Assembly (NCBI GenBank): GCA_963781585.1
Contig: CAWAGQ010000002.1
Coordinates: 160,001 to 224,000, forward strand
DNA: 64,000 nt
DNA from: an uncultured Gemmatimonadaceae bacterium
GTDB taxonomy: Bacteria > Gemmatimonadota > Gemmatimonadetes > Gemmatimonadales > Gemmatimonadaceae
Direction of reading: 5' to 3'
Below, one piece after another: positions 1 through 64,000 of the stretch. A program made the position numbers and the translations under genes. How positions within the stretch are numbered: position 1 is the stretch's first letter; every line of letters starts with the position of its first letter. The notes under the pieces are model-generated. The model saw only the letters and a program-made list of their open reading frames with translations. It searched no databases and was not told the origin of the DNA.

Positions 1-996
1 CGATTCGAACGCCCGCCCGAGCATCTCGGGATCGATGGCCGCCTCGCTCCATTCTCCGCTCTGTTCGCGTGCCGTGAAGCGATAGCGCTGCAGGAGCTCG
101 TCGTAGAATCGCGACCAGTCCTCGTCGCGAATGAGAACGGTGCGCGCCCGCGCTTCACCGGCCGAGCGCTGGAACAGCCCGCCATTGAGAAACGGGATGC
201 GGCCAAAGGCACGCGCCGACGCCGCGCGCTTCGCGGGCCTGGTATTCAGGGTTCCGAAGAACAGGGGCCACAACACGCGCCGGTGGAAGCCCCCGCCGGT
301 GCGCATGCAATCGTCGAACACGCGCGCCAGGAATCCCCGGTCGCCGGCCAACCAGCCCTTGCTCTCGAGAAACGCGAGAAACAGCAGGCGGGACACATTG
401 AGGAGCGCGATCTCGCGGCGGTCCTCGTCGCGGGCCCGGCCCGAAGCCCCGCGCGCCATGTCGCCCACCAGATTCTCCAGCGTGGCATAGAACCGGCCCG
501 ACAGCATTTCCCGACCCAGCAGCTCGTGCCATCGGGCATGGATACAGAGGTCGCTGCCGCCGACGGCGGCGGCCAGCGCGGCGATGGTCTCCACATCGCT
601 GCCGAGGATCCGATCCCGGTCCACCAGCAAGGCCGCCACCTTCGGCGGCAGCCGATCGGTCGTCCAGGTGGCCACCGCCAGCTCGGCACTGGTGGAATCC
701 GACAGGAACACCAGCCAGAGCAGATGCGGGGCGCGTGCGGCCAGGCGGGCAGCCAGTCTCCCCAGTTGCTGACGCAGCGTGCCGCGATCCCGCGATCGGA
801 GCAACAGGGCACGGGTGGCGCCCGGGCCGGCGGCGAGATGGGCGTCATACAGGGCGACCGGGAAGCCGAACGCCTCGCGTAACGCGTCGTCGAGCGGCGC
901 GTGATCGCCGAAGCCGAGGGGGCTCGCGAGGGCGGCGAGTGCGGCGATGGAGTCGGCGCCGGCGAGAAGCGGTTGCCACGAGCGGCGAGGGAGCAC
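1..996 (-). CDS. Type IIG / Eco57I-like restriction-modification DNA methyltransferase, N-terminal part (runs off left edge)
   Basis: Not in the ORF track because it is open at the edge. Manual minus-strand translation gives RLLFLAFLESKGWL, FHRRVLWPLFFGTLNT, IPFLNGGLF and IDPEMLGRAFES, motifs that precede the MTase domain in type IIG enzymes. GTG start at 996 is approximate. Confidence 0.8.
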   Translation of the reverse strand, partial: MLPRRSWQPLLAGADSIAALAALASPLGFGDHAPLDDALREAFGFPVALYDAHLAAGPGATRALLLRSRDRGTLRQQLGRLAARLAARAPHLLWLVFLSDSTSAELAVATWTTDRLPPKVAALLVDRDRILGSDVETIAALAAAVGGSDLCIHARWHELLGREMLSGRFYATLENLVGDMARGASGRARDEDRREIALLNVSRLLFLAFLESKGWLAGDRGFLARVFDDCMRTGGGFHRRVLWPLFFGTLNTRPAKRAASARAFGRIPFLNGGLFQRSAGEARARTVLIRDEDWSRFYDELLQRYRFTAREQSGEWSEAAIDPEMLGRAFES

Positions 997-1251
997 GCGC
1001 CACGCTACCGGGCGTGGTTTGGCGCTCCGTCATCATCCTGTTGCACGCCGCGGCAGAATCACGGCGCGCTGCGGAACCGGCTGGCCTGGCGCAACCAGGA
1101 GGAGGTGCTGGCCTCCGCTCTCTCGCCGCTGGCGGCTCCCCTCCACGCTCGCCAAACCCCGTGGCACACGTTATCGTCGAAGCGGTCTCACCCCGGACAG
1201 ACGCTCGTGACCAACCCCTCGACCGGTTCGGAATCCAGGACGACCGCGTCG

Positions 1252-2319
1252 ATGCCGGTGGCCCTGTCGAAGCTGCAGCAGAACATCGTCTTCGGCGTCG
1301 TGATCTACTACGCGGCCCTGTTGGCTCTGGCGTTTGCGCTCTGGCGCTTTCTGCCGGGGCCGTTGCACGAACGCCTGGCGGCGGCAGTAAGGCCGCTTAC
1401 CGGCCAGATCGGCGACAGCGGGGGCCTGCTCACGTCGGGACCACCAGGCGCGAAGGTGCCGCCCCAGGCCGCGTTGCTCATGACGATCATCGCGGGCCTC
1501 TCGGGCCTCCTGCTCGCCCTGCCGATGTCGTGGGTGTACATGTTCACCCGGCAGAAGAAGGGATACTCGCAGTCGGTGGTCCACAGTCTGGTGATGCTGC
1601 CGGTGGTGGTGGCCATCATAGCGGCCCTGGTGCGGAGCAGTGTGGCGCTGGCGTTCAGCCTGGCCGGCGTGGTGGCGGCGGTGCGGTTCCGCACCAACCT
1701 CGAAGACAGCAAGGATGCGGTGTTCGTCTTCGCGGTCATGGCGTTGGGCCTGGCCTGCGGCGTGGAGCTGGAAGTGGCCGCCGTCCTGTCGATCCTCTGG
1801 GTGGCGATGACACTGGGCCTGTGGTACACTGACTACGCGCGCACGCCGCCGTCGCTGGAAGGTGCACGCGCCGAACAGCACATGCAACGCGCGCTGGCCA
1901 TTGCCAACCGCACCAGCCAGTTCGTGGCCCGGCTCGACCGCGAGATCCTGGAGGGGATGGCGCCGGCCCAGCTGGAAGCGCTCCAGTCGCGGGTGGAGAA
2001 GCGCAAATCGGAGCTCGAGGACAAGAAGAAGAAGAAGAAGGACGGGGCCGACGCCGGTGACGAGGAGGGGCCACGGTTCGACGGACGCCTCACCATCACC
2101 GTCAGCGATCCCGATGCCGCGCAGCCGGCCATCGAAGCGCTGTTCGAAACGCATCTCAAGCGCTGGAAGGTGATCCGGCTCGAGCGCGAAGACGGTGTGG
2201 CCAGAATCGTGTACGCCGTGCGACCCAAGAAGGGCGGAACGCTCGAAACCGTCGCGGCGACCGTGGAGCGCGAGGGCGCTCCCTACGTGTCAGGTACGGA
2301 GGTGGAACGATGGATCTGA
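1252..2319 (+). CDS. DUF4956-family membrane protein with C-terminal soluble domain
   Basis: Multi-TM; motif ALAFSLAGVVAAVRFRTNLEDSKDAVFVF typical of DUF4956. ATG 1252 preferred over the ORF-track start 901. Confidence 0.75.
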   Translation: MPVALSKLQQNIVFGVVIYYAALLALAFALWRFLPGPLHERLAAAVRPLTGQIGDSGGLLTSGPPGAKVPPQAALLMTIIAGLSGLLLALPMSWVYMFTRQKKGYSQSVVHSLVMLPVVVAIIAALVRSSVALAFSLAGVVAAVRFRTNLEDSKDAVFVFAVMALGLACGVELEVAAVLSILWVAMTLGLWYTDYARTPPSLEGARAEQHMQRALAIANRTSQFVARLDREILEGMAPAQLEALQSRVEKRKSELEDKKKKKKDGADAGDEEGPRFDGRLTITVSDPDAAQPAIEALFETHLKRWKVIRLEREDGVARIVYAVRPKKGGTLETVAATVEREGAPYVSGTEVERWI

Positions 2320-3506
2320 CGACGACTCCCGCTGCGCGCGCCGCCCGGTGCGCCGCAATCGCGCGCGCTGTCCGGCGCGCCACAATTCTCGCCGCGCTGC
2401 TGTGCGCCGGCATACCGTCCGCCGTCGCGGCCCAGAAGCCCGGCGCCAAGGATGCTAACGCGAAGCAGGCGAAGGCCAAGGAACCAAAGGAACCGCCCGA
2501 CAGCGCCAGGATCGCCAAGTGGAAAGTCGCGGCTGAGGCCCTTCCGCTGTTCAAGAGCGCTGAGCCGGTCGCCTTCACCCTGGTGGCGGACTTCAAGACC
2601 GTCCTCAAGGACCGGGATACGCTCAGTACCAGGGAGTATCCCGCCACGGTGATCCTCGGCGACAGCGGTGAGAGTCAACGCAAGATCCCGGTGACGCTGC
2701 GCAGCCGCGGCCACTTCCGCCTGTCCAACCGGGCCTGCTCCTTCGTTCCCCTGCGCATCAATTTCCCCAAGGGCGAGTTGAAGGGCACGGTGTTCGAGGG
2801 GCAGGACAAGGTCAAACTGGGAACGCACTGCCAGGATCGGTCCGACTACGAGCAGTACGTGCTGCGAGAGCAGGCCGCGTATCGGGTGCAGAACATCCTG
2901 ACCGAGCGGAGCTTTCGCACGCGGCTGGCGCGCGTGACCTACGTCGACTCCGTGGCCGGGAAGTCGCTCGGCACCCACAACGGGATTCTGTTCGAGAACG
3001 AAGACGACGTCGCGAGCCGGGTGGGAGGACAGGTCGTGGAGCTGCGCGGCGCGTTGTTCGACGACGTCGACCACGCCCAGATGAACGCGGTGTCGATCTT
3101 CGAGTATTTCGTCGGCAATACCGACTGGTCGTTGTACGGGCTCCACAACATCAGACTGGTGCGGACCCCGAAGGGGGTGATCTATCCGCTCGCCTACGAC
3201 CTCGACTTCTCGGGCCTGGTGGGCACCCGGTACGCCACGCCCGACTACCGCCTGCCGATTCACTCGGTGAAGGACCGGATGTACCGGGGGCCGTGCCGCA
3301 CGGTGGAGGACCTCGAGCCGCAGCTGGCCGTGTACCGCGAAAAGCAGGCGCAGGTGCTGGCCGTGTATGACAGCGTCCCGGACCTTGATCCGCGCTACGC
3401 GAAGGACGCGCAGAGCTATCTGACCGAGTTCTTCAAGATGATCGAGAAGCCGCGGGACGTGAAATTCAAGCTGGTCGACGCCTGCGAGGGGAAGCCGACC
3501 GCCTGA
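2310..3506 (+). CDS. Exported CotH-kinase-like protein
   Basis: Signal peptide; LRSRG, KLGTH, YVLREQAAY, GNTDW..HN and AYDLDFS match atypical CotH-type kinase motifs; overlaps the upstream gene. Confidence 0.6.
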   Translation: MDLTTTPAARAARCAAIARAVRRATILAALLCAGIPSAVAAQKPGAKDANAKQAKAKEPKEPPDSARIAKWKVAAEALPLFKSAEPVAFTLVADFKTVLKDRDTLSTREYPATVILGDSGESQRKIPVTLRSRGHFRLSNRACSFVPLRINFPKGELKGTVFEGQDKVKLGTHCQDRSDYEQYVLREQAAYRVQNILTERSFRTRLARVTYVDSVAGKSLGTHNGILFENEDDVASRVGGQVVELRGALFDDVDHAQMNAVSIFEYFVGNTDWSLYGLHNIRLVRTPKGVIYPLAYDLDFSGLVGTRYATPDYRLPIHSVKDRMYRGPCRTVEDLEPQLAVYREKQAQVLAVYDSVPDLDPRYAKDAQSYLTEFFKMIEKPRDVKFKLVDACEGKPTA

Positions 3507-3630
3507 AACGCAGCGCGGCCAATGGACGCGGGCAGGGCGTGTCCGCGCGACGACGTCCTGCCCGCGAGGGTGGGATGAGCTTCTCGCCCTCTGCTATCTC
3601 CGGCATGCGGCATTCGCTCACCCCCGCCAA

Positions 3631-4881
3631 TCACGGCGGCGAGGCCGCAAGCACCGGAGCGCGTGACCGGCCGCTGAGGGCGACCGCCGCCGCCATGTCT
3701 CCCGTGACGTTGACGGCGGTGCGGAACATGTCCGGAATGGTGTCGACGCCGAGGAGGATGCCGAGTCCGTCGAGCGGGAGCCCGGCACTCATCAGCACCG
3801 GGGCCATGATCACGATCGAGCCACCGGGAATACCGGGTACGCTGAAGCTGGTGAGCACCCCGGTGACGACGACGCTCGCGATCTGGGCGGGCGAGAGGTC
3901 CACTCCGTAGAGCCGCGCGATAAAGATCACGCCGGCAGTCTGGCCCAGCCCGGCCCCCACGCGATACATCGACGCCGCCAGGGGGAGAAAGAAGCTCGAC
4001 ATCTCATCGGGCAGGCGCAGTCGGGTTCGGGCGCTCTCGATCATCGCCGGAAGCGACGCCAGCGACGACCGCGAGCTGAAGGCCACCGCCTGGGCAGGGA
4101 AGATGGCGCGCGCGAACGCGCCCACCGGGATCCCACCGAACGACGAAGCCAGCGGGTATAGCACCACCAGCGCGAACACGGTGGTGACCACCGCCACCAC
4201 GACGATGTATCCGGCGAGGGCGCCCGCAGCCGACAACCCCAGCCTCGCGCCGAGGGGAAGCGCCAGCGCCAGGACCCCGATCGGCGCCAGCGCGAGAATC
4301 CAGCGGACCAGCAGGAGGGCCACGTCGCGGATGGCCTCGAAGACCCGCACCACTGCCTGACGAGGCTCGCCCTCCTGCGTGGCCAGGGCGAGCCCGAAGG
4401 CCAGCGAAAACACGATCAGTGGCAGCATTGCGGCGTCGGCGGCCGCCTTCACCGGGTTGGTGGGCACCAGACTCACCAGCCACTGCACGAACGTGGGAAT
4501 ATGGTTCACCGCCTCCGGCGCCCCCGCACCGGCGCGCAACGCCGCAGTCGCTGCCGGATCGATGTGGAACGCGTTCAGCAGCGACGGGGCGACCAGCGCG
4601 GTGGCAATGGCCGCCACGAAGCAGGTGGCGAGAAAGAACAGCAGCGCGCGCGAGCCGAGGCGGCCCAGCGTGCGGGGGCTCGGCACGGACGCCACGCCGG
4701 CGACCAGGCTGCCCACCACCAGGGGAATCACGGTCATCCGGATGGCGTTGATCCACAGCGTTCCGAGCGGCGCGATGTATCCCACTGCGGCCTGGAGCCC
4801 TGGCGAACCGGAGACCGAGACGGCCACGCCGGCGGCAAGGCCGACGCTGAGGGCGATGAGCACTCTGGTCGTCAGCGACAT
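3631..4881 (-). CDS. Dicarboxylate/amino acid:cation symporter (DAACS family)
   Basis: FSSRSSLASLP and GVDTIPDMFRTAVNVTGD motifs; multi-TM. Confidence 0.9.
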   Translation of the reverse strand: MSLTTRVLIALSVGLAAGVAVSVSGSPGLQAAVGYIAPLGTLWINAIRMTVIPLVVGSLVAGVASVPSPRTLGRLGSRALLFFLATCFVAAIATALVAPSLLNAFHIDPAATAALRAGAGAPEAVNHIPTFVQWLVSLVPTNPVKAAADAAMLPLIVFSLAFGLALATQEGEPRQAVVRVFEAIRDVALLLVRWILALAPIGVLALALPLGARLGLSAAGALAGYIVVVAVVTTVFALVVLYPLASSFGGIPVGAFARAIFPAQAVAFSSRSSLASLPAMIESARTRLRLPDEMSSFFLPLAASMYRVGAGLGQTAGVIFIARLYGVDLSPAQIASVVVTGVLTSFSVPGIPGGSIVIMAPVLMSAGLPLDGLGILLGVDTIPDMFRTAVNVTGDMAAAVALSGRSRAPVLAASPP

Positions 4882-5147
4882 GCGGCCCAAGGTACCAGTG
4901 CCGTGCGACGGCCGCGAGTCAACATCCGGTCTCGATAGCGGTCCGACCGCGGGCGAACGTCGCAGCGCTCATGAGGAATACCAGATCATCGATCCCCGCG
5001 CCCGGGTGCGCGCCACGAGCGCGCCGTTGCCGCCGGAGGGTGCAATCTCGATCTTAGCTTCGGGCGCGTGGGGTCTGCCGTCCGTGGCTCGCTTCCCTCG
5101 CACCGGCGCATTCGTGCGGCCACGCCTCCTTATTGTCGAGTACCATC

Positions 5148-5510
5148 ATGGCCAACAAGAGCTATCACGATCTGGTTCGCGAATCGAAGACCCGCATCCG
5201 CGAGCTCACGCCGCAACAAACGCAGGAACTGCTGCAGCGCGAGGCGGACACGGTGCTGATCGACTGTCGCGAGCCCAACGAGTTCGCGCTGGGTCACATC
5301 CCGGGCGCGGTGTTCATTCCGCGCGGAGTCCTGGAGCAGACCATCGAGCGGGCTGTGCCCCGCGACCGCCGGATCGTGCTCTACTGTGCCAGCGGAAACC
5401 GCTCGGCACTCGCCGCCGAGGTGCTTCAGGAGATGGGTTACCAGGATGTGGCATCAATGTCGGAAGGAATCCGCGGCTGGGTGGAGCAGGGAGGGGAGGT
5501 GGCGGACTGA
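5148..5510 (+). CDS. Rhodanese-like domain protein
   Basis: IDCREPNEF..GHIPGA; active-site YCASGNRS. Confidence 0.9.
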   Translation: MANKSYHDLVRESKTRIRELTPQQTQELLQREADTVLIDCREPNEFALGHIPGAVFIPRGVLEQTIERAVPRDRRIVLYCASGNRSALAAEVLQEMGYQDVASMSEGIRGWVEQGGEVAD

Positions 5511-5521
5511 AGTCAAGGGTC

Positions 5522-5542
5522 GCTGATAGCTGATAGCTGCCT
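5522..5542 (+). repeat. Short heptamer tandem repeat (GCTGATA family)
   Basis: GCTGATA GCTGATA GCTGCCT, intergenic. Confidence 0.5.
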
Positions 5543-5556
5543 GCTCCCGTTATCTC

Positions 5557-6159
5557 GTGCCTCAGTCCCTACTCCACGCCCATCCGCTCCTCGAGCGGCT
5601 CGCCGCAAGCCTTACGGCAAGGCCTGGAGAGCCGGCGCCTGACGATGGCGCGCCGCGTCGGGCGGCCGTCGCGGTCGTCTTCCGGGTGCCCGCATCCGGC
5701 GCCCTCGACCTGTTGCTGATCCGGCGCGCGGTGTTCGATGGGGACCCGTGGAGCGGTCAGGTGGCGCTTCCGGGCGGCCGGTGGCACGTATCGGACAAGT
5801 CGCTCCGGGACACTGCCGTGCGGGAAACACTCGAGGAGACTGCCGTCGACATCGCCCGCCAGGGGATCATCCTCGGTGCGCTGGACGAACTGCGCCCGCG
5901 AACGCCCGTCCTTCCGCCGATCATCGTCACGCCGTTCGCCAGCGTCGTGCAGCCCGATGTGGAGATCGTGCCGAGCGAGGAAGTGGCCGAAGCGTTCTGG
6001 GTGCCCTGGTCGCTGCTCGCGGATCCGGCGACTACCCGGGAAAGCACGGTCCGCGTGCGGGGCGCCGAGATACTGGTGGAGAGCTACCTGGTCGGGCCGC
6101 ACGTGGTGTGGGGCATGACCGAGCGCATCCTGCGCCAGCTGGCCGAACGAGTGCGATAG
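5557..6159 (+). CDS. Nudix hydrolase, CoA pyrophosphatase-like
   Basis: SGQVALPGG..TAVRETLEET Nudix box; VWGMT. Confidence 0.9.
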   Translation: MPQSLLHAHPLLERLAASLTARPGEPAPDDGAPRRAAVAVVFRVPASGALDLLLIRRAVFDGDPWSGQVALPGGRWHVSDKSLRDTAVRETLEETAVDIARQGIILGALDELRPRTPVLPPIIVTPFASVVQPDVEIVPSEEVAEAFWVPWSLLADPATTRESTVRVRGAEILVESYLVGPHVVWGMTERILRQLAERVR

Positions 6160-6177
6160 CGATCCGGAACGCGGCAC

Positions 6178-6258
6178 CTTCGACGACATCACGAATCGAT
6201 TGGCGTCCGGATCCTTGAAGATCGCCGCGGATCCCCAGTCGGTCTTCTGCGGAGGACC
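6178..6258 (-). pseudogene. C-terminal remnant of a VOC/glyoxalase-family gene
   Basis: Minus strand encodes GPPQKTDWGSAAIFKDPDANRFVMSSK (WG..F.DPDGN motif); no N-terminal part present. Confidence 0.55.
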
Positions 6259-6296
6259 GAAGGCACGTGCCGCTTGCGGTTCACGGGTGCGTTGCC

Positions 6297-6315
6297 TAAA
6301 GTTAGGTGAACCTAA
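6297..6315. promoter_or_regulatory. DtxR/MntR-family operator
   Basis: TAAAGTTAGGTGAACCTAA matches 15/19 of the DtxR/IdeR consensus TTAGGTTAGGCTAACCTAA, with core palindrome TTAGGT-GA-ACCTAA. Lies about 50 bp upstream of mntH in an operon encoding a DtxR regulator. Confidence 0.8.
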
Positions 6316-6365
6316 ATCCAAAGTTCTACGACACGAATTTCAACGAGCGCGACGGCATTGACGCG

Positions 6366-7793
6366 ATGACCGGACAACCTTCCCGCGGAATCGATCGCGC
6401 TCCGGTCTCGCCCGCCGACTCCGCCGACTCCGCCGACTCCGCTGCCCCCGCCCCCGCCCCCGCGGCCCCGTCCCGCGGCTGGCGCCGCGCCCGCCTGACC
6501 CCGAGTCTGGCCGAGGTCTACCGCACCATCCCGGTCAGTGGACTGGTCTGGTGGCGGAAGATCCTGGCCTTTGCCGGCCCGGGCTATCTGGTCGCGGTCG
6601 GCTACATGGACCCCGGAAACTGGGCGACCGACCTGGCCGGAGGCTCACGCTTCGGCTACACACTCCTCAGCGTCATCCTCCTCTCCAACCTGATTGCCGT
6701 TCTGCTGCAGGGACTGGCCTCGAAGCTCGGCATCGTCACGGGCCGCGATCTGGCGCAGGCGTGTCGTGACCACTATTCCCGGCCGGTCAACCTCGCGCAG
6801 TGGGTTCTCTGCGAAATCGCCATTGCCGCGTGCGACCTCGCCGAAGTCATCGGCTCCGCCATTGCCCTCAACCTGCTGTTCGGTCTGCCCGTCACGTGGG
6901 GCATCATCGTCACCGCACTGGACGTGATGCTGGTGCTCCTGCTCCAGCACCGGGGCTTCCGGCTGCTCGAGGCGGTGGTGGTCGCGCTCATCGCGACGAT
7001 CGGAATCTGCTTTGGATTCGAGCTCTTCATCTCGCGGCCCGACGTCGGAGCCATGGCGCGCGGTTTTCTCCCATCCGTGCAAACCGTGACGGATCCGGCG
7101 CAACTCTACATTGCGATCGGCATCCTCGGCGCGACGGTCATGCCGCACAATCTGTATCTGCATTCCTCGATCGTGCAGACGCGGCGCTACGAGGAGCACG
7201 CCGCCGGAAAGCGCGAAGCCGTGCGGTACGCGTTCATCGATTCCACTATCGCGCTCACCCTCGCGCTGTTCATCAATGGGGCGATCCTGGTGGTTGCGGC
7301 GGCCACGTTTTTCCGGACCGGGCACCACGAAGTGGCGGAGATCCAGGACGCGTACAAACTTCTGACGCCGCTCCTGGGTGTGGGCGGGGCCAGCACGGTC
7401 TTCGCCCTCGCGCTGCTGGCGAGCGGACAGAATTCCACGTTGACGGGCACGCTCGCCGGACAGATCGTCATGGAGGGGTTCCTGAATATCCGGCTGCGCC
7501 CGTGGCTGCGGCGGCTCATTACCCGCGCCATCGCCATCGTCCCGGCCGCCATCGTCTCCGCCGTCGCCGGTGCGCATGGGACGGCGAAGCTGCTGGTGCT
7601 CAGCCAGGTCATCCTGTCGCTACAGCTCTCGTTCGCCGTCGTCCCCCTGGTGCAATTCACCAGCGAGAAGGCCAAGATGGGGGAGTTCGTGAATCCCGGA
7701 TGGGTCAAAGCGCTGGCCTGGACGGCGACCGTCTTCATTGGGGTCCTGAACGCCTGGCTGCTCGTGCAGGCGGTGCGAGGGTGGCTGACCTGA
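6366..7793 (+). CDS. mntH: Nramp-family Mn2+/divalent metal transporter
   Basis: [17 protein letters not shown] and [12 protein letters not shown] motifs. Confidence 0.95.
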
Positions 7794-8239
7794 TGTATCA
7801 GCGGATCCTGGTGGCACTCGAGAATTCGCCGACCGACGCGTCCATCGTCGAGCACGTGCGGAATCTGGCGCAGTTCTGCCGCGCGTCGGTGGTGCTGATG
7901 CACGTGGCCGATGGCTGGGCCGCGCGCAACATCAAGCAGCTCAACCTGCGCGAATCGGAAGAAATGCGGCGCGACCGCGAGTACCTGGAGCGCATGGCGA
8001 ACGACCTGACGCGGGGCGGGATCCCGGCGGAGGCCGTGCTGGCCACCGGGGACCCCGGGACCGAGATCAGCGCGGCCGCCGAGCGCGAGCACTGCGACCT
8101 GATTGCCATGGCCACCCACGGCCACAAGCTGATCGGCGACGTCGTCTATGGCAGCGTCGCCAACGCGGTCCGTCACCGGTCGATGGTACCGGTGCTGCTG
8201 GTGCGGGCGCCCTCCATCGGGAAGAAGACGCCGTCATGA
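7793..8239 (+). CDS. Universal stress protein (USP)
   Basis: C-terminal part of ORF 6800..8239: [38 protein letters not shown] coupling to mntH. Confidence 0.9.
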   Translation: MYQRILVALENSPTDASIVEHVRNLAQFCRASVVLMHVADGWAARNIKQLNLRESEEMRRDREYLERMANDLTRGGIPAEAVLATGDPGTEISAAAEREHCDLIAMATHGHKLIGDVVYGSVANAVRHRSMVPVLLVRAPSIGKKTPS

Positions 8240-8916
8240 CCACAGTCCGGAGACGCGCGCTCACCGCTCCGGTGGAGGACTACCTCAAGGCCATCTACGA
8301 CGTGGAGCTGGCGGGGGACGCGGCGGCAACGAACGACATCGCCCAGCGTCTCGACATCGCGCCGGCCTCGGTGAGTGGCATGGTGCGACGCCTGGCGGAG
8401 CAGGGGCTGCTGGCATACGAACCGTATCGCGGGGTGCGTCTCACGCCGGCCGGCCGGCGGGCCGCTCTGCGCACGATCCGCCGCCATCGGGTGATCGAGG
8501 CCTATCTGGTGCGCGCACTGGGCTTCCCGTGGGACAGCGTGCACGAGGAGGCCGAGCGGCTGGAGCATGCGGCCAGCGACACGCTGATCGATCGGATGGC
8601 GCGCGCCATCGGGGAGCCGCTCACCGATCCGCATGGTGCGCCGATCCCGACACGTGAGGGGCGGGTGGACGAGACGCGGTACGGCACTCTGGCCGACGTG
8701 GCCGTGGGGGGGCGGGCGCGGCTCATCCGGGTTGGCGACGAGGACGCGGCATTGCTGCGGCACCTATCCTCGTTAGGCCTGCGTCCCGAGGCCACGGTGT
8801 CGGTCCGGAGCCGGGCCCCATACGACGGGCCGATCACGCTCGACGTGGGCGGCCGGCGGCGCCAGGTAGGGTCGGCGCTGGCCGCGCGGCTTCAGGTGGA
8901 GCTGCTGTCGGACTGA
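8236..8916 (+). CDS. mntR: DtxR/MntR-family metal-dependent repressor with FeoA-like C-terminus
   Basis: EDYLKAIY, RRHRVIE, HEEAERLEH, DPHGAPIP. Confidence 0.9.
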   Translation: MTTVRRRALTAPVEDYLKAIYDVELAGDAAATNDIAQRLDIAPASVSGMVRRLAEQGLLAYEPYRGVRLTPAGRRAALRTIRRHRVIEAYLVRALGFPWDSVHEEAERLEHAASDTLIDRMARAIGEPLTDPHGAPIPTREGRVDETRYGTLADVAVGGRARLIRVGDEDAALLRHLSSLGLRPEATVSVRSRAPYDGPITLDVGGRRRQVGSALAARLQVELLSD

Positions 8917-8982
8917 GCGGCGGGCCGCCCCGCCAGCGGGGCATGAGCCGATAGCCGAATGCTGATGGCTGTTCGCTGTTCC

Positions 8983-9177
8983 CTAACGACCCTTCGAGGC
9001 CAGTCGTCCTTCCTCTCCGCCTGGCTTCTTCGGCAATCGACCGGCGCGGTTGAGCGCATCACGCAGCACGAATTCGATCTGCCCGTTGAGGCTGCGCAGG
9101 TCGTCGTTGGCCCAGCGCTGCATCGCCTGGAGCACCTCTCCGTCCATTCGGAGCAGGAAGGGGCGCCGGTCAGCCAT
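8983..9177 (-). CDS. Arc-like ribbon-helix-helix DNA-binding protein
   Basis: FLLRMD..WANDDLRSLNGQIEFVL; common partner of SPFH genes. Confidence 0.8.
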   Translation of the reverse strand: MADRRPFLLRMDGEVLQAMQRWANDDLRSLNGQIEFVLRDALNRAGRLPKKPGGEEGRLASKGR

Positions 9178-9326
9178 GGCATCGTCCCGCGCTGCCGGGC
9201 ATGGCCGCCGCGCTCCAACTCATCCCCGCGCTCCCGGCGTCACGCCCGCGGTGAACCGCGCGAGATCGTCACGCGTGGCGGGGAAGGCCGGTGCCCCCGA
9301 GAAGCGCGTTCTCAGATTGCCACGCG

Positions 9327-10196
9327 TCACTGGTAAATCGTCCCCGCATTGACGATCGGCTGGGCGTCGCGGTCGGAGCAGAGGACCACCAGCAGGTTGC
9401 TGATCATCGCCGCCTTGCGCTCCTCGTCGAGCTGCACGAGCGAGCGATCAGAGATCATCGACAGGGCGTTCTCGACCATGCCCACCGCCCCTTCGACGAT
9501 CTTCTGCCGGGCCGCGATGATCGCGCTCGCCTGCTGGCGCCGCAGCATCGCCGAGGCGATCTCGGGTGCGTACGCGAGGTGGCTGATGCGCGCCTCGATC
9601 ACGTCCACACCGGCCTTGTCGAGACGGTCCTGGATCGCCTTCTGGAGCGACGACGCGATCTCGTCGGGGTGCGTACTGAGCGCCTTCTCCCCGTCCACGT
9701 GCGCATCGTATGGGTACGACTGCGCGAGCGCCCGCACCGCCGACTCGCTCTGCGTCTGGACGAAGTTCTGGTAGTCGTCCACCTCGAACATCGCCTCCGC
9801 CGAGTCGATGACCTTCCACACCACGATGGCCCCGATCTCGATCGGGTTGGAGTGGATGTCGTTCACCTTGAGCTTCCCGGTCTCGAAGTTCCGCACCCGG
9901 AGCGAGATCCGCTTCTTGGAGTAGAACGGGTTGGCCCACCGGAGGCCGGCGTCGCGCACCGTGCCGATATACCGGCCGAAGAGCGTCAGGACCTTGGCGT
10001 CGTTAGGCTGGACGGTAAAGAGCCCGCCGGCGCCCAGGCCGACCAGGCCGAACACGACAGCCCAGGTGACGGCGAGCCCCGGACGTTGTGCCCCGGCGGC
10101 GGCGATCAGCCGCCAGATCGCCACACCGCCTGCCAGCAGAAAGAGCACGAGGGCGGCAAGCCCGTTGGTCGCCTTGAATCGGATTTCGCGGAACAT
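9327..10196 (-). CDS. SPFH/band-7 domain protein
   Basis: Two N-terminal TMs; [15 protein letters not shown] and [22 protein letters not shown]. Confidence 0.9.
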
Positions 10197-10223
10197 GCGT
10201 TCTGCTCCTGAGGGGTGAGATAT

Positions 10224-10251
10224 GCTATCGTGATGATATCATTCCGATATC
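10224..10251. promoter_or_regulatory. Candidate RHH operator: GATATC-like hexamers at 11-bp period
   Basis: GCTATC 10224, GATATC 10235, GATATC 10246, upstream of the SPFH-RHH unit. Confidence 0.55.
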
Positions 10252-10332
10252 TGACTGTCAAGATCGCTGGAACCGTGACCTCATCCGCTCATCGCTTGAC
10301 AGCCCGCGACGAGTCGTACCGATTCCGCTTCC

Positions 10333-11142
10333 ATGGAAGGTCGTGTCCGAATCGGTTGTCAGGGGTGGAACTACGACGCGTGGGTGGGACCGTTCTATCC
10401 GAGCGGAACCAGGCCCGCCGACTACCTCTCGGTGTACGCGCGGGCATTCGACACGGTCGAGGTCGACTCGACCTTCTACGCCATCCCGCCGGTGAAGACC
10501 TTTCGGAGCTGGGCAGAGCGAGTGCCCGCGGGATTCAGCTTCGCGCTCAAGCTCCCGCAGGAGATCACCCACGAGAACCGGCTCCGACGCGCCGATGATC
10601 TCACCAACCTGTTCTTCGAGCGGGCGCGTGAGCTCGGAGACAAGCTCGGCCCCATCCTCGTGCAGCTGGGCCCGGACTTCGGCCCCGCCGAGCTTCCGGG
10701 GCTGGCGCAGTTTCTCCCCAAGCTGCCGCGCGATCTCGCCATCGCCGTGGAGTTCCGGCAGCGGGCGTGGATGCACGAGGGCATTCTGGCACTGCTGGCC
10801 GAGCATAACGTGGCGCTCGCCCTGAGCGACGGGCGGTGGGTACCGCGCAAGACGATGCTCACCCTGGCCGAGCATCCGACCTCGAACTTCGCCTACATCA
10901 GATGGATGGGCCCCAACCGCGACCTGGTTGACTACTCGCGGATTCAGGTGGACCGGCGGCGCGAGCTGGAGGCGTGGGCCGCAGTCCTGCCGGGTCTTGC
11001 CGCGCGCGTGGAGGTTGCGTACGGCTTCGTGAACAACCATTTCGCCGGCCACGCCCCGGCGTCGGCTCGCGAGCTCCAGCGCCGGCTCGGTCAGCCGGTG
11101 GTAGAGCCAAGCCAGCTCGGTGAGCAGATGAGTCTCTTCTAG
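10333..11142 (+). CDS. DUF72 domain protein
   Basis: IGCQGWNY..W...FYP, TVEVDSTFY, FALKLPQEITH, FVNNH. Confidence 0.9.
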   Translation: MEGRVRIGCQGWNYDAWVGPFYPSGTRPADYLSVYARAFDTVEVDSTFYAIPPVKTFRSWAERVPAGFSFALKLPQEITHENRLRRADDLTNLFFERARELGDKLGPILVQLGPDFGPAELPGLAQFLPKLPRDLAIAVEFRQRAWMHEGILALLAEHNVALALSDGRWVPRKTMLTLAEHPTSNFAYIRWMGPNRDLVDYSRIQVDRRRELEAWAAVLPGLAARVEVAYGFVNNHFAGHAPASARELQRRLGQPVVEPSQLGEQMSLF

Positions 11143-11225
11143 GACGTGGACAATGGTGCGGATTCCCGGGTGGTGACGCGGTCCGTTATCCTCCGACGTC
11201 CTTCCTCGGAATGTATCGCTCAATC

Positions 11226-11975
11226 ATGCCCCGCCGTCTCGTCGGCTTCGCAGTCTTTGCGCTCGCCATTTCGTTAGGGTGCGCCCGCCTCGGCTTCTGG
11301 CAGATCTCGCGATTGCACGAACGCCAGGCGCGGAACGCGATGATCCTGAGCCGACTCGATGCGCCACCGGTGGCCGCACGCACGCTGGCGGGCGACACGG
11401 GCATCCGCTTCCGCCGCGCCACCGCATCCGGCCGCTACGACTACGGCCACGAGCTCCTCTACGCCACGCGCCCCCGTGACGGATCTCCCGGCGTGAACTT
11501 CCTCACGCCGTTGCTCCTCGGCGCGGGAGACACTGCCCTCCTGGTCAACCGGGGGTGGGTCTACTCGCCCGACGGAATGACGGTGGACGCCGCGCGTTGG
11601 CGGGAGGAAGAAGGGGATTCATCGCGTGTCGAAGGGTTCGTCGAGGAATTCACCCCGGCGGACGAACCGGTTTCGACCCACACGGCCCCCACCGCTGTCC
11701 GGCGGCTGGACTTCGACTCGATTCGGGCGCGGCTGCCGTACCCGATCCTTCCGGTCATCCTTGTCCAGCAGATCCCGCCCGACGCTGCCGCGGTACAGCG
11801 CGTCCCGGTACGCATCGACCCGCCGCCGCTGAGCGAGGGGCCGCACCGGTCATACGCGATACAGTGGTTCGGGTTTGCCCTCATCGGAATCGTGGGCACG
11901 GTCATGGTGATTGAACGCGACCGCCGGCGCGCACGTGAGACGCAGGAGCGGGCCGAACACGGGCAAACAGGGTAG
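11226..11975 (+). CDS. SURF1 family protein
   Basis: LGFWQISR, LVNRGWV, HRSYAIQWF. Confidence 0.9.
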   Translation: MPRRLVGFAVFALAISLGCARLGFWQISRLHERQARNAMILSRLDAPPVAARTLAGDTGIRFRRATASGRYDYGHELLYATRPRDGSPGVNFLTPLLLGAGDTALLVNRGWVYSPDGMTVDAARWREEEGDSSRVEGFVEEFTPADEPVSTHTAPTAVRRLDFDSIRARLPYPILPVILVQQIPPDAAAVQRVPVRIDPPPLSEGPHRSYAIQWFGFALIGIVGTVMVIERDRRRARETQERAEHGQTG

Positions 11976-12081
11976 AATTCGGCAGCCGCAAAGCGCATCG
12001 CGCTGACCCCGCCAGGCCAGGTTCGTCAATCACTGGGAGATGGCCGCACGCGCCGGACGCGCCTTCATACACGAGACTTTC

Positions 12082-14016
12082 ATGACCGACACTCCGCACG
12101 GACACGCCACCGAAAAGGAAGCTCGCGATGTCGCCGAAGCGGCGCGCGAGACCGAGTGGCAGCATCCGAGTTTCGTCCGTGAGCTCTTCCTTGGGCGCTT
12201 CCGGCTCGACCTGGTTCATCCGCATCCCGAGCGCCACGATCCCGACGAAGAGGCGCGGGCTGCGGAGTTCATGGTCCGGCTGCGCGAGTTCCTGGAGCGC
12301 GTCGATTCCGAAGAGATCGACCGCACGGGCGAGATTCCGGAATCGCTGGTACAGGAGCTGCGCGACATGGGCGCGTTCGGGATCAAGATCCCGCGCGAGT
12401 ACGGCGGTCTCGGTCTCTCGCAGATGACGTACATCCGCGCCATGGAGCTGGTCACGTCGAAGGACGGCAGCCTCACGGCCCTGCTGTCGGCGAGTCAGTC
12501 GATCGGCGTTCCGCAACCGCTCAAGCTGTTCGGGTCGGAGGAGCAGAAGCGGAAGTTCTTCCCGCGGCTGGCACAGGGGGCGATCAGCGCGTTCGCGCTC
12601 ACCGAAGTGAACGCGGGTTCCGATCCCGCCAACATGGCGACCACAGCGACGCCGGTGGACGGCGGACGGTTCTTCGTCCTCAACGGCGAGAAGCTCTGGT
12701 GCACCAACGGCACGCGCGCCGAGCTGTTTGTGGTCATGGCGCGCACGCCGGACCGGGAGACGCCCGACGGGAAGAAGCGCAAGCAGATCACCGCGTTCAT
12801 CGTCGACGCGGCGATGCCGGGAGTGGAAGTCGCTCACCGATGCCGATTCATGGGACTCAAGGCGATCGAGAACGGGCTGATCCGGTTCCGCGACGTGAAA
12901 GTGCCGGCCGAGAACATTCTGTGGGGCGAGGGAAAGGGGTTGAAGCTGGCACTGATCACGCTGAACACGGGGCGGCTGACGCTGCCGGCGGGGTCGGCGG
13001 GGGTGGCGAAGGCGATGCTACGGATCTGCCGCGACTGGGCCAACGAGCGGGTGCAGTGGGGCCAGCCGATCGGGAAGCACGATGCGATCGCGCAGAAGAT
13101 CGGGCACATGGCAGCGGATGCATTCGCGATGGAGGCGGTGGCCGAGTTGTCGACGGCGCTGTACGAGCAGGGCGGGTACGACATCCGGCTCGAGGCGGCG
13201 GTGGCCAAGATGTGGAACACGGAGATGGGATGGCGGATCGTCGATGACACGGTGCAGGTGCGCGGCGGGCGCGGATACGAGACGGCCGATTCCCTCCGCG
13301 GGCGCGGCGAAAAGCCGATTCCGGTGGAGCGGGCGATGCGGGACTACCGCATCAACCTGATCTTCGAGGGCTCGTCCGAGATCATGCGGCTGTTCATTGC
13401 CCGCGAGGCGGTGGACAAGCACTTCGCGATGGCGTTCCCGATCGTGAGCCCGGATTCCACCATGTCGCAGCGCCTGTCGGCGTTAGGCAGATCGCTGCCG
13501 TTCTATGCGGCGTGGTATCCGGCGCGGTGGCTGTCGGTGCTGCGGCCGCGGACCTACGGCGAGTTCGGCCGGCTGGCAAGGCACCTGCGGTTCGCCGATC
13601 GCGCCACCAACCATCTCGGGCGGGCGCTCTTCCATGCGATGATCCGGTTCGGTCCGAAGCTGGAGCGACGCCAGATGGTCCTGTTCCGGGCAGTGGACAT
13701 CGGCGCCGAGTTGTACGCGATTGCCGCGTCATGTGTCCGGGCGCAGATGCTCGCGAAGCGCGGGCAGCGCGAGGCAGTGCGGCTGGCCGACGTCTTCTGC
13801 CGCGAGGCGCGGGAGCGCATCCGCAAGCGCTTCGGCGAACTGTACGGCAGGAACGACGTGACGGTGTACCGCCTGGCGCAGGAGGTCCTGCGTGGCGAGC
13901 ATGCCTGGCTGGAGCAGGGGATCGTGGGGATGACGCCGGACGCGCCGGCGCCCGCGGCCTCGCGTGAACCGGCCGTGTCGCGCGCGGAGCGGGAGCCGGC
14001 GGGCGTGGGGGACTAG
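12082..14016 (+). CDS. Acyl-CoA dehydrogenase (long, VLCAD-like)
   Basis: FALTEVNAGSD, LNGEKLWCTNG, RINLIFEGSSEI. Confidence 0.92.
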   Translation: MTDTPHGHATEKEARDVAEAARETEWQHPSFVRELFLGRFRLDLVHPHPERHDPDEEARAAEFMVRLREFLERVDSEEIDRTGEIPESLVQELRDMGAFGIKIPREYGGLGLSQMTYIRAMELVTSKDGSLTALLSASQSIGVPQPLKLFGSEEQKRKFFPRLAQGAISAFALTEVNAGSDPANMATTATPVDGGRFFVLNGEKLWCTNGTRAELFVVMARTPDRETPDGKKRKQITAFIVDAAMPGVEVAHRCRFMGLKAIENGLIRFRDVKVPAENILWGEGKGLKLALITLNTGRLTLPAGSAGVAKAMLRICRDWANERVQWGQPIGKHDAIAQKIGHMAADAFAMEAVAELSTALYEQGGYDIRLEAAVAKMWNTEMGWRIVDDTVQVRGGRGYETADSLRGRGEKPIPVERAMRDYRINLIFEGSSEIMRLFIAREAVDKHFAMAFPIVSPDSTMSQRLSALGRSLPFYAAWYPARWLSVLRPRTYGEFGRLARHLRFADRATNHLGRALFHAMIRFGPKLERRQMVLFRAVDIGAELYAIAASCVRAQMLAKRGQREAVRLADVFCREARERIRKRFGELYGRNDVTVYRLAQEVLRGEHAWLEQGIVGMTPDAPAPAASREPAVSRAEREPAGVGD

Positions 14017-14134
14017 CCGATCGTTCGGCACGTCGAATCTGCGCGTCCCGATCCACGGCCGGGTCGGGGCCCAGCGTTCGTGCGGCAACTTGTCAGGCTG
14101 CGCCGCTCGGCCCGTCCTCCGGTAGTTCCTCCGA

Positions 14135-15517
14135 TCAGCCGAGGTGGAGCAGGCGGCGCGCGATGCTGAAGTAGGTGACGATTCCGAGGACGTCGACCAG
14201 CGAGGCGACGAACGGCGACGAAGCCACCGCCGGATCGAACCCGATGCGCCGGAGCAGGAGGGGGAGCATCGCGCCGAGGACGGTGCCGGCCAGGATGACC
14301 GTGAGCAGCGTGAGCGCCACCACGATCGCCATGTCCAGGCCGCTGTGCCACATCAACGCGCGCAACAGGCCAACACCGCCGAGGAATCCGCCGAGCAACA
14401 GGCCCTGACCCAGTTCCCGCCGCAGCACGCGGAGCACATCTCGCAACTCGATGTCGCCCACGGCGAGGCCGCGCGTGATCAGCGTGGCCGACTGTGAACC
14501 GGAGTTGCCGCCGGAGCTGATGATGAGGGGCACGAAGAACATGAGGGCGGTGCTGGCCTCGAGCAGCCGCTGGTATTCGCGGAGCGCCGTGCCGGTGAAC
14601 ATCTCTTCGACGAACAGGAGGATCAGCCAGCCGCCCCTCTTGCGCAGCACGCTCCAGAAGCTGGCGGCGAAGTAGGGCTCCTCGAGCGGCTGGACGGCAC
14701 CGAGCCGCTGCACGTCCTCGGTCTGCTCCTCCACCATGGCATCGATGACGTCGTCGACGGTGATGATGCCGACGATGCGGCCGAAGCCGTCCACGACCGG
14801 GACGGCGACCAGGTCGTACTCGGAGGTGAGGCGGGCGACCTCGGCGCGGTCGGCGGAGGTGGGGACCGACAGGATTTCGGTGCGCATCACGTCGGCCACC
14901 GTCGCGCCTTCGGGCGCGGCCACCAGTTCGCGGAGCGACAGCACCCCGACCAGCAGGCCGTCCGTGTCCACGACGTAGATGGCGTGCATGGCTTCGTGAC
15001 GTCCGCCACGCGCGGCCGCCCGGACGGTGGCCAGCGCTTCTTCGATGGTGAGACTGCGCGCGACCGAGACGAACTCGGTCGTCATCAGCCCGCCGGCGGT
15101 GTCGGGCTCGTACTTGAGGAGGCGTTCGGTCTCCTGTCGCGCTTCGGCCGAGAGATCGGAGAGGATCTCGTCGGCAGTCTCCTCCTCCAGCTCCTCGAGC
15201 ACGTCGACGCGATCGTCGGGATTCATCTCGGCGACGAGCTCGGCGGCCTGTTCGGTGCTCATCCGCTCGAAGAGCTCGGTGCGGAGCTCTTCGTCGAGGT
15301 ACTCGACGACTTCGGCCGCGCGCGCAGCGGGGAGGGCGCGGAGGAATTCGAGCGTGCGTTCCGGCGGCATCGCCTCCGCCACGTCGGCGAGATCGGCCGG
15401 GTGCATTTCTTCGGTCTCGACGGCGACGTCCTGCGGAGACTCGGCGAGCAGGGCGAGGATATCCGGGGCGAGCAGGGCCGCGACGGGACGGTCGGAGCTG
15501 TGCTGTGGTGGCGTCAT
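14135..15517 (-). CDS. mgtE: Magnesium transporter MgtE
   Basis: MgtE N-domain (MHPADLAD), CBS pair, SSGGNSGSQ, DPAVASSPFV..VD. Confidence 0.95.
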   Translation of the reverse strand: MTPPQHSSDRPVAALLAPDILALLAESPQDVAVETEEMHPADLADVAEAMPPERTLEFLRALPAARAAEVVEYLDEELRTELFERMSTEQAAELVAEMNPDDRVDVLEELEEETADEILSDLSAEARQETERLLKYEPDTAGGLMTTEFVSVARSLTIEEALATVRAAARGGRHEAMHAIYVVDTDGLLVGVLSLRELVAAPEGATVADVMRTEILSVPTSADRAEVARLTSEYDLVAVPVVDGFGRIVGIITVDDVIDAMVEEQTEDVQRLGAVQPLEEPYFAASFWSVLRKRGGWLILLFVEEMFTGTALREYQRLLEASTALMFFVPLIISSGGNSGSQSATLITRGLAVGDIELRDVLRVLRRELGQGLLLGGFLGGVGLLRALMWHSGLDMAIVVALTLLTVILAGTVLGAMLPLLLRRIGFDPAVASSPFVASLVDVLGIVTYFSIARRLLHLG

Positions 15518-15731
15518 ACGTCGTGTCCGGACAGTGGCTTGCGAGGCCGGTGAGGAAGCGCGCGGGCAAGTTAGGTGCGTCGCCTCGGCCGTACAAGAAC
15601 GGCTCATCCCGGGTTCCCAACCTTTTGTCGCGGATCGGTGTCGCATCCACGTCACACGCCGGGCGTGGTGGTGTGCCGGGCGATCTACAATCCCGTCCGA
15701 CCGCGTTGCTCTGGAATTCAGCCGAAGCCCG

Positions 15732-18287
15732 ATGCGCTTTCTTCCGATCGTTCTCGCGATCAGTCTCGCTGGCGTCGGCCCGGTGGCCGCGCAGCAACTC
15801 GTCAGGCATCCAGCCACCGCTCCGGGCGCTCCGGCGGTTGCGATCGCGCGCGCGGTGAAGGCGCCGGACCCGATCGTCGTCGACGGCACGGACAGTGATC
15901 CCGTCTGGGGGGACGCGCCGGTGGTGGACGGCTTCCGCGTGTTCGATCCGGTGGAGGACGCCAATCCCACGATGCGGACCACCGCCCGGTTCGCCTACGA
16001 TGCGCACAATCTGTACGTCCTGGTGCGGGCGTTCGATCCGCACCCGGACAGCATCATGGCCCTTCTCTCGCGGCGGGATGAGCGCACCCAGTCCGACTAC
16101 ATCCGGGTGATCGTGGACTCATACCACGACAAGCGCACCGGCTACGAGTTCATGGTCAACCCGGCGGGCGTGAAGCGCGACCTCTACCTGTACAACGACA
16201 CCCAGGAAGACGTGTCGTGGGACGCCGTCTGGGACGTGAAGACGACGATCGATTCGTTAGGCTGGGTGGCCGAGTTCCGGATCCCGCTGAGCCAGCTGCG
16301 CTATCCCCGTGAGGACACCCACACCTTCGGTGTGGCGGTGCACCGTGAGGTAGGGCGGCTCAACGAGCGATCCAGCTGGCCCCTCTGGCGCCGGTCGCTG
16401 TTCGGCATCGCCTCGCAGCTGGGCGAGGTGGAGGGGCTGACGGGCATCGCCGCCCCGCGCCGACTCGAGGTGCTGCCCTATTCCGTGCAGACCAACGAGA
16501 GCGTGGTGCGGAACCAGTCGTTCGGACGAACGCAGCGCGGCACGGTGGGCGCCGACGTGAAGTACGGCCTGTCGTCGAACCTGACGCTCGACGCCGCCAT
16601 CAACCCCGATTTCGGCCAGATCGAAGCCGACCCGTCGGTACTCAACCTCTCGGCGTTCGAGCAGGTCTACGAGGAGAAGCGCCCGTTCTTTCTCGAGGGC
16701 ACGGGCATCTTCCGGTTCGACCAGGACTGTAATGACGGGAACTGCACCGGACTGTTCTACTCGCGCCGCATCGGTCGCGCGCCGCAGCTCCCGGGCCTGA
16801 GCGCCGATCCGAACGCGGTGCCCACGGCGACGACCATTGCCGGAGCCACCAAACTCACGGGCCGATTCGCCAACGGCCTGTCGGTCGGTATCCTCGATGC
16901 CGTTACCCTGCGGGAGTCGGTGGGCGACACGCTGACCGTCGAGCCCCGGACAAACTATCTGGTGGCGCGGTTCAATCAGGATCTGCGCCAGGGGAAGAGC
17001 GGCATCGGCGCGATTCTCACGGCGGTGAACCGGGATCTCGACCCGCAGAGCCGGCCGTACCTGCGCCGCGAGGCGTACACCGGCGGCATCGACCTGCGCC
17101 ATCGCTTCGCGCGGGGCGGGAACTACCAGTTCAGCGGCAACGTGGTCGGAAGCCTGGTGCGCGGATCGGCGGGCGCGATCGCCGTCACCCAGCGCAGCTC
17201 GGTGCACTTCTACCAGCGTCCCGACGACGATCTGCGCTACGACACCACCCGCACCAGTCTCTCCGGGTACGGCGTCAGTGCCGGGCTGAACAAGGTGGGC
17301 GGCGGCATCACGCGCTTCTACACCGGCGGCTGGTATCGCTCGGCGGGGCTCGAGGTGAACGACGCGGGTTTCATGACGTCGGTCAACAACATGGGATGGT
17401 CGAACTGGTTTGCCTTCGTGTTTCAGAAGCCGAAATCGATCTACCGCAGTCTGCAGATCAATTTCAATCAATGGAACAACTTTCTTCCGGACGGCAGGAC
17501 CACCGGCATCGGCGGCAACGTGAACGCCAACGCGACGCTCAAGAACATGTGGTTCGTGTACGGCGGCATCGGCGGGTCGCGGGCGGCGTACTGTGCCTCG
17601 TGCCTGCGCGGCGGTCCGCTGCTGCGCACCACGCCGCAGCTCAACAGCTGGTTCGGCTTCTCGGGCGACTCGCGGCATGCACTGGTGCCGGGCATCGATG
17701 GCGGATACAACCGCGGCGACAACGGCCGGTCCTTCTCGTTTTCCTTCGCGCCGTACGTGAACGCCAGGATCGCCAGCCGGTTCTCGACCACCATCGGCGT
17801 GTCGTACAACAGGAACGTGAGCGACCGGCAATGGCTGGGGAACTTCGGGGACATCGGGAGCGATACCACGCACTACACGGTGGCGCATCTGTCGCAGAAG
17901 ACGCTCTCGATGACCACTCGGCTGAATTTCACCGTCAGCCCCGTGCTGTCGTTCCAGTTCTACGGACAGCCGTTCGTGTCGTCGGGCACCTACTCGGACT
18001 GGCGCGAGGTCACGAATCCGCGGGCGACGCGCTATGGCGACGCGTTCGTACCGTTCACGCAGGAGGGCGATCCCGGTGCCTTCAACTTCAAGCAGTTCCG
18101 CTCGAATACGGTGATCCGCTGGGAGTATCGGCCCGGTTCAACGCTCTTTCTGGTCTGGCAGCAGGGGCGCGAGCAGAGCGACCTCGACCTCGGCGAATTC
18201 AGCGCCCTGCACGATTACCGGCACCTCTTCGGGGCCCATCCGCGGAACACGTTCCTGATCAAGGCGAGTTACTGGTTGTCCTTGTAG
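15732..18287 (+). CDS. Exported CBM9-like + DUF5916 outer-membrane protein
   Basis: Signal peptide; GWVAEFRIPLSQLRY, NPDFGQIEAD, EKRPFFLEG, LFYSRRIG; ends KASYWLSL. Confidence 0.8.
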   Translation: MRFLPIVLAISLAGVGPVAAQQLVRHPATAPGAPAVAIARAVKAPDPIVVDGTDSDPVWGDAPVVDGFRVFDPVEDANPTMRTTARFAYDAHNLYVLVRAFDPHPDSIMALLSRRDERTQSDYIRVIVDSYHDKRTGYEFMVNPAGVKRDLYLYNDTQEDVSWDAVWDVKTTIDSLGWVAEFRIPLSQLRYPREDTHTFGVAVHREVGRLNERSSWPLWRRSLFGIASQLGEVEGLTGIAAPRRLEVLPYSVQTNESVVRNQSFGRTQRGTVGADVKYGLSSNLTLDAAINPDFGQIEADPSVLNLSAFEQVYEEKRPFFLEGTGIFRFDQDCNDGNCTGLFYSRRIGRAPQLPGLSADPNAVPTATTIAGATKLTGRFANGLSVGILDAVTLRESVGDTLTVEPRTNYLVARFNQDLRQGKSGIGAILTAVNRDLDPQSRPYLRREAYTGGIDLRHRFARGGNYQFSGNVVGSLVRGSAGAIAVTQRSSVHFYQRPDDDLRYDTTRTSLSGYGVSAGLNKVGGGITRFYTGGWYRSAGLEVNDAGFMTSVNNMGWSNWFAFVFQKPKSIYRSLQINFNQWNNFLPDGRTTGIGGNVNANATLKNMWFVYGGIGGSRAAYCASCLRGGPLLRTTPQLNSWFGFSGDSRHALVPGIDGGYNRGDNGRSFSFSFAPYVNARIASRFSTTIGVSYNRNVSDRQWLGNFGDIGSDTTHYTVAHLSQKTLSMTTRLNFTVSPVLSFQFYGQPFVSSGTYSDWREVTNPRATRYGDAFVPFTQEGDPGAFNFKQFRSNTVIRWEYRPGSTLFLVWQQGREQSDLDLGEFSALHDYRHLFGAHPRNTFLIKASYWLSL

Positions 18288-18395
<108 letters not shown>

Positions 18396-18542
18396 GGCGC
18401 GGCCCTTCGACTTCCGTTGACGATGTCGCGGCGGCCGACGAGCTTCCCCGAGGAGTGATCCCGGGGGCGCCGCAGGAGGCTGGCGCTCAGCTCGCGACCA
18501 CCCGCGGGCAGCGATCCGTCAACGCCTAGTCCCTTACCGCAC

Positions 18543-19435
18543 ATGCGCGTCGCCTTTCTCGGCCTGGGAGCCATTGGTGCGCCGATGGCCCGGCACCTCG
18601 CCACACCGTACGAGCTAAGTGTCTGGAACCGCACGGCCAGCCGGGCCGACGCGTTTGCCAACGGCACCCGCGCACGCGTGGCTCGCTCGCCGCGCGATGC
18701 CGCAACCGGCGCGGCCGTTGTCGTCACCTGCCTCCCGACCTCGCGCGAAGTCGAGGCGCTGCTGGATGGCGACGACGGCCTCTTCGAGGCGATGGACCGC
18801 GGATCGACGCTCGTGGACTGCACCTCAGGGGATCCCGCGACGTCGCGCCGCATCGCGCGCGGCTGGCCGAGCGCGGGGCCGGTTTCGTGGACGCGCCCGT
18901 GAGCGGCGGTGTGTCAGGGGCCGAGAAGGGGAAACTGACGGTGATGTGCGGCGGCGATGCCGACGTATTCGCGCGCGCGCGGCCGATCCTCGAGACGTTC
19001 GGCGAGAAGATCGTGCTGTGCGGGCCGGTGGGCGCCGGGCATGCGGTGAAAGCAGTCAACCAGGCGATGCTCGGCGCGCACATCTGGGCGCTGTCGGAGG
19101 GCCTGGTGGCCCTGCAGAAGGCCGGCGTTCCCACGCAGACGGCGCTCGACGTGATCAATGCCTCGAGCGGCCGCTCCAACACGTCCATGAACCTGTTCCC
19201 CGATCGCGTGATGACGCGCGCATTTCCCCGCACGTTCCGGCTGGCGTTGCTGGACAAGGATGTGCGCATCGCCGCCGAGTTCGCGCGCGAGCACGAGGTC
19301 GCGTCGCCAATGCTGCAGCTCGTCGCCGAACTGCTCCGCGTGGCCCGACATGAGCTGGGCGAGGAGGCAGATCACGTCGAGGCCGTGAAGGTGGTGGAGA
19401 GGTGGGCGGGAGTGGAGATAGAAGCAGGCTCATGA
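18543..19435 (+). CDS. 3-hydroxyisobutyrate dehydrogenase-family NAD(P)-dependent oxidoreductase (frameshift near 18860)
   Basis: FLGLGAIGAPMA in ORF 18543; DAPVSGG..KAVNQ in ORF 18887; the break lies in a CG run. Confidence 0.85.
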
Positions 19436-19476
19436 CCGACCGCTGAAAGCTGATGACTGATAACTGATCGCCGATT
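19435..19476 (+). repeat. Heptamer tandem repeat (RCTGATN family)
   Basis: ACCGACC GCTGAAA GCTGATG ACTGATA ACTGATC GCCGATT. Confidence 0.65.
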
Positions 19477-19480
19477 TCTT

Positions 19481-20740
19481 ATGACTCACGCTACCGAACC
19501 CGTCACCGTTGCTTCAACCGCGCAGATCCGCGCGCGCTTCCCGGCGCTGGAGCGGATCCATGCCGGGCATCCCGTTGCCTACTTCGACGGACCGGGCGGG
19601 ACGCAGGTGCCCGTTGATGTCGTGGACGCGATGGCGGACTACCTCTACCGCCATAACGCGAACACGCACTGGCACTATCCGTCCAGCGAAGAGACCGACG
19701 CCGCCATCGAGTCAGCGCGCGGTGCGGTGGCCGATTTCCTTGGCGCCCGCCCCGACGAGATATCGTTCGGCAACAACATGACTACGATCACCTTTCACCT
19801 CGCGCGCGCACTGGCACGCGGATGGAAGGCGGGTGACGAGGTCGTGGTGACGGAACTGGATCATCACGCGAACGTGGCGCCCTGGCGCGCCCTGGAACGC
19901 GAACGCGGCGTGGTCGTGCGCAGCATCCCGTTCGACACCGAGTCGGGCGAACTGGATCTGGACGCGCTGTCTGGCATTGTCTCGCCGAAGACACGCCTGC
20001 TCGCGATCGGTGCCGCGTCGAACGCGCTCGGCACCATCAGCGACGTGAAGCGCGCCGGACAGATGGCGCACGATGCGGGCGCGCTGGTGTTCGTGGACGC
20101 GGTGCACTTGGCCGCGCACGCCGCCATCGACGTGGCTGATATGGATTGCGATTTCCTCGCCTGCTCGGCCTACAAGTTCTACGGTCCGCACGCGGGAGTT
20201 CTGTTCGGCAAGGCGGATCTGTTGCGGGCGCTCGACGTGCCGAGGCTGGAGCCGGCGCCCGACACCATTCCCGAGCGCCTCGAGACCGGCACTCAGAATC
20301 ATGAAGGGATCGTCGGCACGGGCGCCGCGATCGAGTTTCTCGCGGCCATGTCGCCTGGGGCCACGCGACGCGAACGGCTGCGTTCCACCATGGGCACTCT
20401 GCACGCTCGCGGAACCGAACTGGCGGTCGCCATGTGGGACGGTCTGTGCCGAATCAGGGGTGTGCGGTGCTACGGCCCGCCTCCGACTCGCCCGCGCACG
20501 CCGACCCTCGCGTTCGTCGTGGCCGGCATGTCGTCGGAGTTGGTGGCGGAGCGGCTGGCGCAAGCCGGTATCTTCGTCTCCCACGGTGACTTCTACGCCA
20601 CGACGGTCATCGAGCGGCTGGGGCACTCCGCCGACGGGGTGGTTCGGGCGGGAGCGGCCTGCTACACGACGCCCGATGAAGTCAGCCGGCTTGTCGAGGC
20701 CGTGGCGGAAGTCGCAACGGCGGCCCGTCGTGGCACGTAG
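19481..20740 (+). CDS. Cysteine desulfurase-like class V aminotransferase
   Basis: YFDGPGGTQVP, LDHHAN, ACSAYKFYGPH, LETGT. Confidence 0.9.
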   Translation: MTHATEPVTVASTAQIRARFPALERIHAGHPVAYFDGPGGTQVPVDVVDAMADYLYRHNANTHWHYPSSEETDAAIESARGAVADFLGARPDEISFGNNMTTITFHLARALARGWKAGDEVVVTELDHHANVAPWRALERERGVVVRSIPFDTESGELDLDALSGIVSPKTRLLAIGAASNALGTISDVKRAGQMAHDAGALVFVDAVHLAAHAAIDVADMDCDFLACSAYKFYGPHAGVLFGKADLLRALDVPRLEPAPDTIPERLETGTQNHEGIVGTGAAIEFLAAMSPGATRRERLRSTMGTLHARGTELAVAMWDGLCRIRGVRCYGPPPTRPRTPTLAFVVAGMSSELVAERLAQAGIFVSHGDFYATTVIERLGHSADGVVRAGAACYTTPDEVSRLVEAVAEVATAARRGT

Positions 20741-20785
20741 GGGGGCACACGGTCGAGACACGCGCGGCCCGTATATTTGCGGGCG

Positions 20786-21963
20786 ATGATCACGGTCCGG
20801 CGTGTGTTGGTTCCGCTCGCGATGGCTGGGCTGGCGTCGTGCCGCCCGGGCACGGGCGCACGCGCGCCCGCGGCGAATCTGCTCGTGGTCGCCGGCGACT
20901 CGACGTTCTGGATCGCCAATGAAACGGGTGCGTTCGACGTCCGCCGATCGCCGATCCTGCTGGCACACTACGGCGGTCGCTTCTACGAATCTACGTCACC
21001 GACGACGACCGGTCATTCTACGACGCGGTCATCGTCGGGCAGCGCATCTATCGACGCGATCTGATCAGCGGCGATTCGGTCGCGGTGTTCGAGGATCCGA
21101 CCCTCGCCGAACTCGCGGCGTCATACGCATCGGCCCATCCGGGCCAGCGGCCGCTGGCGCCGGACGAAGACGGCGCGGACGATCCGATGATGAGCTCCAC
21201 GACCGAAACGGACATCGTGGACGTACTCGGCCCATTCGTGACCTTCGAGCAGCGCGCGGACATGGACCTGCCGGACGGCCGCGAGTTGCTCCACACGTCG
21301 CGCTCGGTGGTCGATCTGCGCTCGTCGCGGGTCATCGCCCTGGGCGACCTGGTCACGGACAGCGTTCGTCGCCGTCTTCTGCGCGATGAGCAGCGCGCAA
21401 TCACCGCGACGTTCGATTCCGTGCGGAGGTCGAGCGATCTGCGAGCACGCGTGGCGGCCAGGATGCTGCGCGGCTTCATCGAGGATGACTCCAGCTTCTC
21501 GCTCGTTGTGGTCGACACCGGACCGGCGGTGGCGTTCCTGGTTCCCGGGCAGGGCGAGCGCGCCGGCGGCTACGCGCTCCCGTTGCCACCGATGCGCATC
21601 CCGGCCGGAGCGTGGTGGAACGAGGTGCGCGGCACGCTGCCGCTGCACCGGGGGCCCACCGAGGATGCGTGGGCCGGGCCCGGGTACGACGTGGTGGCGC
21701 GGTACGACTCCGCCGCAGACGCTGCGTTGCTCGTCCTGCGCGATGTCCGGGGGAGGGAGTTCTTCGCCACTCCTCTCCCGGCTCCGGTGACGCGGGTGTA
21801 CCGACTGGACAGTCTGGCGCGCGATACGGTGGCGATCAACGCCCTCCGGCGTGCGTTCGACGAAGCCTCGGCCGGCGCCAGCGACACCAGCAAGGCCATC
21901 ACGACGGTCCCACCCATGGGGATGCCACCCGTCTCCAACTGGACGCGGCGGCGCCCGCCCTGA
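20786..21963 (+). CDS. Hypothetical lipoprotein (frameshift near 20988)
   Basis: Lipobox LASC in ORF 20777; continues in the frame of ORF 21085 (YVTDDDRSFYDAVIVGQRIYRRDL). Confidence 0.6.
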
Positions 21964-22026
21964 CGCGCCAGCGCTCCTCGAATCGCCGTGCGCCCCTCGC
22001 CGGTCTCCCCATCAGCCCCAGGCAAC

Positions 22027-22545
22027 GTGCCAGATCAGTCTTCTCGTCCCACGCGAACGGTCAAGCAGTCGCAGCACGAGACCTCCGAGATCATGATGCC
22101 CCAGCACGCCAACAATCTCGGGCACGTCTTCGGCGGCGTTGTGCTGGCCATGATGGATCGCGCCGCCGCGGTGGCCGCGATCCGACATTGTCGCACCACG
22201 TGCGTGACGGCGTCGATCGATCGGGTGGATTTCCGTGAGCCGATCCACGTGGGTGATCTGGTGGTGATGCGTGCCAGCGTGAACTACGTGGGACGGACGT
22301 CCATGGAGGTGGGGGTGCGGGTGGAGGCCGAGGACCTGTTCTCGGGCCGCCGGCGCCACACCAATTCGTGCTATCTGACCTTCGTGGCAGTCGACGCCAG
22401 CGGCCGGCCGGTGGAGGCCCCGGGGCTGGTTGCGGAATCGGAGGATGAGATCCGCCGCTATCACGCCGCTTCGGCGCGGCGACGGCGCCGGCTCGAGGAA
22501 CGGGAAGCGGAAGAGCGAACGCTGAGGGGTGGCGCCGGTGGGTAG
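22027..22545 (+). CDS. Acyl-CoA thioesterase (hotdog fold)
   Basis: [23 protein letters not shown]; start uncertain (21988 or 22027). Confidence 0.9.
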
Positions 22546-22591
22546 GATTCCGGGCTTGACCGAGGCGGGCGCTGCACGACAGCCTTCTCCA

Positions 22592-22999
22592 ATGACGCAG
22601 CGATTCACCGTGGACCAGGCCAATCGCATGCTGCCACTGGTGAGGCGCATCGTCCGCGACCTGGTGGATGGCTTCGCGACCTGGCAGGCCAGGGTGCGCG
22701 AGTTCGAGGTGGCCACGGCGCAGAGCCGCGCCGACCGGCCGTCCGCGCGGGCCGAGGAGCTCCAACGCGACACCCAGCGGCTGGCGCAGGAGATTCAGGG
22801 ATTCGTGTCGGAGCTGCGCGGACTTGGCGTCGAACCCAAGGGATTCGACATCGGGCTGGTCGACTTTCCCAGCGAGGTGGGCGGACGCACCGTGTATCTG
22901 TGCTGGAAGCTGGGTGAAGAGTCGGTGCAATACTGGCACGAAGTGGACGCCGGTTATTCCGGCCGGCAGCCGCTGGAGTCGATCCTGCAGAACTCCTGA
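22592..22999 (+). CDS. DUF2203 domain protein
   Basis: [35 protein letters not shown]. Confidence 0.9.
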
Positions 23000-23022
23000 T
23001 CGTTCATCGCCATCAACTCGTT

Positions 23023-23301
23023 ATGCGCGCCTTTCAGGGACCGGACGGCACAATGTGGGGGGTGGACGTCAAGGTGCCGAGTTTCAGCAGCGCGATGGTG
23101 GTGTTCCGGCCGCCCGATGGAGAAACCGCCCGCGGGGACCGGTATGCGTGGTACAACGCGCACACGCCGGAGGCGCACGATCCGCGGGCGCGGCTCAAGC
23201 CGAAGGCGGTGCTCGAGTCGCTCACCGACATGCAGATCGCCCTGCTTTTCCGGCGGTCGATGCCGATCAACGAGGACCGGCCGAGCTACGTGGTGACGTA
23301 G
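23023..23301 (+). CDS. Hypothetical protein
   Basis: Compact protein-like ORF filling the gap between genes. Confidence 0.65.
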   Translation: MRAFQGPDGTMWGVDVKVPSFSSAMVVFRPPDGETARGDRYAWYNAHTPEAHDPRARLKPKAVLESLTDMQIALLFRRSMPINEDRPSYVVT

Positions 23302-23304
23302 GTC

Positions 23305-24264
23305 TCAGCGTGGCGCGACGGCGCCGGTCGGCGCCGGCGCGGGTTCGTCCTGGAACGCCACGTCGATCTCCAGGCCATCGCGCGCCACGAGGGTGTTGGG
23401 AAAGACCTCGCGCGCCTCCCGTTCCAGGTCGCTCACGTCGCGGGTGTAGCGTGCCGACACGTGGGTGAGCACCAGGCGCTTCACGCCGGCGCGCGCGGCC
23501 ACCTCGGCTGCTTCGCGGGCCGTGGAGTGTCCGGTCTCGACGGCGCGCTCATGTTCCTCGTCGCCAAAGGTCGCTTCGTGGACGAGGAGATCGGCGTCCC
23601 GCGCCATCTCGATCGTGGAGGCCGTGGGCCGCGTGTCGCCGGTGAGTACGACCCGGCGCCCGTAACGGCGTGGGCCCACCAGGACGCCCGGGTCGATCAC
23701 GCGGCCGTCGTCGAGGGTGATCGACTCGCCCCGGTGGATCCGTCCCCAGAGCGGCCCCTCGGGGATACCGAGTTCCCGGGCGAGGTCGGGATTGAAACGC
23801 CCCCGGCGCTCGGCCTCCACCAGGGAGTAGCCCAGGGAGGGAGGCCCGCGGTGGTCCAACTCATGGGCAATGATCACATACTCCTTTCGGGGAATTTCGT
23901 CAGCAGGGTTCAGTTCCCTAACATCGAGTGGGAACGCGAGCCGATCTGCACCGAACAACTCCGCCCGTCGGAGAATGCGTGCGGCGCCTCGCGGACCCCA
24001 GGCCCGCAGGGGTTGGGTGCGTCCCTGGAGCGACATGGTTCGCAGCAAGCCCACGATTCCGAGAAAGTGGTCCGTGTGGAAGTGGGTGAAGAAGACGTCG
24101 TCGAGGTTGAAGGTGATCCCGAAGCGCATCATCTGTCGCTGGGTGCCCTCGCCGCAGTCGAAGAGAAATGTCTCACCTTCGCGCACGAGGGCGACCGAGG
24201 CGACGTTGCGTTCCACGGTGGGGCGTGAAGCGGACGTGCCGAGGAAGCGGAGGGTGAGCGACAT
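23305..24264 (-). CDS. rnz: Ribonuclease Z
   Basis: FLGTS..P, DCGEGTQ, THFHTDH, exosite GIPEGPLWG, TGDT, HEATF, HST. Confidence 0.95.
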   Translation of the reverse strand: MSLTLRFLGTSASRPTVERNVASVALVREGETFLFDCGEGTQRQMMRFGITFNLDDVFFTHFHTDHFLGIVGLLRTMSLQGRTQPLRAWGPRGAARILRRAELFGADRLAFPLDVRELNPADEIPRKEYVIIAHELDHRGPPSLGYSLVEAERRGRFNPDLARELGIPEGPLWGRIHRGESITLDDGRVIDPGVLVGPRRYGRRVVLTGDTRPTASTIEMARDADLLVHEATFGDEEHERAVETGHSTAREAAEVAARAGVKRLVLTHVSARYTRDVSDLEREAREVFPNTLVARDGLEIDVAFQDEPAPAPTGAVAPR

Positions 24265-24334
24265 GGGGCGGAATATAGCGGCACCGGATGGGAGGCCGGG
24301 TCGTTACCGAACGTGATCGCTTTCGAGCGTCAGG

Positions 24335-24350
24335 TGTGATCCATCTCGCA
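24335..24350. promoter_or_regulatory. Possible CRP/FNR-family site
   Basis: TGTGA-TCCATC-TCGCA, one mismatch to TGTGA-N6-TCACA, in the divergent rnz/KGG intergenic region. Confidence 0.4.
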
Positions 24351-24482
24351 GACGTTATGACCGGTGCGGGTGAAGTTGCGGGGCAAGCACTCATCAGGCT
24401 GTTCGATCCACGTGCGCAATTCGGCGCACGGCACGAAGCGGGCGGCGACGTGTTCACCGTATCCATGGCTGTGGGAGGGCTT

Positions 24483-24869
24483 ATGAACGGAAAGAGCAGG
24501 CGAGGATTCGCGTCGATGGATCCATCGCGTCAGCGTGCCATCGCCAGCAGAGGGGGCAAGGCAGCGCATGAGAAGGGAACCGCGCATGAGTGGTCGTCGG
24601 ACGAGGCGCGGAACGCGGGGCGGAAGGGAGGTGAGGTGGTGAGCCGGGACCGCGTACACATGGCCGCTATCGGCCGTGAAGGCGGCGAGGCGCGGGGCCG
24701 TTCCCGTGCCCGGCAGCTCATCGCTGCCAGCAGCAATCTCGATCGGATCGGCCGGTATGCCGATCGCGAGACGCCGGTTGCAACGAGTCGCGAAATGGGC
24801 CCGGCCTCGTCGGAACGGGAGCGCCAGGTTCCTCGGAGTGAGCCTATCCGCTATGACCTGGAGCGGTAG
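24483..24869 (+). CDS. KGG-repeat general stress protein (YciG/GsiB-like)
   Basis: GFASMD..IASRGGKAAH..EARNAGRKGG..IGREGG; GGGAGG RBS. Confidence 0.85.
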   Translation: MNGKSRRGFASMDPSRQRAIASRGGKAAHEKGTAHEWSSDEARNAGRKGGEVVSRDRVHMAAIGREGGEARGRSRARQLIAASSNLDRIGRYADRETPVATSREMGPASSERERQVPRSEPIRYDLER

Positions 24870-25104
24870 GTAGCCGGAGAAGTCGGTTCACCGGGCGGTG
24901 TCTCGAGCGCGCCATCCCCTGCAGTCGGGGAGCGTTCGGGACATCGCCACAGTACGCCCCGTGCTGTTCATGGCCGCCTGTGTCGATGGCGATGCGTCAG
25001 GCGCCAGCCGATCGTGACAGGTCCGTATCCAACGTGTTGGCCCGTCGTGATGTTGCGGCGCGAACCTCAAGTCGTCCTGCAATTCGAAGTGGACGCAGTC
25101 CGGG

Positions 25105-25132
25105 TTGACTTCTGGGCCCTGGCGAATAGGTT
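25105..25132 (+). promoter_or_regulatory. Sigma70-like promoter for tRNA-Ala
   Basis: TTGACT-N16-TAGGTT followed by a GC-rich discriminator. Confidence 0.5.
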
Positions 25133-25222
25133 ACGGGCCAGTGCCGGCCCCGCCCCGAGCGGGGCCGAGTCGTTCACCCGGAGTGCGACCGGAGGAACAA
25201 AGTGGCGCGCTCCCGGTACGTG

Positions 25223-25295
25223 GGGGCTGTAGCTCAGCTGGGAGAGCGCTGCAATCGCACTGCAGAGGTCAGGGGTTCGACTCCCCTCAGCTCCA
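25223..25295 (+). tRNA. tRNA-Ala(CGC), CCA not encoded
   Basis: Acceptor GGGGCTG/CAGCTCC with G3:U70; anticodon arm CTGCA-ATCGCAC-TGCAG; T-loop GTTCGA. Confidence 0.95.
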
Positions 25296-25306
25296 TACTT
25301 AGAGCA

Positions 25307-25348
25307 GGTCAAAGGCCAGAAGTCAAAGGCCAGAGGTCATAGGGCATT
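25307..25348 (+). repeat. Heptamer tandem repeat (GGCCAGA family)
   Basis: GGTCAAA GGCCAGA AGTCAAA GGCCAGA GGTCATA GGGCATT. Confidence 0.75.
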
Positions 25349-25356
25349 CAGGACTG

Positions 25357-25430
25357 CCTCAGGGTGTTAGCCCGCCGCCGACCGGTAGGACGTAGAGTTC
25401 CAATGGCGGCGTGCGTGGCGAACCCTGGGG
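25357..25430 (+). ncRNA. Candidate structured RNA of unknown family
   Basis: Nested pairings CCTCAGG/CCTGGGG, GTTaGCC/GGCgAAC and GCCGCC/GGCGGC between the tRNA and the terminator. Confidence 0.35.
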
Positions 25431-25444
25431 AACTGCAGGAGAGG

Positions 25445-25476
25445 CGCTGCTGATCGGGTGATCGGCGGCGTTTTTT
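25445..25476 (+). terminator. Rho-independent terminator
   Basis: 11-bp stem CGCTGCTGATC/GATCGGCGGCG (2 G:U) followed by TTTTTT. Confidence 0.85.
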
Positions 25477-25485
25477 GTTTGTGCC

Positions 25486-26772
25486 CTATTGCCGCCCCAC
25501 ATCCGCCCGTAGCGCCGCGAAGAGCCGCGCCAGGTAGCTGTTCTCCTCCGCTTCCACGCGCCCGCTGAAGTCACTGAACGCCGACGCGCCCAGGCGACCG
25601 ATCCAGCGCATGATTGCGCTCTCGTTCACGACCAGGTGGAGCGCGCGGAAGCTGAGGGTCTGCGGCGGGATGTCGTCGCGGACGCCCAGCCGGAGCTCGA
25701 TGCCGCGGCCCTGGAACGGGCGGCGGAGCGGCGAGTGAATGAGCTTGTCCACGGCCAGCGGGAAGTGCCACGCCGGTTCGCGTCGGAACCGGAACATCCA
25801 CGCGCGCAGGTGCTCGCCGCGCTCGATGGTGAAGTCGGCCACGAGGTCGGTGTAGCCGATGCGGTAGAAGCTGTGCTTGAGCGAGATGTCGCTCTCGAGG
25901 AGGAGTGAATCGGGCAGCGGGCGGGCGGGATCATCGAGGGCGACGAGGGTCCCGGCGCGGGCGCGGAGCCGGACGACGGCGTGGCCGTTGCGGCCAGTCA
26001 GGTCGAAGTAGCGCGCCCCTGCGTGATCGGTGACGGTGAACCGGTAGACGGTCGGGACGGCGTATTTGTCGAGGTACGCGGCGAAGGCCGGGAGGGAGGT
26101 GCGGATACTGTCGGGACGGATCGCGATGCCTAACGTGAGCGCGGTGGAGCCGTCGGTGGCCACGACGGTGCGCAGCGAGTCGATGGCGAAGAGGCGTGAC
26201 AGGTAGCGCGCGGTACTGGGGAATGCGGCCACGGCGCCAGCCCGCGCCTGGTCACTGGACATGCCCGCGGCGCCGGTGAAGGTGGCGGCGATGGCCGCCG
26301 CGATGGCGCCGGCGGTCGCGTGGCCGATGGCATGATCGATCGTGGTGTTCCACTCGTAATCGTTGTGCCCCAGCGATCGAAGCTGGAGGAAGTGCCGCTG
26401 CTCACCGAGCTCCGATGGGTAGGGGGCGTTGGTGCCATTGGAGAACCGGTACCGGCCATTGTCGCGCGTGCCACGCAGGTACATCGCGCGCGAGCTGTCG
26501 GCGGTGGAGACGATCGGCCAGATGGCGGTGTCGGAGTAGAGGTGCGAGGGGATGAGCGCCTCGCGCGCCATCTCGATTCGGGCGCTATCGAAATGCGGTT
26601 CGCGCTCGGCGTCGGTGAAGCGGTACTGAAATGCGGCGAATGTGTCGCCCGCGTTCGTGCGCGCGGACTCGGGGGTCGAGCCGAACGCGTCGATGGTGGC
26701 GCGGCAGGCGGATGAGGCCGCGACTGCGGCGAGGAAGGCGAGGTGGAGAGAAAGGGCGGGCCTGCGGCGCAA
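25486..26772 (-). CDS. Hypothetical lipoprotein
   Basis: Lipobox-like ASSAC after a hydrophobic stretch. TTG start approximate; the longer ORF overlaps tRNA-Gln. Confidence 0.65.
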   Translation of the reverse strand: MRRRPALSLHLAFLAAVAASSACRATIDAFGSTPESARTNAGDTFAAFQYRFTDAEREPHFDSARIEMAREALIPSHLYSDTAIWPIVSTADSSRAMYLRGTRDNGRYRFSNGTNAPYPSELGEQRHFLQLRSLGHNDYEWNTTIDHAIGHATAGAIAAAIAATFTGAAGMSSDQARAGAVAAFPSTARYLSRLFAIDSLRTVVATDGSTALTLGIAIRPDSIRTSLPAFAAYLDKYAVPTVYRFTVTDHAGARYFDLTGRNGHAVVRLRARAGTLVALDDPARPLPDSLLLESDISLKHSFYRIGYTDLVADFTIERGEHLRAWMFRFRREPAWHFPLAVDKLIHSPLRRPFQGRGIELRLGVRDDIPPQTLSFRALHLVVNESAIMRWIGRLGASAFSDFSGRVEAEENSYLARLFAALRADVGRQ

Positions 26773-26891
26773 AGTGCCGGGGAATAGAGGGTTAGGCCGG
26801 GTCTCGAGGGGTTGCCGGGGTAGTCCGGAGGCGGGTATCTTAGCAACCCGGCCGATGCGGATGATAGTTTGTCGGGCGGCAGGGAAGTCAT

Positions 26892-26964
26892 TGCCCCTTG
26901 GTGTAACTGGCAACACGCCTGACTCTGGATCAGGAGAGTCCTGGTTCGATCCCAGGAGGGGCAA
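26892..26964 (+). tRNA. tRNA-Gln(CTG), CCA not encoded
   Basis: Acceptor TGCCCCT/AGGGGCA; anticodon arm CCTGA-CTCTGGA-TCAGG; T arm CCTGG-TTCGATC-CCAGG. Confidence 0.95.
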
Positions 26965-27004
26965 TATCGAGCGGCGGGTCCAAGAGACCCGCCGCTTCCG
27001 CTCC

Positions 27005-27060
27005 TGCCCCTTGGGCTCGGAGGCTCGCTGGCGCTGCGCCACGACCCAGGAGGGGCAATA
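27005..27060 (+). repeat. Degenerate copy of tRNA-Gln ends
   Basis: TGCCCCTTGG (tRNA nt 1-10) plus CCCAGGAGGGGCAATA (identical to 26951-26966). Confidence 0.75.
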
Positions 27061-27064
27061 GATC

Positions 27065-27520
27065 TCATTCACCCAATGTCGGAAGCTCCTTGCGGCCGGC
27101 GGCCTCTCTCGCGCGCTGGCGGGCATCCGCGGCGTCAAAAGTACGCCAGAGATTGTACACCCAGAACATGGCGCCAAGCGCGAACAGGGATCCGCCCGCC
27201 ACCGTGACCCATCGCCCGGAGGTTGCACTGGTTGGCGACATCAGAAACCCGACCGCGAGACCGGCCAATCCGACATTGGCGCAGAACAGGTGTGCGATCG
27301 CGAGGGGCGCACTGTGCAGCGGATGCCCGAACAGCCTGGGGAGCAGCTGATAGCCGACGCCGAACACCAGCATGGTGAGAAACCCCACCACGTTCATGTG
27401 CGCGTGGGCGGCCCGGTAGATGATCCATTGCGGATGCACGGCCATCGCCACCCCCAGCACGATCCCGGCCGCGAACCACAGCAGCGAAGATCGGATAAAC
27501 GCCTTGATGAACCATTCCAT
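27065..27520 (-). CDS. Small 4-TM protein resembling a heme-copper oxidase subunit I fragment
   Basis: AHAHMNVVGF..FGVGYQLLPR motif; four hydrophobic segments. Confidence 0.65.
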   Translation of the reverse strand: MEWFIKAFIRSSLLWFAAGIVLGVAMAVHPQWIIYRAAHAHMNVVGFLTMLVFGVGYQLLPRLFGHPLHSAPLAIAHLFCANVGLAGLAVGFLMSPTSATSGRWVTVAGGSLFALGAMFWVYNLWRTFDAADARQRAREAAGRKELPTLGE

Positions 27521-27782
27521 CCATGTGGACCCGGCTCAGGGTACGGGGGCGAGTCAGCGTACGGTCCTGAATCGCACTGCCTAACGGCCAGCAGCGAGCG
27601 ACGGCGCGTCACCCCGGCGCGTCCGGCAGGCGCGTGGCCGCGACCCGGCTCGCATCAGGGAGTGACAGCACGGTCGCCGACGCGATGCCTGTAGAGTACT
27701 GGCCGGCCCGGTTCCGAGGGAGCGCCAGGAAAGATGATACCGCCTTCATCCCGGGCACGCGAAACGGCGCGCCCGACTTCCA

Positions 27783-28472
27783 CTAGACCACCGCGCCAAA
27801 CAGGCGCCCGATCAACGCGGTGCATCCCATCGCCAGTGCGCCCCACAGCGCGACGCGTAGCGCGCCTTTGACCGGCGGCGCGCCACCCATTCTCGCGGCG
27901 GCGGCGCCGAGCACGACGAGAAGGGCCAGTGAGCTGCCTGTGATGCCGCGGCTCAGCCATTCCCGCGGCAGAATGGCGGCCAGCAGCGCGGGCGGCGCGG
28001 CGCCAACCGCGAATGCCGCTGCAGACGCCAAGGCCGCCTGGACCGGCCGCGCGCGCGTTCGCTCGTGCATGCCGAGTTCGTCGCGCAGGTGAGCGCCCAG
28101 CGCATCGTGCGCCATGAGTTCGTCCGCCACCTGCCGGGCCAGTTCCGGCCTCAGGCCACGGTCCACGTAGATCCCCGCGAGCTCCGCGCGCTCCTTGGCT
28201 GGCGAAGCCTCCAGCTCGCGTTGCTCGCGCGCACGATCGGCTCGCTCGGTGTCAGATTGTGAACTCACGGAGACATACTCGCCCGCAGCCATCGAAAGGG
28301 CCCCAGCCACCAAGCCGGCCATTGCCGTGATCAGTATGGCGGAACGCCCGCTCACTGCCGCGGCCACGCCCACGACGAGGCTGCTTGTGGAGATCAGCCC
28401 GTCGTTGGCTCCGAGCACCGCCGCTCGGAGCCAGCCGATGTTGTCCGTGCGGTGGGACTCCGCTTGAGGCAT
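27783..28472 (-). CDS. VIT1/CCC1 family Fe/Mn transporter
   Basis: LRAAVLGANDG, SMAAGEYVSVSSQ. Confidence 0.93.
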   Translation of the reverse strand: MPQAESHRTDNIGWLRAAVLGANDGLISTSSLVVGVAAAVSGRSAILITAMAGLVAGALSMAAGEYVSVSSQSDTERADRAREQRELEASPAKERAELAGIYVDRGLRPELARQVADELMAHDALGAHLRDELGMHERTRARPVQAALASAAAFAVGAAPPALLAAILPREWLSRGITGSSLALLVVLGAAAARMGGAPPVKGALRVALWGALAMGCTALIGRLFGAVV

Positions 28473-28593
28473 TCAGTGCACCCAGGTTCGTTTCCGGCAG
28501 GCGGATATACTGTCATTCGGCGTCGCGCTCAAGGGGCGAGGTCCACGCTGCAGCAGCACCCTTGACTCGGACGCCTCGCGGCTATTGCCAGCC

Positions 28594-29376
28594 TCAGCGA
28601 ATCAGTACGCGCGCGCCCACCGGGACGTGCTCAAAGAGCCAGACGAGATCGTCCTCGCCCAGGCGAATGCAGCCGTGCGTGCTTGCCCGCCCGATGCTCA
28701 TTTCGTTCGACGTGCCGTGAATCATGTACCCCTCGCCGAGATCGAGCGCGAAGCGTCCGAGGTCTCCGGCGATCTGGCGATTCACCGTCCCCATCGGCGG
28801 GATGAACAGCGTGCCATCGAAGACGATGTGTTCATCCACGGGGAGCTCCGCGAAGTCCTGGCCCGGGAAAACGATCCCGACCGCGTTGCGTCGTATCACG
28901 AGCCGAGCGCCGCCGCGCAGGGTCGTTCCGCGTGCGCCGAGCCGGGCGAGCCGCAGTCCATGGTTCCGTGCCGTCTCGGCGTAGTGCCAGTCAGGAGGCG
29001 TCCACACGGGGTCAGTAACCTTCCGCAACACCCGCCGCTCGCCACGCGGCGTGCGGAACTCCCACCGGTGTCCGGCATAGACGAATGCAAATCCACTGGC
29101 CACTCCGACCGGCGCTCGGAAAACGGTATCCTCCCCCTGGAGCACCGACAACGTCCGGTCGGCCAGTGAAACGATCAGCCGCATCGACGCCGCGCTGCTG
29201 GTGTCGCGGAGGCGCAATCTCCCACCGAGGCGAGGATTCAGGGTGTGCGAATCGACGGGAACGGCCGTGGCCGGCAGGCGCTCCGGCTGCTGCGCCCGCA
29301 CGCCGGCGGGACGCGCCAACAGGCCGGAGACCAGTACGCCGGCCACGACCAGGATGCCAGGACGAATCATCGGCAT
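28594..29376 (-). CDS. L,D-transpeptidase (YkuD)
   Basis: IHGT..IGRASTHGCIRL; PVWTPP; signal peptide. Confidence 0.9.
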   Translation of the reverse strand: MPMIRPGILVVAGVLVSGLLARPAGVRAQQPERLPATAVPVDSHTLNPRLGGRLRLRDTSSAASMRLIVSLADRTLSVLQGEDTVFRAPVGVASGFAFVYAGHRWEFRTPRGERRVLRKVTDPVWTPPDWHYAETARNHGLRLARLGARGTTLRGGARLVIRRNAVGIVFPGQDFAELPVDEHIVFDGTLFIPPMGTVNRQIAGDLGRFALDLGEGYMIHGTSNEMSIGRASTHGCIRLGEDDLVWLFEHVPVGARVLIR

Positions 29377-29797
29377 TCGCCGCCCGGAACATCAGCGTCT
29401 TCGCCGCGCGCCCCTGACTTCCTCGTGATCGGGCCCCCAACGCGACGAAGACGATCTGATGCCTAACGTGAATGAGCAACTGCTACCGCAGCGTGATGCC
29501 CGCGATCAATGGAACCCAACGAAGATCGCGGCTGCCGTTCGACGCGTCCACCAGGCTCTTCTCGGCGAACACGTTCGTGACCGCCGAAACGCGCTCCCCT
29601 TCCGATTCTCATCCGGGCCTGATCAGTGAGCTGGACGAGGTCTTCGGCTGGCGGGCCGCCACGCGGGCGGCGCATGCGCCGCGACACCGCATTCGACTAG
29701 CTTGCACATCGTGGTCGAGCGACGCCGCCGGCCGCACGATCCGGGTGCCAGGCACCGGACCGTGACGGTGGCGACCAGCATTCAACCGGAGCCTGCA

Positions 29798-30736
29798 ATG
29801 ACCGGTACCGTCCGCATCCTCGTGCTCCTCGGCATTGTCGTCGGATTCGCTGGTCCACTTCCACTGCGCGCGCAGACACCGTACCCCACGCGGTGCGGGG
29901 CGGGAATTCCGCGCAGCGAGCAGTCGGGCTACGTCCCGCTTCCTCGAGGCGACGTCTTCTGTCCGCTCGTCGCCGATCCCAAGGCATCGACCTCGTTCGC
30001 GAGCTATCTGCACGAACACTCCGATGCGACCACGCCCGACACCTCGATCAACATCGCGTCGGTGGGCATCGGCGATTCGTTCGGACTCGGCCGCTGGAAC
30101 GGCGCCCATCCCGGCGACGGCGTGCAGATTGCGCTGTCGGGCAGCGTCTTCGCGCAGTTCGACCTCAAGAGCGCATCGTACGACCTGCTCAACGCCGATT
30201 ACGTGATCGGGATTCCGGTGACGATCCGGCGCGGCTGGTTTTCGACGCGCATTCGCGTCTATCACCAGAGCTCGCATCTTGGCGACGAATACCTCCTGCG
30301 CGAACCGGCAGATCGACAGGATCGGGTGAATCTCTCCTTCGAGTCGCTGGAATGGATCCTGTCGGCTGATGCCGCGGCGCTGCGGCTGTACGGTGGAGGC
30401 GAGTACCTGTTCCGCCGGTTCCCCAAGGATCTGGAATCCTACGTGGCCCACGGCGGCGCGGAACTGCGGCCGCAATTCCGCATCATCCCGCTCGGCTCGT
30501 TAGGCGGATTCCGCCTGGTGGCGGCCACCGACCTCAAGGCGTCGCAGGAACACGACTGGAAACCGAGCGTGAGCGCGCGGGCGGGGCTGGAGTACGATCG
30601 CGCCGGCCGCGTCGATGCGCCGGGGCGGCGGTGGGGCCTGTTCTTCGAGTACTACAGAGGCCCGTCGCCGTACGGGCAGTTCTACCGCACCGACGTCCGG
30701 CACATGGGGTTGGGGATCCACTTCGGACCGACGTGA
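29798..30736 (+). CDS. DUF1207-family exported protein
   Basis: Signal peptide; LLNADY..G, YHQSSHLGDE, SPYGQF. Confidence 0.8.
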   Translation: MTGTVRILVLLGIVVGFAGPLPLRAQTPYPTRCGAGIPRSEQSGYVPLPRGDVFCPLVADPKASTSFASYLHEHSDATTPDTSINIASVGIGDSFGLGRWNGAHPGDGVQIALSGSVFAQFDLKSASYDLLNADYVIGIPVTIRRGWFSTRIRVYHQSSHLGDEYLLREPADRQDRVNLSFESLEWILSADAAALRLYGGGEYLFRRFPKDLESYVAHGGAELRPQFRIIPLGSLGGFRLVAATDLKASQEHDWKPSVSARAGLEYDRAGRVDAPGRRWGLFFEYYRGPSPYGQFYRTDVRHMGLGIHFGPT

Positions 30737-30742
30737 GCAGGG

Positions 30743-30786
30743 TTTCGCAACGGTAGTGGGTCTGACCCACTACCCTTTCGCAACGG
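30743..30786. repeat. Palindrome GGTAGTGGGTC-T-GACCCACTACC flanked by direct repeats TTTCGCAACGG
   Basis: 11-bp inverted repeat 30752-30774; direct repeats at 30743-30753 and 30776-30786. Confidence 0.75.
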
Positions 30787-30847
30787 CCCCCTTGACAGAC
30801 CGGCGGCTCTGCTGAGAAGCTCGCGCCGTCAGCTCAGCGCCTCGAAC

Positions 30848-31441
30848 ATGGACTCGTCCCCCGCGCATTTTCCGAATGCGGCCGCATTCCGCGCCTGGCT
30901 TCGCACGCATCACCGGACGGCCACGCATCTCGTCGTACGGATCGCCCGGAACCACGCCGCACATCAGGGCGTGACGTACGCGCAGGCGCTCGAGGAGGCG
31001 CTCTGCTTTGGATGGATCGACGGGGTACGGCGCAGCCTGGACCGTGACAGCTTTTCCATTCGCTTCAGTCCGCGGAAACCGCGCAGCATCTGGAGCCGGG
31101 TGAACGTGCGACACGCGAAGCGGCTCGTCGCGGCCGGGCGCATGACCGGAGCCGGACTCAAGGCCTTCGAGGCACGCGACGAAGCACGAACCGGCGTGTA
31201 CTCCTTCGAACGGCAGCCAGCCACGCTGGCCCCGATGTATCAGGCGCTGTTCCGCAAGAAGAAGAAGGCCTGGAAGTACTTCCAGGAGGAGGCCCCATGG
31301 TATCGTCGCACCAGCATCCACTGGGTGATGAGCGCCAGGCGCGAAGAGACGCGCGAGAAGCGCCTCGCGACGCTGATGGCGTGCTCCGCGAAAGGCGAGC
31401 GGATCCCACCGCTCCAGCGGACGCCGAAGGGCGGGAGCTGA
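30848..31441 (+). CDS. YdeI/OmpD-associated family protein
   Basis: EALCFGWIDG, FSPRKPRSIWS, AR.EETREKRL. Confidence 0.9.
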   Translation: MDSSPAHFPNAAAFRAWLRTHHRTATHLVVRIARNHAAHQGVTYAQALEEALCFGWIDGVRRSLDRDSFSIRFSPRKPRSIWSRVNVRHAKRLVAAGRMTGAGLKAFEARDEARTGVYSFERQPATLAPMYQALFRKKKKAWKYFQEEAPWYRRTSIHWVMSARREETREKRLATLMACSAKGERIPPLQRTPKGGS

Positions 31442-31487
31442 CGACGCACCAACGGCGTGTCGGTTCAGACGAACGTCGCGGCGGGGT

Positions 31488-32852
31488 TCACGGTACGCGT
31501 GTCATCGCGATGTCCCGCCCTCCCTGGTGGAGGACTGCCCCGGAGACGGCGCCGGCGCCGTTTCGCCTGAAGGTGAGCTGGGCGTCGACGACGGTCCAAC
31601 GATACGCGGAATCTGACGTCGCGAAGATCCGAAATCGCTGCTGTCCGGTCATCTGCGCGTAGAGCTTCCCGCCGGCACGAGTGACGCTCAGCCGCACCCC
31701 CGGGGCGACTTCATAAGTACCTGCATACTGCTGCAGCACGGTCGTGTCCTGCGGCAACTCCACTGGAGGAGCCGGTGGGGGCTGAAGGTCATTGCGCTCG
31801 TCGATCAGGTGGAGCCCGAGGTCGTCGATCGATGTGGCTGAGTTGGAGAGGATGACGACGCCCACGTGTCGCGCCGGATCGAACCCGATGAACGAGTGAA
31901 AGCCCGCCGTCTCGCCGTTGTGCCAGACAATGTCGGTCTCGTGCGCGTGGAGAATGTGCCAGGCGAGTCCAATGGTCGTATTGGGCAGCGTTGTCGCGAG
32001 GCGCGAGGCGTGGGTGGCGAAGAGCGCCGCGCCGAGTGGTGTCTTCGCGCTATCGAGGTTGGCCGCGAGGAACGTGAGCATGTCGTTCAACGTCGAACGG
32101 ATAGCGCCGGCGCCCGCCAGCGCATTGAAATGCCAGTTCGCGACGGCATCGCCGTCGCGGTTGTGGCCCGTCGCGAGCCGCCTCTGCATGCCGGCCGTGC
32201 TGGTGATGCGCGTATCGGCCATGCCCAGCGGTGTCAGAATCCGCGCCTCGAGGAGCTGTTCGTAGCTCTTTCCGGCGTGCCGGGCGAGCGCGAGGCCGAG
32301 CAGGCCCACACCAACATTCGAGTACTCGTACTGCGCACCCGGGTCCCGCGATGGTGTGTAACCCGACAGGAACTGGTAGAGCTCCGACGGACCGTAGTCG
32401 ACATACGGGTCATCGGGATTTGCCGGATGGAGGTTTGCCGGCAAGCGGGGCAGTCCCGAACTCTGCGTCGCCAGGTCGAGCAGCGTGATCGCGCGCCCGT
32501 GGGGGACGAGCTTCACCTCCGGCGGCAGGTATCGCGTGACCGGATCGTCAAGTGAGACCTCGCCGCGTCGGACCAGGTCGGCCAGAAGCGATGCAGTGAA
32601 GGTCTTGGTGACCGAACCGATTTCGAAGACCGTGTTCGGTCCGAGGGCCACTGTTCCGTTGTCCGTCGCGCTCCCGAACTGAAACAGGTGGCGGTGCCCC
32701 GTGGAATCGATAATGCCGGCCACGATTCCCACATTGCGGCGAGTCTCCACGCGCTCCCGAATCAGGCGCTGAACGGCAGTATCGGGCGGAATGGACATCA
32801 TGTGGAGCGCGGCCGCTGCGATGGCGCCCCGGATCAGGTACGAAGAATTCAC
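31488..32852 (-). CDS. Serine hydrolase (beta-lactamase class C-like) with C-terminal DUF3471-like domain
   Basis: SVTK, YSN and WHNG motifs. Confidence 0.9.
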   Translation of the reverse strand: MNSSYLIRGAIAAAALHMMSIPPDTAVQRLIRERVETRRNVGIVAGIIDSTGHRHLFQFGSATDNGTVALGPNTVFEIGSVTKTFTASLLADLVRRGEVSLDDPVTRYLPPEVKLVPHGRAITLLDLATQSSGLPRLPANLHPANPDDPYVDYGPSELYQFLSGYTPSRDPGAQYEYSNVGVGLLGLALARHAGKSYEQLLEARILTPLGMADTRITSTAGMQRRLATGHNRDGDAVANWHFNALAGAGAIRSTLNDMLTFLAANLDSAKTPLGAALFATHASRLATTLPNTTIGLAWHILHAHETDIVWHNGETAGFHSFIGFDPARHVGVVILSNSATSIDDLGLHLIDERNDLQPPPAPPVELPQDTTVLQQYAGTYEVAPGVRLSVTRAGGKLYAQMTGQQRFRIFATSDSAYRWTVVDAQLTFRRNGAGAVSGAVLHQGGRDIAMTRVP

Positions 32853-32888
32853 ACGTCCTCCAGCGTTGGGGAAACCGTCCGGGAGCGC

Positions 32889-33488
32889 TCACGCGCCGGG
32901 CTCGCCTGACGAGGATACCTCTGCGAGCAGCCGCGAGAGCTCCTCCAGCCGTGGCTGCAGATGGCGCCGGGCGGCATTGACGTTCAGCCGGTAGAGGACC
33001 AGCGACAGGAGCGCGACGGAGGCCGCGCAGCCAAAGGTCAGCCATGATGCGCCGGCGCGGCCGGCGATGACCATGATCACGCCGAGCGAGATCGGCGCCA
33101 GATACCACACGAAGACACTCTCGAGGAGCCGGATCTGCGCTGCCACGCTCGACCGCTCATGCTCCAGCGCCACCGCCACCGGCAACTCCATGCGTGCCGC
33201 GCTCGGCACCCGGCGCGCACGGTACAACCTGACCACCACGAGCGCGTACGCCACGATCAACACCACCACTCCGAGGCGGGTGAGGAGAGTGCCGTGTACC
33301 GCCGCGGGGACAATGAGGACGAGAGCGACGACCGCCGCGATGACCTCTCGGAGGTCGCGGAACCGGATCTGCTTGTCGAAGCGTCGTGCTTCCGACTTCA
33401 CGTAGAGGAGAATCTCCTCCGGCGACAGCCGAACGACATCGGCGTCTCGCTCTGACCACCAGTAACCCTTCGCGTCGTCCAAACTCAT
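32889..33488 (-). CDS. 4-TM membrane protein, putative anti-sigma factor
   Basis: Overlaps the ECF sigma stop (ATGA); four TMs. Confidence 0.65.
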   Translation of the reverse strand: MSLDDAKGYWWSERDADVVRLSPEEILLYVKSEARRFDKQIRFRDLREVIAAVVALVLIVPAAVHGTLLTRLGVVVLIVAYALVVVRLYRARRVPSAARMELPVAVALEHERSSVAAQIRLLESVFVWYLAPISLGVIMVIAGRAGASWLTFGCAASVALLSLVLYRLNVNAARRHLQPRLEELSRLLAEVSSSGEPGA

Positions 33489-33994
33489 GACCGCTCCTCG
33501 GCCAGCAGCGTGGCCAGTTCTTTCCTGATGCGATGCAGTTTGACGCCCACGTTGCTCTCGCTGATTCCCAGTACCTCGGCCATCTCGCGGTAGCTCTGTT
33601 CGTCGAGGAACATGGTCACGAGGATCTTCTCGATGTCGTTCAGCCGGCTGATCGCCGCGTACAGGCGCTCGAGTTGCTGCGCCGCCTCCAGGCGCTCGTC
33701 GGCTCCCGGCGTCTCGGACCTCGGTTCCGCACGCACATCGAGCCGCGACTCGCGGCGCGCACGATGCCGGCGCCTGTGGGTGAGCGCGGTATTCAGCGCC
33801 ACCCGATACAGCCAGGTGCCCGGGAGCGACTGCTTCGCGAACGACGGGAGGGAGCGCCAGACCTGCACCAGCACGTCCTGATAGAGGTCCCTGCGGGCCT
33901 CGGCGTCGCGCTCATAGACGCGACAGATCTTCCACAGGCGCGCTTCGTTCTTGCGCACGAGTTCGAGGAAGGTCTGTTCCAGGTCGTTAGCCAC
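33485..33994 (-). CDS. ECF RNA polymerase sigma factor
   Basis: DLYQDV..W..F....TWLYRVALN; SYREMAEVLGISESNVGVKLHR. Confidence 0.92.
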   Translation of the reverse strand: MANDLEQTFLELVRKNEARLWKICRVYERDAEARRDLYQDVLVQVWRSLPSFAKQSLPGTWLYRVALNTALTHRRRHRARRESRLDVRAEPRSETPGADERLEAAQQLERLYAAISRLNDIEKILVTMFLDEQSYREMAEVLGISESNVGVKLHRIRKELATLLAEERS

Positions 33995-34270
33995 GCGTCC
34001 GCCACGTGAAGGACACCAGTATATGTCGCAGGAGCGGGCCCACTCTTACGCGTGGTGGACGTCGAGTGAGGGAGCCCCGGACAAGATGTAGGGAGAAACC
34101 ACGAGATCATCTCCCTTCCGGGTCTCACGCCTCAGGGCTTCTCGCGCCCGGGCGGAGCGGGTGCGCCGGGAGCCCGGCACTGGTACGGTACCAGTGACCG
34201 GAGCCCCTCCGATTTGGGAAGGCGAATGGCGCGACATACCTTTAGGGCGGAGCGGCGAGGAGGTGTGTCG

Positions 34271-35620
34271 ATGATGGGCCGTCTCAGGTGGGTGCTCGTT
34301 CTCTCGGCAACCGCGGCCTTCACCGGCAACGCGGCGGGGCAGCCGGACTCGGTGGCCCGAGGGGGAGCCGCGCCCGCGACCCAGCATCAGATGCCCGGGC
34401 ATGATCGGATCCTGGTGATGCACCTCGCGGACGATATCTCACCCGTGACCGCCGAAGCGCTCATCTCCGCGATCGATCGCGCCGAGCGGGAGGGGTATCG
34501 CGCCCTCGTAATCGAGATCGATACGCCGGGCGGTCTCGAGAGCAGCATGCGCACGATGGTCAAGCGGATGCTGGCGTCCACGGTGCCGATCATCACCTGG
34601 GTGGCGCCGAGCGGCGCGCGCGCGGCGTCGGCCGGGGTGTTCGTGACGATGGCCGCGGACGTGGCGGCGATGGCGCCGGGCACGAACATCGGGGCCGCGA
34701 CACCGGTCAATCTCCAGGGTCCGATGGACTCCACGATGGCGCGCAAGGTGACGGCGGATGCCGCGGCGTTCGCGCGCACCATTGCCGGACAGCGGGGCCG
34801 GAATGCCTCGTGGGCTGAACGCGCTGTGCGCGAGGCCATCGCCGCGAGCGAGGCCGAGGCGGTGGATCTGCACGTCGTGGACTTCGTCGCCGCCACACTG
34901 CCCGAGTTGCTGGACAAGGCCGACGGGCGCACGTGGCGGCGCGCGGGCGAGGAGCACGTCCTCTCGGTCAAGGGCTTGCCTGTTGATCGCATTCAGCTGG
35001 GATTTCGCGACCGCCTGCTCGCGATTCTCACCGACCCGAGCGTCGCCTACATCCTGCTCTTGTTAGGCTTCTACGGTCTGCTGTTCGAGCTGCAGAATCC
35101 CGGGGCGATTCTCCCGGGTGTGGTGGGCGTGGTGTGTCTGGTGCTCGCGCTGTTCGCGCTCTCGACCCTTCCGGTGAACTACGCCGGGGTGGCGCTGATC
35201 GTGCTCGCGGTCGGGTTCTTCATCGCCGAGATCAAGATCGTGAGCCACGGCGTGCTGGCCGTGGCAGGGGTGATCTCGATGTTGCTGGGATCCCTGATGC
35301 TGTTTCCGGGTGACGAGATGCGTCTGGCGGGGACGCTGATCGGCGGGGCGACGCTGGTTACCGCGGCGTTCTTCCTCTTTGTGGTCGGCGCCGGGCTCAA
35401 CGCGCAGCGACGCCGGGTGCAGACGGGAGCCCCCGCCCTCATCGGGGCGCGGGCGTCGGTCATATCCCGCCTCGCGCCGGAGGGGATGGTGCGTGTGGAA
35501 GGAGAACTGTGGAGGGCGGTGTCGGACACCGCGGTGGAACCGGGGAGCGAAGTGGAAATCACCGGCGTGGACCAGCTCACGCTGCACGTCCGCGCGTCAG
35601 GCAAGGAGACCGCAACATGA
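34271..35620 (+). CDS. nfeD: NfeD-family membrane-bound serine protease
   Basis: [21 protein letters not shown]-terminal OB fold (GELWRAVS). Confidence 0.9.
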
Positions 35621-36387
35621 TTGGACCATCCCAGACGCTGCTCCTGTTCGTGATCGTGCTGGGGATCGTGATCCTGTCCAATGCCATTCGGGTCGTGCGG
35701 GAGTACGAGCGGCTGGTGGTGTTCCGGCTGGGTCGTCTCATCGGCGACAAGGGCCCCGGACTGGTGATCCTGATTCCGATCGTGGACCGGGCGGTGAAGG
35801 TTGGGCTTCGGACGGTGGCGATGGACGTGCCCCCGCAGGACATCATCACCCGCGACAACGTGACGGTGAAGGTGAACGCGGTCATCTTTTTCCGCGTGAT
35901 GAGTGCGAAAGCGGCGGTGGTGCAGGTCGAGGACTTTCTGTTTGCCACGTCGCAGATCGCGCAGACGACGCTGCGCTCGATTCTGGGCCAGCAGGAACTC
36001 GACCAACTGCTCGCCGAGCGTGAGAAGCTGAACCAGGCGCTCCAGCAGGTGATCGACCGGCACACCGAACCGTGGGGGGTGAAGGTGAGCACGGTCGAGG
36101 TGAAGAACGTGGATCTGCCCCAGGAGATGCAGCGGGCGATCGCGCGGCAGGCCGAGGCGGAGCGTGAACGACGCGCCAAGGTGATCAACGCGGAGGGCGA
36201 ATTCCAGGCGGCGGCGCAGCTGGCGGAAGCGGCCAAGGTGATCGCGGCCCAGCCTGTCGCGCTCCAGCTCCGTTACCTGCAGACACTGGCGGAGATTGCG
36301 ACCGAGAACAATTCGACCACTATCTTCCCGGTACCGGTGGACTTTCTCTCGGCGTTCATGGGCTCGGCATTGTCGCGAGGGGGATGA
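35617..36387 (+). CDS. Stomatin/slipin SPFH protein
   Basis: [39 protein letters not shown]. Confidence 0.95.
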
Positions 36388-36816
36388 TTGGGGGGTCAGC
36401 GAAGAGGTGGCGGCTCCGTCAGCGCCACGCGGCGAGTTGCTGATCGCGCCGTTTGTGGGGTCGCTTTGCTCGCGGGCGCGTGCATCCACCACGCGAAGCC
36501 GGCGGCAGACGATCCCCGAGCGGCAACGCGCCAATGCGTCGAGGCGCAGGTCCAGCTTGCCGGCTACCGCGTTCTGAGTCGCGGCGAGGGAGGCATCTAC
36601 GCCGTGAGCGAACCGCCCAGCGGCTCGTTGAATCAGCCGCAGCAGGGCGTATTCGATCGCCTCAGCGTCCACTTTCTGGCGCGCGGCTTCACCACCGAAG
36701 GCTCGAGCTGGGCGAGCGATCCGTACGCCGCGCGGGGCGCGGTGCGCCAGGTGGAGGAGTCGATGCGGCTGTGCGCGCTCGAAGCCACGCTCGAGCGCAC
36801 CTGCGCGCCGTCGTGA
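36388..36816 (+). CDS. Hypothetical lipoprotein
   Basis: LAGAC lipobox-like; start uncertain. Confidence 0.45.
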   Translation: MGGQRRGGGSVSATRRVADRAVCGVALLAGACIHHAKPAADDPRAATRQCVEAQVQLAGYRVLSRGEGGIYAVSEPPSGSLNQPQQGVFDRLSVHFLARGFTTEGSSWASDPYAARGAVRQVEESMRLCALEATLERTCAPS

Positions 36817-36819
36817 CCA

Positions 36820-38568
36820 TCAGGGCGGCGATCCTGCCACCTCGAGGACGCGAAGCGCGATCTCGCGCGGCGACATCCGGAGTGTCGTCAGGATCCGGAT
36901 GTGATCGCCTTCGGCCGGCAATCCAACGGACAGGGGCGTGCCCGCGGGCACGTTGCAGAAGGTCGCCACGCCCGCCGAGTCCGTGATTGCCTGATCAGCG
37001 TGCTCGCGGGCCCCGAGGGCGGACCTGCGCCCGCGTGAAACCTGCGCCGTCCCGCTCCATGTGAGGCGCAGAGTCACGCCGGGCAATGGAGTGCGGGAAT
37101 CGTCGCGGATCAAGGTGAGCCGCAACGTCGCCTCGCTCGTACCGGGCATGCGTCCGTCGCACATGGCGAACGCGATGCCCGCAGCACCCGGGGCACGGAA
37201 GTCCAGTTCGCGGCGCGCTCCCTCCTCCAGCACGATGTCGGTCCGGCCGATGCGCACTCCGTAGCGCGCGTAGTCGGCGTGGTCGGCGGCCAGGGCATAG
37301 ACACCGGGCGGAAGACTGTCGAACCGGAACCTGCCTGACGAGTCGATCATGGTACGCCACGACGTGCCCAGCAGCGTCACGCGCGCACCCGCGAGTGGCC
37401 GGCCGGTGCTATCCCGCACGATGCCGGTGAGTTCGGCCGGCTCCTCCGACCGCGCGAGCTCCGGAGAGAAGACGAAGCCGCCCTCCTCCTCGAGCCCGAC
37501 CTGAATCGGACGCACGCCGCCATTCGGCGCCGGCGCGATGAACAGCGAGCGAGGGATGCGCAGATACCAGCGCCGCACGATCCACGGCCCGCCCGCCAGC
37601 CGCGTGAAGTACACCCTGCCGCCGGTTCGCTCGCCCGACGCGTTATCCGGGAGGCGCAGCCACGAGAACTCGACCCACCGTAGTTCCGAGGTCCGCGCGT
37701 CCAGCCAGACCGTGCCGCGAATCTCCGGTACCGTGCGACCGCGGACCGGCTCGAACGACAGGCCGACCAGACCGCGCCGATCGCCGGTGCCGTCGGAGAC
37801 GGTGAAGCAGTGGTCCCGCACGAATGCGTCGGAGAGCAGTGCGTTCGCGTCGAGCCCGTAGAAGATCGTCGTCATCTCGTTCACCGGCTGCCAGTAGCCG
37901 ATCGTGGACAGGGAATCTCCGCGCAGACTGGTGAAGACGGGCGGCATGCTGTCGCCGGCGGCGCCGTAGGCGCGGTGTGTTTCGTCGAGCACGGCGAGGT
38001 TGGTCGGATCGAGGGCCCGGCTGTAGCGCACCAGCTCGTAGCGGGCCAACCTGTCCCGGGCGGTGATCTGCGCCGCGGTGAGGGCAGCGCGCGCGTCGTC
38101 CCAGAGCTCTGCCAGCCGCGACGCGTCGGCGAGACGGGTTCCGCACAGCGATTTGCCGGTGACCGCGACACCAGGGAGCGAGGTCGCAACGCGATCGAGC
38201 GCGACGTCCATGTGGCGCGTTTCCCCCGGCGCCAGTGGGAACGCATCGGACGTATAGCGTCGGGAGCCGATGCGCTTGATCAACAGCCGGAAGCGTCCCG
38301 CTCCGGGCGCGCTCACCGTGAAATCTCCCGTCTCACTGGTGAGCACGTTTCGCAGGCCCGCCGTGTCGGCCGCGGAGGCCGGGCTCTCGCGCTCGAGCGT
38401 CACGAGCGCGCCAGCCACGGCGGCGCCGGTCGCCCGGTCTGTGACGGCGCCGCGCACCACCTGCCCACGAAGGCTCGAGGGGCCGACCGCCAGCAACAGC
38501 AGAACGAGCAGTGGAGCGCCTCGTGCGCCTGCACCCCGAATTCGCCGATCCCACCGGCAGCTGGACAC
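36820..38568 (-). CDS. Exported protein with carboxypeptidase-regulatory-like (SpaA/prealbumin-fold) domains
   Basis: 3' half of the long ORF: signal peptide, VRGAVTD..GALVTL, LTGIVRDSTGRPLAGA..GRFRFDSLPPG. Confidence 0.75.
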   Translation of the reverse strand: MSSCRWDRRIRGAGARGAPLLVLLLLAVGPSSLRGQVVRGAVTDRATGAAVAGALVTLERESPASAADTAGLRNVLTSETGDFTVSAPGAGRFRLLIKRIGSRRYTSDAFPLAPGETRHMDVALDRVATSLPGVAVTGKSLCGTRLADASRLAELWDDARAALTAAQITARDRLARYELVRYSRALDPTNLAVLDETHRAYGAAGDSMPPVFTSLRGDSLSTIGYWQPVNEMTTIFYGLDANALLSDAFVRDHCFTVSDGTGDRRGLVGLSFEPVRGRTVPEIRGTVWLDARTSELRWVEFSWLRLPDNASGERTGGRVYFTRLAGGPWIVRRWYLRIPRSLFIAPAPNGGVRPIQVGLEEEGGFVFSPELARSEEPAELTGIVRDSTGRPLAGARVTLLGTSWRTMIDSSGRFRFDSLPPGVYALAADHADYARYGVRIGRTDIVLEEGARRELDFRAPGAAGIAFAMCDGRMPGTSEATLRLTLIRDDSRTPLPGVTLRLTWSGTAQVSRGRRSALGAREHADQAITDSAGVATFCNVPAGTPLSVGLPAEGDHIRILTTLRMSPREIALRVLEVAGSPP

Positions 38569-38739
38569 CTGGCTGATCTCCCTGTCGCACTTCGGCGATG
38601 ACGACCGGCGGCCGCGCACGGCCCGCCGCCGGAAAATGCGGTGACTCGCGAGGGTTGGCCAGCGACCGGGTGCGCCGGAGTTTCGCTGCCGGATGGATCG
38701 CCACTTCCTCCGGAAAGGCTCGCGGTCTATCATGGGGAT

Positions 38740-38835
38740 ACTCGTCCGGGGTGCCCGAGCGCGGAACACCGTCCGCGTGAAGGCTGAGAGAGTCCCGTCG
38801 AACCTGATCCGGTTAGGACCGGCGTAGGAAGTCGC
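38740..38835 (+). ncRNA. TPP (THI-box) riboswitch
   Basis: GGGGTGC..GGCTGAGA..CCCGTCGAACCTGATCCGGTTAGGACCGGCGTAGGAAG canonical core. Confidence 0.92.
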
Positions 38836-39023
38836 GAGTGACTCGGCGTTTCTGACGCCGGGTCCGCCTGGGAATCGATGCCGCTTCGCGACGCGCGAGC
38901 GGCCACGTGGTGCCGAGTGCATCGCGCCACCGTCCCGGCAGCGGGTCCATCGCCAGTGCCCACCAGTACAGGCGGCGCGTCGATCGGCTCCGGCGAGCCA
39001 CGATCTTCTGCCTGACGATTCCC

Positions 39024-41393
39024 ATGCTGTCCCCGCATTCCCGCGCGATGCTGGTCGCGCTCGTGGTTCCATCCGTTGGCGGCATCCTCGCCGCCGGTCG
39101 GTCACTCGAGGCGCAGAGCGCCGACGCCGTTCGTGGTCGCGGGCGTGGTGGTCGACGCGTCCACCGGGGCGCCCCTCGACAGCGCCCATGTGTACGTGTC
39201 CGATACCGTTCCGGCGTCGACATTCACCATCGGAACGAACAGGCCCGGCGACGTCCAGCGAGCCGGAGCGGCCCCACTGGCATCCACCTTCACTGGTACC
39301 GACGGCCGGTTTCACTTGACCCTTCCGCGGCGAGGGACGCTGGTGGTGGAACGGTCCGACTACGTGACCATGACCCGCGACGTCGCGAGGGGAGACACCG
39401 CCCTGGTCGTCGCACTTGCGACCCGGGTGCTGGCCCGGGCGCGTACGCTCGAGGGGCTCACCATCACCGCGGTCCGCGCGGGCAGTGAAGCACCGATCGC
39501 GCAGACGACGCTCGACCGCGCGCGACTCCAGCGCGACTACACCGGACAGGACGTACCGCTCACCCTGCGTCAGGCGCCGTCGGTCACCGCGTATTCGGAG
39601 AGCGGATCGCTGCTCAACTACTCGTACTTCCGCCTGCGCGGCGTCGACCAGTCGCGCATCAACATCACGCTGGACGGGGTGCCGCTCAACGAACCCGAAG
39701 ATCAGCAGATCTACTTCTCGGACTTTCCCGACTTCACGAGCTCGGTGCAGAGCATGCAGGTGCAGCGCGGCGTGGGCACCAGTAGCTACGGCCAGGCGGC
39801 GTTCGGCGGGTCGGTGAACTTTGCCTCGCCATCGCTGGCGGGCTCGCACCGCCTGACGACGCTGGAACTCGGCGGCGGCTCGTTCGGCATGGCCCGCGGC
39901 ATGCTGGAGGCGCAGAGCGGGCAGCTCGCCAATCGCTTCGCCTTCTCCGGTCGTGTCTCCGGCGTGCGTTCGGACGGGTATCGCGAGGGCGCGACCACGG
40001 CGGCCAACAGCGCATTCATGAGCGCCGGCTACTTCGGCAACCGCAACCTGGTGAAGCTCACCGCCGAGACCGGACTCGAGCAGAACGGCCAGGCATACGA
40101 GCCATTGCCCGACAGCACGCTGCGTCGCGATCCGCGCGCCAATCCGCTGGCCGGCGTCGGCGATCACTACCGCGAGAGCTTCGCGACGCTGAACTACACG
40201 CGCTTCCTCTCGCCTGCCGCGTCGGCGGGACTGACCGCGTACGGGTTCCTCACCAGCGGCTACTACGACTATCCCTCGGGCGCGCCCGGGCCGGCACTGC
40301 GCTACCGCTCGGCGTCGCGCTGGGTCGGGGTGATTGCGGCGGCACACGCAGTGGCCGGACGCCTGATGGTGGACGGCGGCGCGCACGCGGAAACGTACTC
40401 CAAGGATCATCAGTTCGACGACCGCCCGGACCTGGTGTATCCGGGGTACTCGAACACCGGCTACAAGACCGAAGCGTCCGCGTTCGGCAAGGTGAGACTC
40501 GCGTTAGGTGCGGCGACCCTGTTCGGCGATCTGCAGCTTCGCACCGCCGAATTCCGGTATCGCCCTTCGGCGGGGTACGGGCTGGACGACGCCAGCCAGC
40601 GGTGGAGTTTCGCGAACCCACGGGCCGGCATCACGGTGCGCGCGGCGCCGCGGCTGACGCTGTTCGCGTCGTACGGCACCACCGGCCGCGAGCCAACGCG
40701 CAACGATCTGTTCGCCGGTGCGGACGACGTCACGCCTGACGATGCCCCGACGCTGCTTCCGCTCACCCGCGTGCGCCCGGAACACGTCAACGACCTGGAG
40801 GCGGGGGCACGCTCGTCGTCGGGCCGGCCGGATTCACGCTGAACATCTATGATATGCGGTTCCGCGACGAAATCGCGCGCACCGGCGCCACGACGCCGCT
40901 CGGCTATGACATCCGCGCGAACGTGGGGCGGAGCTACCGGCGCGGGGTGGAGCTCGACGGCTCGTGGACCGTGACGTCGTCGCTGGACCTGGGCATGTCG
41001 GCGGCCGTGAGCCGCAACCGGATCGTCGCGTATCACGACGAGGCGAGCGGGATGACCTTTCGGGACGTCGACCCCATCCTCACCCCCACGGTCGTCGCCA
41101 GCCACCGCCTGACCTGGCATGCCGCGCCCCGGGTGTCGTTCACCGCGGACGGCCGCTATCAGGGACGCACGTTTCTCGCGCCCACGGGTGACGACCGCCT
41201 GACGACTCCAGGGTTCTATGTCCTCGACGGGGGAGTGACGATTGCAGTGGGCGGGCGCACGCTGCTGGTGCAGGGGCGCAACCTGCTGGACCGGCGCGCC
41301 TATCCGTCCGGCGACGTGAGCAGTGACGGCGAGGCGCGGTACTTCATTCTGGCGCCCCGCAGTGTGGATGTGACCCTCCGGATTCGGCTCTAG
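39024..41393 (+). CDS. TonB-dependent receptor, probably for thiamine (frameshifts near 39120 and 40820)
   Basis: Signal peptide in ORF 38907; plug LRGVDQSRINITLDGVPLNEPEDQ..VQRGVGTS in ORF 39076; barrel end in ORF 40854; downstream of the TPP riboswitch. Confidence 0.85.
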
Positions 41394-41405
41394 CTTACGC
41401 CTGGT

Positions 41406-41486
41406 ATGAACCGAACGGAGTGGTGGGCGGTGCCCGTGCGGCGCGCGACGCGGGTCGATCCGCTGGTGGCCCTGCGGCAGGACTAG
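41406..41486 (+). pseudogene. C-terminal remnant of a MacB/FtsX-like (ADOP-type) ABC permease
   Basis: Encodes ..WAVPVRRATRVDPLVALRQD*, the family's terminal P.RRA.RVDP..ALR.E signature. Confidence 0.7.
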
Positions 41487-41494
41487 CCGGACCC

Positions 41495-42373
41495 GTGCAT
41501 CGGGATCGGCCCAGTCGTACCGCCTACCGTGTGGCACTTCGCCGAGCCGCGCACCAGTTGCTCGACGCACCGGTTGTGTTCGCAGATCCGGTGGCGCTCG
41601 AGATCCTCGGGCCGGAACAGGCTGCGGCGCTTCGCGCGAATGCGGCCACGCAGGAGCGCGGGCCGATCGCACGGGCGCTGCGGGCGTTCCTGGCCGCGCG
41701 CAGCCGGCTGGCGGAGGAGACGCTGGCCGAACTGGTGACGTCGGGCGTCCGCCAATACGTCGTGCTGGGCGCCGGACTCGACACGTTCGCCTACCGGAAT
41801 CCCTATCCGGCGGACCAGCTCCGCGTGTTCGAGGTGGACCATCCATCCACCCAGATCTGGAAATGCGAGCAGCTCGCCGCCTCGGGCATCAACGTCCCCG
41901 GCACGCTGACGTTCGTTCCGGTGGACTTCGCGCAGCAGGATCTGACGGCGCAGCTGCGTGGCGCCGGACTGCGGATGGGCGAGGGGACGTTCTTCTCGTG
42001 GCTCGGCGTGGTGCCCTACCTCGACACCGCGGCGGTGCGGACGACGCTGACGTCGATCGCGGAACTCACGCGTGCGGGTGGCGGTGTGGTCTTCGACTAC
42101 GCGGTGCCGCCGGACGCGCTGACGCCGTTGCAGCGAACCGCATTCGAGGCGATGGCCGCGCGCGTGGCCGCGGCGGGAGAACCGTGGCGGAGCTTCTTCG
42201 TGCCGGCGGATCTGGAGCGCGAAGTGCGGGCGATGGGCTTCGGCCAGGTTGACGACCTCAGTGGCGATGAAATCAACCGGCGCTACTTCGCGGGTCGGCA
42301 CGACGGACTGCGGGTTGGCTCGCTCGGCCGGATCCTCAGGGCCCTGTCGCTTCCCGCCCGGAAGGCCGTATGA
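41495..42373 (+). CDS. SAM-dependent methyltransferase (LCM/YktD-like)
   Basis: QYVVLGAGLDT, FEVDHP, WLGVVPYL. Confidence 0.9.
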   Translation: MHRDRPSRTAYRVALRRAAHQLLDAPVVFADPVALEILGPEQAAALRANAATQERGPIARALRAFLAARSRLAEETLAELVTSGVRQYVVLGAGLDTFAYRNPYPADQLRVFEVDHPSTQIWKCEQLAASGINVPGTLTFVPVDFAQQDLTAQLRGAGLRMGEGTFFSWLGVVPYLDTAAVRTTLTSIAELTRAGGGVVFDYAVPPDALTPLQRTAFEAMAARVAAAGEPWRSFFVPADLEREVRAMGFGQVDDLSGDEINRRYFAGRHDGLRVGSLGRILRALSLPARKAV

Positions 42374-42379
42374 TCCGGG

Positions 42380-42658
42380 ATGCGCGAGCACCACGAGTAC
42401 GATTTCCGATCGTCACCGGGAGATGAGCCGCCTCGAGCCGCAGACCGGACATCCGTCGTTCCCTTCGGACCGTTCGAGATGGATCCGGGGCCGTGGGAGC
42501 TGCGCGTCGAGCGGGAGCGCGTCGCGCTGGGACCGAGACCAGTCCGGCTGCTACACCTGCTGGTAAGCCGCAAAAGCGAGCTGGTCACGCGCGACGAGAT
42601 CTACCAGCTCCTGTGGTCCGATGGAGAGAAGCGGCGCTTCGTGCGGGAGGAACCATGA
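42380..42658 (+). pseudogene. Truncated OmpR/ToxR-type winged-helix domain
   Basis: FGPFEMD..L..LLHLLV...ELVTRDEI...LW, stops before the recognition helix. Confidence 0.55.
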
Positions 42659-43842
42659 GATACTGGCCCTGCAGACACACGCGCGCGTCAAGGCCCCGGG
42701 CTCGTCGCAGGCTTCTGGCCCCCGCAATTCTTGTCTGCCTGGTCGCGCCCGGTGTTGCAACCGCGCAGCTCGCGTGTCGCGCCATGCCCGGCGGTGCACC
42801 GGCACCCGCACTCGCTCAGACCGAAGCCTGGCCGGCGCTCGGCGACGAGCTTGTACTCGGTCGCGATGTTCGCGCTGACCTGCTCTCCGATGGGAGCGCG
42901 GTCGTCATCGACCGCTCCAAGCTGGAGCTGCTTCGCGTTGACCGAAAGAGCGGCCGCGTGACGACTCTTGCACATAAGGGGCCGGGGCCTGGAGAGATCG
43001 GATCGGTCGTCGGTGTGGTCGTCACGGTCGGCGACACGATTGTGGTGCTCGATCTCTCGAAGCGGCGAGCGATGCGCCTGGGCTTACAGGGGAATTTGAT
43101 CGCGGCGCCCCCATATCAACCCGCCGGCCTGCCGTTTCCTGTACTGCTCGCCGCCAGCGGCGGCGACGTCATCGAGGTGACTCGGAACCGCCCTCAGCGA
43201 GGCAAGGCGGAACCCCCCGTGATGATCATCCGGACTCTGGATCAGGACTCGGCGCGCGTCGCGCGCACGGTGGAGTTGAGCGATCCCCCTTCGGAGCCTG
43301 GCATCTTCACACCGAATGGTGTCGCCGGGCTCCTCGACGACACTCACGTCGTTGTTGCATCGGGCGTGACGCCGGACATCAGGGTTGTTGCGCTACGGGG
43401 CGCGGCGGACGGCGTGATCCACCTCGGAATCGGGCCGCCGCAGAAGCTCACCCGCGACTTCGCTGAGCGCGTGATGACGCAGGCATTGACACAGGTCCCC
43501 GCCCAGGACCGACCGCGCATGATCGCGTCCATGCTCGGAGCACTGCCGCTCGCTCCGTCTTATCCGATGTTCGCGCGCATGTTGGCGGGGACATCGGGCT
43601 CGCTGTGGGTCCAGCGCACGTACCCCGCGCCCGACGACGCTTCATCCGCCGACGCGCCGGCCACGTTTTCGATGGACGATCTGGGCGGATTCGTGTGGCA
43701 GCAGTTCGGACGTCAGGGCGCACTCACGGCGGAGTGTCGTACTCCTTCGGAATGGCGGGTCGTGCTCGCGCGCCGGGGCGAAATCCTGTTCGCGGAGGAT
43801 GACGCGACCGCGACGCGATTCTTCACCTGGCGACCACGGTGA
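42655..43842 (+). CDS. Exported 6-bladed beta-propeller-like protein
   Basis: Signal peptide; KGPGPGE motif; GDTIVVLD; GSLWV. Confidence 0.6.
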   Translation: MRYWPCRHTRASRPRARRRLLAPAILVCLVAPGVATAQLACRAMPGGAPAPALAQTEAWPALGDELVLGRDVRADLLSDGSAVVIDRSKLELLRVDRKSGRVTTLAHKGPGPGEIGSVVGVVVTVGDTIVVLDLSKRRAMRLGLQGNLIAAPPYQPAGLPFPVLLAASGGDVIEVTRNRPQRGKAEPPVMIIRTLDQDSARVARTVELSDPPSEPGIFTPNGVAGLLDDTHVVVASGVTPDIRVVALRGAADGVIHLGIGPPQKLTRDFAERVMTQALTQVPAQDRPRMIASMLGALPLAPSYPMFARMLAGTSGSLWVQRTYPAPDDASSADAPATFSMDDLGGFVWQQFGRQGALTAECRTPSEWRVVLARRGEILFAEDDATATRFFTWRPR

Positions 43843-44185
43843 GGTCTCACGCGAGGACGCAGCGACAACCATTGCGTACCTCGAGTGGTTGCGGTGGTCG
43901 GCAGGCATTGCACGCCGCCTGGCGGGGACCCTGTTGCTCGCGGCTGGCGCGTGTACGCCGTTCGTCCAGCCGGTCAGCACGCTCAGTCCCGTTCTGAGCC
44001 GCTGCCGCACGTCGGACCAGCGTGCGCGGCTCGCCCGCAGACGATCGTGACCCCGAGTCACGGGACCCGTCGGGCGTCGTTGCATCAAATCCTTACGAAC
44101 ACATCGCGCCTTTCCCGACAGACGGGGGAGAGGTGGGCGGGCATCATTGCACCGACAGGAGCGACACAAGCTGGAGGACCACCCA

Positions 44186-45533
44186 ATGACGGCGGTATCT
44201 CTGCAGCCGCTGGCGCGGGCCCTCGGGGACGTGGTCCGTCCTCTGACGGGTTCGGCGAGCGACTTTGACGCATTGGTGGCGCGAGTGGGCGAGGCGCGGA
44301 TGGTGCTCATCGGCGAGGCCTCGCACGGGACGCACGAGTTCTATCGGATCCGCGCCGAGATCACCAAGCGGCTGATTCGCGAGCGCGGCTTCACAGCGGT
44401 TGCGGTGGAGGCTGACTGGCCCGACGCATACCGGGTGAATCGGTACGTGCGCGGGAGCGGCGTCGATGCCGACGCCGAGCAGTCGCTGGCCGGGTTCCGC
44501 CGCTATCCGCAATGGATGTGGCGCAACGCCGATGTGCTCGATTTCGTGGGCTGGCTCCGCTCGCATAACGAATCAGTTGGTGACGACGCCCGGCGGGTGG
44601 GCTTCTACGGAATGGACCTGTACAGCCTGCATTCGTCCATGGAGGCGGTCATCCGCTATCTGCGGGTGGTGGACCCGGAGGCCGCGCGGCGTGCCGAGAT
44701 CCGCTACGGCTGCTTCGACCGGTTCGGCGGCGACCCGCAGGAGTACGGCTACGCGTCGTCCATCGGGCTGTCACCGTCGTGCGAGGCGGAAGTGGTCGAG
44801 CAGCTGGTGACGCTCCGTCGGGCGGCCGGGGAATATGCGCGCCGCGACGGGCGCGTGGCGGAGGACGATCTCTTCTTCGCCGAGCAGAATGCGCGCGTGG
44901 TGGCCAATGCGGAGCGCTACTATCGCGCGATGTTCGGGAGCCGGGTGGAGTCATGGAATCTTCGCGACCGGCACATGGCCGAGACGCTGGAGAGCCTGAC
45001 GCGCTTCCTGAGCCAGCGCGGCGCCTCGCCGAAGATCGTGGTCTGGGCGCACAACTCGCACCTCGGCGATGCGCGAGCAACCGAGATGGGACAGGGGGGC
45101 GAGTTGAACGTGGGCCAGCTGGTGAGCGAGCGATTCGGCGACGACGCGGTGCTGGTCGGGTTCAGCACGTACTCGGGGACGGTGACCGCGACGTCCAACT
45201 GGGACGAGCCGGCACAGCGCAAAGTCGTCAGGCCGGCGTTGCCGGGGAGCTACGAGAGCCTGTTCCACGACGCTGGCGATACCGAATTTCTACCTCGACC
45301 TGGGCGATCGCAGCGAGGCGGTGTCTGAGCTTCACGCGGCGCGCCTGGAGCGCGCGATCGGCGTCATCTACCGTCCGGAGACCGAGCGGCAGAGCCACTA
45401 CTTTCACGCGGAGCTTCCGCGACAGTTCGACGCCATCCTGCACTATGACCGGACGCGAGCCGTGGAGCCGCTCGAGAGGACGGGAGCGTGGGACAAGGGA
45501 GAGCTGCCGGAGACATACCCCAGCGGCGTGTAG
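44186..45533 (+). CDS. Erythromycin esterase family protein (frameshift near 45285)
   Basis: IGEASHGTHEFY, WNLRD, WAHNSH; ERAIGVIYRPETERQSHY..ETYPSG in ORF 45321. Confidence 0.9.
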
Positions 45534-45765
45534 TCCGGAGGGCAGGTCGGCGCCGGCTCGGCGCGACAGACCCGGGCCATGCGTTCCGGTTGGCGTGCGC
45601 GTGGGCCAGCGTGTCGCTCACCAGGCGGGGCCCCGGCGTCTTTTCGGGCGCCGGGACCTCACGCGGGCGCGAGAGAGCGACCGGTATTAACATGCCACGA
45701 ATGACCGACTGCCTGGCGCCTCGCCCGAAGTGGCCGACTGCGCGCGAGGACGCCATCGCGCCCTC

Positions 45766-46662
45766 ATGACCAGCGCCATTGCCATAGCCACGTTAGGCTT
45801 CTTTCTCGGCATGCGCCACGCCACCGACGCCGACCACGTGATCGCCGTGACGACGATCGTGGCGCGGCACCGGAGTGTGCGGAGCGCGGCGTGGATCGGG
45901 GCCGTCTGGGGAATCGGCCACACCGTCACGATCCTGGTCGTCGGCGGCGCCATCATCCTGTTCAGCTGGGTGATCCCGCCGCGCATTGGATTGTCGATGG
46001 AGCTGGCGGTCGGACTGATGCTGGTCGCGCTGGGCCTGATGAACCTCGGCGGCTTCTGGCAACGGGTTCAACAGGTGCAGCCGGCGGCGGGTGCCCCGCT
46101 GCATGGGCACGCGGCGACGCACCCGCCGGCCCAGGCGCAGTTGCGTCAAGCCGCGGATCAACCCGCGCACGCGCATCCGCACGAGATCCCGCACGTGCAC
46201 GCGCATGCCCACCGCCACGGCGACTACATCCACACCCACGCGCACGAGCATGACCCCGAACGCCACCCCCACGATCCCGACCGCACGCCCCTGAGCCGCC
46301 TTGACCAGCGACTGGGATCCTTGCGCCTGTATCAGCTCGTGCGCCCGCTGGTCGTCGGCGTCGTGCACGGGTTGGCCGGGTCGGCGGCCATCGCCCTGCT
46401 CGTGCTCACCACCATCCGGAGCACGACCTGGGGCGTTGTGTATCTGCTCATCTTCGGAATCGGCACCATCGCCGGCATGATGCTCGTCACCGCCGCGGTC
46501 AGCGTCCCCTTCGCCATGACCGGCGCCCAGTTCGGCCGTCTGAATCGGCAGCTCCGGATCGTATCGGGCGTGGTGAGTCTCGCCTTCGGACTGTTCATTG
46601 CCTGGCGGATCGGGATCGTCGGCGGCCTGTTCACCGGCCATCCGCAGTGGACGCCGAGGTAG
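45766..46662 (+). CDS. HoxN/HupN/NixA (NiCoT)/UreH-like nickel-cobalt transporter with His-rich loop
   Basis: GMRHATDADH, GIGHT, HGLAGSA; central His-rich segment. Confidence 0.85.
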   Translation: MTSAIAIATLGFFLGMRHATDADHVIAVTTIVARHRSVRSAAWIGAVWGIGHTVTILVVGGAIILFSWVIPPRIGLSMELAVGLMLVALGLMNLGGFWQRVQQVQPAAGAPLHGHAATHPPAQAQLRQAADQPAHAHPHEIPHVHAHAHRHGDYIHTHAHEHDPERHPHDPDRTPLSRLDQRLGSLRLYQLVRPLVVGVVHGLAGSAAIALLVLTTIRSTTWGVVYLLIFGIGTIAGMMLVTAAVSVPFAMTGAQFGRLNRQLRIVSGVVSLAFGLFIAWRIGIVGGLFTGHPQWTPR

Positions 46663-46667
46663 GCGCG

Positions 46668-46967
46668 ATGCTTCTGGAACTGCGGCCTGTGTCGCGCAAG
46701 ACGCCACTCGACGGCAAACTCGAGATCACGGCGGCTGCCGCCGACCGGCTGGCGGCGCTGGGGCCGGAGTTTCCGCTCTCGGTCGACGACCGCCAGGCGA
46801 CCGGATGTCTGCGCGCGCTCGCGTGCACTTGCGGGAAGGGGGCGGGCGCGTCGCACGTGCACCACTTCCTCGAGAGTCCCGCGCTCCGTGCGTTGTTGCC
46901 TGGGGTCGAGGTGCGGGTCGAGCTGGACGAGGCCGCGGGCATGGTGCGAGTCGGGACCTGGGCCTGA
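46668..46967 (+). CDS. Small hypothetical protein with CxC and HxHH motifs
   Basis: ACTCGKG..SHVHHFLES; 5 bp after the transporter. Confidence 0.65.
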   Translation: MLLELRPVSRKTPLDGKLEITAAAADRLAALGPEFPLSVDDRQATGCLRALACTCGKGAGASHVHHFLESPALRALLPGVEVRVELDEAAGMVRVGTWA

Positions 46968-47020
46968 CGTGCCAGTCCCCGCGCCGTCGACGTTGATCCG
47001 ACGTTACACCCGTCGGCGGG

Positions 47021-47077
47021 AATTGGGGTCAGACTCGAATTTTCGCGCCGCGCGAAAATTCGAGTCTGACCCCAATT
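47021..47077. repeat. Perfect 28-bp inverted repeat (REP/MITE-like)
   Basis: AATTGGGGTCAGACTCGAATTTTCGCGC-C-exact reverse complement. Confidence 0.9.
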
Positions 47078-47177
47078 TTCCAACTTCATTCGCCGCGGCC
47101 CCGTGACAATCCCCGCCCGCGGCATCAGCTTAGGGAAGCGCCCCCCAACCATGCCACCACCCTTCAGGAGTCTGAGG

Positions 47178-48878
47178 ATGAAGCTCACCGCTCTCGCCGG
47201 CGTCCTCACGGTCGCCGCGGCCAACACGGTGTGCGCGCTGCCACTGGCGGCGCAGGAAAAGGTCGATGTCGCCACGGTCGAGCGGATCAAGGCCGAGGAG
47301 ATGCAGCACTCCCAGGTCATGGAGATCATGAGCTGGCTGTCCGACGTCTACGGGCCCCGACTCACCTGGTCGCCCAACCTCACGCGGGCCAAGGACTGGG
47401 CGATGGGCCAGATGAAGTCCTGGGGCCTGGCCAACGTGCATGAGGAGATGTGGGACACGCCACCGGGACTCGGCTGGGAGAACGAGCGCTTCTCGTTCAT
47501 GGCGACGTCGCCCATGCCCTTCATCGTGGAGGCGGTGCCGCGCGCGTGGTCGGCGAGCACGAAGGGCACCGTCACCGGGCCGGCGATGATGGTGAATGCC
47601 GAATGCTCGGACGAGCTGAAGCAGATGTACGCCGGAAAGCTGCATAACGCCTTCGTGATGACGTCCCCGCCGGCGGATCAGCCGGTGAACGACTTCGAGC
47701 CGACGGCGTCGCGCTATTCGGATTCCGCGCTGGCTGTCATGGCGGCCGCGCAGCCGGCTGCGGCGGGCGGGCGCTTTGGTGGTCGCGGCGGTCGGGGCGG
47801 AGGCGCTCCGCCGCAGCGCTCGGCGGTGTGTCAGGCACAATTCACGCGTGACTCGATTGCGGCGGCGGCATCGGGCCGCGGCGGCGGACGGGGCGGCTTC
47901 TTTGGCGGGCGCGGCGGACTCAACATGAACGACACCACTACGCTTCGATGGATGGAAGCGCAGGGCACGGCGGCTATCGTGCTGGAGGACACACGCCATG
48001 TGGGCGGTGACATCGGAACGGACAACGGCGCGTCGCGCGCCTCCGGCGCTCCGCAGGTCCCGTTCGTGCACGTCGCACGGGAGTCGTATGGCCGCATCGC
48101 CCGCATGGTGGAAAAGAAGGTTCCGGTCACGCTCGAGCTGAACATGCAGAACAAGTTCTTACCCGAGAACAAGACCTCGTTCAACGTCATCGGCGAGATC
48201 CCCGGAACCGACCCGCAACTCAAGGACCAGTTGGTGATGATCGGTGCCCACTTCGACTCGTGGCACTCCGGAACGGGTGCAACGGATAATGGCGCGGGCT
48301 CCGGTGTGATGCTCGAGGCAATGCGGCTCCTCAAGTCACTCAACCTGCAGCCTCGGCGGACCATCCGGATCGGGCTGTGGACCGGGGAAGAGCAGGGACT
48401 GCTCGGCTCGCGCGCCTACGTGGCCAAGCACTTCGGCACCACCGACGCGAGCGGATTCCACCCAACACCCGAGCAGGCGAAATTCGCCGCCTACTTCAAC
48501 GTCGATAACGGCAGCGGCAAGATCCGCGGCGTGTACCTCCAGGGGATCGAAGCAGAACGCCCGATCTTCGATGCCTGGATGGATCCGTTCAAGGGCATGG
48601 GGATGAAGACGCTGACGATCAGGAACACCGGCGGTACGGATCACCTCTCGTACATCGGTGTCGGACTCCCCGGCTTCCAGTTCATCCAGGATCCGCTCGA
48701 CTACGGCAACCTCACACACCATACCAACCAGGACGTCTACGAACGGCTGCAGCCTGACGACATGAAGTTCAACGCGGCGGTGGTGGCGAGCTTCGCCTGG
48801 CTGGCCGCTCAGCGCGATGAGATGCTGCCGCGGCCACCGCTACCAACGGCGGTGCAGGGCGGTCGCGGAGGTCGGTAG
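47178..48878 (+). CDS. Exported M28-family metallopeptidase with RGG-rich inserts
   Basis: GAHFDSW, DNGAG, GEEQGLLGS, GGTDH, HHTNQD. Confidence 0.9.
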   Translation: MKLTALAGVLTVAAANTVCALPLAAQEKVDVATVERIKAEEMQHSQVMEIMSWLSDVYGPRLTWSPNLTRAKDWAMGQMKSWGLANVHEEMWDTPPGLGWENERFSFMATSPMPFIVEAVPRAWSASTKGTVTGPAMMVNAECSDELKQMYAGKLHNAFVMTSPPADQPVNDFEPTASRYSDSALAVMAAAQPAAAGGRFGGRGGRGGGAPPQRSAVCQAQFTRDSIAAAASGRGGGRGGFFGGRGGLNMNDTTTLRWMEAQGTAAIVLEDTRHVGGDIGTDNGASRASGAPQVPFVHVARESYGRIARMVEKKVPVTLELNMQNKFLPENKTSFNVIGEIPGTDPQLKDQLVMIGAHFDSWHSGTGATDNGAGSGVMLEAMRLLKSLNLQPRRTIRIGLWTGEEQGLLGSRAYVAKHFGTTDASGFHPTPEQAKFAAYFNVDNGSGKIRGVYLQGIEAERPIFDAWMDPFKGMGMKTLTIRNTGGTDHLSYIGVGLPGFQFIQDPLDYGNLTHHTNQDVYERLQPDDMKFNAAVVASFAWLAAQRDEMLPRPPLPTAVQGGRGGR

Positions 48879-48909
48879 CGCGAAGGTGGTGGATTGGAGG
48901 ATCGATCCA

Positions 48910-48959
48910 GCGGGTTGCAACAAAGGGGCGGCTTCGGCCGCCCCTTTGTTGCAACCCGC
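48910..48959. terminator. Perfect 23-bp hairpin with C(UUCG)G loop between convergent genes
   Basis: GCGGGTTGCAACAAAGGGGCGGC-TTCG-GCCGCCCCTTTGTTGCAACCCGC. Confidence 0.75.
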
Positions 48960-49005
48960 GGTGCCTCACGCGACCGGTGTCTCCCGCCACATCAGGAGCG
49001 TAGCA

Positions 49006-49041
49006 TCTGGCCTCTGGCCTCTGGCCCATTGGCCTATGCCC
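49006..49041 (-). repeat. Heptamer tandem repeat (GGCCAGA family, minus strand)
   Basis: (TCTGGCC)x3 CATTGGCC TATGCCC at the 3' end of the kinase gene. Confidence 0.75.
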
Positions 49042-50461
49042 TTTCCCCCGCCCCCTCCTCATCCGGCAACGGAAGGCTGACACGGAATTCTGTGCGCCCG
49101 GGCCGCGTCTCCAGTTCCACGCTTCCACCGTGCTGCTGCACCTGACGGCGCACGATGTCGAGGCCCAGGCCGGTGCCCTGTCCGACGGGCTTGGTCGTGA
49201 AGAAGGGATCGAAGATGCGACCGGAGATGTCATCGGGGATCCCCGGGCCGTTGTCGATGACCCGGACGACCACCCAGCCTCGCTCGGGCTGCGCCGTCAC
49301 GGTCACCTGTCCCGACGCCGGCACCGCGTCGATCGCGTTGTCGATCAGATTGGCCCACACCTGATTCAGCTCGCCGCCGGACCCCATGACCCGCGGAAGA
49401 TCAGGCTCCAGCTCGAGTCGCACTCCCACGGATTTCTGCCGCGCCTTTGAGCCGAGGACCGCGATGGTATCGGCGAGCCCCCGGCCGACGTCGAGCAGCT
49501 CCGGCGTCGATGGACGGTCCATGTGGGTGAAGCCCTTGACCGCGCTGACCAGGGTGTACACGCGCGACGCCGCCTTCTCGATGTCCGACACCAGTCCACG
49601 CGTGGCACAGCCTGATGCGATCCACCGAACGGCGGCGTCGAGCGCCGAGCCCTGCACGACCTGCGCCATGTCATCGAGCATCGGCAAGGTGACGGCGGAG
49701 TCGGCGAGCGCGTGTGCCGCCGCCGCGTCGAGATTGCGCGCCACGAGCCACTCGGCGATGGCATCTTCGCGATCAGCGCGCTCGAGGGGCGCTTGGACAC
49801 CGGCCGGCGCGCCCACGCACAGCTCGCGCACGCGTTTCAGCCTGCCAAGGGCCGCATCCGACAGTCCGGCCGCGCCCAGCACGAGCGCAGCTTCGTCGGA
49901 CTCGGCCAGCGTTCCCGCCAGTAAGGTGGCGCTCCGCGCGGCGGCCGATGCCGGATTGTTCAACTCGTGTGCGAGCCCAGCGGCCAGCTTTCCCAGCGAC
50001 ATCATCTTCTCGACCTGCGAGTCATCCGCGCGGAAGACGCGGGCGCGGTCGAGCATCACATGCACCAGTATCGTGGCGATCTCGGGACATTCCCGGATCA
50101 GAGCCGGGAAATGTCGGCGATGTATCGCCAGTGCCTCCGACACTTCTTCGGAATAGACCTGGCCCGGCGAGAACTTCATGCGCGAGTAGGGGAGATTCCC
50201 CACCACGTCGCCGCCGACCCACTCCATCACCTTCCGGCGGTTTCCTCCGCGATCGAGGTAAATGGCGATGTGGCCCGAGAAGAGCACATAGAGATAGTCG
50301 ATGGCATTCGCCACCGTCGTGACGTTGTCGCCCTTGCCGAACTGCACGAGACCGCCGTGCGACACCAGCCAGGCGAGCTCCTCGCGCGGCGCATCGCCGA
50401 GGGTCCGATGTTGCTGCAAGCGATCTATAAGATGGGCGGTGGTGTAGGCGGTTCCGGTCAT
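49034..50461 (-). CDS. Cyclic-nucleotide-binding domain histidine kinase
   Basis: N-terminal cNMP-binding fold; AHELNNP, N box NLIDNA, DNGPG, FFTTK..GTGLGL. Confidence 0.9.
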
Positions 50462-50759
50462 GGCTGGTGTGCTGTCGCGCGCAGCAGACGCGCCACCCGG
50501 ACATCTGATCGCCGGGAATCACTGCCTCGCATCGCGTTCCATGGTGCCGTCGCTCGCGGTGGGCTCTGCCGTGCAGGGGGAGGAAATTGCCCGCCCGCTC
50601 GCACTGCCACAAGGCGAACCGGACGTCGTGGCATCATTATTCTCCGAGGGTCACCCGCCGCCGGCGCGAGCAACCGCATGGTCCCTGGCTGCCGCCGCGG
50701 CTCCATCGCGCGAGGTGAACGGGTGACAGGTAGGGCAGCTCGAATCCGGGGAGATCGCC

Positions 50760-52818
50760 GTGCGTATTCGTTCCACTCGATACCCGTTGTCCATGGGGCC
50801 CACGATCGCTGCCCTGACGATAAGTCTGGCGCACAGCCTGGCCGGGCAGACGCGCCCGCTGCCGTCACTCGACCCGTCCGGCACCGTACAAACGGGCCGA
50901 CCGCTGCCGGGGCCCGTTTACGAAACTCCCGCCTTCACGCGCGCCGTGGAGCGGCGAACGCGCACGCGCACGGGCGCCCCTGGTGAATCGTCGTGGACCC
51001 AGCATGCCCGCTACTATATAGATGCGCGTCTGGATCCGGTGGCGACACGAGTGTCGGGCAGCGAACGCGTCGTCTACCTCAACAATTCGCCCGACACGCT
51101 GCGCCGGATCGCGGTTCATCTGCGGCAGAACGCATTCGCGCCCGGAAACGCACGCCGCACGGCTGTCCCCACAACAGGCGGCATGACGCTGAACCGGGTG
51201 GCGGTGCGCGGAACCACCGTTGCGCCGCCCTCCGCGCCGGCGCCCGGCGCATCGATCAGCAGTTCGCCTCGGACCGCCGCGTCGAGGGACAGCTACCTCA
51301 TCGACGGAACGGTCATGTGGATCACCCTGGCCGTGCCCCTCATGCCGCGTGACAGCATCCGCCTGGACTTCGCGTGGTCGTATTCTCCGGCGCCGGCTCC
51401 AGCCGACGGACGGGAGGGACGCGAGGCAGACGTCTTCTTCATGGGATACTGGTATCCGCAGGTCGCCGTCTACGACGACGTGAATGGGTGGGTCGCGGAT
51501 CAGTACCTGCTGCAGGCCGAGTTCTACATGGAGCCCGCCGACTACGACGTGCGGCTGCACGTGCCGCGCGGGTGGGTGGTGGGTGCGACTGGCATTCTGC
51601 AGAACGCCGACACGGTGCTGAGTTCAGTCGCGCGCGCGCGGCTTGACGAGGCGCGGCGCACCGGGAGTGTGGTACATGTCGTGACGCCGGGACCCGGGAC
51701 CTCACGCGCGCTCGCCGGCACCGGCCCGACCCTCACCTGGCACTACTGGCGCGTCGACGTCCGCGATTTCGCCTGGGGCGCGGGCAACGCTTACGCATGG
51801 GATGCGACGCGCGCAATCGTCTCCGGGGCCGACGGCCGCGACCGACACGGTCGACCATCAACAGCTTCTACCGACAGCACGCGACGGCGTCAGCCTGGGC
51901 AGCAGGCGGGGCGCGTTTCACGCGGGACGCGATCGAGCAGCTCTCGGCCTGGCTCTGGCCGTATCCGTGGCCCCAGATGACCTCGATGGAGGGGATGCTG
52001 GACGGCGGCGGCATGGAGTATCCGATGATGACCATCATGCAGCCCTGGGCGGACACGCTCTCGCTGGCGGGCGACCTGATGCACGAGACCGGTCACATGT
52101 GGTTTCCGATGCAGGTGGGATCGAACGAGACTCGGTATCCGTGGATGGACGAAGGCTTCACGCAGTTCAACGATGCCCAGGGGATGCGGGTGCTGTACGG
52201 GGAGCCGCGCACCGGCGGCAGGCCTAACGATTCGGAACCCGGACAGCGCCGGCTCTATCTGGATGCAGCGCGCTCCGCAAGGACCAGCGGCTCATGGTGC
52301 CCGGGGACTCTATCCGTCGGAGCGGTACTTCGTCATGTACTACGACAAGACGGCCCAGGTGCTGGCGGCGCTGCGCGGCATGCTCGGCGAGCGAGACATT
52401 CCATCGGGCGTTCCGCGAATACGGACTCCGCTGGCTCGGGAAGCATCCGTACCCGTACGATTTCTTCAACACCATGGCGGACGTCGCCGGACACGACCTC
52501 TCATGGTTCTGGACGACGTGGTTCTACGAGCCGTGGTCCCTGGATCAGGCGATCGCCGCGGTGTCCACGGTGGGTGATTCCACGGCCATCGCCATCGAGG
52601 ATCGCGGGCTTGCGCCGATGCCCGTGCGTCTCGCCATCACACGCGCCGGCGGCGCCGTGCAGCGACTCGATCTGCCGGTGGACATCTGGTTGACTGGGTC
52701 GCGGCGCCACATGGTGCGCGTGGCCGCTACGCCGGCCGTCACCCGGGTGGAGATCGATCCCGACGCGGCCTTCCCCGACCTCGATCGCCGCAATCAGGTC
52801 TGGACGGTGCCACGCTAG
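50760..52818 (+). CDS. M1-family aminopeptidase (about 3 frameshifts)
   Basis: WYPQVAVYDD in ORF 50760; GGMEYP and HETGH..WMDEG in ORF 51797; KHPYPYDFF..DLSWFW in ORF 52294. Confidence 0.85.
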
Positions 52819-52845
52819 CCGCGTCCACACCGCTACCCGGTGGGC

Positions 52846-52917
52846 AATTGGGGTCAGACTCCATTTTTTCGGAAAAATGGAGTCTGACCCGATTCCCCCA
52901 ATTTCCCCAATTTCCCC
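52846..52917. repeat. 18-bp inverted repeat of the same family as 47021, plus CCCCAATTT tandem
   Basis: GGGTCAGACTCCATTTTT-TCGG-AAAAATGGAGTCTGACCC preceded by AATTG. Confidence 0.85.
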
Positions 52918-53017
52918 GCCAGTTACGCGTGGCAGGCAATCGGCGCGACCATCTTGCCACGCGGTACCCGCGCGATCCACTTTCGCAGCTCCAACGGATG
53001 CCTCATGGGAGCGCTCG

Positions 53018-54325
53018 ATGTTCACCACGCCACGTTTGCTGCGGGCGCGTGTCAACGCGCCATTCCTTTTCCTCGCCATCCTCGCGGTACCGCTCGCGGC
53101 CCAGGGGCGCTACTTCCCGCCGCGAGGGGAGTGGGAGAAGCGCACCGCCGCGCAGGTCGGTCTGAACGCGAGCGGCGTGGACTCCGCGGTTGCCATCGCA
53201 CTCCGCAGCGAGTCGACGGCGTCGCGCGACCAGCTCGAGATGCAGCGCGGATCGTTCGGCCGGGAACCGCACGGCGAAGGGATCGGCCCGTTCAAGCCGC
53301 GCGGCGGCCCCGCGGGATTGATCGTGCGACACGGATACATCGTGGCCGAGTGGGGCGATCCCGACCGCGTCGACCTCACGCACAGCGTCACGAAGAGCTT
53401 CCTGTCCACGACCGTCGGGCTGGCCTACGACCGGAAGATGATCCGTGACGTGCACGACCCCGTGCGCCAGTACATGACGCCGATCGTGGCGCTCAAGGGT
53501 CCGCCGGGGAGGAGTGCCTCGCTGGTACCGATCCCGCCCGATGTGATGGGTGCCAATGTGAGCGACAGCGCCGCGCCGCCGCCGCCCGCCGGTGTGGCCT
53601 TCGACGCGTTCGAGGTGCTCGAGCCGTTCGAGTCCGAGCACAACAGGAAGATCACCTGGGACGAGATGCTGCGGCAGACGAGTGAGTGGCAGGGAACGCT
53701 CTGGGGGAAGCCGGACTGGGCGGATCGTCCGCGCGGCGACATCGAGCAATGGAAGCGGCGGGAGCGCCCCGAGCCCGGCACCGTGTACACGTACAACGAC
53801 GTGCGCGTGAATCTGCTGGCGCTCGCGGCGCTCACGGTGTGGCGCCGTCCGCTGCCGCAGATACTGCGCGACTCGGTGATGGATCCGATCGGCGCGTCGA
53901 ACACCTGGCGCTGGTACGGATACGACAACTCCTGGATCGTGCTCGACGGCCAGCTCGTCCAGTCGGTGACCGGGGGCGGGCACTGGGGCGGCGGCATGTG
54001 GATCAGTGCCCGCGACATGGCGCGTTTCGGCTACCTCACGCTCAACAGGGGGCGGTGGGGGAACCGGCAGATCCTGTCCGAGGCGTGGATCCGGATGGCG
54101 ACGACGCCCGGCGTGAACACGGGATACGGTTTCTGCAACTACTTCCTGAACACCGGCCGGCGGGCGCTGCCGAGTGCTCCGGAACAGGCGTTCTACCACC
54201 TGGGCAACGGGAACAACGTCATCTACGTCGATCCGGTGAATGATCTGGTCATCGTGGCGCGCTGGATCAACAGCACGCGCTCGCTGGACGCGATGATCAG
54301 GGCGGTGCTGGCCAGCGCGCGTTAG
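53018..54325 (+). CDS. Exported serine hydrolase (beta-lactamase-related)
   Basis: HSVTKS, YTYND, GGGHWGGG. Confidence 0.85.
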   Translation: MFTTPRLLRARVNAPFLFLAILAVPLAAQGRYFPPRGEWEKRTAAQVGLNASGVDSAVAIALRSESTASRDQLEMQRGSFGREPHGEGIGPFKPRGGPAGLIVRHGYIVAEWGDPDRVDLTHSVTKSFLSTTVGLAYDRKMIRDVHDPVRQYMTPIVALKGPPGRSASLVPIPPDVMGANVSDSAAPPPPAGVAFDAFEVLEPFESEHNRKITWDEMLRQTSEWQGTLWGKPDWADRPRGDIEQWKRRERPEPGTVYTYNDVRVNLLALAALTVWRRPLPQILRDSVMDPIGASNTWRWYGYDNSWIVLDGQLVQSVTGGGHWGGGMWISARDMARFGYLTLNRGRWGNRQILSEAWIRMATTPGVNTGYGFCNYFLNTGRRALPSAPEQAFYHLGNGNNVIYVDPVNDLVIVARWINSTRSLDAMIRAVLASAR

Positions 54326-54440
54326 GCGGCGCGGCTGTGACGCCGCGCACGTTCCGGTGCACGGCTGACTCCGACTGCGACCCGGCGCACGACTGCCGGG
54401 GTATCACCCGCGCCAGACATACGCAAACCCAGGAGGTCAC

Positions 54441-55082
54441 ATGCGTAAGGCAATCCCGGCTGCGATCATCGGCGGCCTGATGTTTGTGGCGTGCGCGCGT
54501 CAGGCGCGTATCGAGTCCGGCGGCGACGTCGATCTCAGCGCCACGCCTCTGGACGCCCGCATCCTGCCGAGCGGGATAGCGGTCGACGTGCGCCTCGACC
54601 GGGAAATCGGCACCAAGGCCAGCCGTGTGGGCGATCAGTTCAGCGCGACGGTCGAGCACGCCGTGGTGGCGCAGAACGGGGCGACCGTGGTCCCCGAGGG
54701 CGCCAAGGTCTACGGCACGGTAACCGGGCTCGATAATTCCGAGCACGTCGGCGACCCGGCGGCCATCCGCATCGATTTCGACCGACTCAACATGCGGGGG
54801 CAGAACTATCCGTTCTCCGCGAAAGTCACGGCCACCAATCTGGAAACGCGCGGCGCGGACACGCGGAGCGAGACGCTGAAGAAGGCGGGTGTCGGGGCCG
54901 CTGCGGGCGCCGTGCTCGGCGCCGTCCTCGGCGGCGGTGATCTCGACAAGATCCTGCTCGGCGGCGCGATCGGAGCGGCCGCCGGTACCGTCATTTCGTT
55001 AGGCACCGGTGAAGTGGAGGGTGTGCTCCCGGCCGGAACCGACATGACGCTGCAGACCACGCAGACCGTGGTCCTTCGGTAA
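54441..55082 (+). CDS. Lipoprotein with TrbI/VirB10-like beta domain and glycine zipper
   Basis: GGAGG RBS; lipobox FVAC; GAAAGAVLGAVLGG. Confidence 0.7.
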   Translation: MRKAIPAAIIGGLMFVACARQARIESGGDVDLSATPLDARILPSGIAVDVRLDREIGTKASRVGDQFSATVEHAVVAQNGATVVPEGAKVYGTVTGLDNSEHVGDPAAIRIDFDRLNMRGQNYPFSAKVTATNLETRGADTRSETLKKAGVGAAAGAVLGAVLGGGDLDKILLGGAIGAAAGTVISLGTGEVEGVLPAGTDMTLQTTQTVVLR

Positions 55083-55210
55083 GACCGGACCCTGGTCCGT
55101 CAGGCGGGCGCCGCCGGCCGGGCTTCATGCGGCCGGCGGCGCTTCGTCTTGGCGGACGACCGAGGGCTCGGCCGCGTCGCCGAATCCAGTACGGAGGCTC
55201 AGGGAATCGC

Positions 55211-55272
55211 TGACAAGTACACCAGGCATATTGCCAAGTATACTTGACATCGCACTGGGTGCCTGCTAGCCT
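55211..55272 (+). promoter_or_regulatory. Tandem XRE operators overlapping a sigma70 promoter
   Basis: TGACAAGTACACCAGGCA (55211) and TGCCAAGTATACTTGACA (55232), 21 bp apart; TTGACA-N17-TAGCCT with extended TG. Confidence 0.75.
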
Positions 55273-55320
55273 TCCCGTGCAGTTCAGCAATCAGCGATCT
55301 GGCCTACCGGAGGACTCACC

Positions 55321-55539
55321 ATCACCACGCCGCGCCTCGAGAACCGACTGAAGGTCGCACGCGCCGAGCGCGGGCTGTCGCAGACCGACCTCGCCCGACT
55401 TGCTCACGTGACGCGGCAGACGATCAGCTCAATAGAGACAGGCCAGTACATCCCATCCGCGCTGCTTGCGTTCATCCTCGCCAGGCGGCTGGGACAGCGC
55501 GTCGACGAGCTGTTTACCCTGCAAGGAGACGATCCATGA
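55321..55539 (+). CDS. XRE-family HTH regulator (apparent ATC start; not in ORF track)
   Basis: LENRLKVARAERGLSQTDLA..VTRQTISSIETGQYIPS..LAF; GGAGG 7 nt before ATC; ATGA coupling to the next gene. Confidence 0.85.
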   Translation: MTTPRLENRLKVARAERGLSQTDLARLAHVTRQTISSIETGQYIPSALLAFILARRLGQRVDELFTLQGDDP

Positions 55540-55829
55540 AAGACGAAGACGTCGTGCGCGATGAACGCACCGTCGCCACCGAGAACATGAGCTATCGCTG
55601 GGCCTACCTCATTCTGAGCTACGGACTGCTGCTCTCCACGGCGTATCGCGCGTTCGTGACGAAAGAGGCGGCGTGGGACCTTCTCGGCCTGGTGATTCTC
55701 GGCGGCGTCGTCAGCTCTTCCTATCAGGCGACGCATCGCGTTCTCAGCAAGCGGTGGGTGCGCGGCAATCTCCTGACCATGGCCGCTGCCGCGGTGATCG
55801 CGGTGCTGATGGTGCTCGCGCTGCGCTGA
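55536..55829 (+). CDS. Small 3-TM membrane protein
   Basis: RDER motif then three TMs; typical partner of this XRE class. Confidence 0.75.
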   Translation: MKDEDVVRDERTVATENMSYRWAYLILSYGLLLSTAYRAFVTKEAAWDLLGLVILGGVVSSSYQATHRVLSKRWVRGNLLTMAAAAVIAVLMVLALR

Positions 55830-55940
55830 CTCGATTTCTGAACAAGCTCTGCCCGCGGTGACGCCCGTACTGGCGCGGCTGCGGACCGTGCGGCACGCGG
55901 GAGCTCCGACCTCGAGACCCGACGGTCATGGCGAGTCGCT

Positions 55941-56477
55941 CTATCTGTACGCCGCGATGGTCCCGTCGGCGAATTCGTCCACACACTTCTGGGCCGCGCG
56001 GTCGATGACCCGCGCCGACGGGACGTCCATGGCATAGGGGCCCACGCGCACGGTAGAGGTGTGCAGGCTGCGCGCCGGCGCCACCGCAGACGCTGTGAGC
56101 GTGCCGCTCACCGTCTGTCGCCCGCCGGCAACGGCGAGCGTCATACGCACGATCACCCTGATGCAATCGCCGGAATCTCCGCGACGGGTTCCGAAGCAAG
56201 CGCCGTACGCGTTGTCGGATCCAAGGTTCGCTGTATCGCGCGCCGAAAAGTCGTCCACCGTCGTGGCGCCGCGATCGCGAAACGCCGCGATCAGCGTGGC
56301 TGCCGTGGCGTCCCGCGCCCCTTCGAGGTCGCCGTGAGGAAGCGACGTGCCGGTTGCCGTCAGCTGAACGACGACGGCGATGGGAGGGAGCGCCACCGAA
56401 TGGACGGCGGCACGCGCCGTCCACGACAGCGCCGCGGTGATCAGCACCACGCCCGTGGCAGGGTAGAACAACTGCAT
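55941..56477 (-). CDS. Hypothetical exported protein
   Basis: Signal-like N-terminus; co-oriented with the upstream genes. Confidence 0.5.
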   Translation of the reverse strand: MQLFYPATGVVLITAALSWTARAAVHSVALPPIAVVVQLTATGTSLPHGDLEGARDATAATLIAAFRDRGATTVDDFSARDTANLGSDNAYGACFGTRRGDSGDCIRVIVRMTLAVAGGRQTVSGTLTASAVAPARSLHTSTVRVGPYAMDVPSARVIDRAAQKCVDEFADGTIAAYR

Positions 56478-56494
56478 GTCACCCGAACGAGCCG

Positions 56495-57217
56495 CTACGG
56501 TTTCTTCCGCGCCGCCGTCAGGATCGCTCCGTATGCGTCCTGCAAAAACGTCGTCAGGGGCTCCTTGAGCGTCTCAATTGCCTTCTGTACCGCGTCGCCC
56601 TCGGTCCGGGCCAGTGGGTCGATCTCTGAACCGCTCTTGACGTTCTTGCGGACACCCTTGTCGATGGCGTCGGTCGCCGCTTCCTGAATCGATTTGGGAA
56701 GAAGTGCCATGACGCCGGTTTTCTTCGCGGCGTCCGATCCTGGCGTCTTGTTCCGCAGTGTGAACAGTCCCGTCTTTATCAGCTCGCCCGTTGCCGTGTT
56801 CACGAGCTTGATCCGTACACCCAGGTCGGCTATGTAGCTGATGTCCGAGCGCGTCTTCCCCACGCGGGTGACGGTCTCCGATTCAATGACACCAAGCAGC
56901 AGCACGGTGCTGTTGAGACGTGACGTGCTCTCCAGGGAGACGCGGCTGTCGAAGTTGCGATAGCTCTGCGCGCGCTGCATCTCCTGCTCGATCGCGGGAT
57001 CCGTGCTGCGATCGAGAATGGAGTACAGGTCGGCTTCCTGCGCGAACTGCACGACGTCCTGCCCCAACTGAAGGGCAGTCTGTCGCGAATACGGGCCCGG
57101 TGTAAGCACGCCGAACGGCAGGACGGCCAAGGTGACCTCGGCGCCCTGTGTCAGGGCCGGTTGCGCGGCGGTGAGGGAAAGGCCGGCGACCATGAAGAGC
57201 GCGTTCCGAGTACACAT
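56495..57217 (-). CDS. Exported CsgG/LpoB-like protein
   Basis: TLAVLPF, YSILDRS...IEQEM, VRIKLVNTATGELI. Confidence 0.6.
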   Translation of the reverse strand: MCTRNALFMVAGLSLTAAQPALTQGAEVTLAVLPFGVLTPGPYSRQTALQLGQDVVQFAQEADLYSILDRSTDPAIEQEMQRAQSYRNFDSRVSLESTSRLNSTVLLLGVIESETVTRVGKTRSDISYIADLGVRIKLVNTATGELIKTGLFTLRNKTPGSDAAKKTGVMALLPKSIQEAATDAIDKGVRKNVKSGSEIDPLARTEGDAVQKAIETLKEPLTTFLQDAYGAILTAARKKP

Positions 57218-57330
57218 CCGTCTTCTCCCGCTCAGATTAAGCGGGCTTAACATAGCTCTGCTCGCCTGGTGCCGCAATACGCGCAAGTGACGGAGCTTGG
57301 TGACGGCTCGCTATCAGGGCGTCCACTTCT

Positions 57331-59199
57331 TCATGGAACAGCGTGCCACCAATCGATGTCCGCGCGCGCCGAGAGGGGATGGGAGCAATCCGTGTGCACG
57401 CCGTACCGGCACGCCAGCGCGAAGAGTCGGGATGCTTCGCGCGCGTCGCGCTTGACGCCAAGGCCGATCTCGTGCAGACGTCCCAGCAGGAAACACCCCT
57501 CGCCGGAGTGCGCGTTGCAGCTGCGCTCGGCAAGTTCCCGCGCGCGCGGAAAGTCCGGGTTCGCGCCCAGCCCGAACGACAACTGCTGCGCCAGCAGATT
57601 GCACCCCACGGGATCGTAGAGGGCGCAGGCCGCTTCGGCCAGGCGGCCCGCGAGTGTTTGCTCAGCGGGTGAGCGGTTCCGCTCCACGTAGAGGCGCGCG
57701 AGGAAGGCGCACGAGGTCGCGTCGCCACTGCGGCAGCCGGTGTCGAGATAGGTCTGGCCGGCCGGAGCGAGCCGGGTGCCCGACGTGCCCGGACTCGCGA
57801 TGGCGGCGTAGGGACAGGCGGCGGGAACGCCGCCGGTGCAGCCGTTACCAAGGGCCGACAGCAGTTCGCCCGGGCTGCCGCCGTGGCCCTGCGACAGCCA
57901 CAGACGGGCCAGTCCAGCGCACGCGTTAGGCTCGGCGTGGTCGCAGGCCTTCCGGAGCCGTGCCGTCCCGTCGGCGCTCCGCGCCGGGTCGCGGGCATCC
58001 AGCAGCGCGCCTTCCGCACACGACGCCGCATCTCCCGCGTCGCAGCCGTGCGCCAGCAGATCGCGCGCCGTGGCGTCGTCCCGCGGGACGCCGTGAGCCG
58101 CGAGCACGCGGATGCCCGCCGCGTAGCAGTCGCCGGGCGCGCCGGCACGGCACGTACCGGACAGCGCGTCGAACCCTCGCGAATCGACCGCCGCGACCAG
58201 GACGTCCGGTGCCGCCGCAACGCTCTCCGCCAGAGTGTGTGACGCGCCGGCTCCGCGCGAACGCGTGTCAGGGACGGCGGCCGGTGGGGTGCCCGCGTCC
58301 CGGACCGGGCCGCCTGGCGGGGATGCCGGGGCGGTCCCGGATCCAGCGCCGCCGGGATTCGCCCAGGCTCTCGCCGCCGCGGCACCCGCGTCGCGCAGCG
58401 GGAACAGAAACTCCCCCCCCTCGTCCTCGGTGTCGAAAATCGTCCCGTACTCCGGTGTCACAGGACTGTTGTTCATGACCGCTGTGCGGAGACTGGTAAA
58501 CAGCTCCGACGCGGGGAGGAGCGCCGCCCGATTCTCATCGAGTCGCTTGATCAGGTATTCGAGAAAGCGGCTGTTGTCCGGCACGGTCTCCTTGGCCCCG
58601 CTGGTCATGGCTTTTCGGCTCCGGAGAGCGTACAGCCGTGACATGGCCGGCGCATTCGCGAAGTCCGCTCCGCGCGTCTTGAAGATCCCACCCGAGAAGC
58701 ACGCGTCGGTGATCAACAGGGTGTGCTGCGTCTTGATGCGTCTGATCAGGTCACGGATATCGGCGTTGGAGATCCAGCGGGCCGGGTTCGCGCGCCTGGC
58801 ATCCGCCGGGAGCCAGTAGCCTTGCTGAGTCTTCTCATCCCAGTGTCCGTGTCCGGCAAAGAAGATCAGGAGGTTGTCGTCAGGGCCCAGTCGCTCCGAG
58901 AGCGCGTACAGACTGGCCTCGATGCTGTCGCGTGTCGGATTGTCCAGGACGGCGATGTCCCGTGACTCGAACTGGTAGCGCTGGATCAACACGTCGCGCA
59001 GTCGCCCGGCGTCACGTACCGGATTGTCCAGCCGCGGCAGCGCCGGATCGGCATAGTTCTCGACCGCGATCAGCAGCGCGTGGTACGCGCCCAGCCGTGT
59101 TGCCCCGCGGTTCTGCTGCACCTCGACCCCTCGGGTGTTCTGGGCCGCAAGGTGCGCGCCGAGCAGGAGCAGCAACGCCGGGTAGCGGGCGATCGTCAT
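57331..59199 (-). CDS. Exported caspase-family (C14) protease with C-terminal Sel1-like repeats
   Basis: Signal peptide; ALLIAVENY, FFAGHG, ITDACFSG; Cys-paired Sel1 repeats (ACALYDPVGCNLLA, GCFLLGRLHEIGLGV). Confidence 0.88.
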   Translation of the reverse strand: MTIARYPALLLLLGAHLAAQNTRGVEVQQNRGATRLGAYHALLIAVENYADPALPRLDNPVRDAGRLRDVLIQRYQFESRDIAVLDNPTRDSIEASLYALSERLGPDDNLLIFFAGHGHWDEKTQQGYWLPADARRANPARWISNADIRDLIRRIKTQHTLLITDACFSGGIFKTRGADFANAPAMSRLYALRSRKAMTSGAKETVPDNSRFLEYLIKRLDENRAALLPASELFTSLRTAVMNNSPVTPEYGTIFDTEDEGGEFLFPLRDAGAAAARAWANPGGAGSGTAPASPPGGPVRDAGTPPAAVPDTRSRGAGASHTLAESVAAAPDVLVAAVDSRGFDALSGTCRAGAPGDCYAAGIRVLAAHGVPRDDATARDLLAHGCDAGDAASCAEGALLDARDPARSADGTARLRKACDHAEPNACAGLARLWLSQGHGGSPGELLSALGNGCTGGVPAACPYAAIASPGTSGTRLAPAGQTYLDTGCRSGDATSCAFLARLYVERNRSPAEQTLAGRLAEAACALYDPVGCNLLAQQLSFGLGANPDFPRARELAERSCNAHSGEGCFLLGRLHEIGLGVKRDAREASRLFALACRYGVHTDCSHPLSARADIDWWHAVP

Positions 59200-59366
59200 C
59201 GCGCCCCGCAGTGGAGCGTTCGGCGGATCGCAACTCTGGAGCACCATCGACGGGCAGCACCAGACAAAGCGCACGACATGCCCTATCCCCCGCAGAATCA
59301 AGTGGTGGTGAAGGCAGTCTAGGGATCACCGGGATGCTCGGCAAGGCGAGGCCGATGACAGGAGAC

Positions 59367-59400
59367 GGGCAGAGGGCCCAGGGCCCAGGGCGAAAGGCCA
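59367..59400 (+). repeat. Heptamer tandem repeat (GGGCCCA variant)
   Basis: GGGCAGA GGGCCCA GGGCCCA GGGCGAA AGGCCA. Confidence 0.6.
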
Positions 59401-59565
59401 TGCCACTTGACGTGCTGGGGGATCAGTTTCACCGTTTCTCCCATTCCGTGATTCCCGGCCCCGTCCGGTTTTCGCGGAGCGCGAACCGGTCGATGCGTCG
59501 GTGCCGCAACCGAAGCGTCGATGCGGCGCCGAGGGTCGCGCGGCCGCCCGCAGCGAGCGATGGTC

Positions 59566-60423
59566 ATGCCTATCCAACACGAGGTTCCGGGAACACCGCG
59601 GGCACGACGTATCGCGTGCGCCGCGGCGGTGGCGGTGACCGTTCTGCTGCCGATGACAATTCCCGCGCAGGGATCCGTGGCCTACGTGCTCGTGGCACGC
59701 GGGGCGTGGTTCGCGGGAAGCAAGCCGGGGGAACGCTTGACTGCTGGCGTGGCGCTCTTCGCGGGCGACACGATACACTCGGCGCCACAGTCCGAGGTGG
59801 GGGACCACATCACCGTCGTCCTGCGCGCCGGGGATGCCATCACCCTCGAGTGCACGGCGATGGGCGAACGAGGCTGCGATGAGTCCACCGTGATCCCGGA
59901 GGCGCGTGGTTCGACGGTTTTCGGGCGCTTCGTCGACAAGGTGATGGAGGGGCTACGTGGCGAGCCGACACGATATGCCTCGCTGGTAAGTCGCGGAGCG
60001 CCCGGGCCCGCCGATGCGGTGCTCCGGACCCGCGGCGATGAGCTGGAGGTCGCCCCGGCGCTCGTACCGCTCAATTCCGACGAGTACGGACTGTGCCTGA
60101 TGCGGCCGGTTCCAGCGAGTGCGACGGCCGCTGCGGGTTGTGCGCTCGAGGCGCGCTATCATTGGAACGCCGATCGGGCAACGGTCGCACGGTTGCCCGG
60201 ACTGACGCCGGGGCTGTACCAGCTGGCCGTGCGCTCGGCGGACGGCGCGTCCGTTGGAGCGCCGGCGTGGGTCGTAGTGACCGACAGCGTGCATTTCCCG
60301 CAGATCCACGCCGCATTCGACAGTGCCCGTGCGCTGACCCTGCGGTGGGGCGATCAGGTTCCGCCCGGCGACATCAGGACGTTCCTGCGGTCCGCGCTCG
60401 ACGCGCTGGCGCAGAGGCGCTGA
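59566..60423 (+). CDS. Hypothetical exported protein (position reminiscent of DUF928 partners of CHASE2)
   Basis: Signal peptide; Cys pairs; central SRG; directly upstream of the CHASE2 gene. Confidence 0.55.
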   Translation: MPIQHEVPGTPRARRIACAAAVAVTVLLPMTIPAQGSVAYVLVARGAWFAGSKPGERLTAGVALFAGDTIHSAPQSEVGDHITVVLRAGDAITLECTAMGERGCDESTVIPEARGSTVFGRFVDKVMEGLRGEPTRYASLVSRGAPGPADAVLRTRGDELEVAPALVPLNSDEYGLCLMRPVPASATAAAGCALEARYHWNADRATVARLPGLTPGLYQLAVRSADGASVGAPAWVVVTDSVHFPQIHAAFDSARALTLRWGDQVPPGDIRTFLRSALDALAQRR

Positions 60424-60434
60424 GGCGGCCGCAC

Positions 60435-61905
60435 GTGCCCGGCCACCGCGTGCCAGCGAGCGAAGAAGAGCGACCTGGTGATGGCGTCGCCGCTTCGCCG
60501 CGCAAGCGCGTACGAAGGGGGGTGCTGGCGATCGTCGGCGCGGTGCTGTTCTTCCTGCTGGCGGGTCGTCTCGAGGAGTTCTACGGCCTCGAGGCCGCGG
60601 CACGCGACTGGCAAGCGTCGCTGCGCGGGAGTGCACTGGACAGCAGTGTGGTCCTGGTGATGATCAACGACAACGACTATCGCAGGTACTTCGGCGGTCA
60701 GAGTCCGCTCGAGGTGCACGCTCTGGACAGGCTGCTGCGGGCGATCGCCGCCGGGAAGCCGAGGGTGATCGGCGTGGACCTCGAGACATCGCATCCCGGC
60801 TTTGCCAGCCATGCAGCTGCCTGACGACTCGCCACCGATCATCTGGGCGCAGGAGGCACTGCGGTGCGACGAGGCGGCGGGCGTCGAAGGGTCTGCCGCA
60901 GGTGTCGACTCCGTCGGGGCGACGAAGCCGGAGGCACCGCCGGGTTCCTGCGGCGCGGACGAGTTGGTGCCGCAGCCCGTGCTTGGCGGTCGCGAGGCCG
61001 CGGTACGCGCCGGATTGGTCGCGAACGTCCTGGACCGGAAAGGCACCATCCGGCTCTACAGCCGCTTCCTCCGCACTACGAACGGAACCCGGCCCTCGTT
61101 CGCGTATCTCGTGGGCGTGGCCGGTGCTCCCGATGCGCGATTGGGTCCGGTCACGAGCTCTGATTCGACGGCATTGCGCTTTATCTCATTCCATCGTGAC
61201 GCCGCGTGGAAGGTCAACGTGGAGCAGATCCTCACCATGGCAGCCGAGTCGGGAACCGGATACACCGGAGCACGGGGGGTCCTGCATGACAGGATCGTGC
61301 TGCTCGGTGGGAGTTACCGCGCCGGACGCGACGAACACCACACCCCCGTGGGGATGCTGGCCGGGGTGACAATCCAGGCGCAGGCCGTGGAGACCGTGCT
61401 CGACGGGGGCGGCGATCCGTCGCCCTCGCTGGTGCGCATCGCGGTGCTGCAGTTCCTGGCGGGCGCGACCGTCGTGGTCCTGTTCCTGCGCTTCTCGCCC
61501 GCCGGCGCCATGCTGCTGACACTCTTCGCGTTCCCCGCGGTCGCCGTGTTGGGCAGTCTGGTGCTCACGAGTTCGGCGGTCGCGGGTCTGCCATATTTCG
61601 CTCCCCTGCTGATCTTCATGATCATCCAGCAGCTCTACGATCAGGCGAGTCTGTACCGCGATACGCTCATCGAGGAGTTCTACCGGCAGGCGCGGGGCGC
61701 GGCGCGCGGGGAGGATGCCGCCCAGGCACTGCTCGACGGCGTCGAGGCGCGGGTGGAGCGACTCGAGACCGGGGTTGGCAGGCTCGCGTCGAGGGTTCTG
61801 CGGAGAATGAGACCCCGTCATGACGGCGATGAGACCGCGGCGGGGCAGAGCGGAGCCAGGCCGGCGCAAGGGGAAGCGCCGGCGGGAGAACGCCCGGACA
61901 CTTGA
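60435..61905 (+). CDS. CHASE2 domain membrane protein with no cytoplasmic output domain (frameshift near 60808)
   Basis: VVLVMIND..PRVIGVDL in ORF 60093; DRIVLLG..DEHHTPVG.LAGVTIQAQAVETVL plus 3 TMs in ORF 60802. Confidence 0.8.
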
Positions 61906-61984
61906 CACCTCTCCCGGGTGCGCCATTCTTGTCTGCCGCAGGCAGTGTCTCCCGCAACCCGTCGATACTCGTGAGGCAATCATC

Positions 61985-62449
61985 ATGTCGCTGAAGCAGA
62001 CCACTCTGGCGTTCTGTGCGGGAGTCGCACTCACTCTTGCGGCGTCGCGAACGGTTCACGCGCAACAACCGACCGCGAAGGACACGGTCGATACGCATGC
62101 CGCGATGAGCCGGGGCGCGGCGACCACCGATCCGAACGTGAAGCACGATTCGGTGACCAACGTCCGGACGGCATCACCGGATGCACCGCCGGCCAAGGGG
62201 GGCGCCAAGCCTCGCGGCATGTCACCGGGACAGCTCCACGTGGACAATCGCACCCAGTGGGTCATCTTCATCTACGTGGACGGGGATCGCGTCGGCTCGG
62301 TCTCGCGATACGGTGATGCGTACGGCTACTACTCGTGCGGTCCTCACGTGCTCTATGCGCGCGCGTTCTTCGACGATGGGTCGGTGCGCACCTGGGGTCC
62401 CGTGACCGCGGCGGTGTGCGGGACGTACACCTGGCGGCTCTGGAACTGA
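61985..62449 (+). CDS. Small exported protein with disordered linker and C-terminal beta domain
   Basis: Signal peptide ending VHA; VDNRTQWVIFIYVDG..GPHVLYARA..YTWRL. Confidence 0.7.
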   Translation: MSLKQTTLAFCAGVALTLAASRTVHAQQPTAKDTVDTHAAMSRGAATTDPNVKHDSVTNVRTASPDAPPAKGGAKPRGMSPGQLHVDNRTQWVIFIYVDGDRVGSVSRYGDAYGYYSCGPHVLYARAFFDDGSVRTWGPVTAAVCGTYTWRLWN

Positions 62450-62582
62450 CGTCGCTGCTCACGCCGCGCCCGCTCTTTTTTCTCATGCGTCCCACAGCCA
62501 GAACAACAGTTCACGAAGACCCTGAACACACTGACGCCCGAATACTGTTACTCCGCTGACTCCCGATTCCTGTCACTTCGCC

Positions 62583-62623
62583 CATCAGTTCTCAGCTATC
62601 AGTTGCAGTCATCAGGTGTCAGT
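62583..62623 (-). repeat. Heptamer tandem repeat (RCTGATN family, minus strand)
   Basis: CATCAGT TCTCAGC TATCAGT TGCAGT CATCAGG TGTCAGT. Confidence 0.55.
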
Positions 62624-62682
62624 GGCCTTTTTATCAGACAGCGAACGCATCGCCTGCCGAATCAATGCCTGCCCGTGACTGC

Positions 62683-64000
62683 ATGCGCCGCGCCGTCGTG
62701 ATGCTGGCGGCCTGGTCCGCGATGGCAGCCGGAGGGGCGCTGCGGGTGGATGCACAAACGCGCCGCGTGCTGCTGATCGGGATCAACAAGTATCACTACA
62801 GCAGTGCGGTGACAGACGCGTGGCGCGCCCGCCTGCCGCCCGAGGCGGTGGCCACCACCCGCGGCCCCGACACCACGCGCCGCGCCGACATGCCCGATCT
62901 CGACGGCGCGGTGAGTGATGCACGCGCCATGGAGCAGCTGCTCCTGACCCGGTTCGCGTTCCTGCCCGCCAACGTACGGCACCTCTACAACGAACAGGCC
63001 ACGCGCTCGGGAATCCTCGACGCCGTCCGCCAGCTCATTCGCGAGTCGCAGCCGGGCGACGTGGTGGTATTCTACTATGCCGGCCACGGCTCGCAGCGCT
63101 ACAACTCGCTCGCGCCCGCGTCGGCATCGATCAACAGGTTCGACCAGACGATCGTCCCCGCCGACGCGAACCTCGGCCAGTACGACGTCCGCAACACCGA
63201 GCTCACCGCGCTCTTCGACGAGCTGCTCGCGAAGGGGGTGCAGGTCACGCTCATCTTCGACAGCTGCAACAGCGGATCTGCTGTTCGCGGCCTGGTGCCC
63301 CTCAAGGTGCGCTTCGCGCCGTTCGACCTCCGGGATGCGCGCGATCCCGCCGATCCGGAGTCGCTCACACGGCCGGGCCGCCGCAATCCGGCGCTGGTCC
63401 TCGCCGCCGCGCAGGAGAGCGAATTCGCCTGGGAGGATCCAGGCACCGGGCACGGGGCCTTCACCGCGGCCCTGCTTCGCGTGCTCCAGAGTGCGGCCAC
63501 GTCGGTGAATGCGCCGGCGCAGGAGATCTTCCGCCAGGTCGAAGCGCTCCTGCGGTGGAACAGCGTTCCGCAGGTACCGGTTCTCAAGGGAACCGACGCC
63601 GACGCGGGGCGGCCGCTGTTTGGCGCGGAGAAGGGCGCTGGTGCCGGGCGACTCCTCCTCACGCTCCAGGGCATTACCGGTCCGCAGCAGGATACGGCGA
63701 TTCTCGACGGCGGTGCGGCAATGGGCATCGGCGAGGGCAGCGAGCTGCGTGCGGTCGGCGTGGGGCCGGAGACGCTCCGCCTGCGCGTGGTCGGCGGGTC
63801 CGACCTGAGCACGAGCCGTGCAGTGGCGATCGCCGGCACACTCCGCCCCACTCCGGGCGCGGCATTCGTCGTCGAGAAATGGGTGCTCCCTGCCGAGGCG
63901 AACCTGCAGGCGTGGGTTCCGGCGGCGATCGACGAGCGCGCGCTCGCGGCGGCCGCGAGACAGCTGGCGGGATTGCGCAGCGCGGGGAGCGTGGAGTGGG
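62683..64000 (+). CDS. Exported caspase-family (C14) protease, runs off right edge
   Basis: Manual translation: signal peptide, RRVLLIGINKY, LDGAVSD, FYYAGHGSQ, IFDSCNSG, HGAFT. Confidence 0.9.
   Translation, partial: MRRAVVMLAAWSAMAAGGALRVDAQTRRVLLIGINKYHYSSAVTDAWRARLPPEAVATTRGPDTTRRADMPDLDGAVSDARAMEQLLLTRFAFLPANVRHLYNEQATRSGILDAVRQLIRESQPGDVVVFYYAGHGSQRYNSLAPASASINRFDQTIVPADANLGQYDVRNTELTALFDELLAKGVQVTLIFDSCNSGSAVRGLVPLKVRFAPFDLRDARDPADPESLTRPGRRNPALVLAAAQESEFAWEDPGTGHGAFTAALLRVLQSAATSVNAPAQEIFRQVEALLRWNSVPQVPVLKGTDADAGRPLFGAEKGAGAGRLLLTLQGITGPQQDTAILDGGAAMGIGEGSELRAVGVGPETLRLRVVGGSDLSTSRAVAIAGTLRPTPGAAFVVEKWVLPAEANLQAWVPAAIDERALAAAARQLAGLRSAGSVEW

What the first reader, a model, noticed from the sequence alone, without database searches (positions are those of the whole stretch)
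8771..57931. Over-represented octamer CGTTAGGC scattered through genes and spacers
Seen by manual scan: CGTTAGGC at 8771, 10001, 13481, 16255, 30498, 45791, 54320, 54997 and 57924, and its complement GCCTAACG at 26128, 27579, 29461 and 52222 (13 exact). One-mismatch copies occur at 8981, 11272, 26790, 35061 and 40502. My rough zero-order expectation at about 69% GC is around 2 copies, and TTA/TAG look otherwise scarce. Inside genes it forces the rare Leu codon TTA (xCG TTA GGC) and occurs in both orientations, so selection seems to act on the DNA. Inference: a genome-wide signal like Chi, KOPS, DNA-uptake sequences or HIP1, or a methylation/protein-binding site. A link to the type IIG MTase at the left edge is speculation.
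Basis: partly seen in the sequence, partly recalled or inferred. Interest (0 to 1): 0.7.

Follow-up and report, generated by a model that had tools for sequence, protein, structure and literature searches.

The report
Hyper-abundant genome-wide octamer in Gemmatimonadaceae
The eight-letter DNA word CGTTAGGC is written about 1,400 times across this soil bacterium's genome and in many of its relatives, in a pattern most like the "uptake sequences" that some bacteria use to recognise their own kind's DNA, and it is the same word that ends the recombination sites of this lineage's integron gene cassettes.

Summary
CGTTAGGC occurs 13 times in the window, against about 1 expected, and 1442 times in the 5.7 Mb genome. 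That is 28 times the order-3 Markov expectation and 23 times a synonymous-codon shuffle, and it is the top octamer of the genome.

- **Shape of the motif.** It is a sharp 8-mer without conserved flanks. It lies in both orientations, with no replication or transcription polarity once coding constraints are removed.
- **Codon cost.** It holds 58% of all TTA codons.
- **Distribution.** Close pairs are avoided, and it is depleted in atypical DNA.
- **Conservation.** Between congeners 81% of sites are exactly conserved, against 29% for matched controls. Between genera the positions have turned over completely.
- **Spread.** By my threshold, 52 of 151 family genomes carry it, up to 1.25 copies per kb. 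A named record of cultured Gemmatirosa kalamazoonensis is among the carriers. It is almost absent elsewhere in the phylum.

Chi/KOPS, methylation with short-patch repair, and the type IIG link are not supported. The best reading, at about 0.4, is a DNA-level kin-transfer signal of the DUS/USS/HIP1 kind.

One unexpected finding: the octamer equals the R' core end of integron attC sites in related genomes. No reader protein was identified, and DNA uptake itself is untested.

The parts
8771..8778 (+). CGTTAGGC copy, coding strand, TCG TTA GGC (Ser-Leu-Gly)
   Evidence: own gene calls
10001..10008 (+). copy antisense to a minus-strand gene, read there as CAG CCT AAC GAC (Gln-Pro-Asn-Asp)
13481..13488 (+). 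copy, coding strand, GCG TTA GGC (Ala-Leu-Gly)
16255..16262 (+). copy, coding strand, TCG TTA GGC (Ser-Leu-Gly)
26128..26135 (-). copy, coding strand of a minus-strand gene, ACG TTA GGC (Thr-Leu-Gly)
27579..27586 (-). copy in a spacer (intergenic by my gene calls)
29461..29468 (-). copy in a spacer (intergenic by my gene calls)
30498..30505 (+). copy, coding strand, TCG TTA GGC (Ser-Leu-Gly)
45791..45798 (+). copy, coding strand, ACG TTA GGC (Thr-Leu-Gly)
52222..52229 (-). copy in a spacer (intergenic by my gene calls)
54320..54327 (+). copy across the end of gene 53018-54325: CGT TAG gives Arg plus the stop codon
   Evidence: read directly from the sequence
54997..55004 (+). copy, coding strand, TCG TTA GGC (Ser-Leu-Gly)
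57924..57931 (+). copy antisense to a minus-strand gene, read there as GAG CCT AAC GCG (Glu-Pro-Asn-Ala)

Best explanation
CGTTAGGC is a signal read on double-stranded DNA. It gives DNA that carries it a transmission advantage among kin. The most likely route is preferential uptake or retention during natural transformation, as with the DUS of Neisseriaceae, the USS of Pasteurellaceae and, by recent proposals, HIP1 of cyanobacteria.

Inferred mechanism: point mutations that create the word are favoured each time DNA is exchanged, and mutations that destroy it are disfavoured. Copies therefore pile up wherever the coding sequence tolerates them, mainly at [Ala/Ser/Thr/Pro]-Leu-Gly as xCG TTA GGC and, antisense, at Pro-Asn as CCT AAC. 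They rise to roughly one copy per 1-4 kb, stay in place between close relatives, and turn over on longer time scales.

Shown here: the statistics, the orientation neutrality, the frame usage, the spacing, the conservation, the phyletic spread, and the presence of a full type IV pilus/ComEA/ComEC/DprA gene set.

Inferred only: that uptake is sequence-biased, and which protein reads the word.
For: 1. Extreme, sharply bounded enrichment.
- 1442 copies against 51 under an order-3 Markov model; it is the top octamer of the genome.
- One-mismatch variants are mostly at background level.
- The synonymous-shuffle ratio of observed to expected is 23.5.

2. The force overrides codon usage.
- In the context NCG_GGC, TTA is the commonest Leu codon (761 of 1994). 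Elsewhere it is 544 of 156651.
- 16% of all [ASTP]LG sites and 32% of eligible Pro-Asn sites are written as the motif.

3. It is orientation-neutral.
- Same/antisense counts are 277/114 in leading-strand genes and 181/77 in lagging-strand genes.
- Intergenic copies are 81 leading against 89 lagging.
- Between tandem genes the counts are 104 against 85.

4. There are no conserved flanks beyond 'not C' at -1 and a purine at +8.

5. Close pairs are avoided. Gaps of 500 bp or less make up 4.8% of gaps, against 12% for a random scatter.

6. It is depleted in atypical DNA.
- Density rises from 0.108 to 0.303 per kb from the lowest to the highest codon-score fifth.
- The longest motif-free gaps are mostly of lower G+C.

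7. It is maintained between congeners at 11% divergence.
- 65 sites are shared, 19 are private to one genome and 7 to the other, and the differences are almost all single bases.
- 43 of 53 motif-form sites are exactly conserved, against 74 of 258 for the same tripeptides in other codons.

8. Between genera the positions are independent: 7 sites are shared at conserved tripeptides, against 6.96 expected.

9. The same word is the top octamer in pieces of four other genomes. By my threshold it is raised in 52 of 151 family genomes, in both orientations.

10. G000 encodes the machinery for DNA uptake.
- ComEC and DprA.
- A ComEA-like gene next to PilB-PilT-PilC.
- PilMNO(P)Q with pilins.

11. Published parallels.
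- Uptake sequences: abstracts listed.
- HIP1 conserved and 15-300-fold over-represented: PMC5861425, abstract.
- HIP1 proposed as an uptake sequence: PMC13756078, abstract and section 9.
Against: - No uptake or transformation data exist for any carrier, and no transformation report for this phylum came up in my searches.
- No gene was found whose presence tracks the motif. ComEC (139 of 151), PilM (138 of 151), the pilin family (150 of 151), a 318-aa minor pilin (121 of 151) and the neighbouring 386-aa protein (104 of 151) occur in carriers and non-carriers alike. Their identities follow phylogeny.
- The ComP_DUS family matches only below threshold (19.9 bits against a cut-off of 27.3).
- Pilins differ strongly between genera (37-45% identity). 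The octamer is nevertheless invariant, which is unlike the DUS 'dialects'.
- The two non-carriers sampled showed no alternative dispersed word.
- Paired copies in terminators, common for DUS and USS, are rare here (8 pairs).
- The identity with the integron attC R' end may point to a different reader.
Confidence: 0.4

Rival explanations
1. The word is the binding site of an abundant chromosomal DNA-binding protein, for example one that structures or compacts the nucleoid. It is kept by ordinary selection for site density, as Xu et al. proposed for HIP1.
For: - Sites are orientation-neutral and evenly spread, and close pairs are avoided.
- Sites are conserved between congeners.
- The word is invariant across genera with about 60% protein identity, which suits a conserved DNA-binding domain better than fast-evolving pilins.
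- PMC5861425 (abstract) argues this for HIP1.
Against: - Selection per site would be tiny, yet it must beat strong codon bias at more than 700 TTA codons.
- There is no depletion or enrichment around the terminus-like skew switch of contig C4.
- No candidate protein was found.
- Complete turnover of positions between genera means that no individual site matters.
Confidence: 0.2
2. The word is read by an integron-type tyrosine recombinase, or by a relative or partner of one. It is identical to the R' core end of the lineage's attC sites, so the dispersed copies would be targets, decoys or by-products of that system.
For: - In G015:C95, 23 same-strand copies at 500-750 bp spacing are the 3' ends of attC-like sites. 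These are 90-136 nt long, with GCCTAACA at one end and CGTTAGGC at the other, and fold at -21 to -35 kcal/mol.
- Similar sites lie next to the integron integrase of G079, the nearest carrier.
- The attC definition of RYYYAAC...GTTRRRY over 57-141 bp comes from PMC3053210 (passages).
- Integron integrases score above the curated cut-off in 88 of 151 family genomes.
- A random octamer would hold a GTTRRRY 7-mer on either strand in only about 0.4% of cases (my arithmetic, made after the fact).
Against: - Integrase presence does not track the motif. It is intact in many non-carriers (G002, G004, G115, G059). Only fragments or nothing above Xer level were found in the densest carriers (G009, G090, G138, G056, G114, G100, G129).
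- Only 8 attC-like pairs exist in G000, which accounts for at most 16 of the 1442 copies.
- No array was seen beside the G000 integrase.
- The flanks differ: C or T precedes the attC R' end, whereas C is disfavoured before dispersed copies.
- I know of no recombination mechanism that leaves isolated core sites in frame inside genes (inference).
Confidence: 0.15
3. A Chi-like 'self' mark that tames a helicase-nuclease at DNA ends, or a KOPS-like orienting sequence.
For: The density of about 1 per 4 kb, and the status as top octamer of the genome, resemble Chi in E. coli (recalled). It is also depleted in atypical DNA.
Against: - There is no polarity once gene strand is controlled. The weak skew on C4, about 65%, equals what the gene-strand bias predicts.
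- RecC was not found in G000, G009, G057, G115, G002 or G048.
- There are only two weak PD-(D/E)XK hits, in ORFs of about 560 aa.
- The enrichment against codon usage is far stronger than for known Chi sites (recalled).
Confidence: 0.05
4. A mutational by-product of a methyltransferase with a short-patch repair enzyme, as once proposed for HIP1, or a restriction-modification target such as that of the type IIG enzyme at the window edge.
For: - Some transition neighbours are mildly raised: CGTTAGGT 9.3x, TGTTAGGC 3.6x, CGTCAGGC 3x over the synonymous shuffle.
- G000 has a Dcm-Vsr fusion beside an EcoRII-like gene.
Against: - That Vsr locus is an EcoRII-type system and sits inside a 24.5 kb motif-free gap.
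- C5-methyltransferases occur in only 39 of 151 genomes, and none was found in G009, G001, G005, G057, G157 or G048.
- The methylome paper of KBS708 lists three unrelated m6A motifs.
- Short-patch repair can drive only one position, not all eight (inference).
- The type IIG homologue is present in carriers and non-carriers.
Confidence: 0.05
5. Chance, codon usage, a protein motif or a hidden repeat family.
For: High-order Markov models (orders 5-6) reproduce the count.
Against: - That fit is circular.
- The synonymous shuffle gives 48 against 1126 observed.
- The tripeptides themselves are not enriched (observed/expected 0.9-1.2).
- Both strands and the spacers carry it.
- There are no conserved flanks.
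Confidence: 0.01

Closest known systems
DNA uptake sequences: DUS of Neisseriaceae and USS of Pasteurellaceae
   Same: - It is a short exact word, hundreds to thousands of copies, in both orientations.
- It lies inside genes in the frames that cost least.
- It is evenly spread and scarce in foreign DNA.
- Related species share it.
- The competence genes are present.
   Different: - The phylum is different, and uptake bias is untested.
- No ComP-type receptor scored above threshold.
- No dialects were seen, only one invariant word that is either present or not.
- Terminator pairs are few.
- It occurs in G+C-rich genomes and forces rare A/T-rich codons.
HIP1 (GCGATCGC) of cyanobacteria
   Same: - It is an octamer that is tens-fold over-represented.
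- Sites are conserved between close relatives.
- The word is invariant over a wide clade, with lineages that lack it.
- Its function has long been unknown and is now suspected to lie in transformation (PMC5861425 abstract; PMC13756078 abstract and section 9; bioRxiv 2024.09.10.611283, abstract in the search listing).
   Different: - It is not palindromic.
- No cognate methyltransferase was found.
- Periodicity was not tested here.
Integron attC core site (R' / 1R, GTTRRRY)
   Same: Seven of the eight letters are a canonical core. The full octamer is the R' end of attC sites in arrays of related genomes (definition from PMC3053210 passages).
   Different: - Dispersed copies lack the inverse core, the palindrome and the cassette structure.
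- They lie in frame inside conserved genes.
- Integrase presence does not track them.
Chi and KOPS / architecture-imparting sequences
   Same: An over-represented octamer spread over the chromosome.
   Different: There is no strand polarity, and RecBCD/AddAB were not found.

Membership tests
DNA uptake sequences (DUS/USS) | Short word far above compositional and codon-based expectation, genome-wide | tested here: met
   1442 copies against 51 (order-3 Markov). 1126 against 48 in coding DNA (synonymous shuffle). All 17 contigs carry it.
DNA uptake sequences (DUS/USS) | Both orientations, with no replication polarity | tested here: met
   724 forward and 718 reverse. There is no polarity after controlling for gene strand.
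DNA uptake sequences (DUS/USS) | Shared by related species, with sites stable between close relatives | tested here: met
   52 of 151 family genomes by my threshold. 81% exact conservation against 29% for controls between congeners.
DNA uptake sequences (DUS/USS) | Scarce in recently acquired DNA | tested here: met
   0.108 against 0.303 per kb across codon-score fifths. The long gaps are of lower G+C. My gene calls are crude.
DNA uptake sequences (DUS/USS) | Competence machinery encoded | tested here: met
   ComEC, DprA, ComEA-like, PilB/T/C, PilM/N/O/Q and pilins in G000. The same genes are also in non-carriers.
DNA uptake sequences (DUS/USS) | Competent cells take up DNA with the word in preference to DNA without it | not testable with these tools
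   Needs uptake or transformation assays.
DNA uptake sequences (DUS/USS) | A dedicated receptor (ComP-type minor pilin in Neisseria) | tested here: inconclusive
   PF16732 matches three pilins at 13-20 bits, against a cut-off of 27.3. No pilin tracks the motif.
HIP1-type iterated octamers | Palindromic word | tested here: not met
   CGTTAGGC is not its own reverse complement (read directly from the sequence).
HIP1-type iterated octamers | Cognate orphan methyltransferases that co-occur with the word | tested here: not met
   C5-methyltransferase is in 39 of 151 genomes and was not found in the densest carriers. The KBS708 methylome paper lists three unrelated m6A motifs. Other methylase classes were not profiled.
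Chi / KOPS | Strand bias tied to the direction of replication | tested here: not met
   The skew on C4 is explained by gene strand.
Chi | RecBCD or AddAB present | tested here: not met
   RecC was not found in 6 genomes. There are only two weak PD-(D/E)XK hits in G000, which is 93.5% complete.
Integron attC sites | GTTRRRY core | tested here: met
   GTTAGGC fits the consensus. The full octamer is the R' end in arrays of G015 and G079.
Integron attC sites | Inverse core RYYYAAC 57-141 bp upstream with an imperfect palindrome between, in cassette arrays | tested here: not met
   Only 8 such pairs exist in G000, and the flanks are not conserved.
REP / MITE-type dispersed repeats | Conserved sequence or hairpin beyond the core | tested here: not met
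   The flanks show only codon periodicity.

The most novel reading that the evidence does not exclude
The competence or DNA-exchange apparatus of a large clade of Gemmatimonadaceae has a sequence preference for the very word that ends integron attC sites. On this reading the genome-wide octamer is an uptake-type signal derived from, and still coupled to, integron cassette traffic. Cells would import cassettes and kin DNA preferentially, and molecular drive has since written the attC core about 1,000-6,000 times into their own genes. A variant of the same idea is that a domesticated integrase-family protein reads isolated cores.
Probability: 0.12. Interest if true: 0.9.

Novelty: new variant of a known kind. 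Interest (0 to 1): 0.78.

Why it matters
Sequence-biased DNA exchange is established for only two proteobacterial families and is debated for cyanobacterial HIP1.

A third or fourth independent case would show that such genome-wide 'kin marks' are a recurrent outcome of bacterial gene exchange. This one lies in an abundant but little-studied soil phylum, in G+C-rich genomes where the mark is paid for with the rarest codons.

The case is directly testable, because a named record of a cultured type strain (Gemmatirosa kalamazoonensis KBS708) carries the word.

The identity with the integron attC core offers a possible link between transformation and cassette capture that nobody has looked for.

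On the practical side:
- The octamer is a strong lineage marker for binning and for spotting foreign DNA in these genomes.
- It explains most TTA codons, which would otherwise look like regulatory rare codons.

Tried and rejected
- **Longer repeat or peptide motif.** The flanks are unconserved and the tripeptides are not enriched.
- **Apparent all-plus runs.** This is an artefact of the listing order. The fetched pieces show mixed strands.
- **'Dialects' in non-carriers.** G115 has tandem (GAAAGCA)n arrays and G002 a REP-like hairpin element. Neither has a dispersed sharp word. Only 2 non-carriers were sampled, 227 kb and 400 kb.
- **Presence/absence profiling of candidate readers or drivers.** None tracks the motif. 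I tested ComEC, one pilin, another pilin, C5-methylase, the type IIG enzyme, a 318-aa minor pilin, a 386-aa pilus-cluster protein, integron integrase and PilM.
- **Genomes without the two pilus-cluster proteins.** They are nearly all non-carriers: 28 of 30 for the 318-aa minor pilin, and 45 of 47 for the 386-aa protein. Since PilM is near-universal, I read this as sequence divergence in distant lineages, not as absence of pili.
- **Vsr.** It belongs to an EcoRII-type system.
- **Ancestry of site positions between genera.** No excess sharing was found.
- **Anomalously similar proteins between carriers.** In the small samples only housekeeping-like outliers appeared.
- **Plasmid-collection protein search with the type IIG enzyme.** It gave only distant hits.
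- **My first attC scanner.** It failed on the positive control and was replaced.
- **RpoB tree.**
  - Five of the 30 rows turned out to be a neighbouring longer gene. I dropped them and rebuilt the tree.
  - The 25 rows left are the closest matches to G000, so the sample is biased. In that tree 'POS' means at least 150 copies.
  - On those 25 rows the clustering of the label is weak: 46 of 500 shuffles need as few changes.
- **Exact-word literature search.** Nothing was found for either strand of the octamer. Searches on uptake sequences with Gemmatimonadetes found no report either.

Full report
**1. Observation**

CGTTAGGC occurs 13 times in the window, at exactly the positions given. 100 dinucleotide-preserving shuffles gave a mean of 0.97 and never more than 4.

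The window is C2:160001-224000 of a 5.72 Mb, 17-contig, 67% G+C assembly.

The whole genome holds 1442 copies, 724 forward and 718 reverse, at 0.19-0.34 per kb on every contig. Expected numbers are:

| Markov order | Expected copies |
|---|---|
| 1 | 89 |
| 3 | 51 |
| 4 | 484 |
| 6 | 1417 |

By order-3 z-score it is by far the top octamer of the genome, and the next words on the list are its overlapping neighbours. The agreement at orders 5-6 is circular, because 85% of all CGTTAGG and 91% of all GTTAGGC lie inside the octamer.

The word is sharply bounded. Most one-letter variants sit at background level. The exceptions are CGTCAGGC, CGTTAGGT, CGTTATGC and TGTTAGGC. The flanks carry only codon periodicity, a dislike of C at -1 and a purine at +8, and these preferences are also seen in spacers.

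**2. Relation to genes**

The gene calls are my own crude codon-score caller: 4421 genes and about 83% coding. The copies fall as follows:

| Context | Share of copies |
|---|---|
| xCG TTA GGC on the coding strand | 53% |
| Antisense, read as CCT AAC | 19% |
| Antisense, read as CTA ACG | 4% |
| GTT AGG | 2% |
| Spacers or gene edges | 22% |

- 761 of 1305 TTA codons lie in the word. In the context NCG_GGC, TTA is the commonest Leu codon, whereas elsewhere it is 0.35% of Leu codons.
- Shuffling synonymous codons within each gene gives about 48 copies against 1126 observed.
- Of the places where the word could be written without changing the protein, 16% of [ASTP]-Leu-Gly and 32% of Pro-Asn sites use it. 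The two frames that need two rare codons are used at only 1-3%.
- The peptides themselves are not enriched.

So the force acts on the DNA, on both strands, and is limited by codon cost.

**3. Polarity, spacing and foreign DNA**

Contig C4 shows a terminus-like G-C skew switch near 575 kb, with genes co-oriented with replication. After stratifying by gene strand, the same/antisense ratio is 71% in leading-strand genes and 70% in lagging-strand genes. Spacer copies are 81 leading against 89 lagging. Between tandem genes the counts are 104 against 85. There is thus no replication or transcription polarity.

Gaps of 500 bp or less are 4.8% of all gaps, against 12% for a random scatter. The longest gaps (up to 38.7 kb) are mostly of lower G+C. 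Density rises from 0.108 to 0.303 per kb from the least to the most 'native' fifth of genes by codon score, although the word itself lowers that score.

**4. Evolution**

*Within the genus.* A 400 kb stretch of the congener G001 is collinear with C4 at 11.2% divergence.
- 65 sites are shared, 19 are private to G000 and 7 to G001.
- 22 of the 26 private sites differ by one base.
- Exact conservation is 43 of 53 for motif-form [ASTP]LG sites, 74 of 258 for the same tripeptides in other codons, and 41.6% for all octamers.

*Between genera.* I compared pieces of G156, G056, G081 and G009 with G000; their orthologues are about 60% identical in protein.
- Shared positions are few: 10 shared, 84 private to the sampled piece and 36 private to G000.
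- At conserved tripeptides the joint use equals the product of the separate uses: 7 observed against 6.96 expected.

Sites are therefore held over short times and turn over completely over long times.

**5. Spread**

*Family.*
- In 151 genomes of the family, 52 have at least 150 copies and more copies than the reversed-word control. This threshold is my own, applied to the table.
- The densest genomes reach 6360 copies in 5.1 Mb.
- About 93 genomes have 85 copies or fewer, which is well below the control.
- Genera are mostly uniform, but g54 has two carriers (3896 and 4141 copies) and one non-carrier (66 copies).

*Rest of the phylum.* In a phylum-wide sample of 161 genomes, only genus g109 of a sister family is raised outside the family: G272 has 726 copies against a control of 293.

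*Other genomes sampled.* The word is the top octamer in all four carrier pieces examined, with mixed strands.

*RpoB tree.*
- The tree has 25 rows. I dropped 5 of the 30 fetched loci because the longest ORF was a neighbouring gene. The 25 rows are those closest to G000, and 'POS' means at least 150 copies.
- A branch with SH-aLRT support of 98 separates 16 carriers from 6 non-carriers and 3 carriers.
- At least 2, and most parsimoniously 4, changes of state are needed.
- Clustering of the label is weak on these 25 rows: 46 of 500 shuffles need as few changes.
- Inheritance within this carrier clade fits vertical descent, with gains or losses elsewhere.

*Unpublished genomes.* The tallies include genomes flagged as unpublished: G008, G042, G043 and G141 in the family scans, and G201 and G230 in the phylum scan. 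G043 is also one row of the tree. No conclusion depends on them.

*Named record.* Plasmid 1 of Gemmatirosa kalamazoonensis KBS708 has 36 copies in 50 kb, against 0.68 expected.

**6. Mechanisms tested**

*Chi and KOPS*
- There is no polarity.
- RecC was not found in 6 genomes.
- No AddAB-sized PD-(D/E)XK protein was found in G000.

*Methylation and repair*
- The KBS708 methylome paper, which I read in full, lists only RGATCY, ATGCAC and CCAGN7TCA as m6A motifs. 5-methylcytosine would have been missed by that method.
- C5-methyltransferases occur in only 39 of 151 genomes and not in the densest carriers.
- The single Vsr of G000 is fused to a Dcm-type methylase beside an EcoRII-like gene, inside a motif-free gap.

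*Type IIG enzyme at the window edge*
- It is 1076 aa, of the Eco57I/MmeI type, and sits next to an SNF2 helicase.
- It has homologues of about 50% identity in carriers and non-carriers alike.

*Competence genes*
- G000 has ComEC, DprA, a ComEA-like gene directly upstream of PilB-PilT-PilC, and a PilM-N-O-(P)-Q cluster preceded by three pilin genes and a 386-aa protein.
- These are family-wide: ComEC in 139 of 151 genomes and PilM in 138 of 151.
- The pilins and the 386-aa protein show identities that follow phylogeny, not the motif.
- ComP_DUS matches only below its threshold.

I found no gene whose presence tracks the word. With these tools I could test only single candidates, not whole proteomes.

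**7. An unexpected link**

Non-carrier genomes of the sister family show runs of same-strand copies every 500-750 bp. In G015:C95 these are integron cassette arrays.
- Each copy is the 3' end of a 90-136 nt imperfect palindrome that begins with GCCTAACA and ends with CGTTAGGC.
- These fold at -21 to -35 kcal/mol with DNA parameters.
- This matches the published definition of attC sites: RYYYAAC ... GTTRRRY over 57-141 bp (PMC3053210, passages).
- The same kind of site lies beside the integron integrase of G079, the closest carrier.

Integron integrases above the curated cut-off occur in 88 of 151 family genomes, in carriers and non-carriers alike, and are missing or broken in the densest carriers.

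In G000 only 8 attC-like pairs exist. The dispersed copies are therefore not attC sites, but the word is the lineage's attC R' end. I cannot explain this identity. A coupling of DNA exchange to cassette traffic, or a reader related to the integrase, are the readings I keep open.

**8. Verdict**

The finding is real, is not explained by composition or codon usage, and is not in the searched literature.

Its anatomy matches uptake-type kin signals (DUS, USS) and HIP1 better than any other known class. The defining test, biased uptake, cannot be run here, and no receptor was found. I therefore give the main reading about 0.4 and classify it as a new variant of a known kind.

The closest published discussions of a comparable puzzle are the HIP1 papers: PMC5861425 (abstract) and PMC13756078 (abstract and section 9).

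Noticed in passing
L120 = G015:C95:1-20000; also runs listed for G013:C3, G015:C43 and C80, G017:C113, G211:C12 and C23, G214:C55 and C109, G247:C51 and C89: There are large integron cassette arrays in the sister family. L120 has 19-22 attC-like sites in 20 kb and no ORF of 600 aa or more. Integron integrases score above the curated cut-off in 88 of 151 genomes of the window's own family, which looks like an unusually integron-rich lineage.
   Followed up: partly
G000 genome-wide; for example words AGGCCAAA and GGCCAAAG, about 330-400 copies: The second most over-represented word family in this genome is a set of tandem heptamer arrays, (AGGCCAA)n mixed with (AGGTCAT)n. The non-carrier G115 has analogous (GAAAGCA)n arrays. 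Heptamer arrays may be a feature of the family.
   Followed up: partly
L041-L060 (G002 pieces): A REP-like dispersed hairpin element, TTCCGGCTTTCGCCGGAATGAC, occurs at about 0.18 per kb in a non-carrier genome.
   Followed up: no
window 1-996 and upstream (G000:C2:155388-160996; L085): A 1076-aa Eco57I/MmeI-type methylase-endonuclease sits next to a 939-aa SNF2-family helicase. The enzyme is conserved at about 50% identity in all five family genomes tested, which is unusual for a restriction system.
   Followed up: partly
G000:C7:477213-479892 (L084): An HTH-Dcm-Vsr fusion ORF is followed by an EcoRII-like endonuclease. It lies inside a 24.5 kb stretch without the octamer, probably an acquired island.
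   Followed up: partly
G000:C8:204488-219251 and C5:198412-210780: Two gene-for-gene similar segments are present, each with a pilin followed by a small Smr-domain ORF. The pilins are 89% identical. This is either a duplication or two strains in one bin, since the tool reports 7.19% contamination.
   Followed up: no
G000:C4, near 575 kb: A cumulative G-C skew maximum with convergent gene orientation marks a probable replication terminus.
   Followed up: no
G000:C14:136887-142913 and C12:17732-20173: A 2008-aa protein upstream of the ComEA-PilBTC cluster, and an 813-aa protein after PilQ, have no Pfam match.
   Followed up: no
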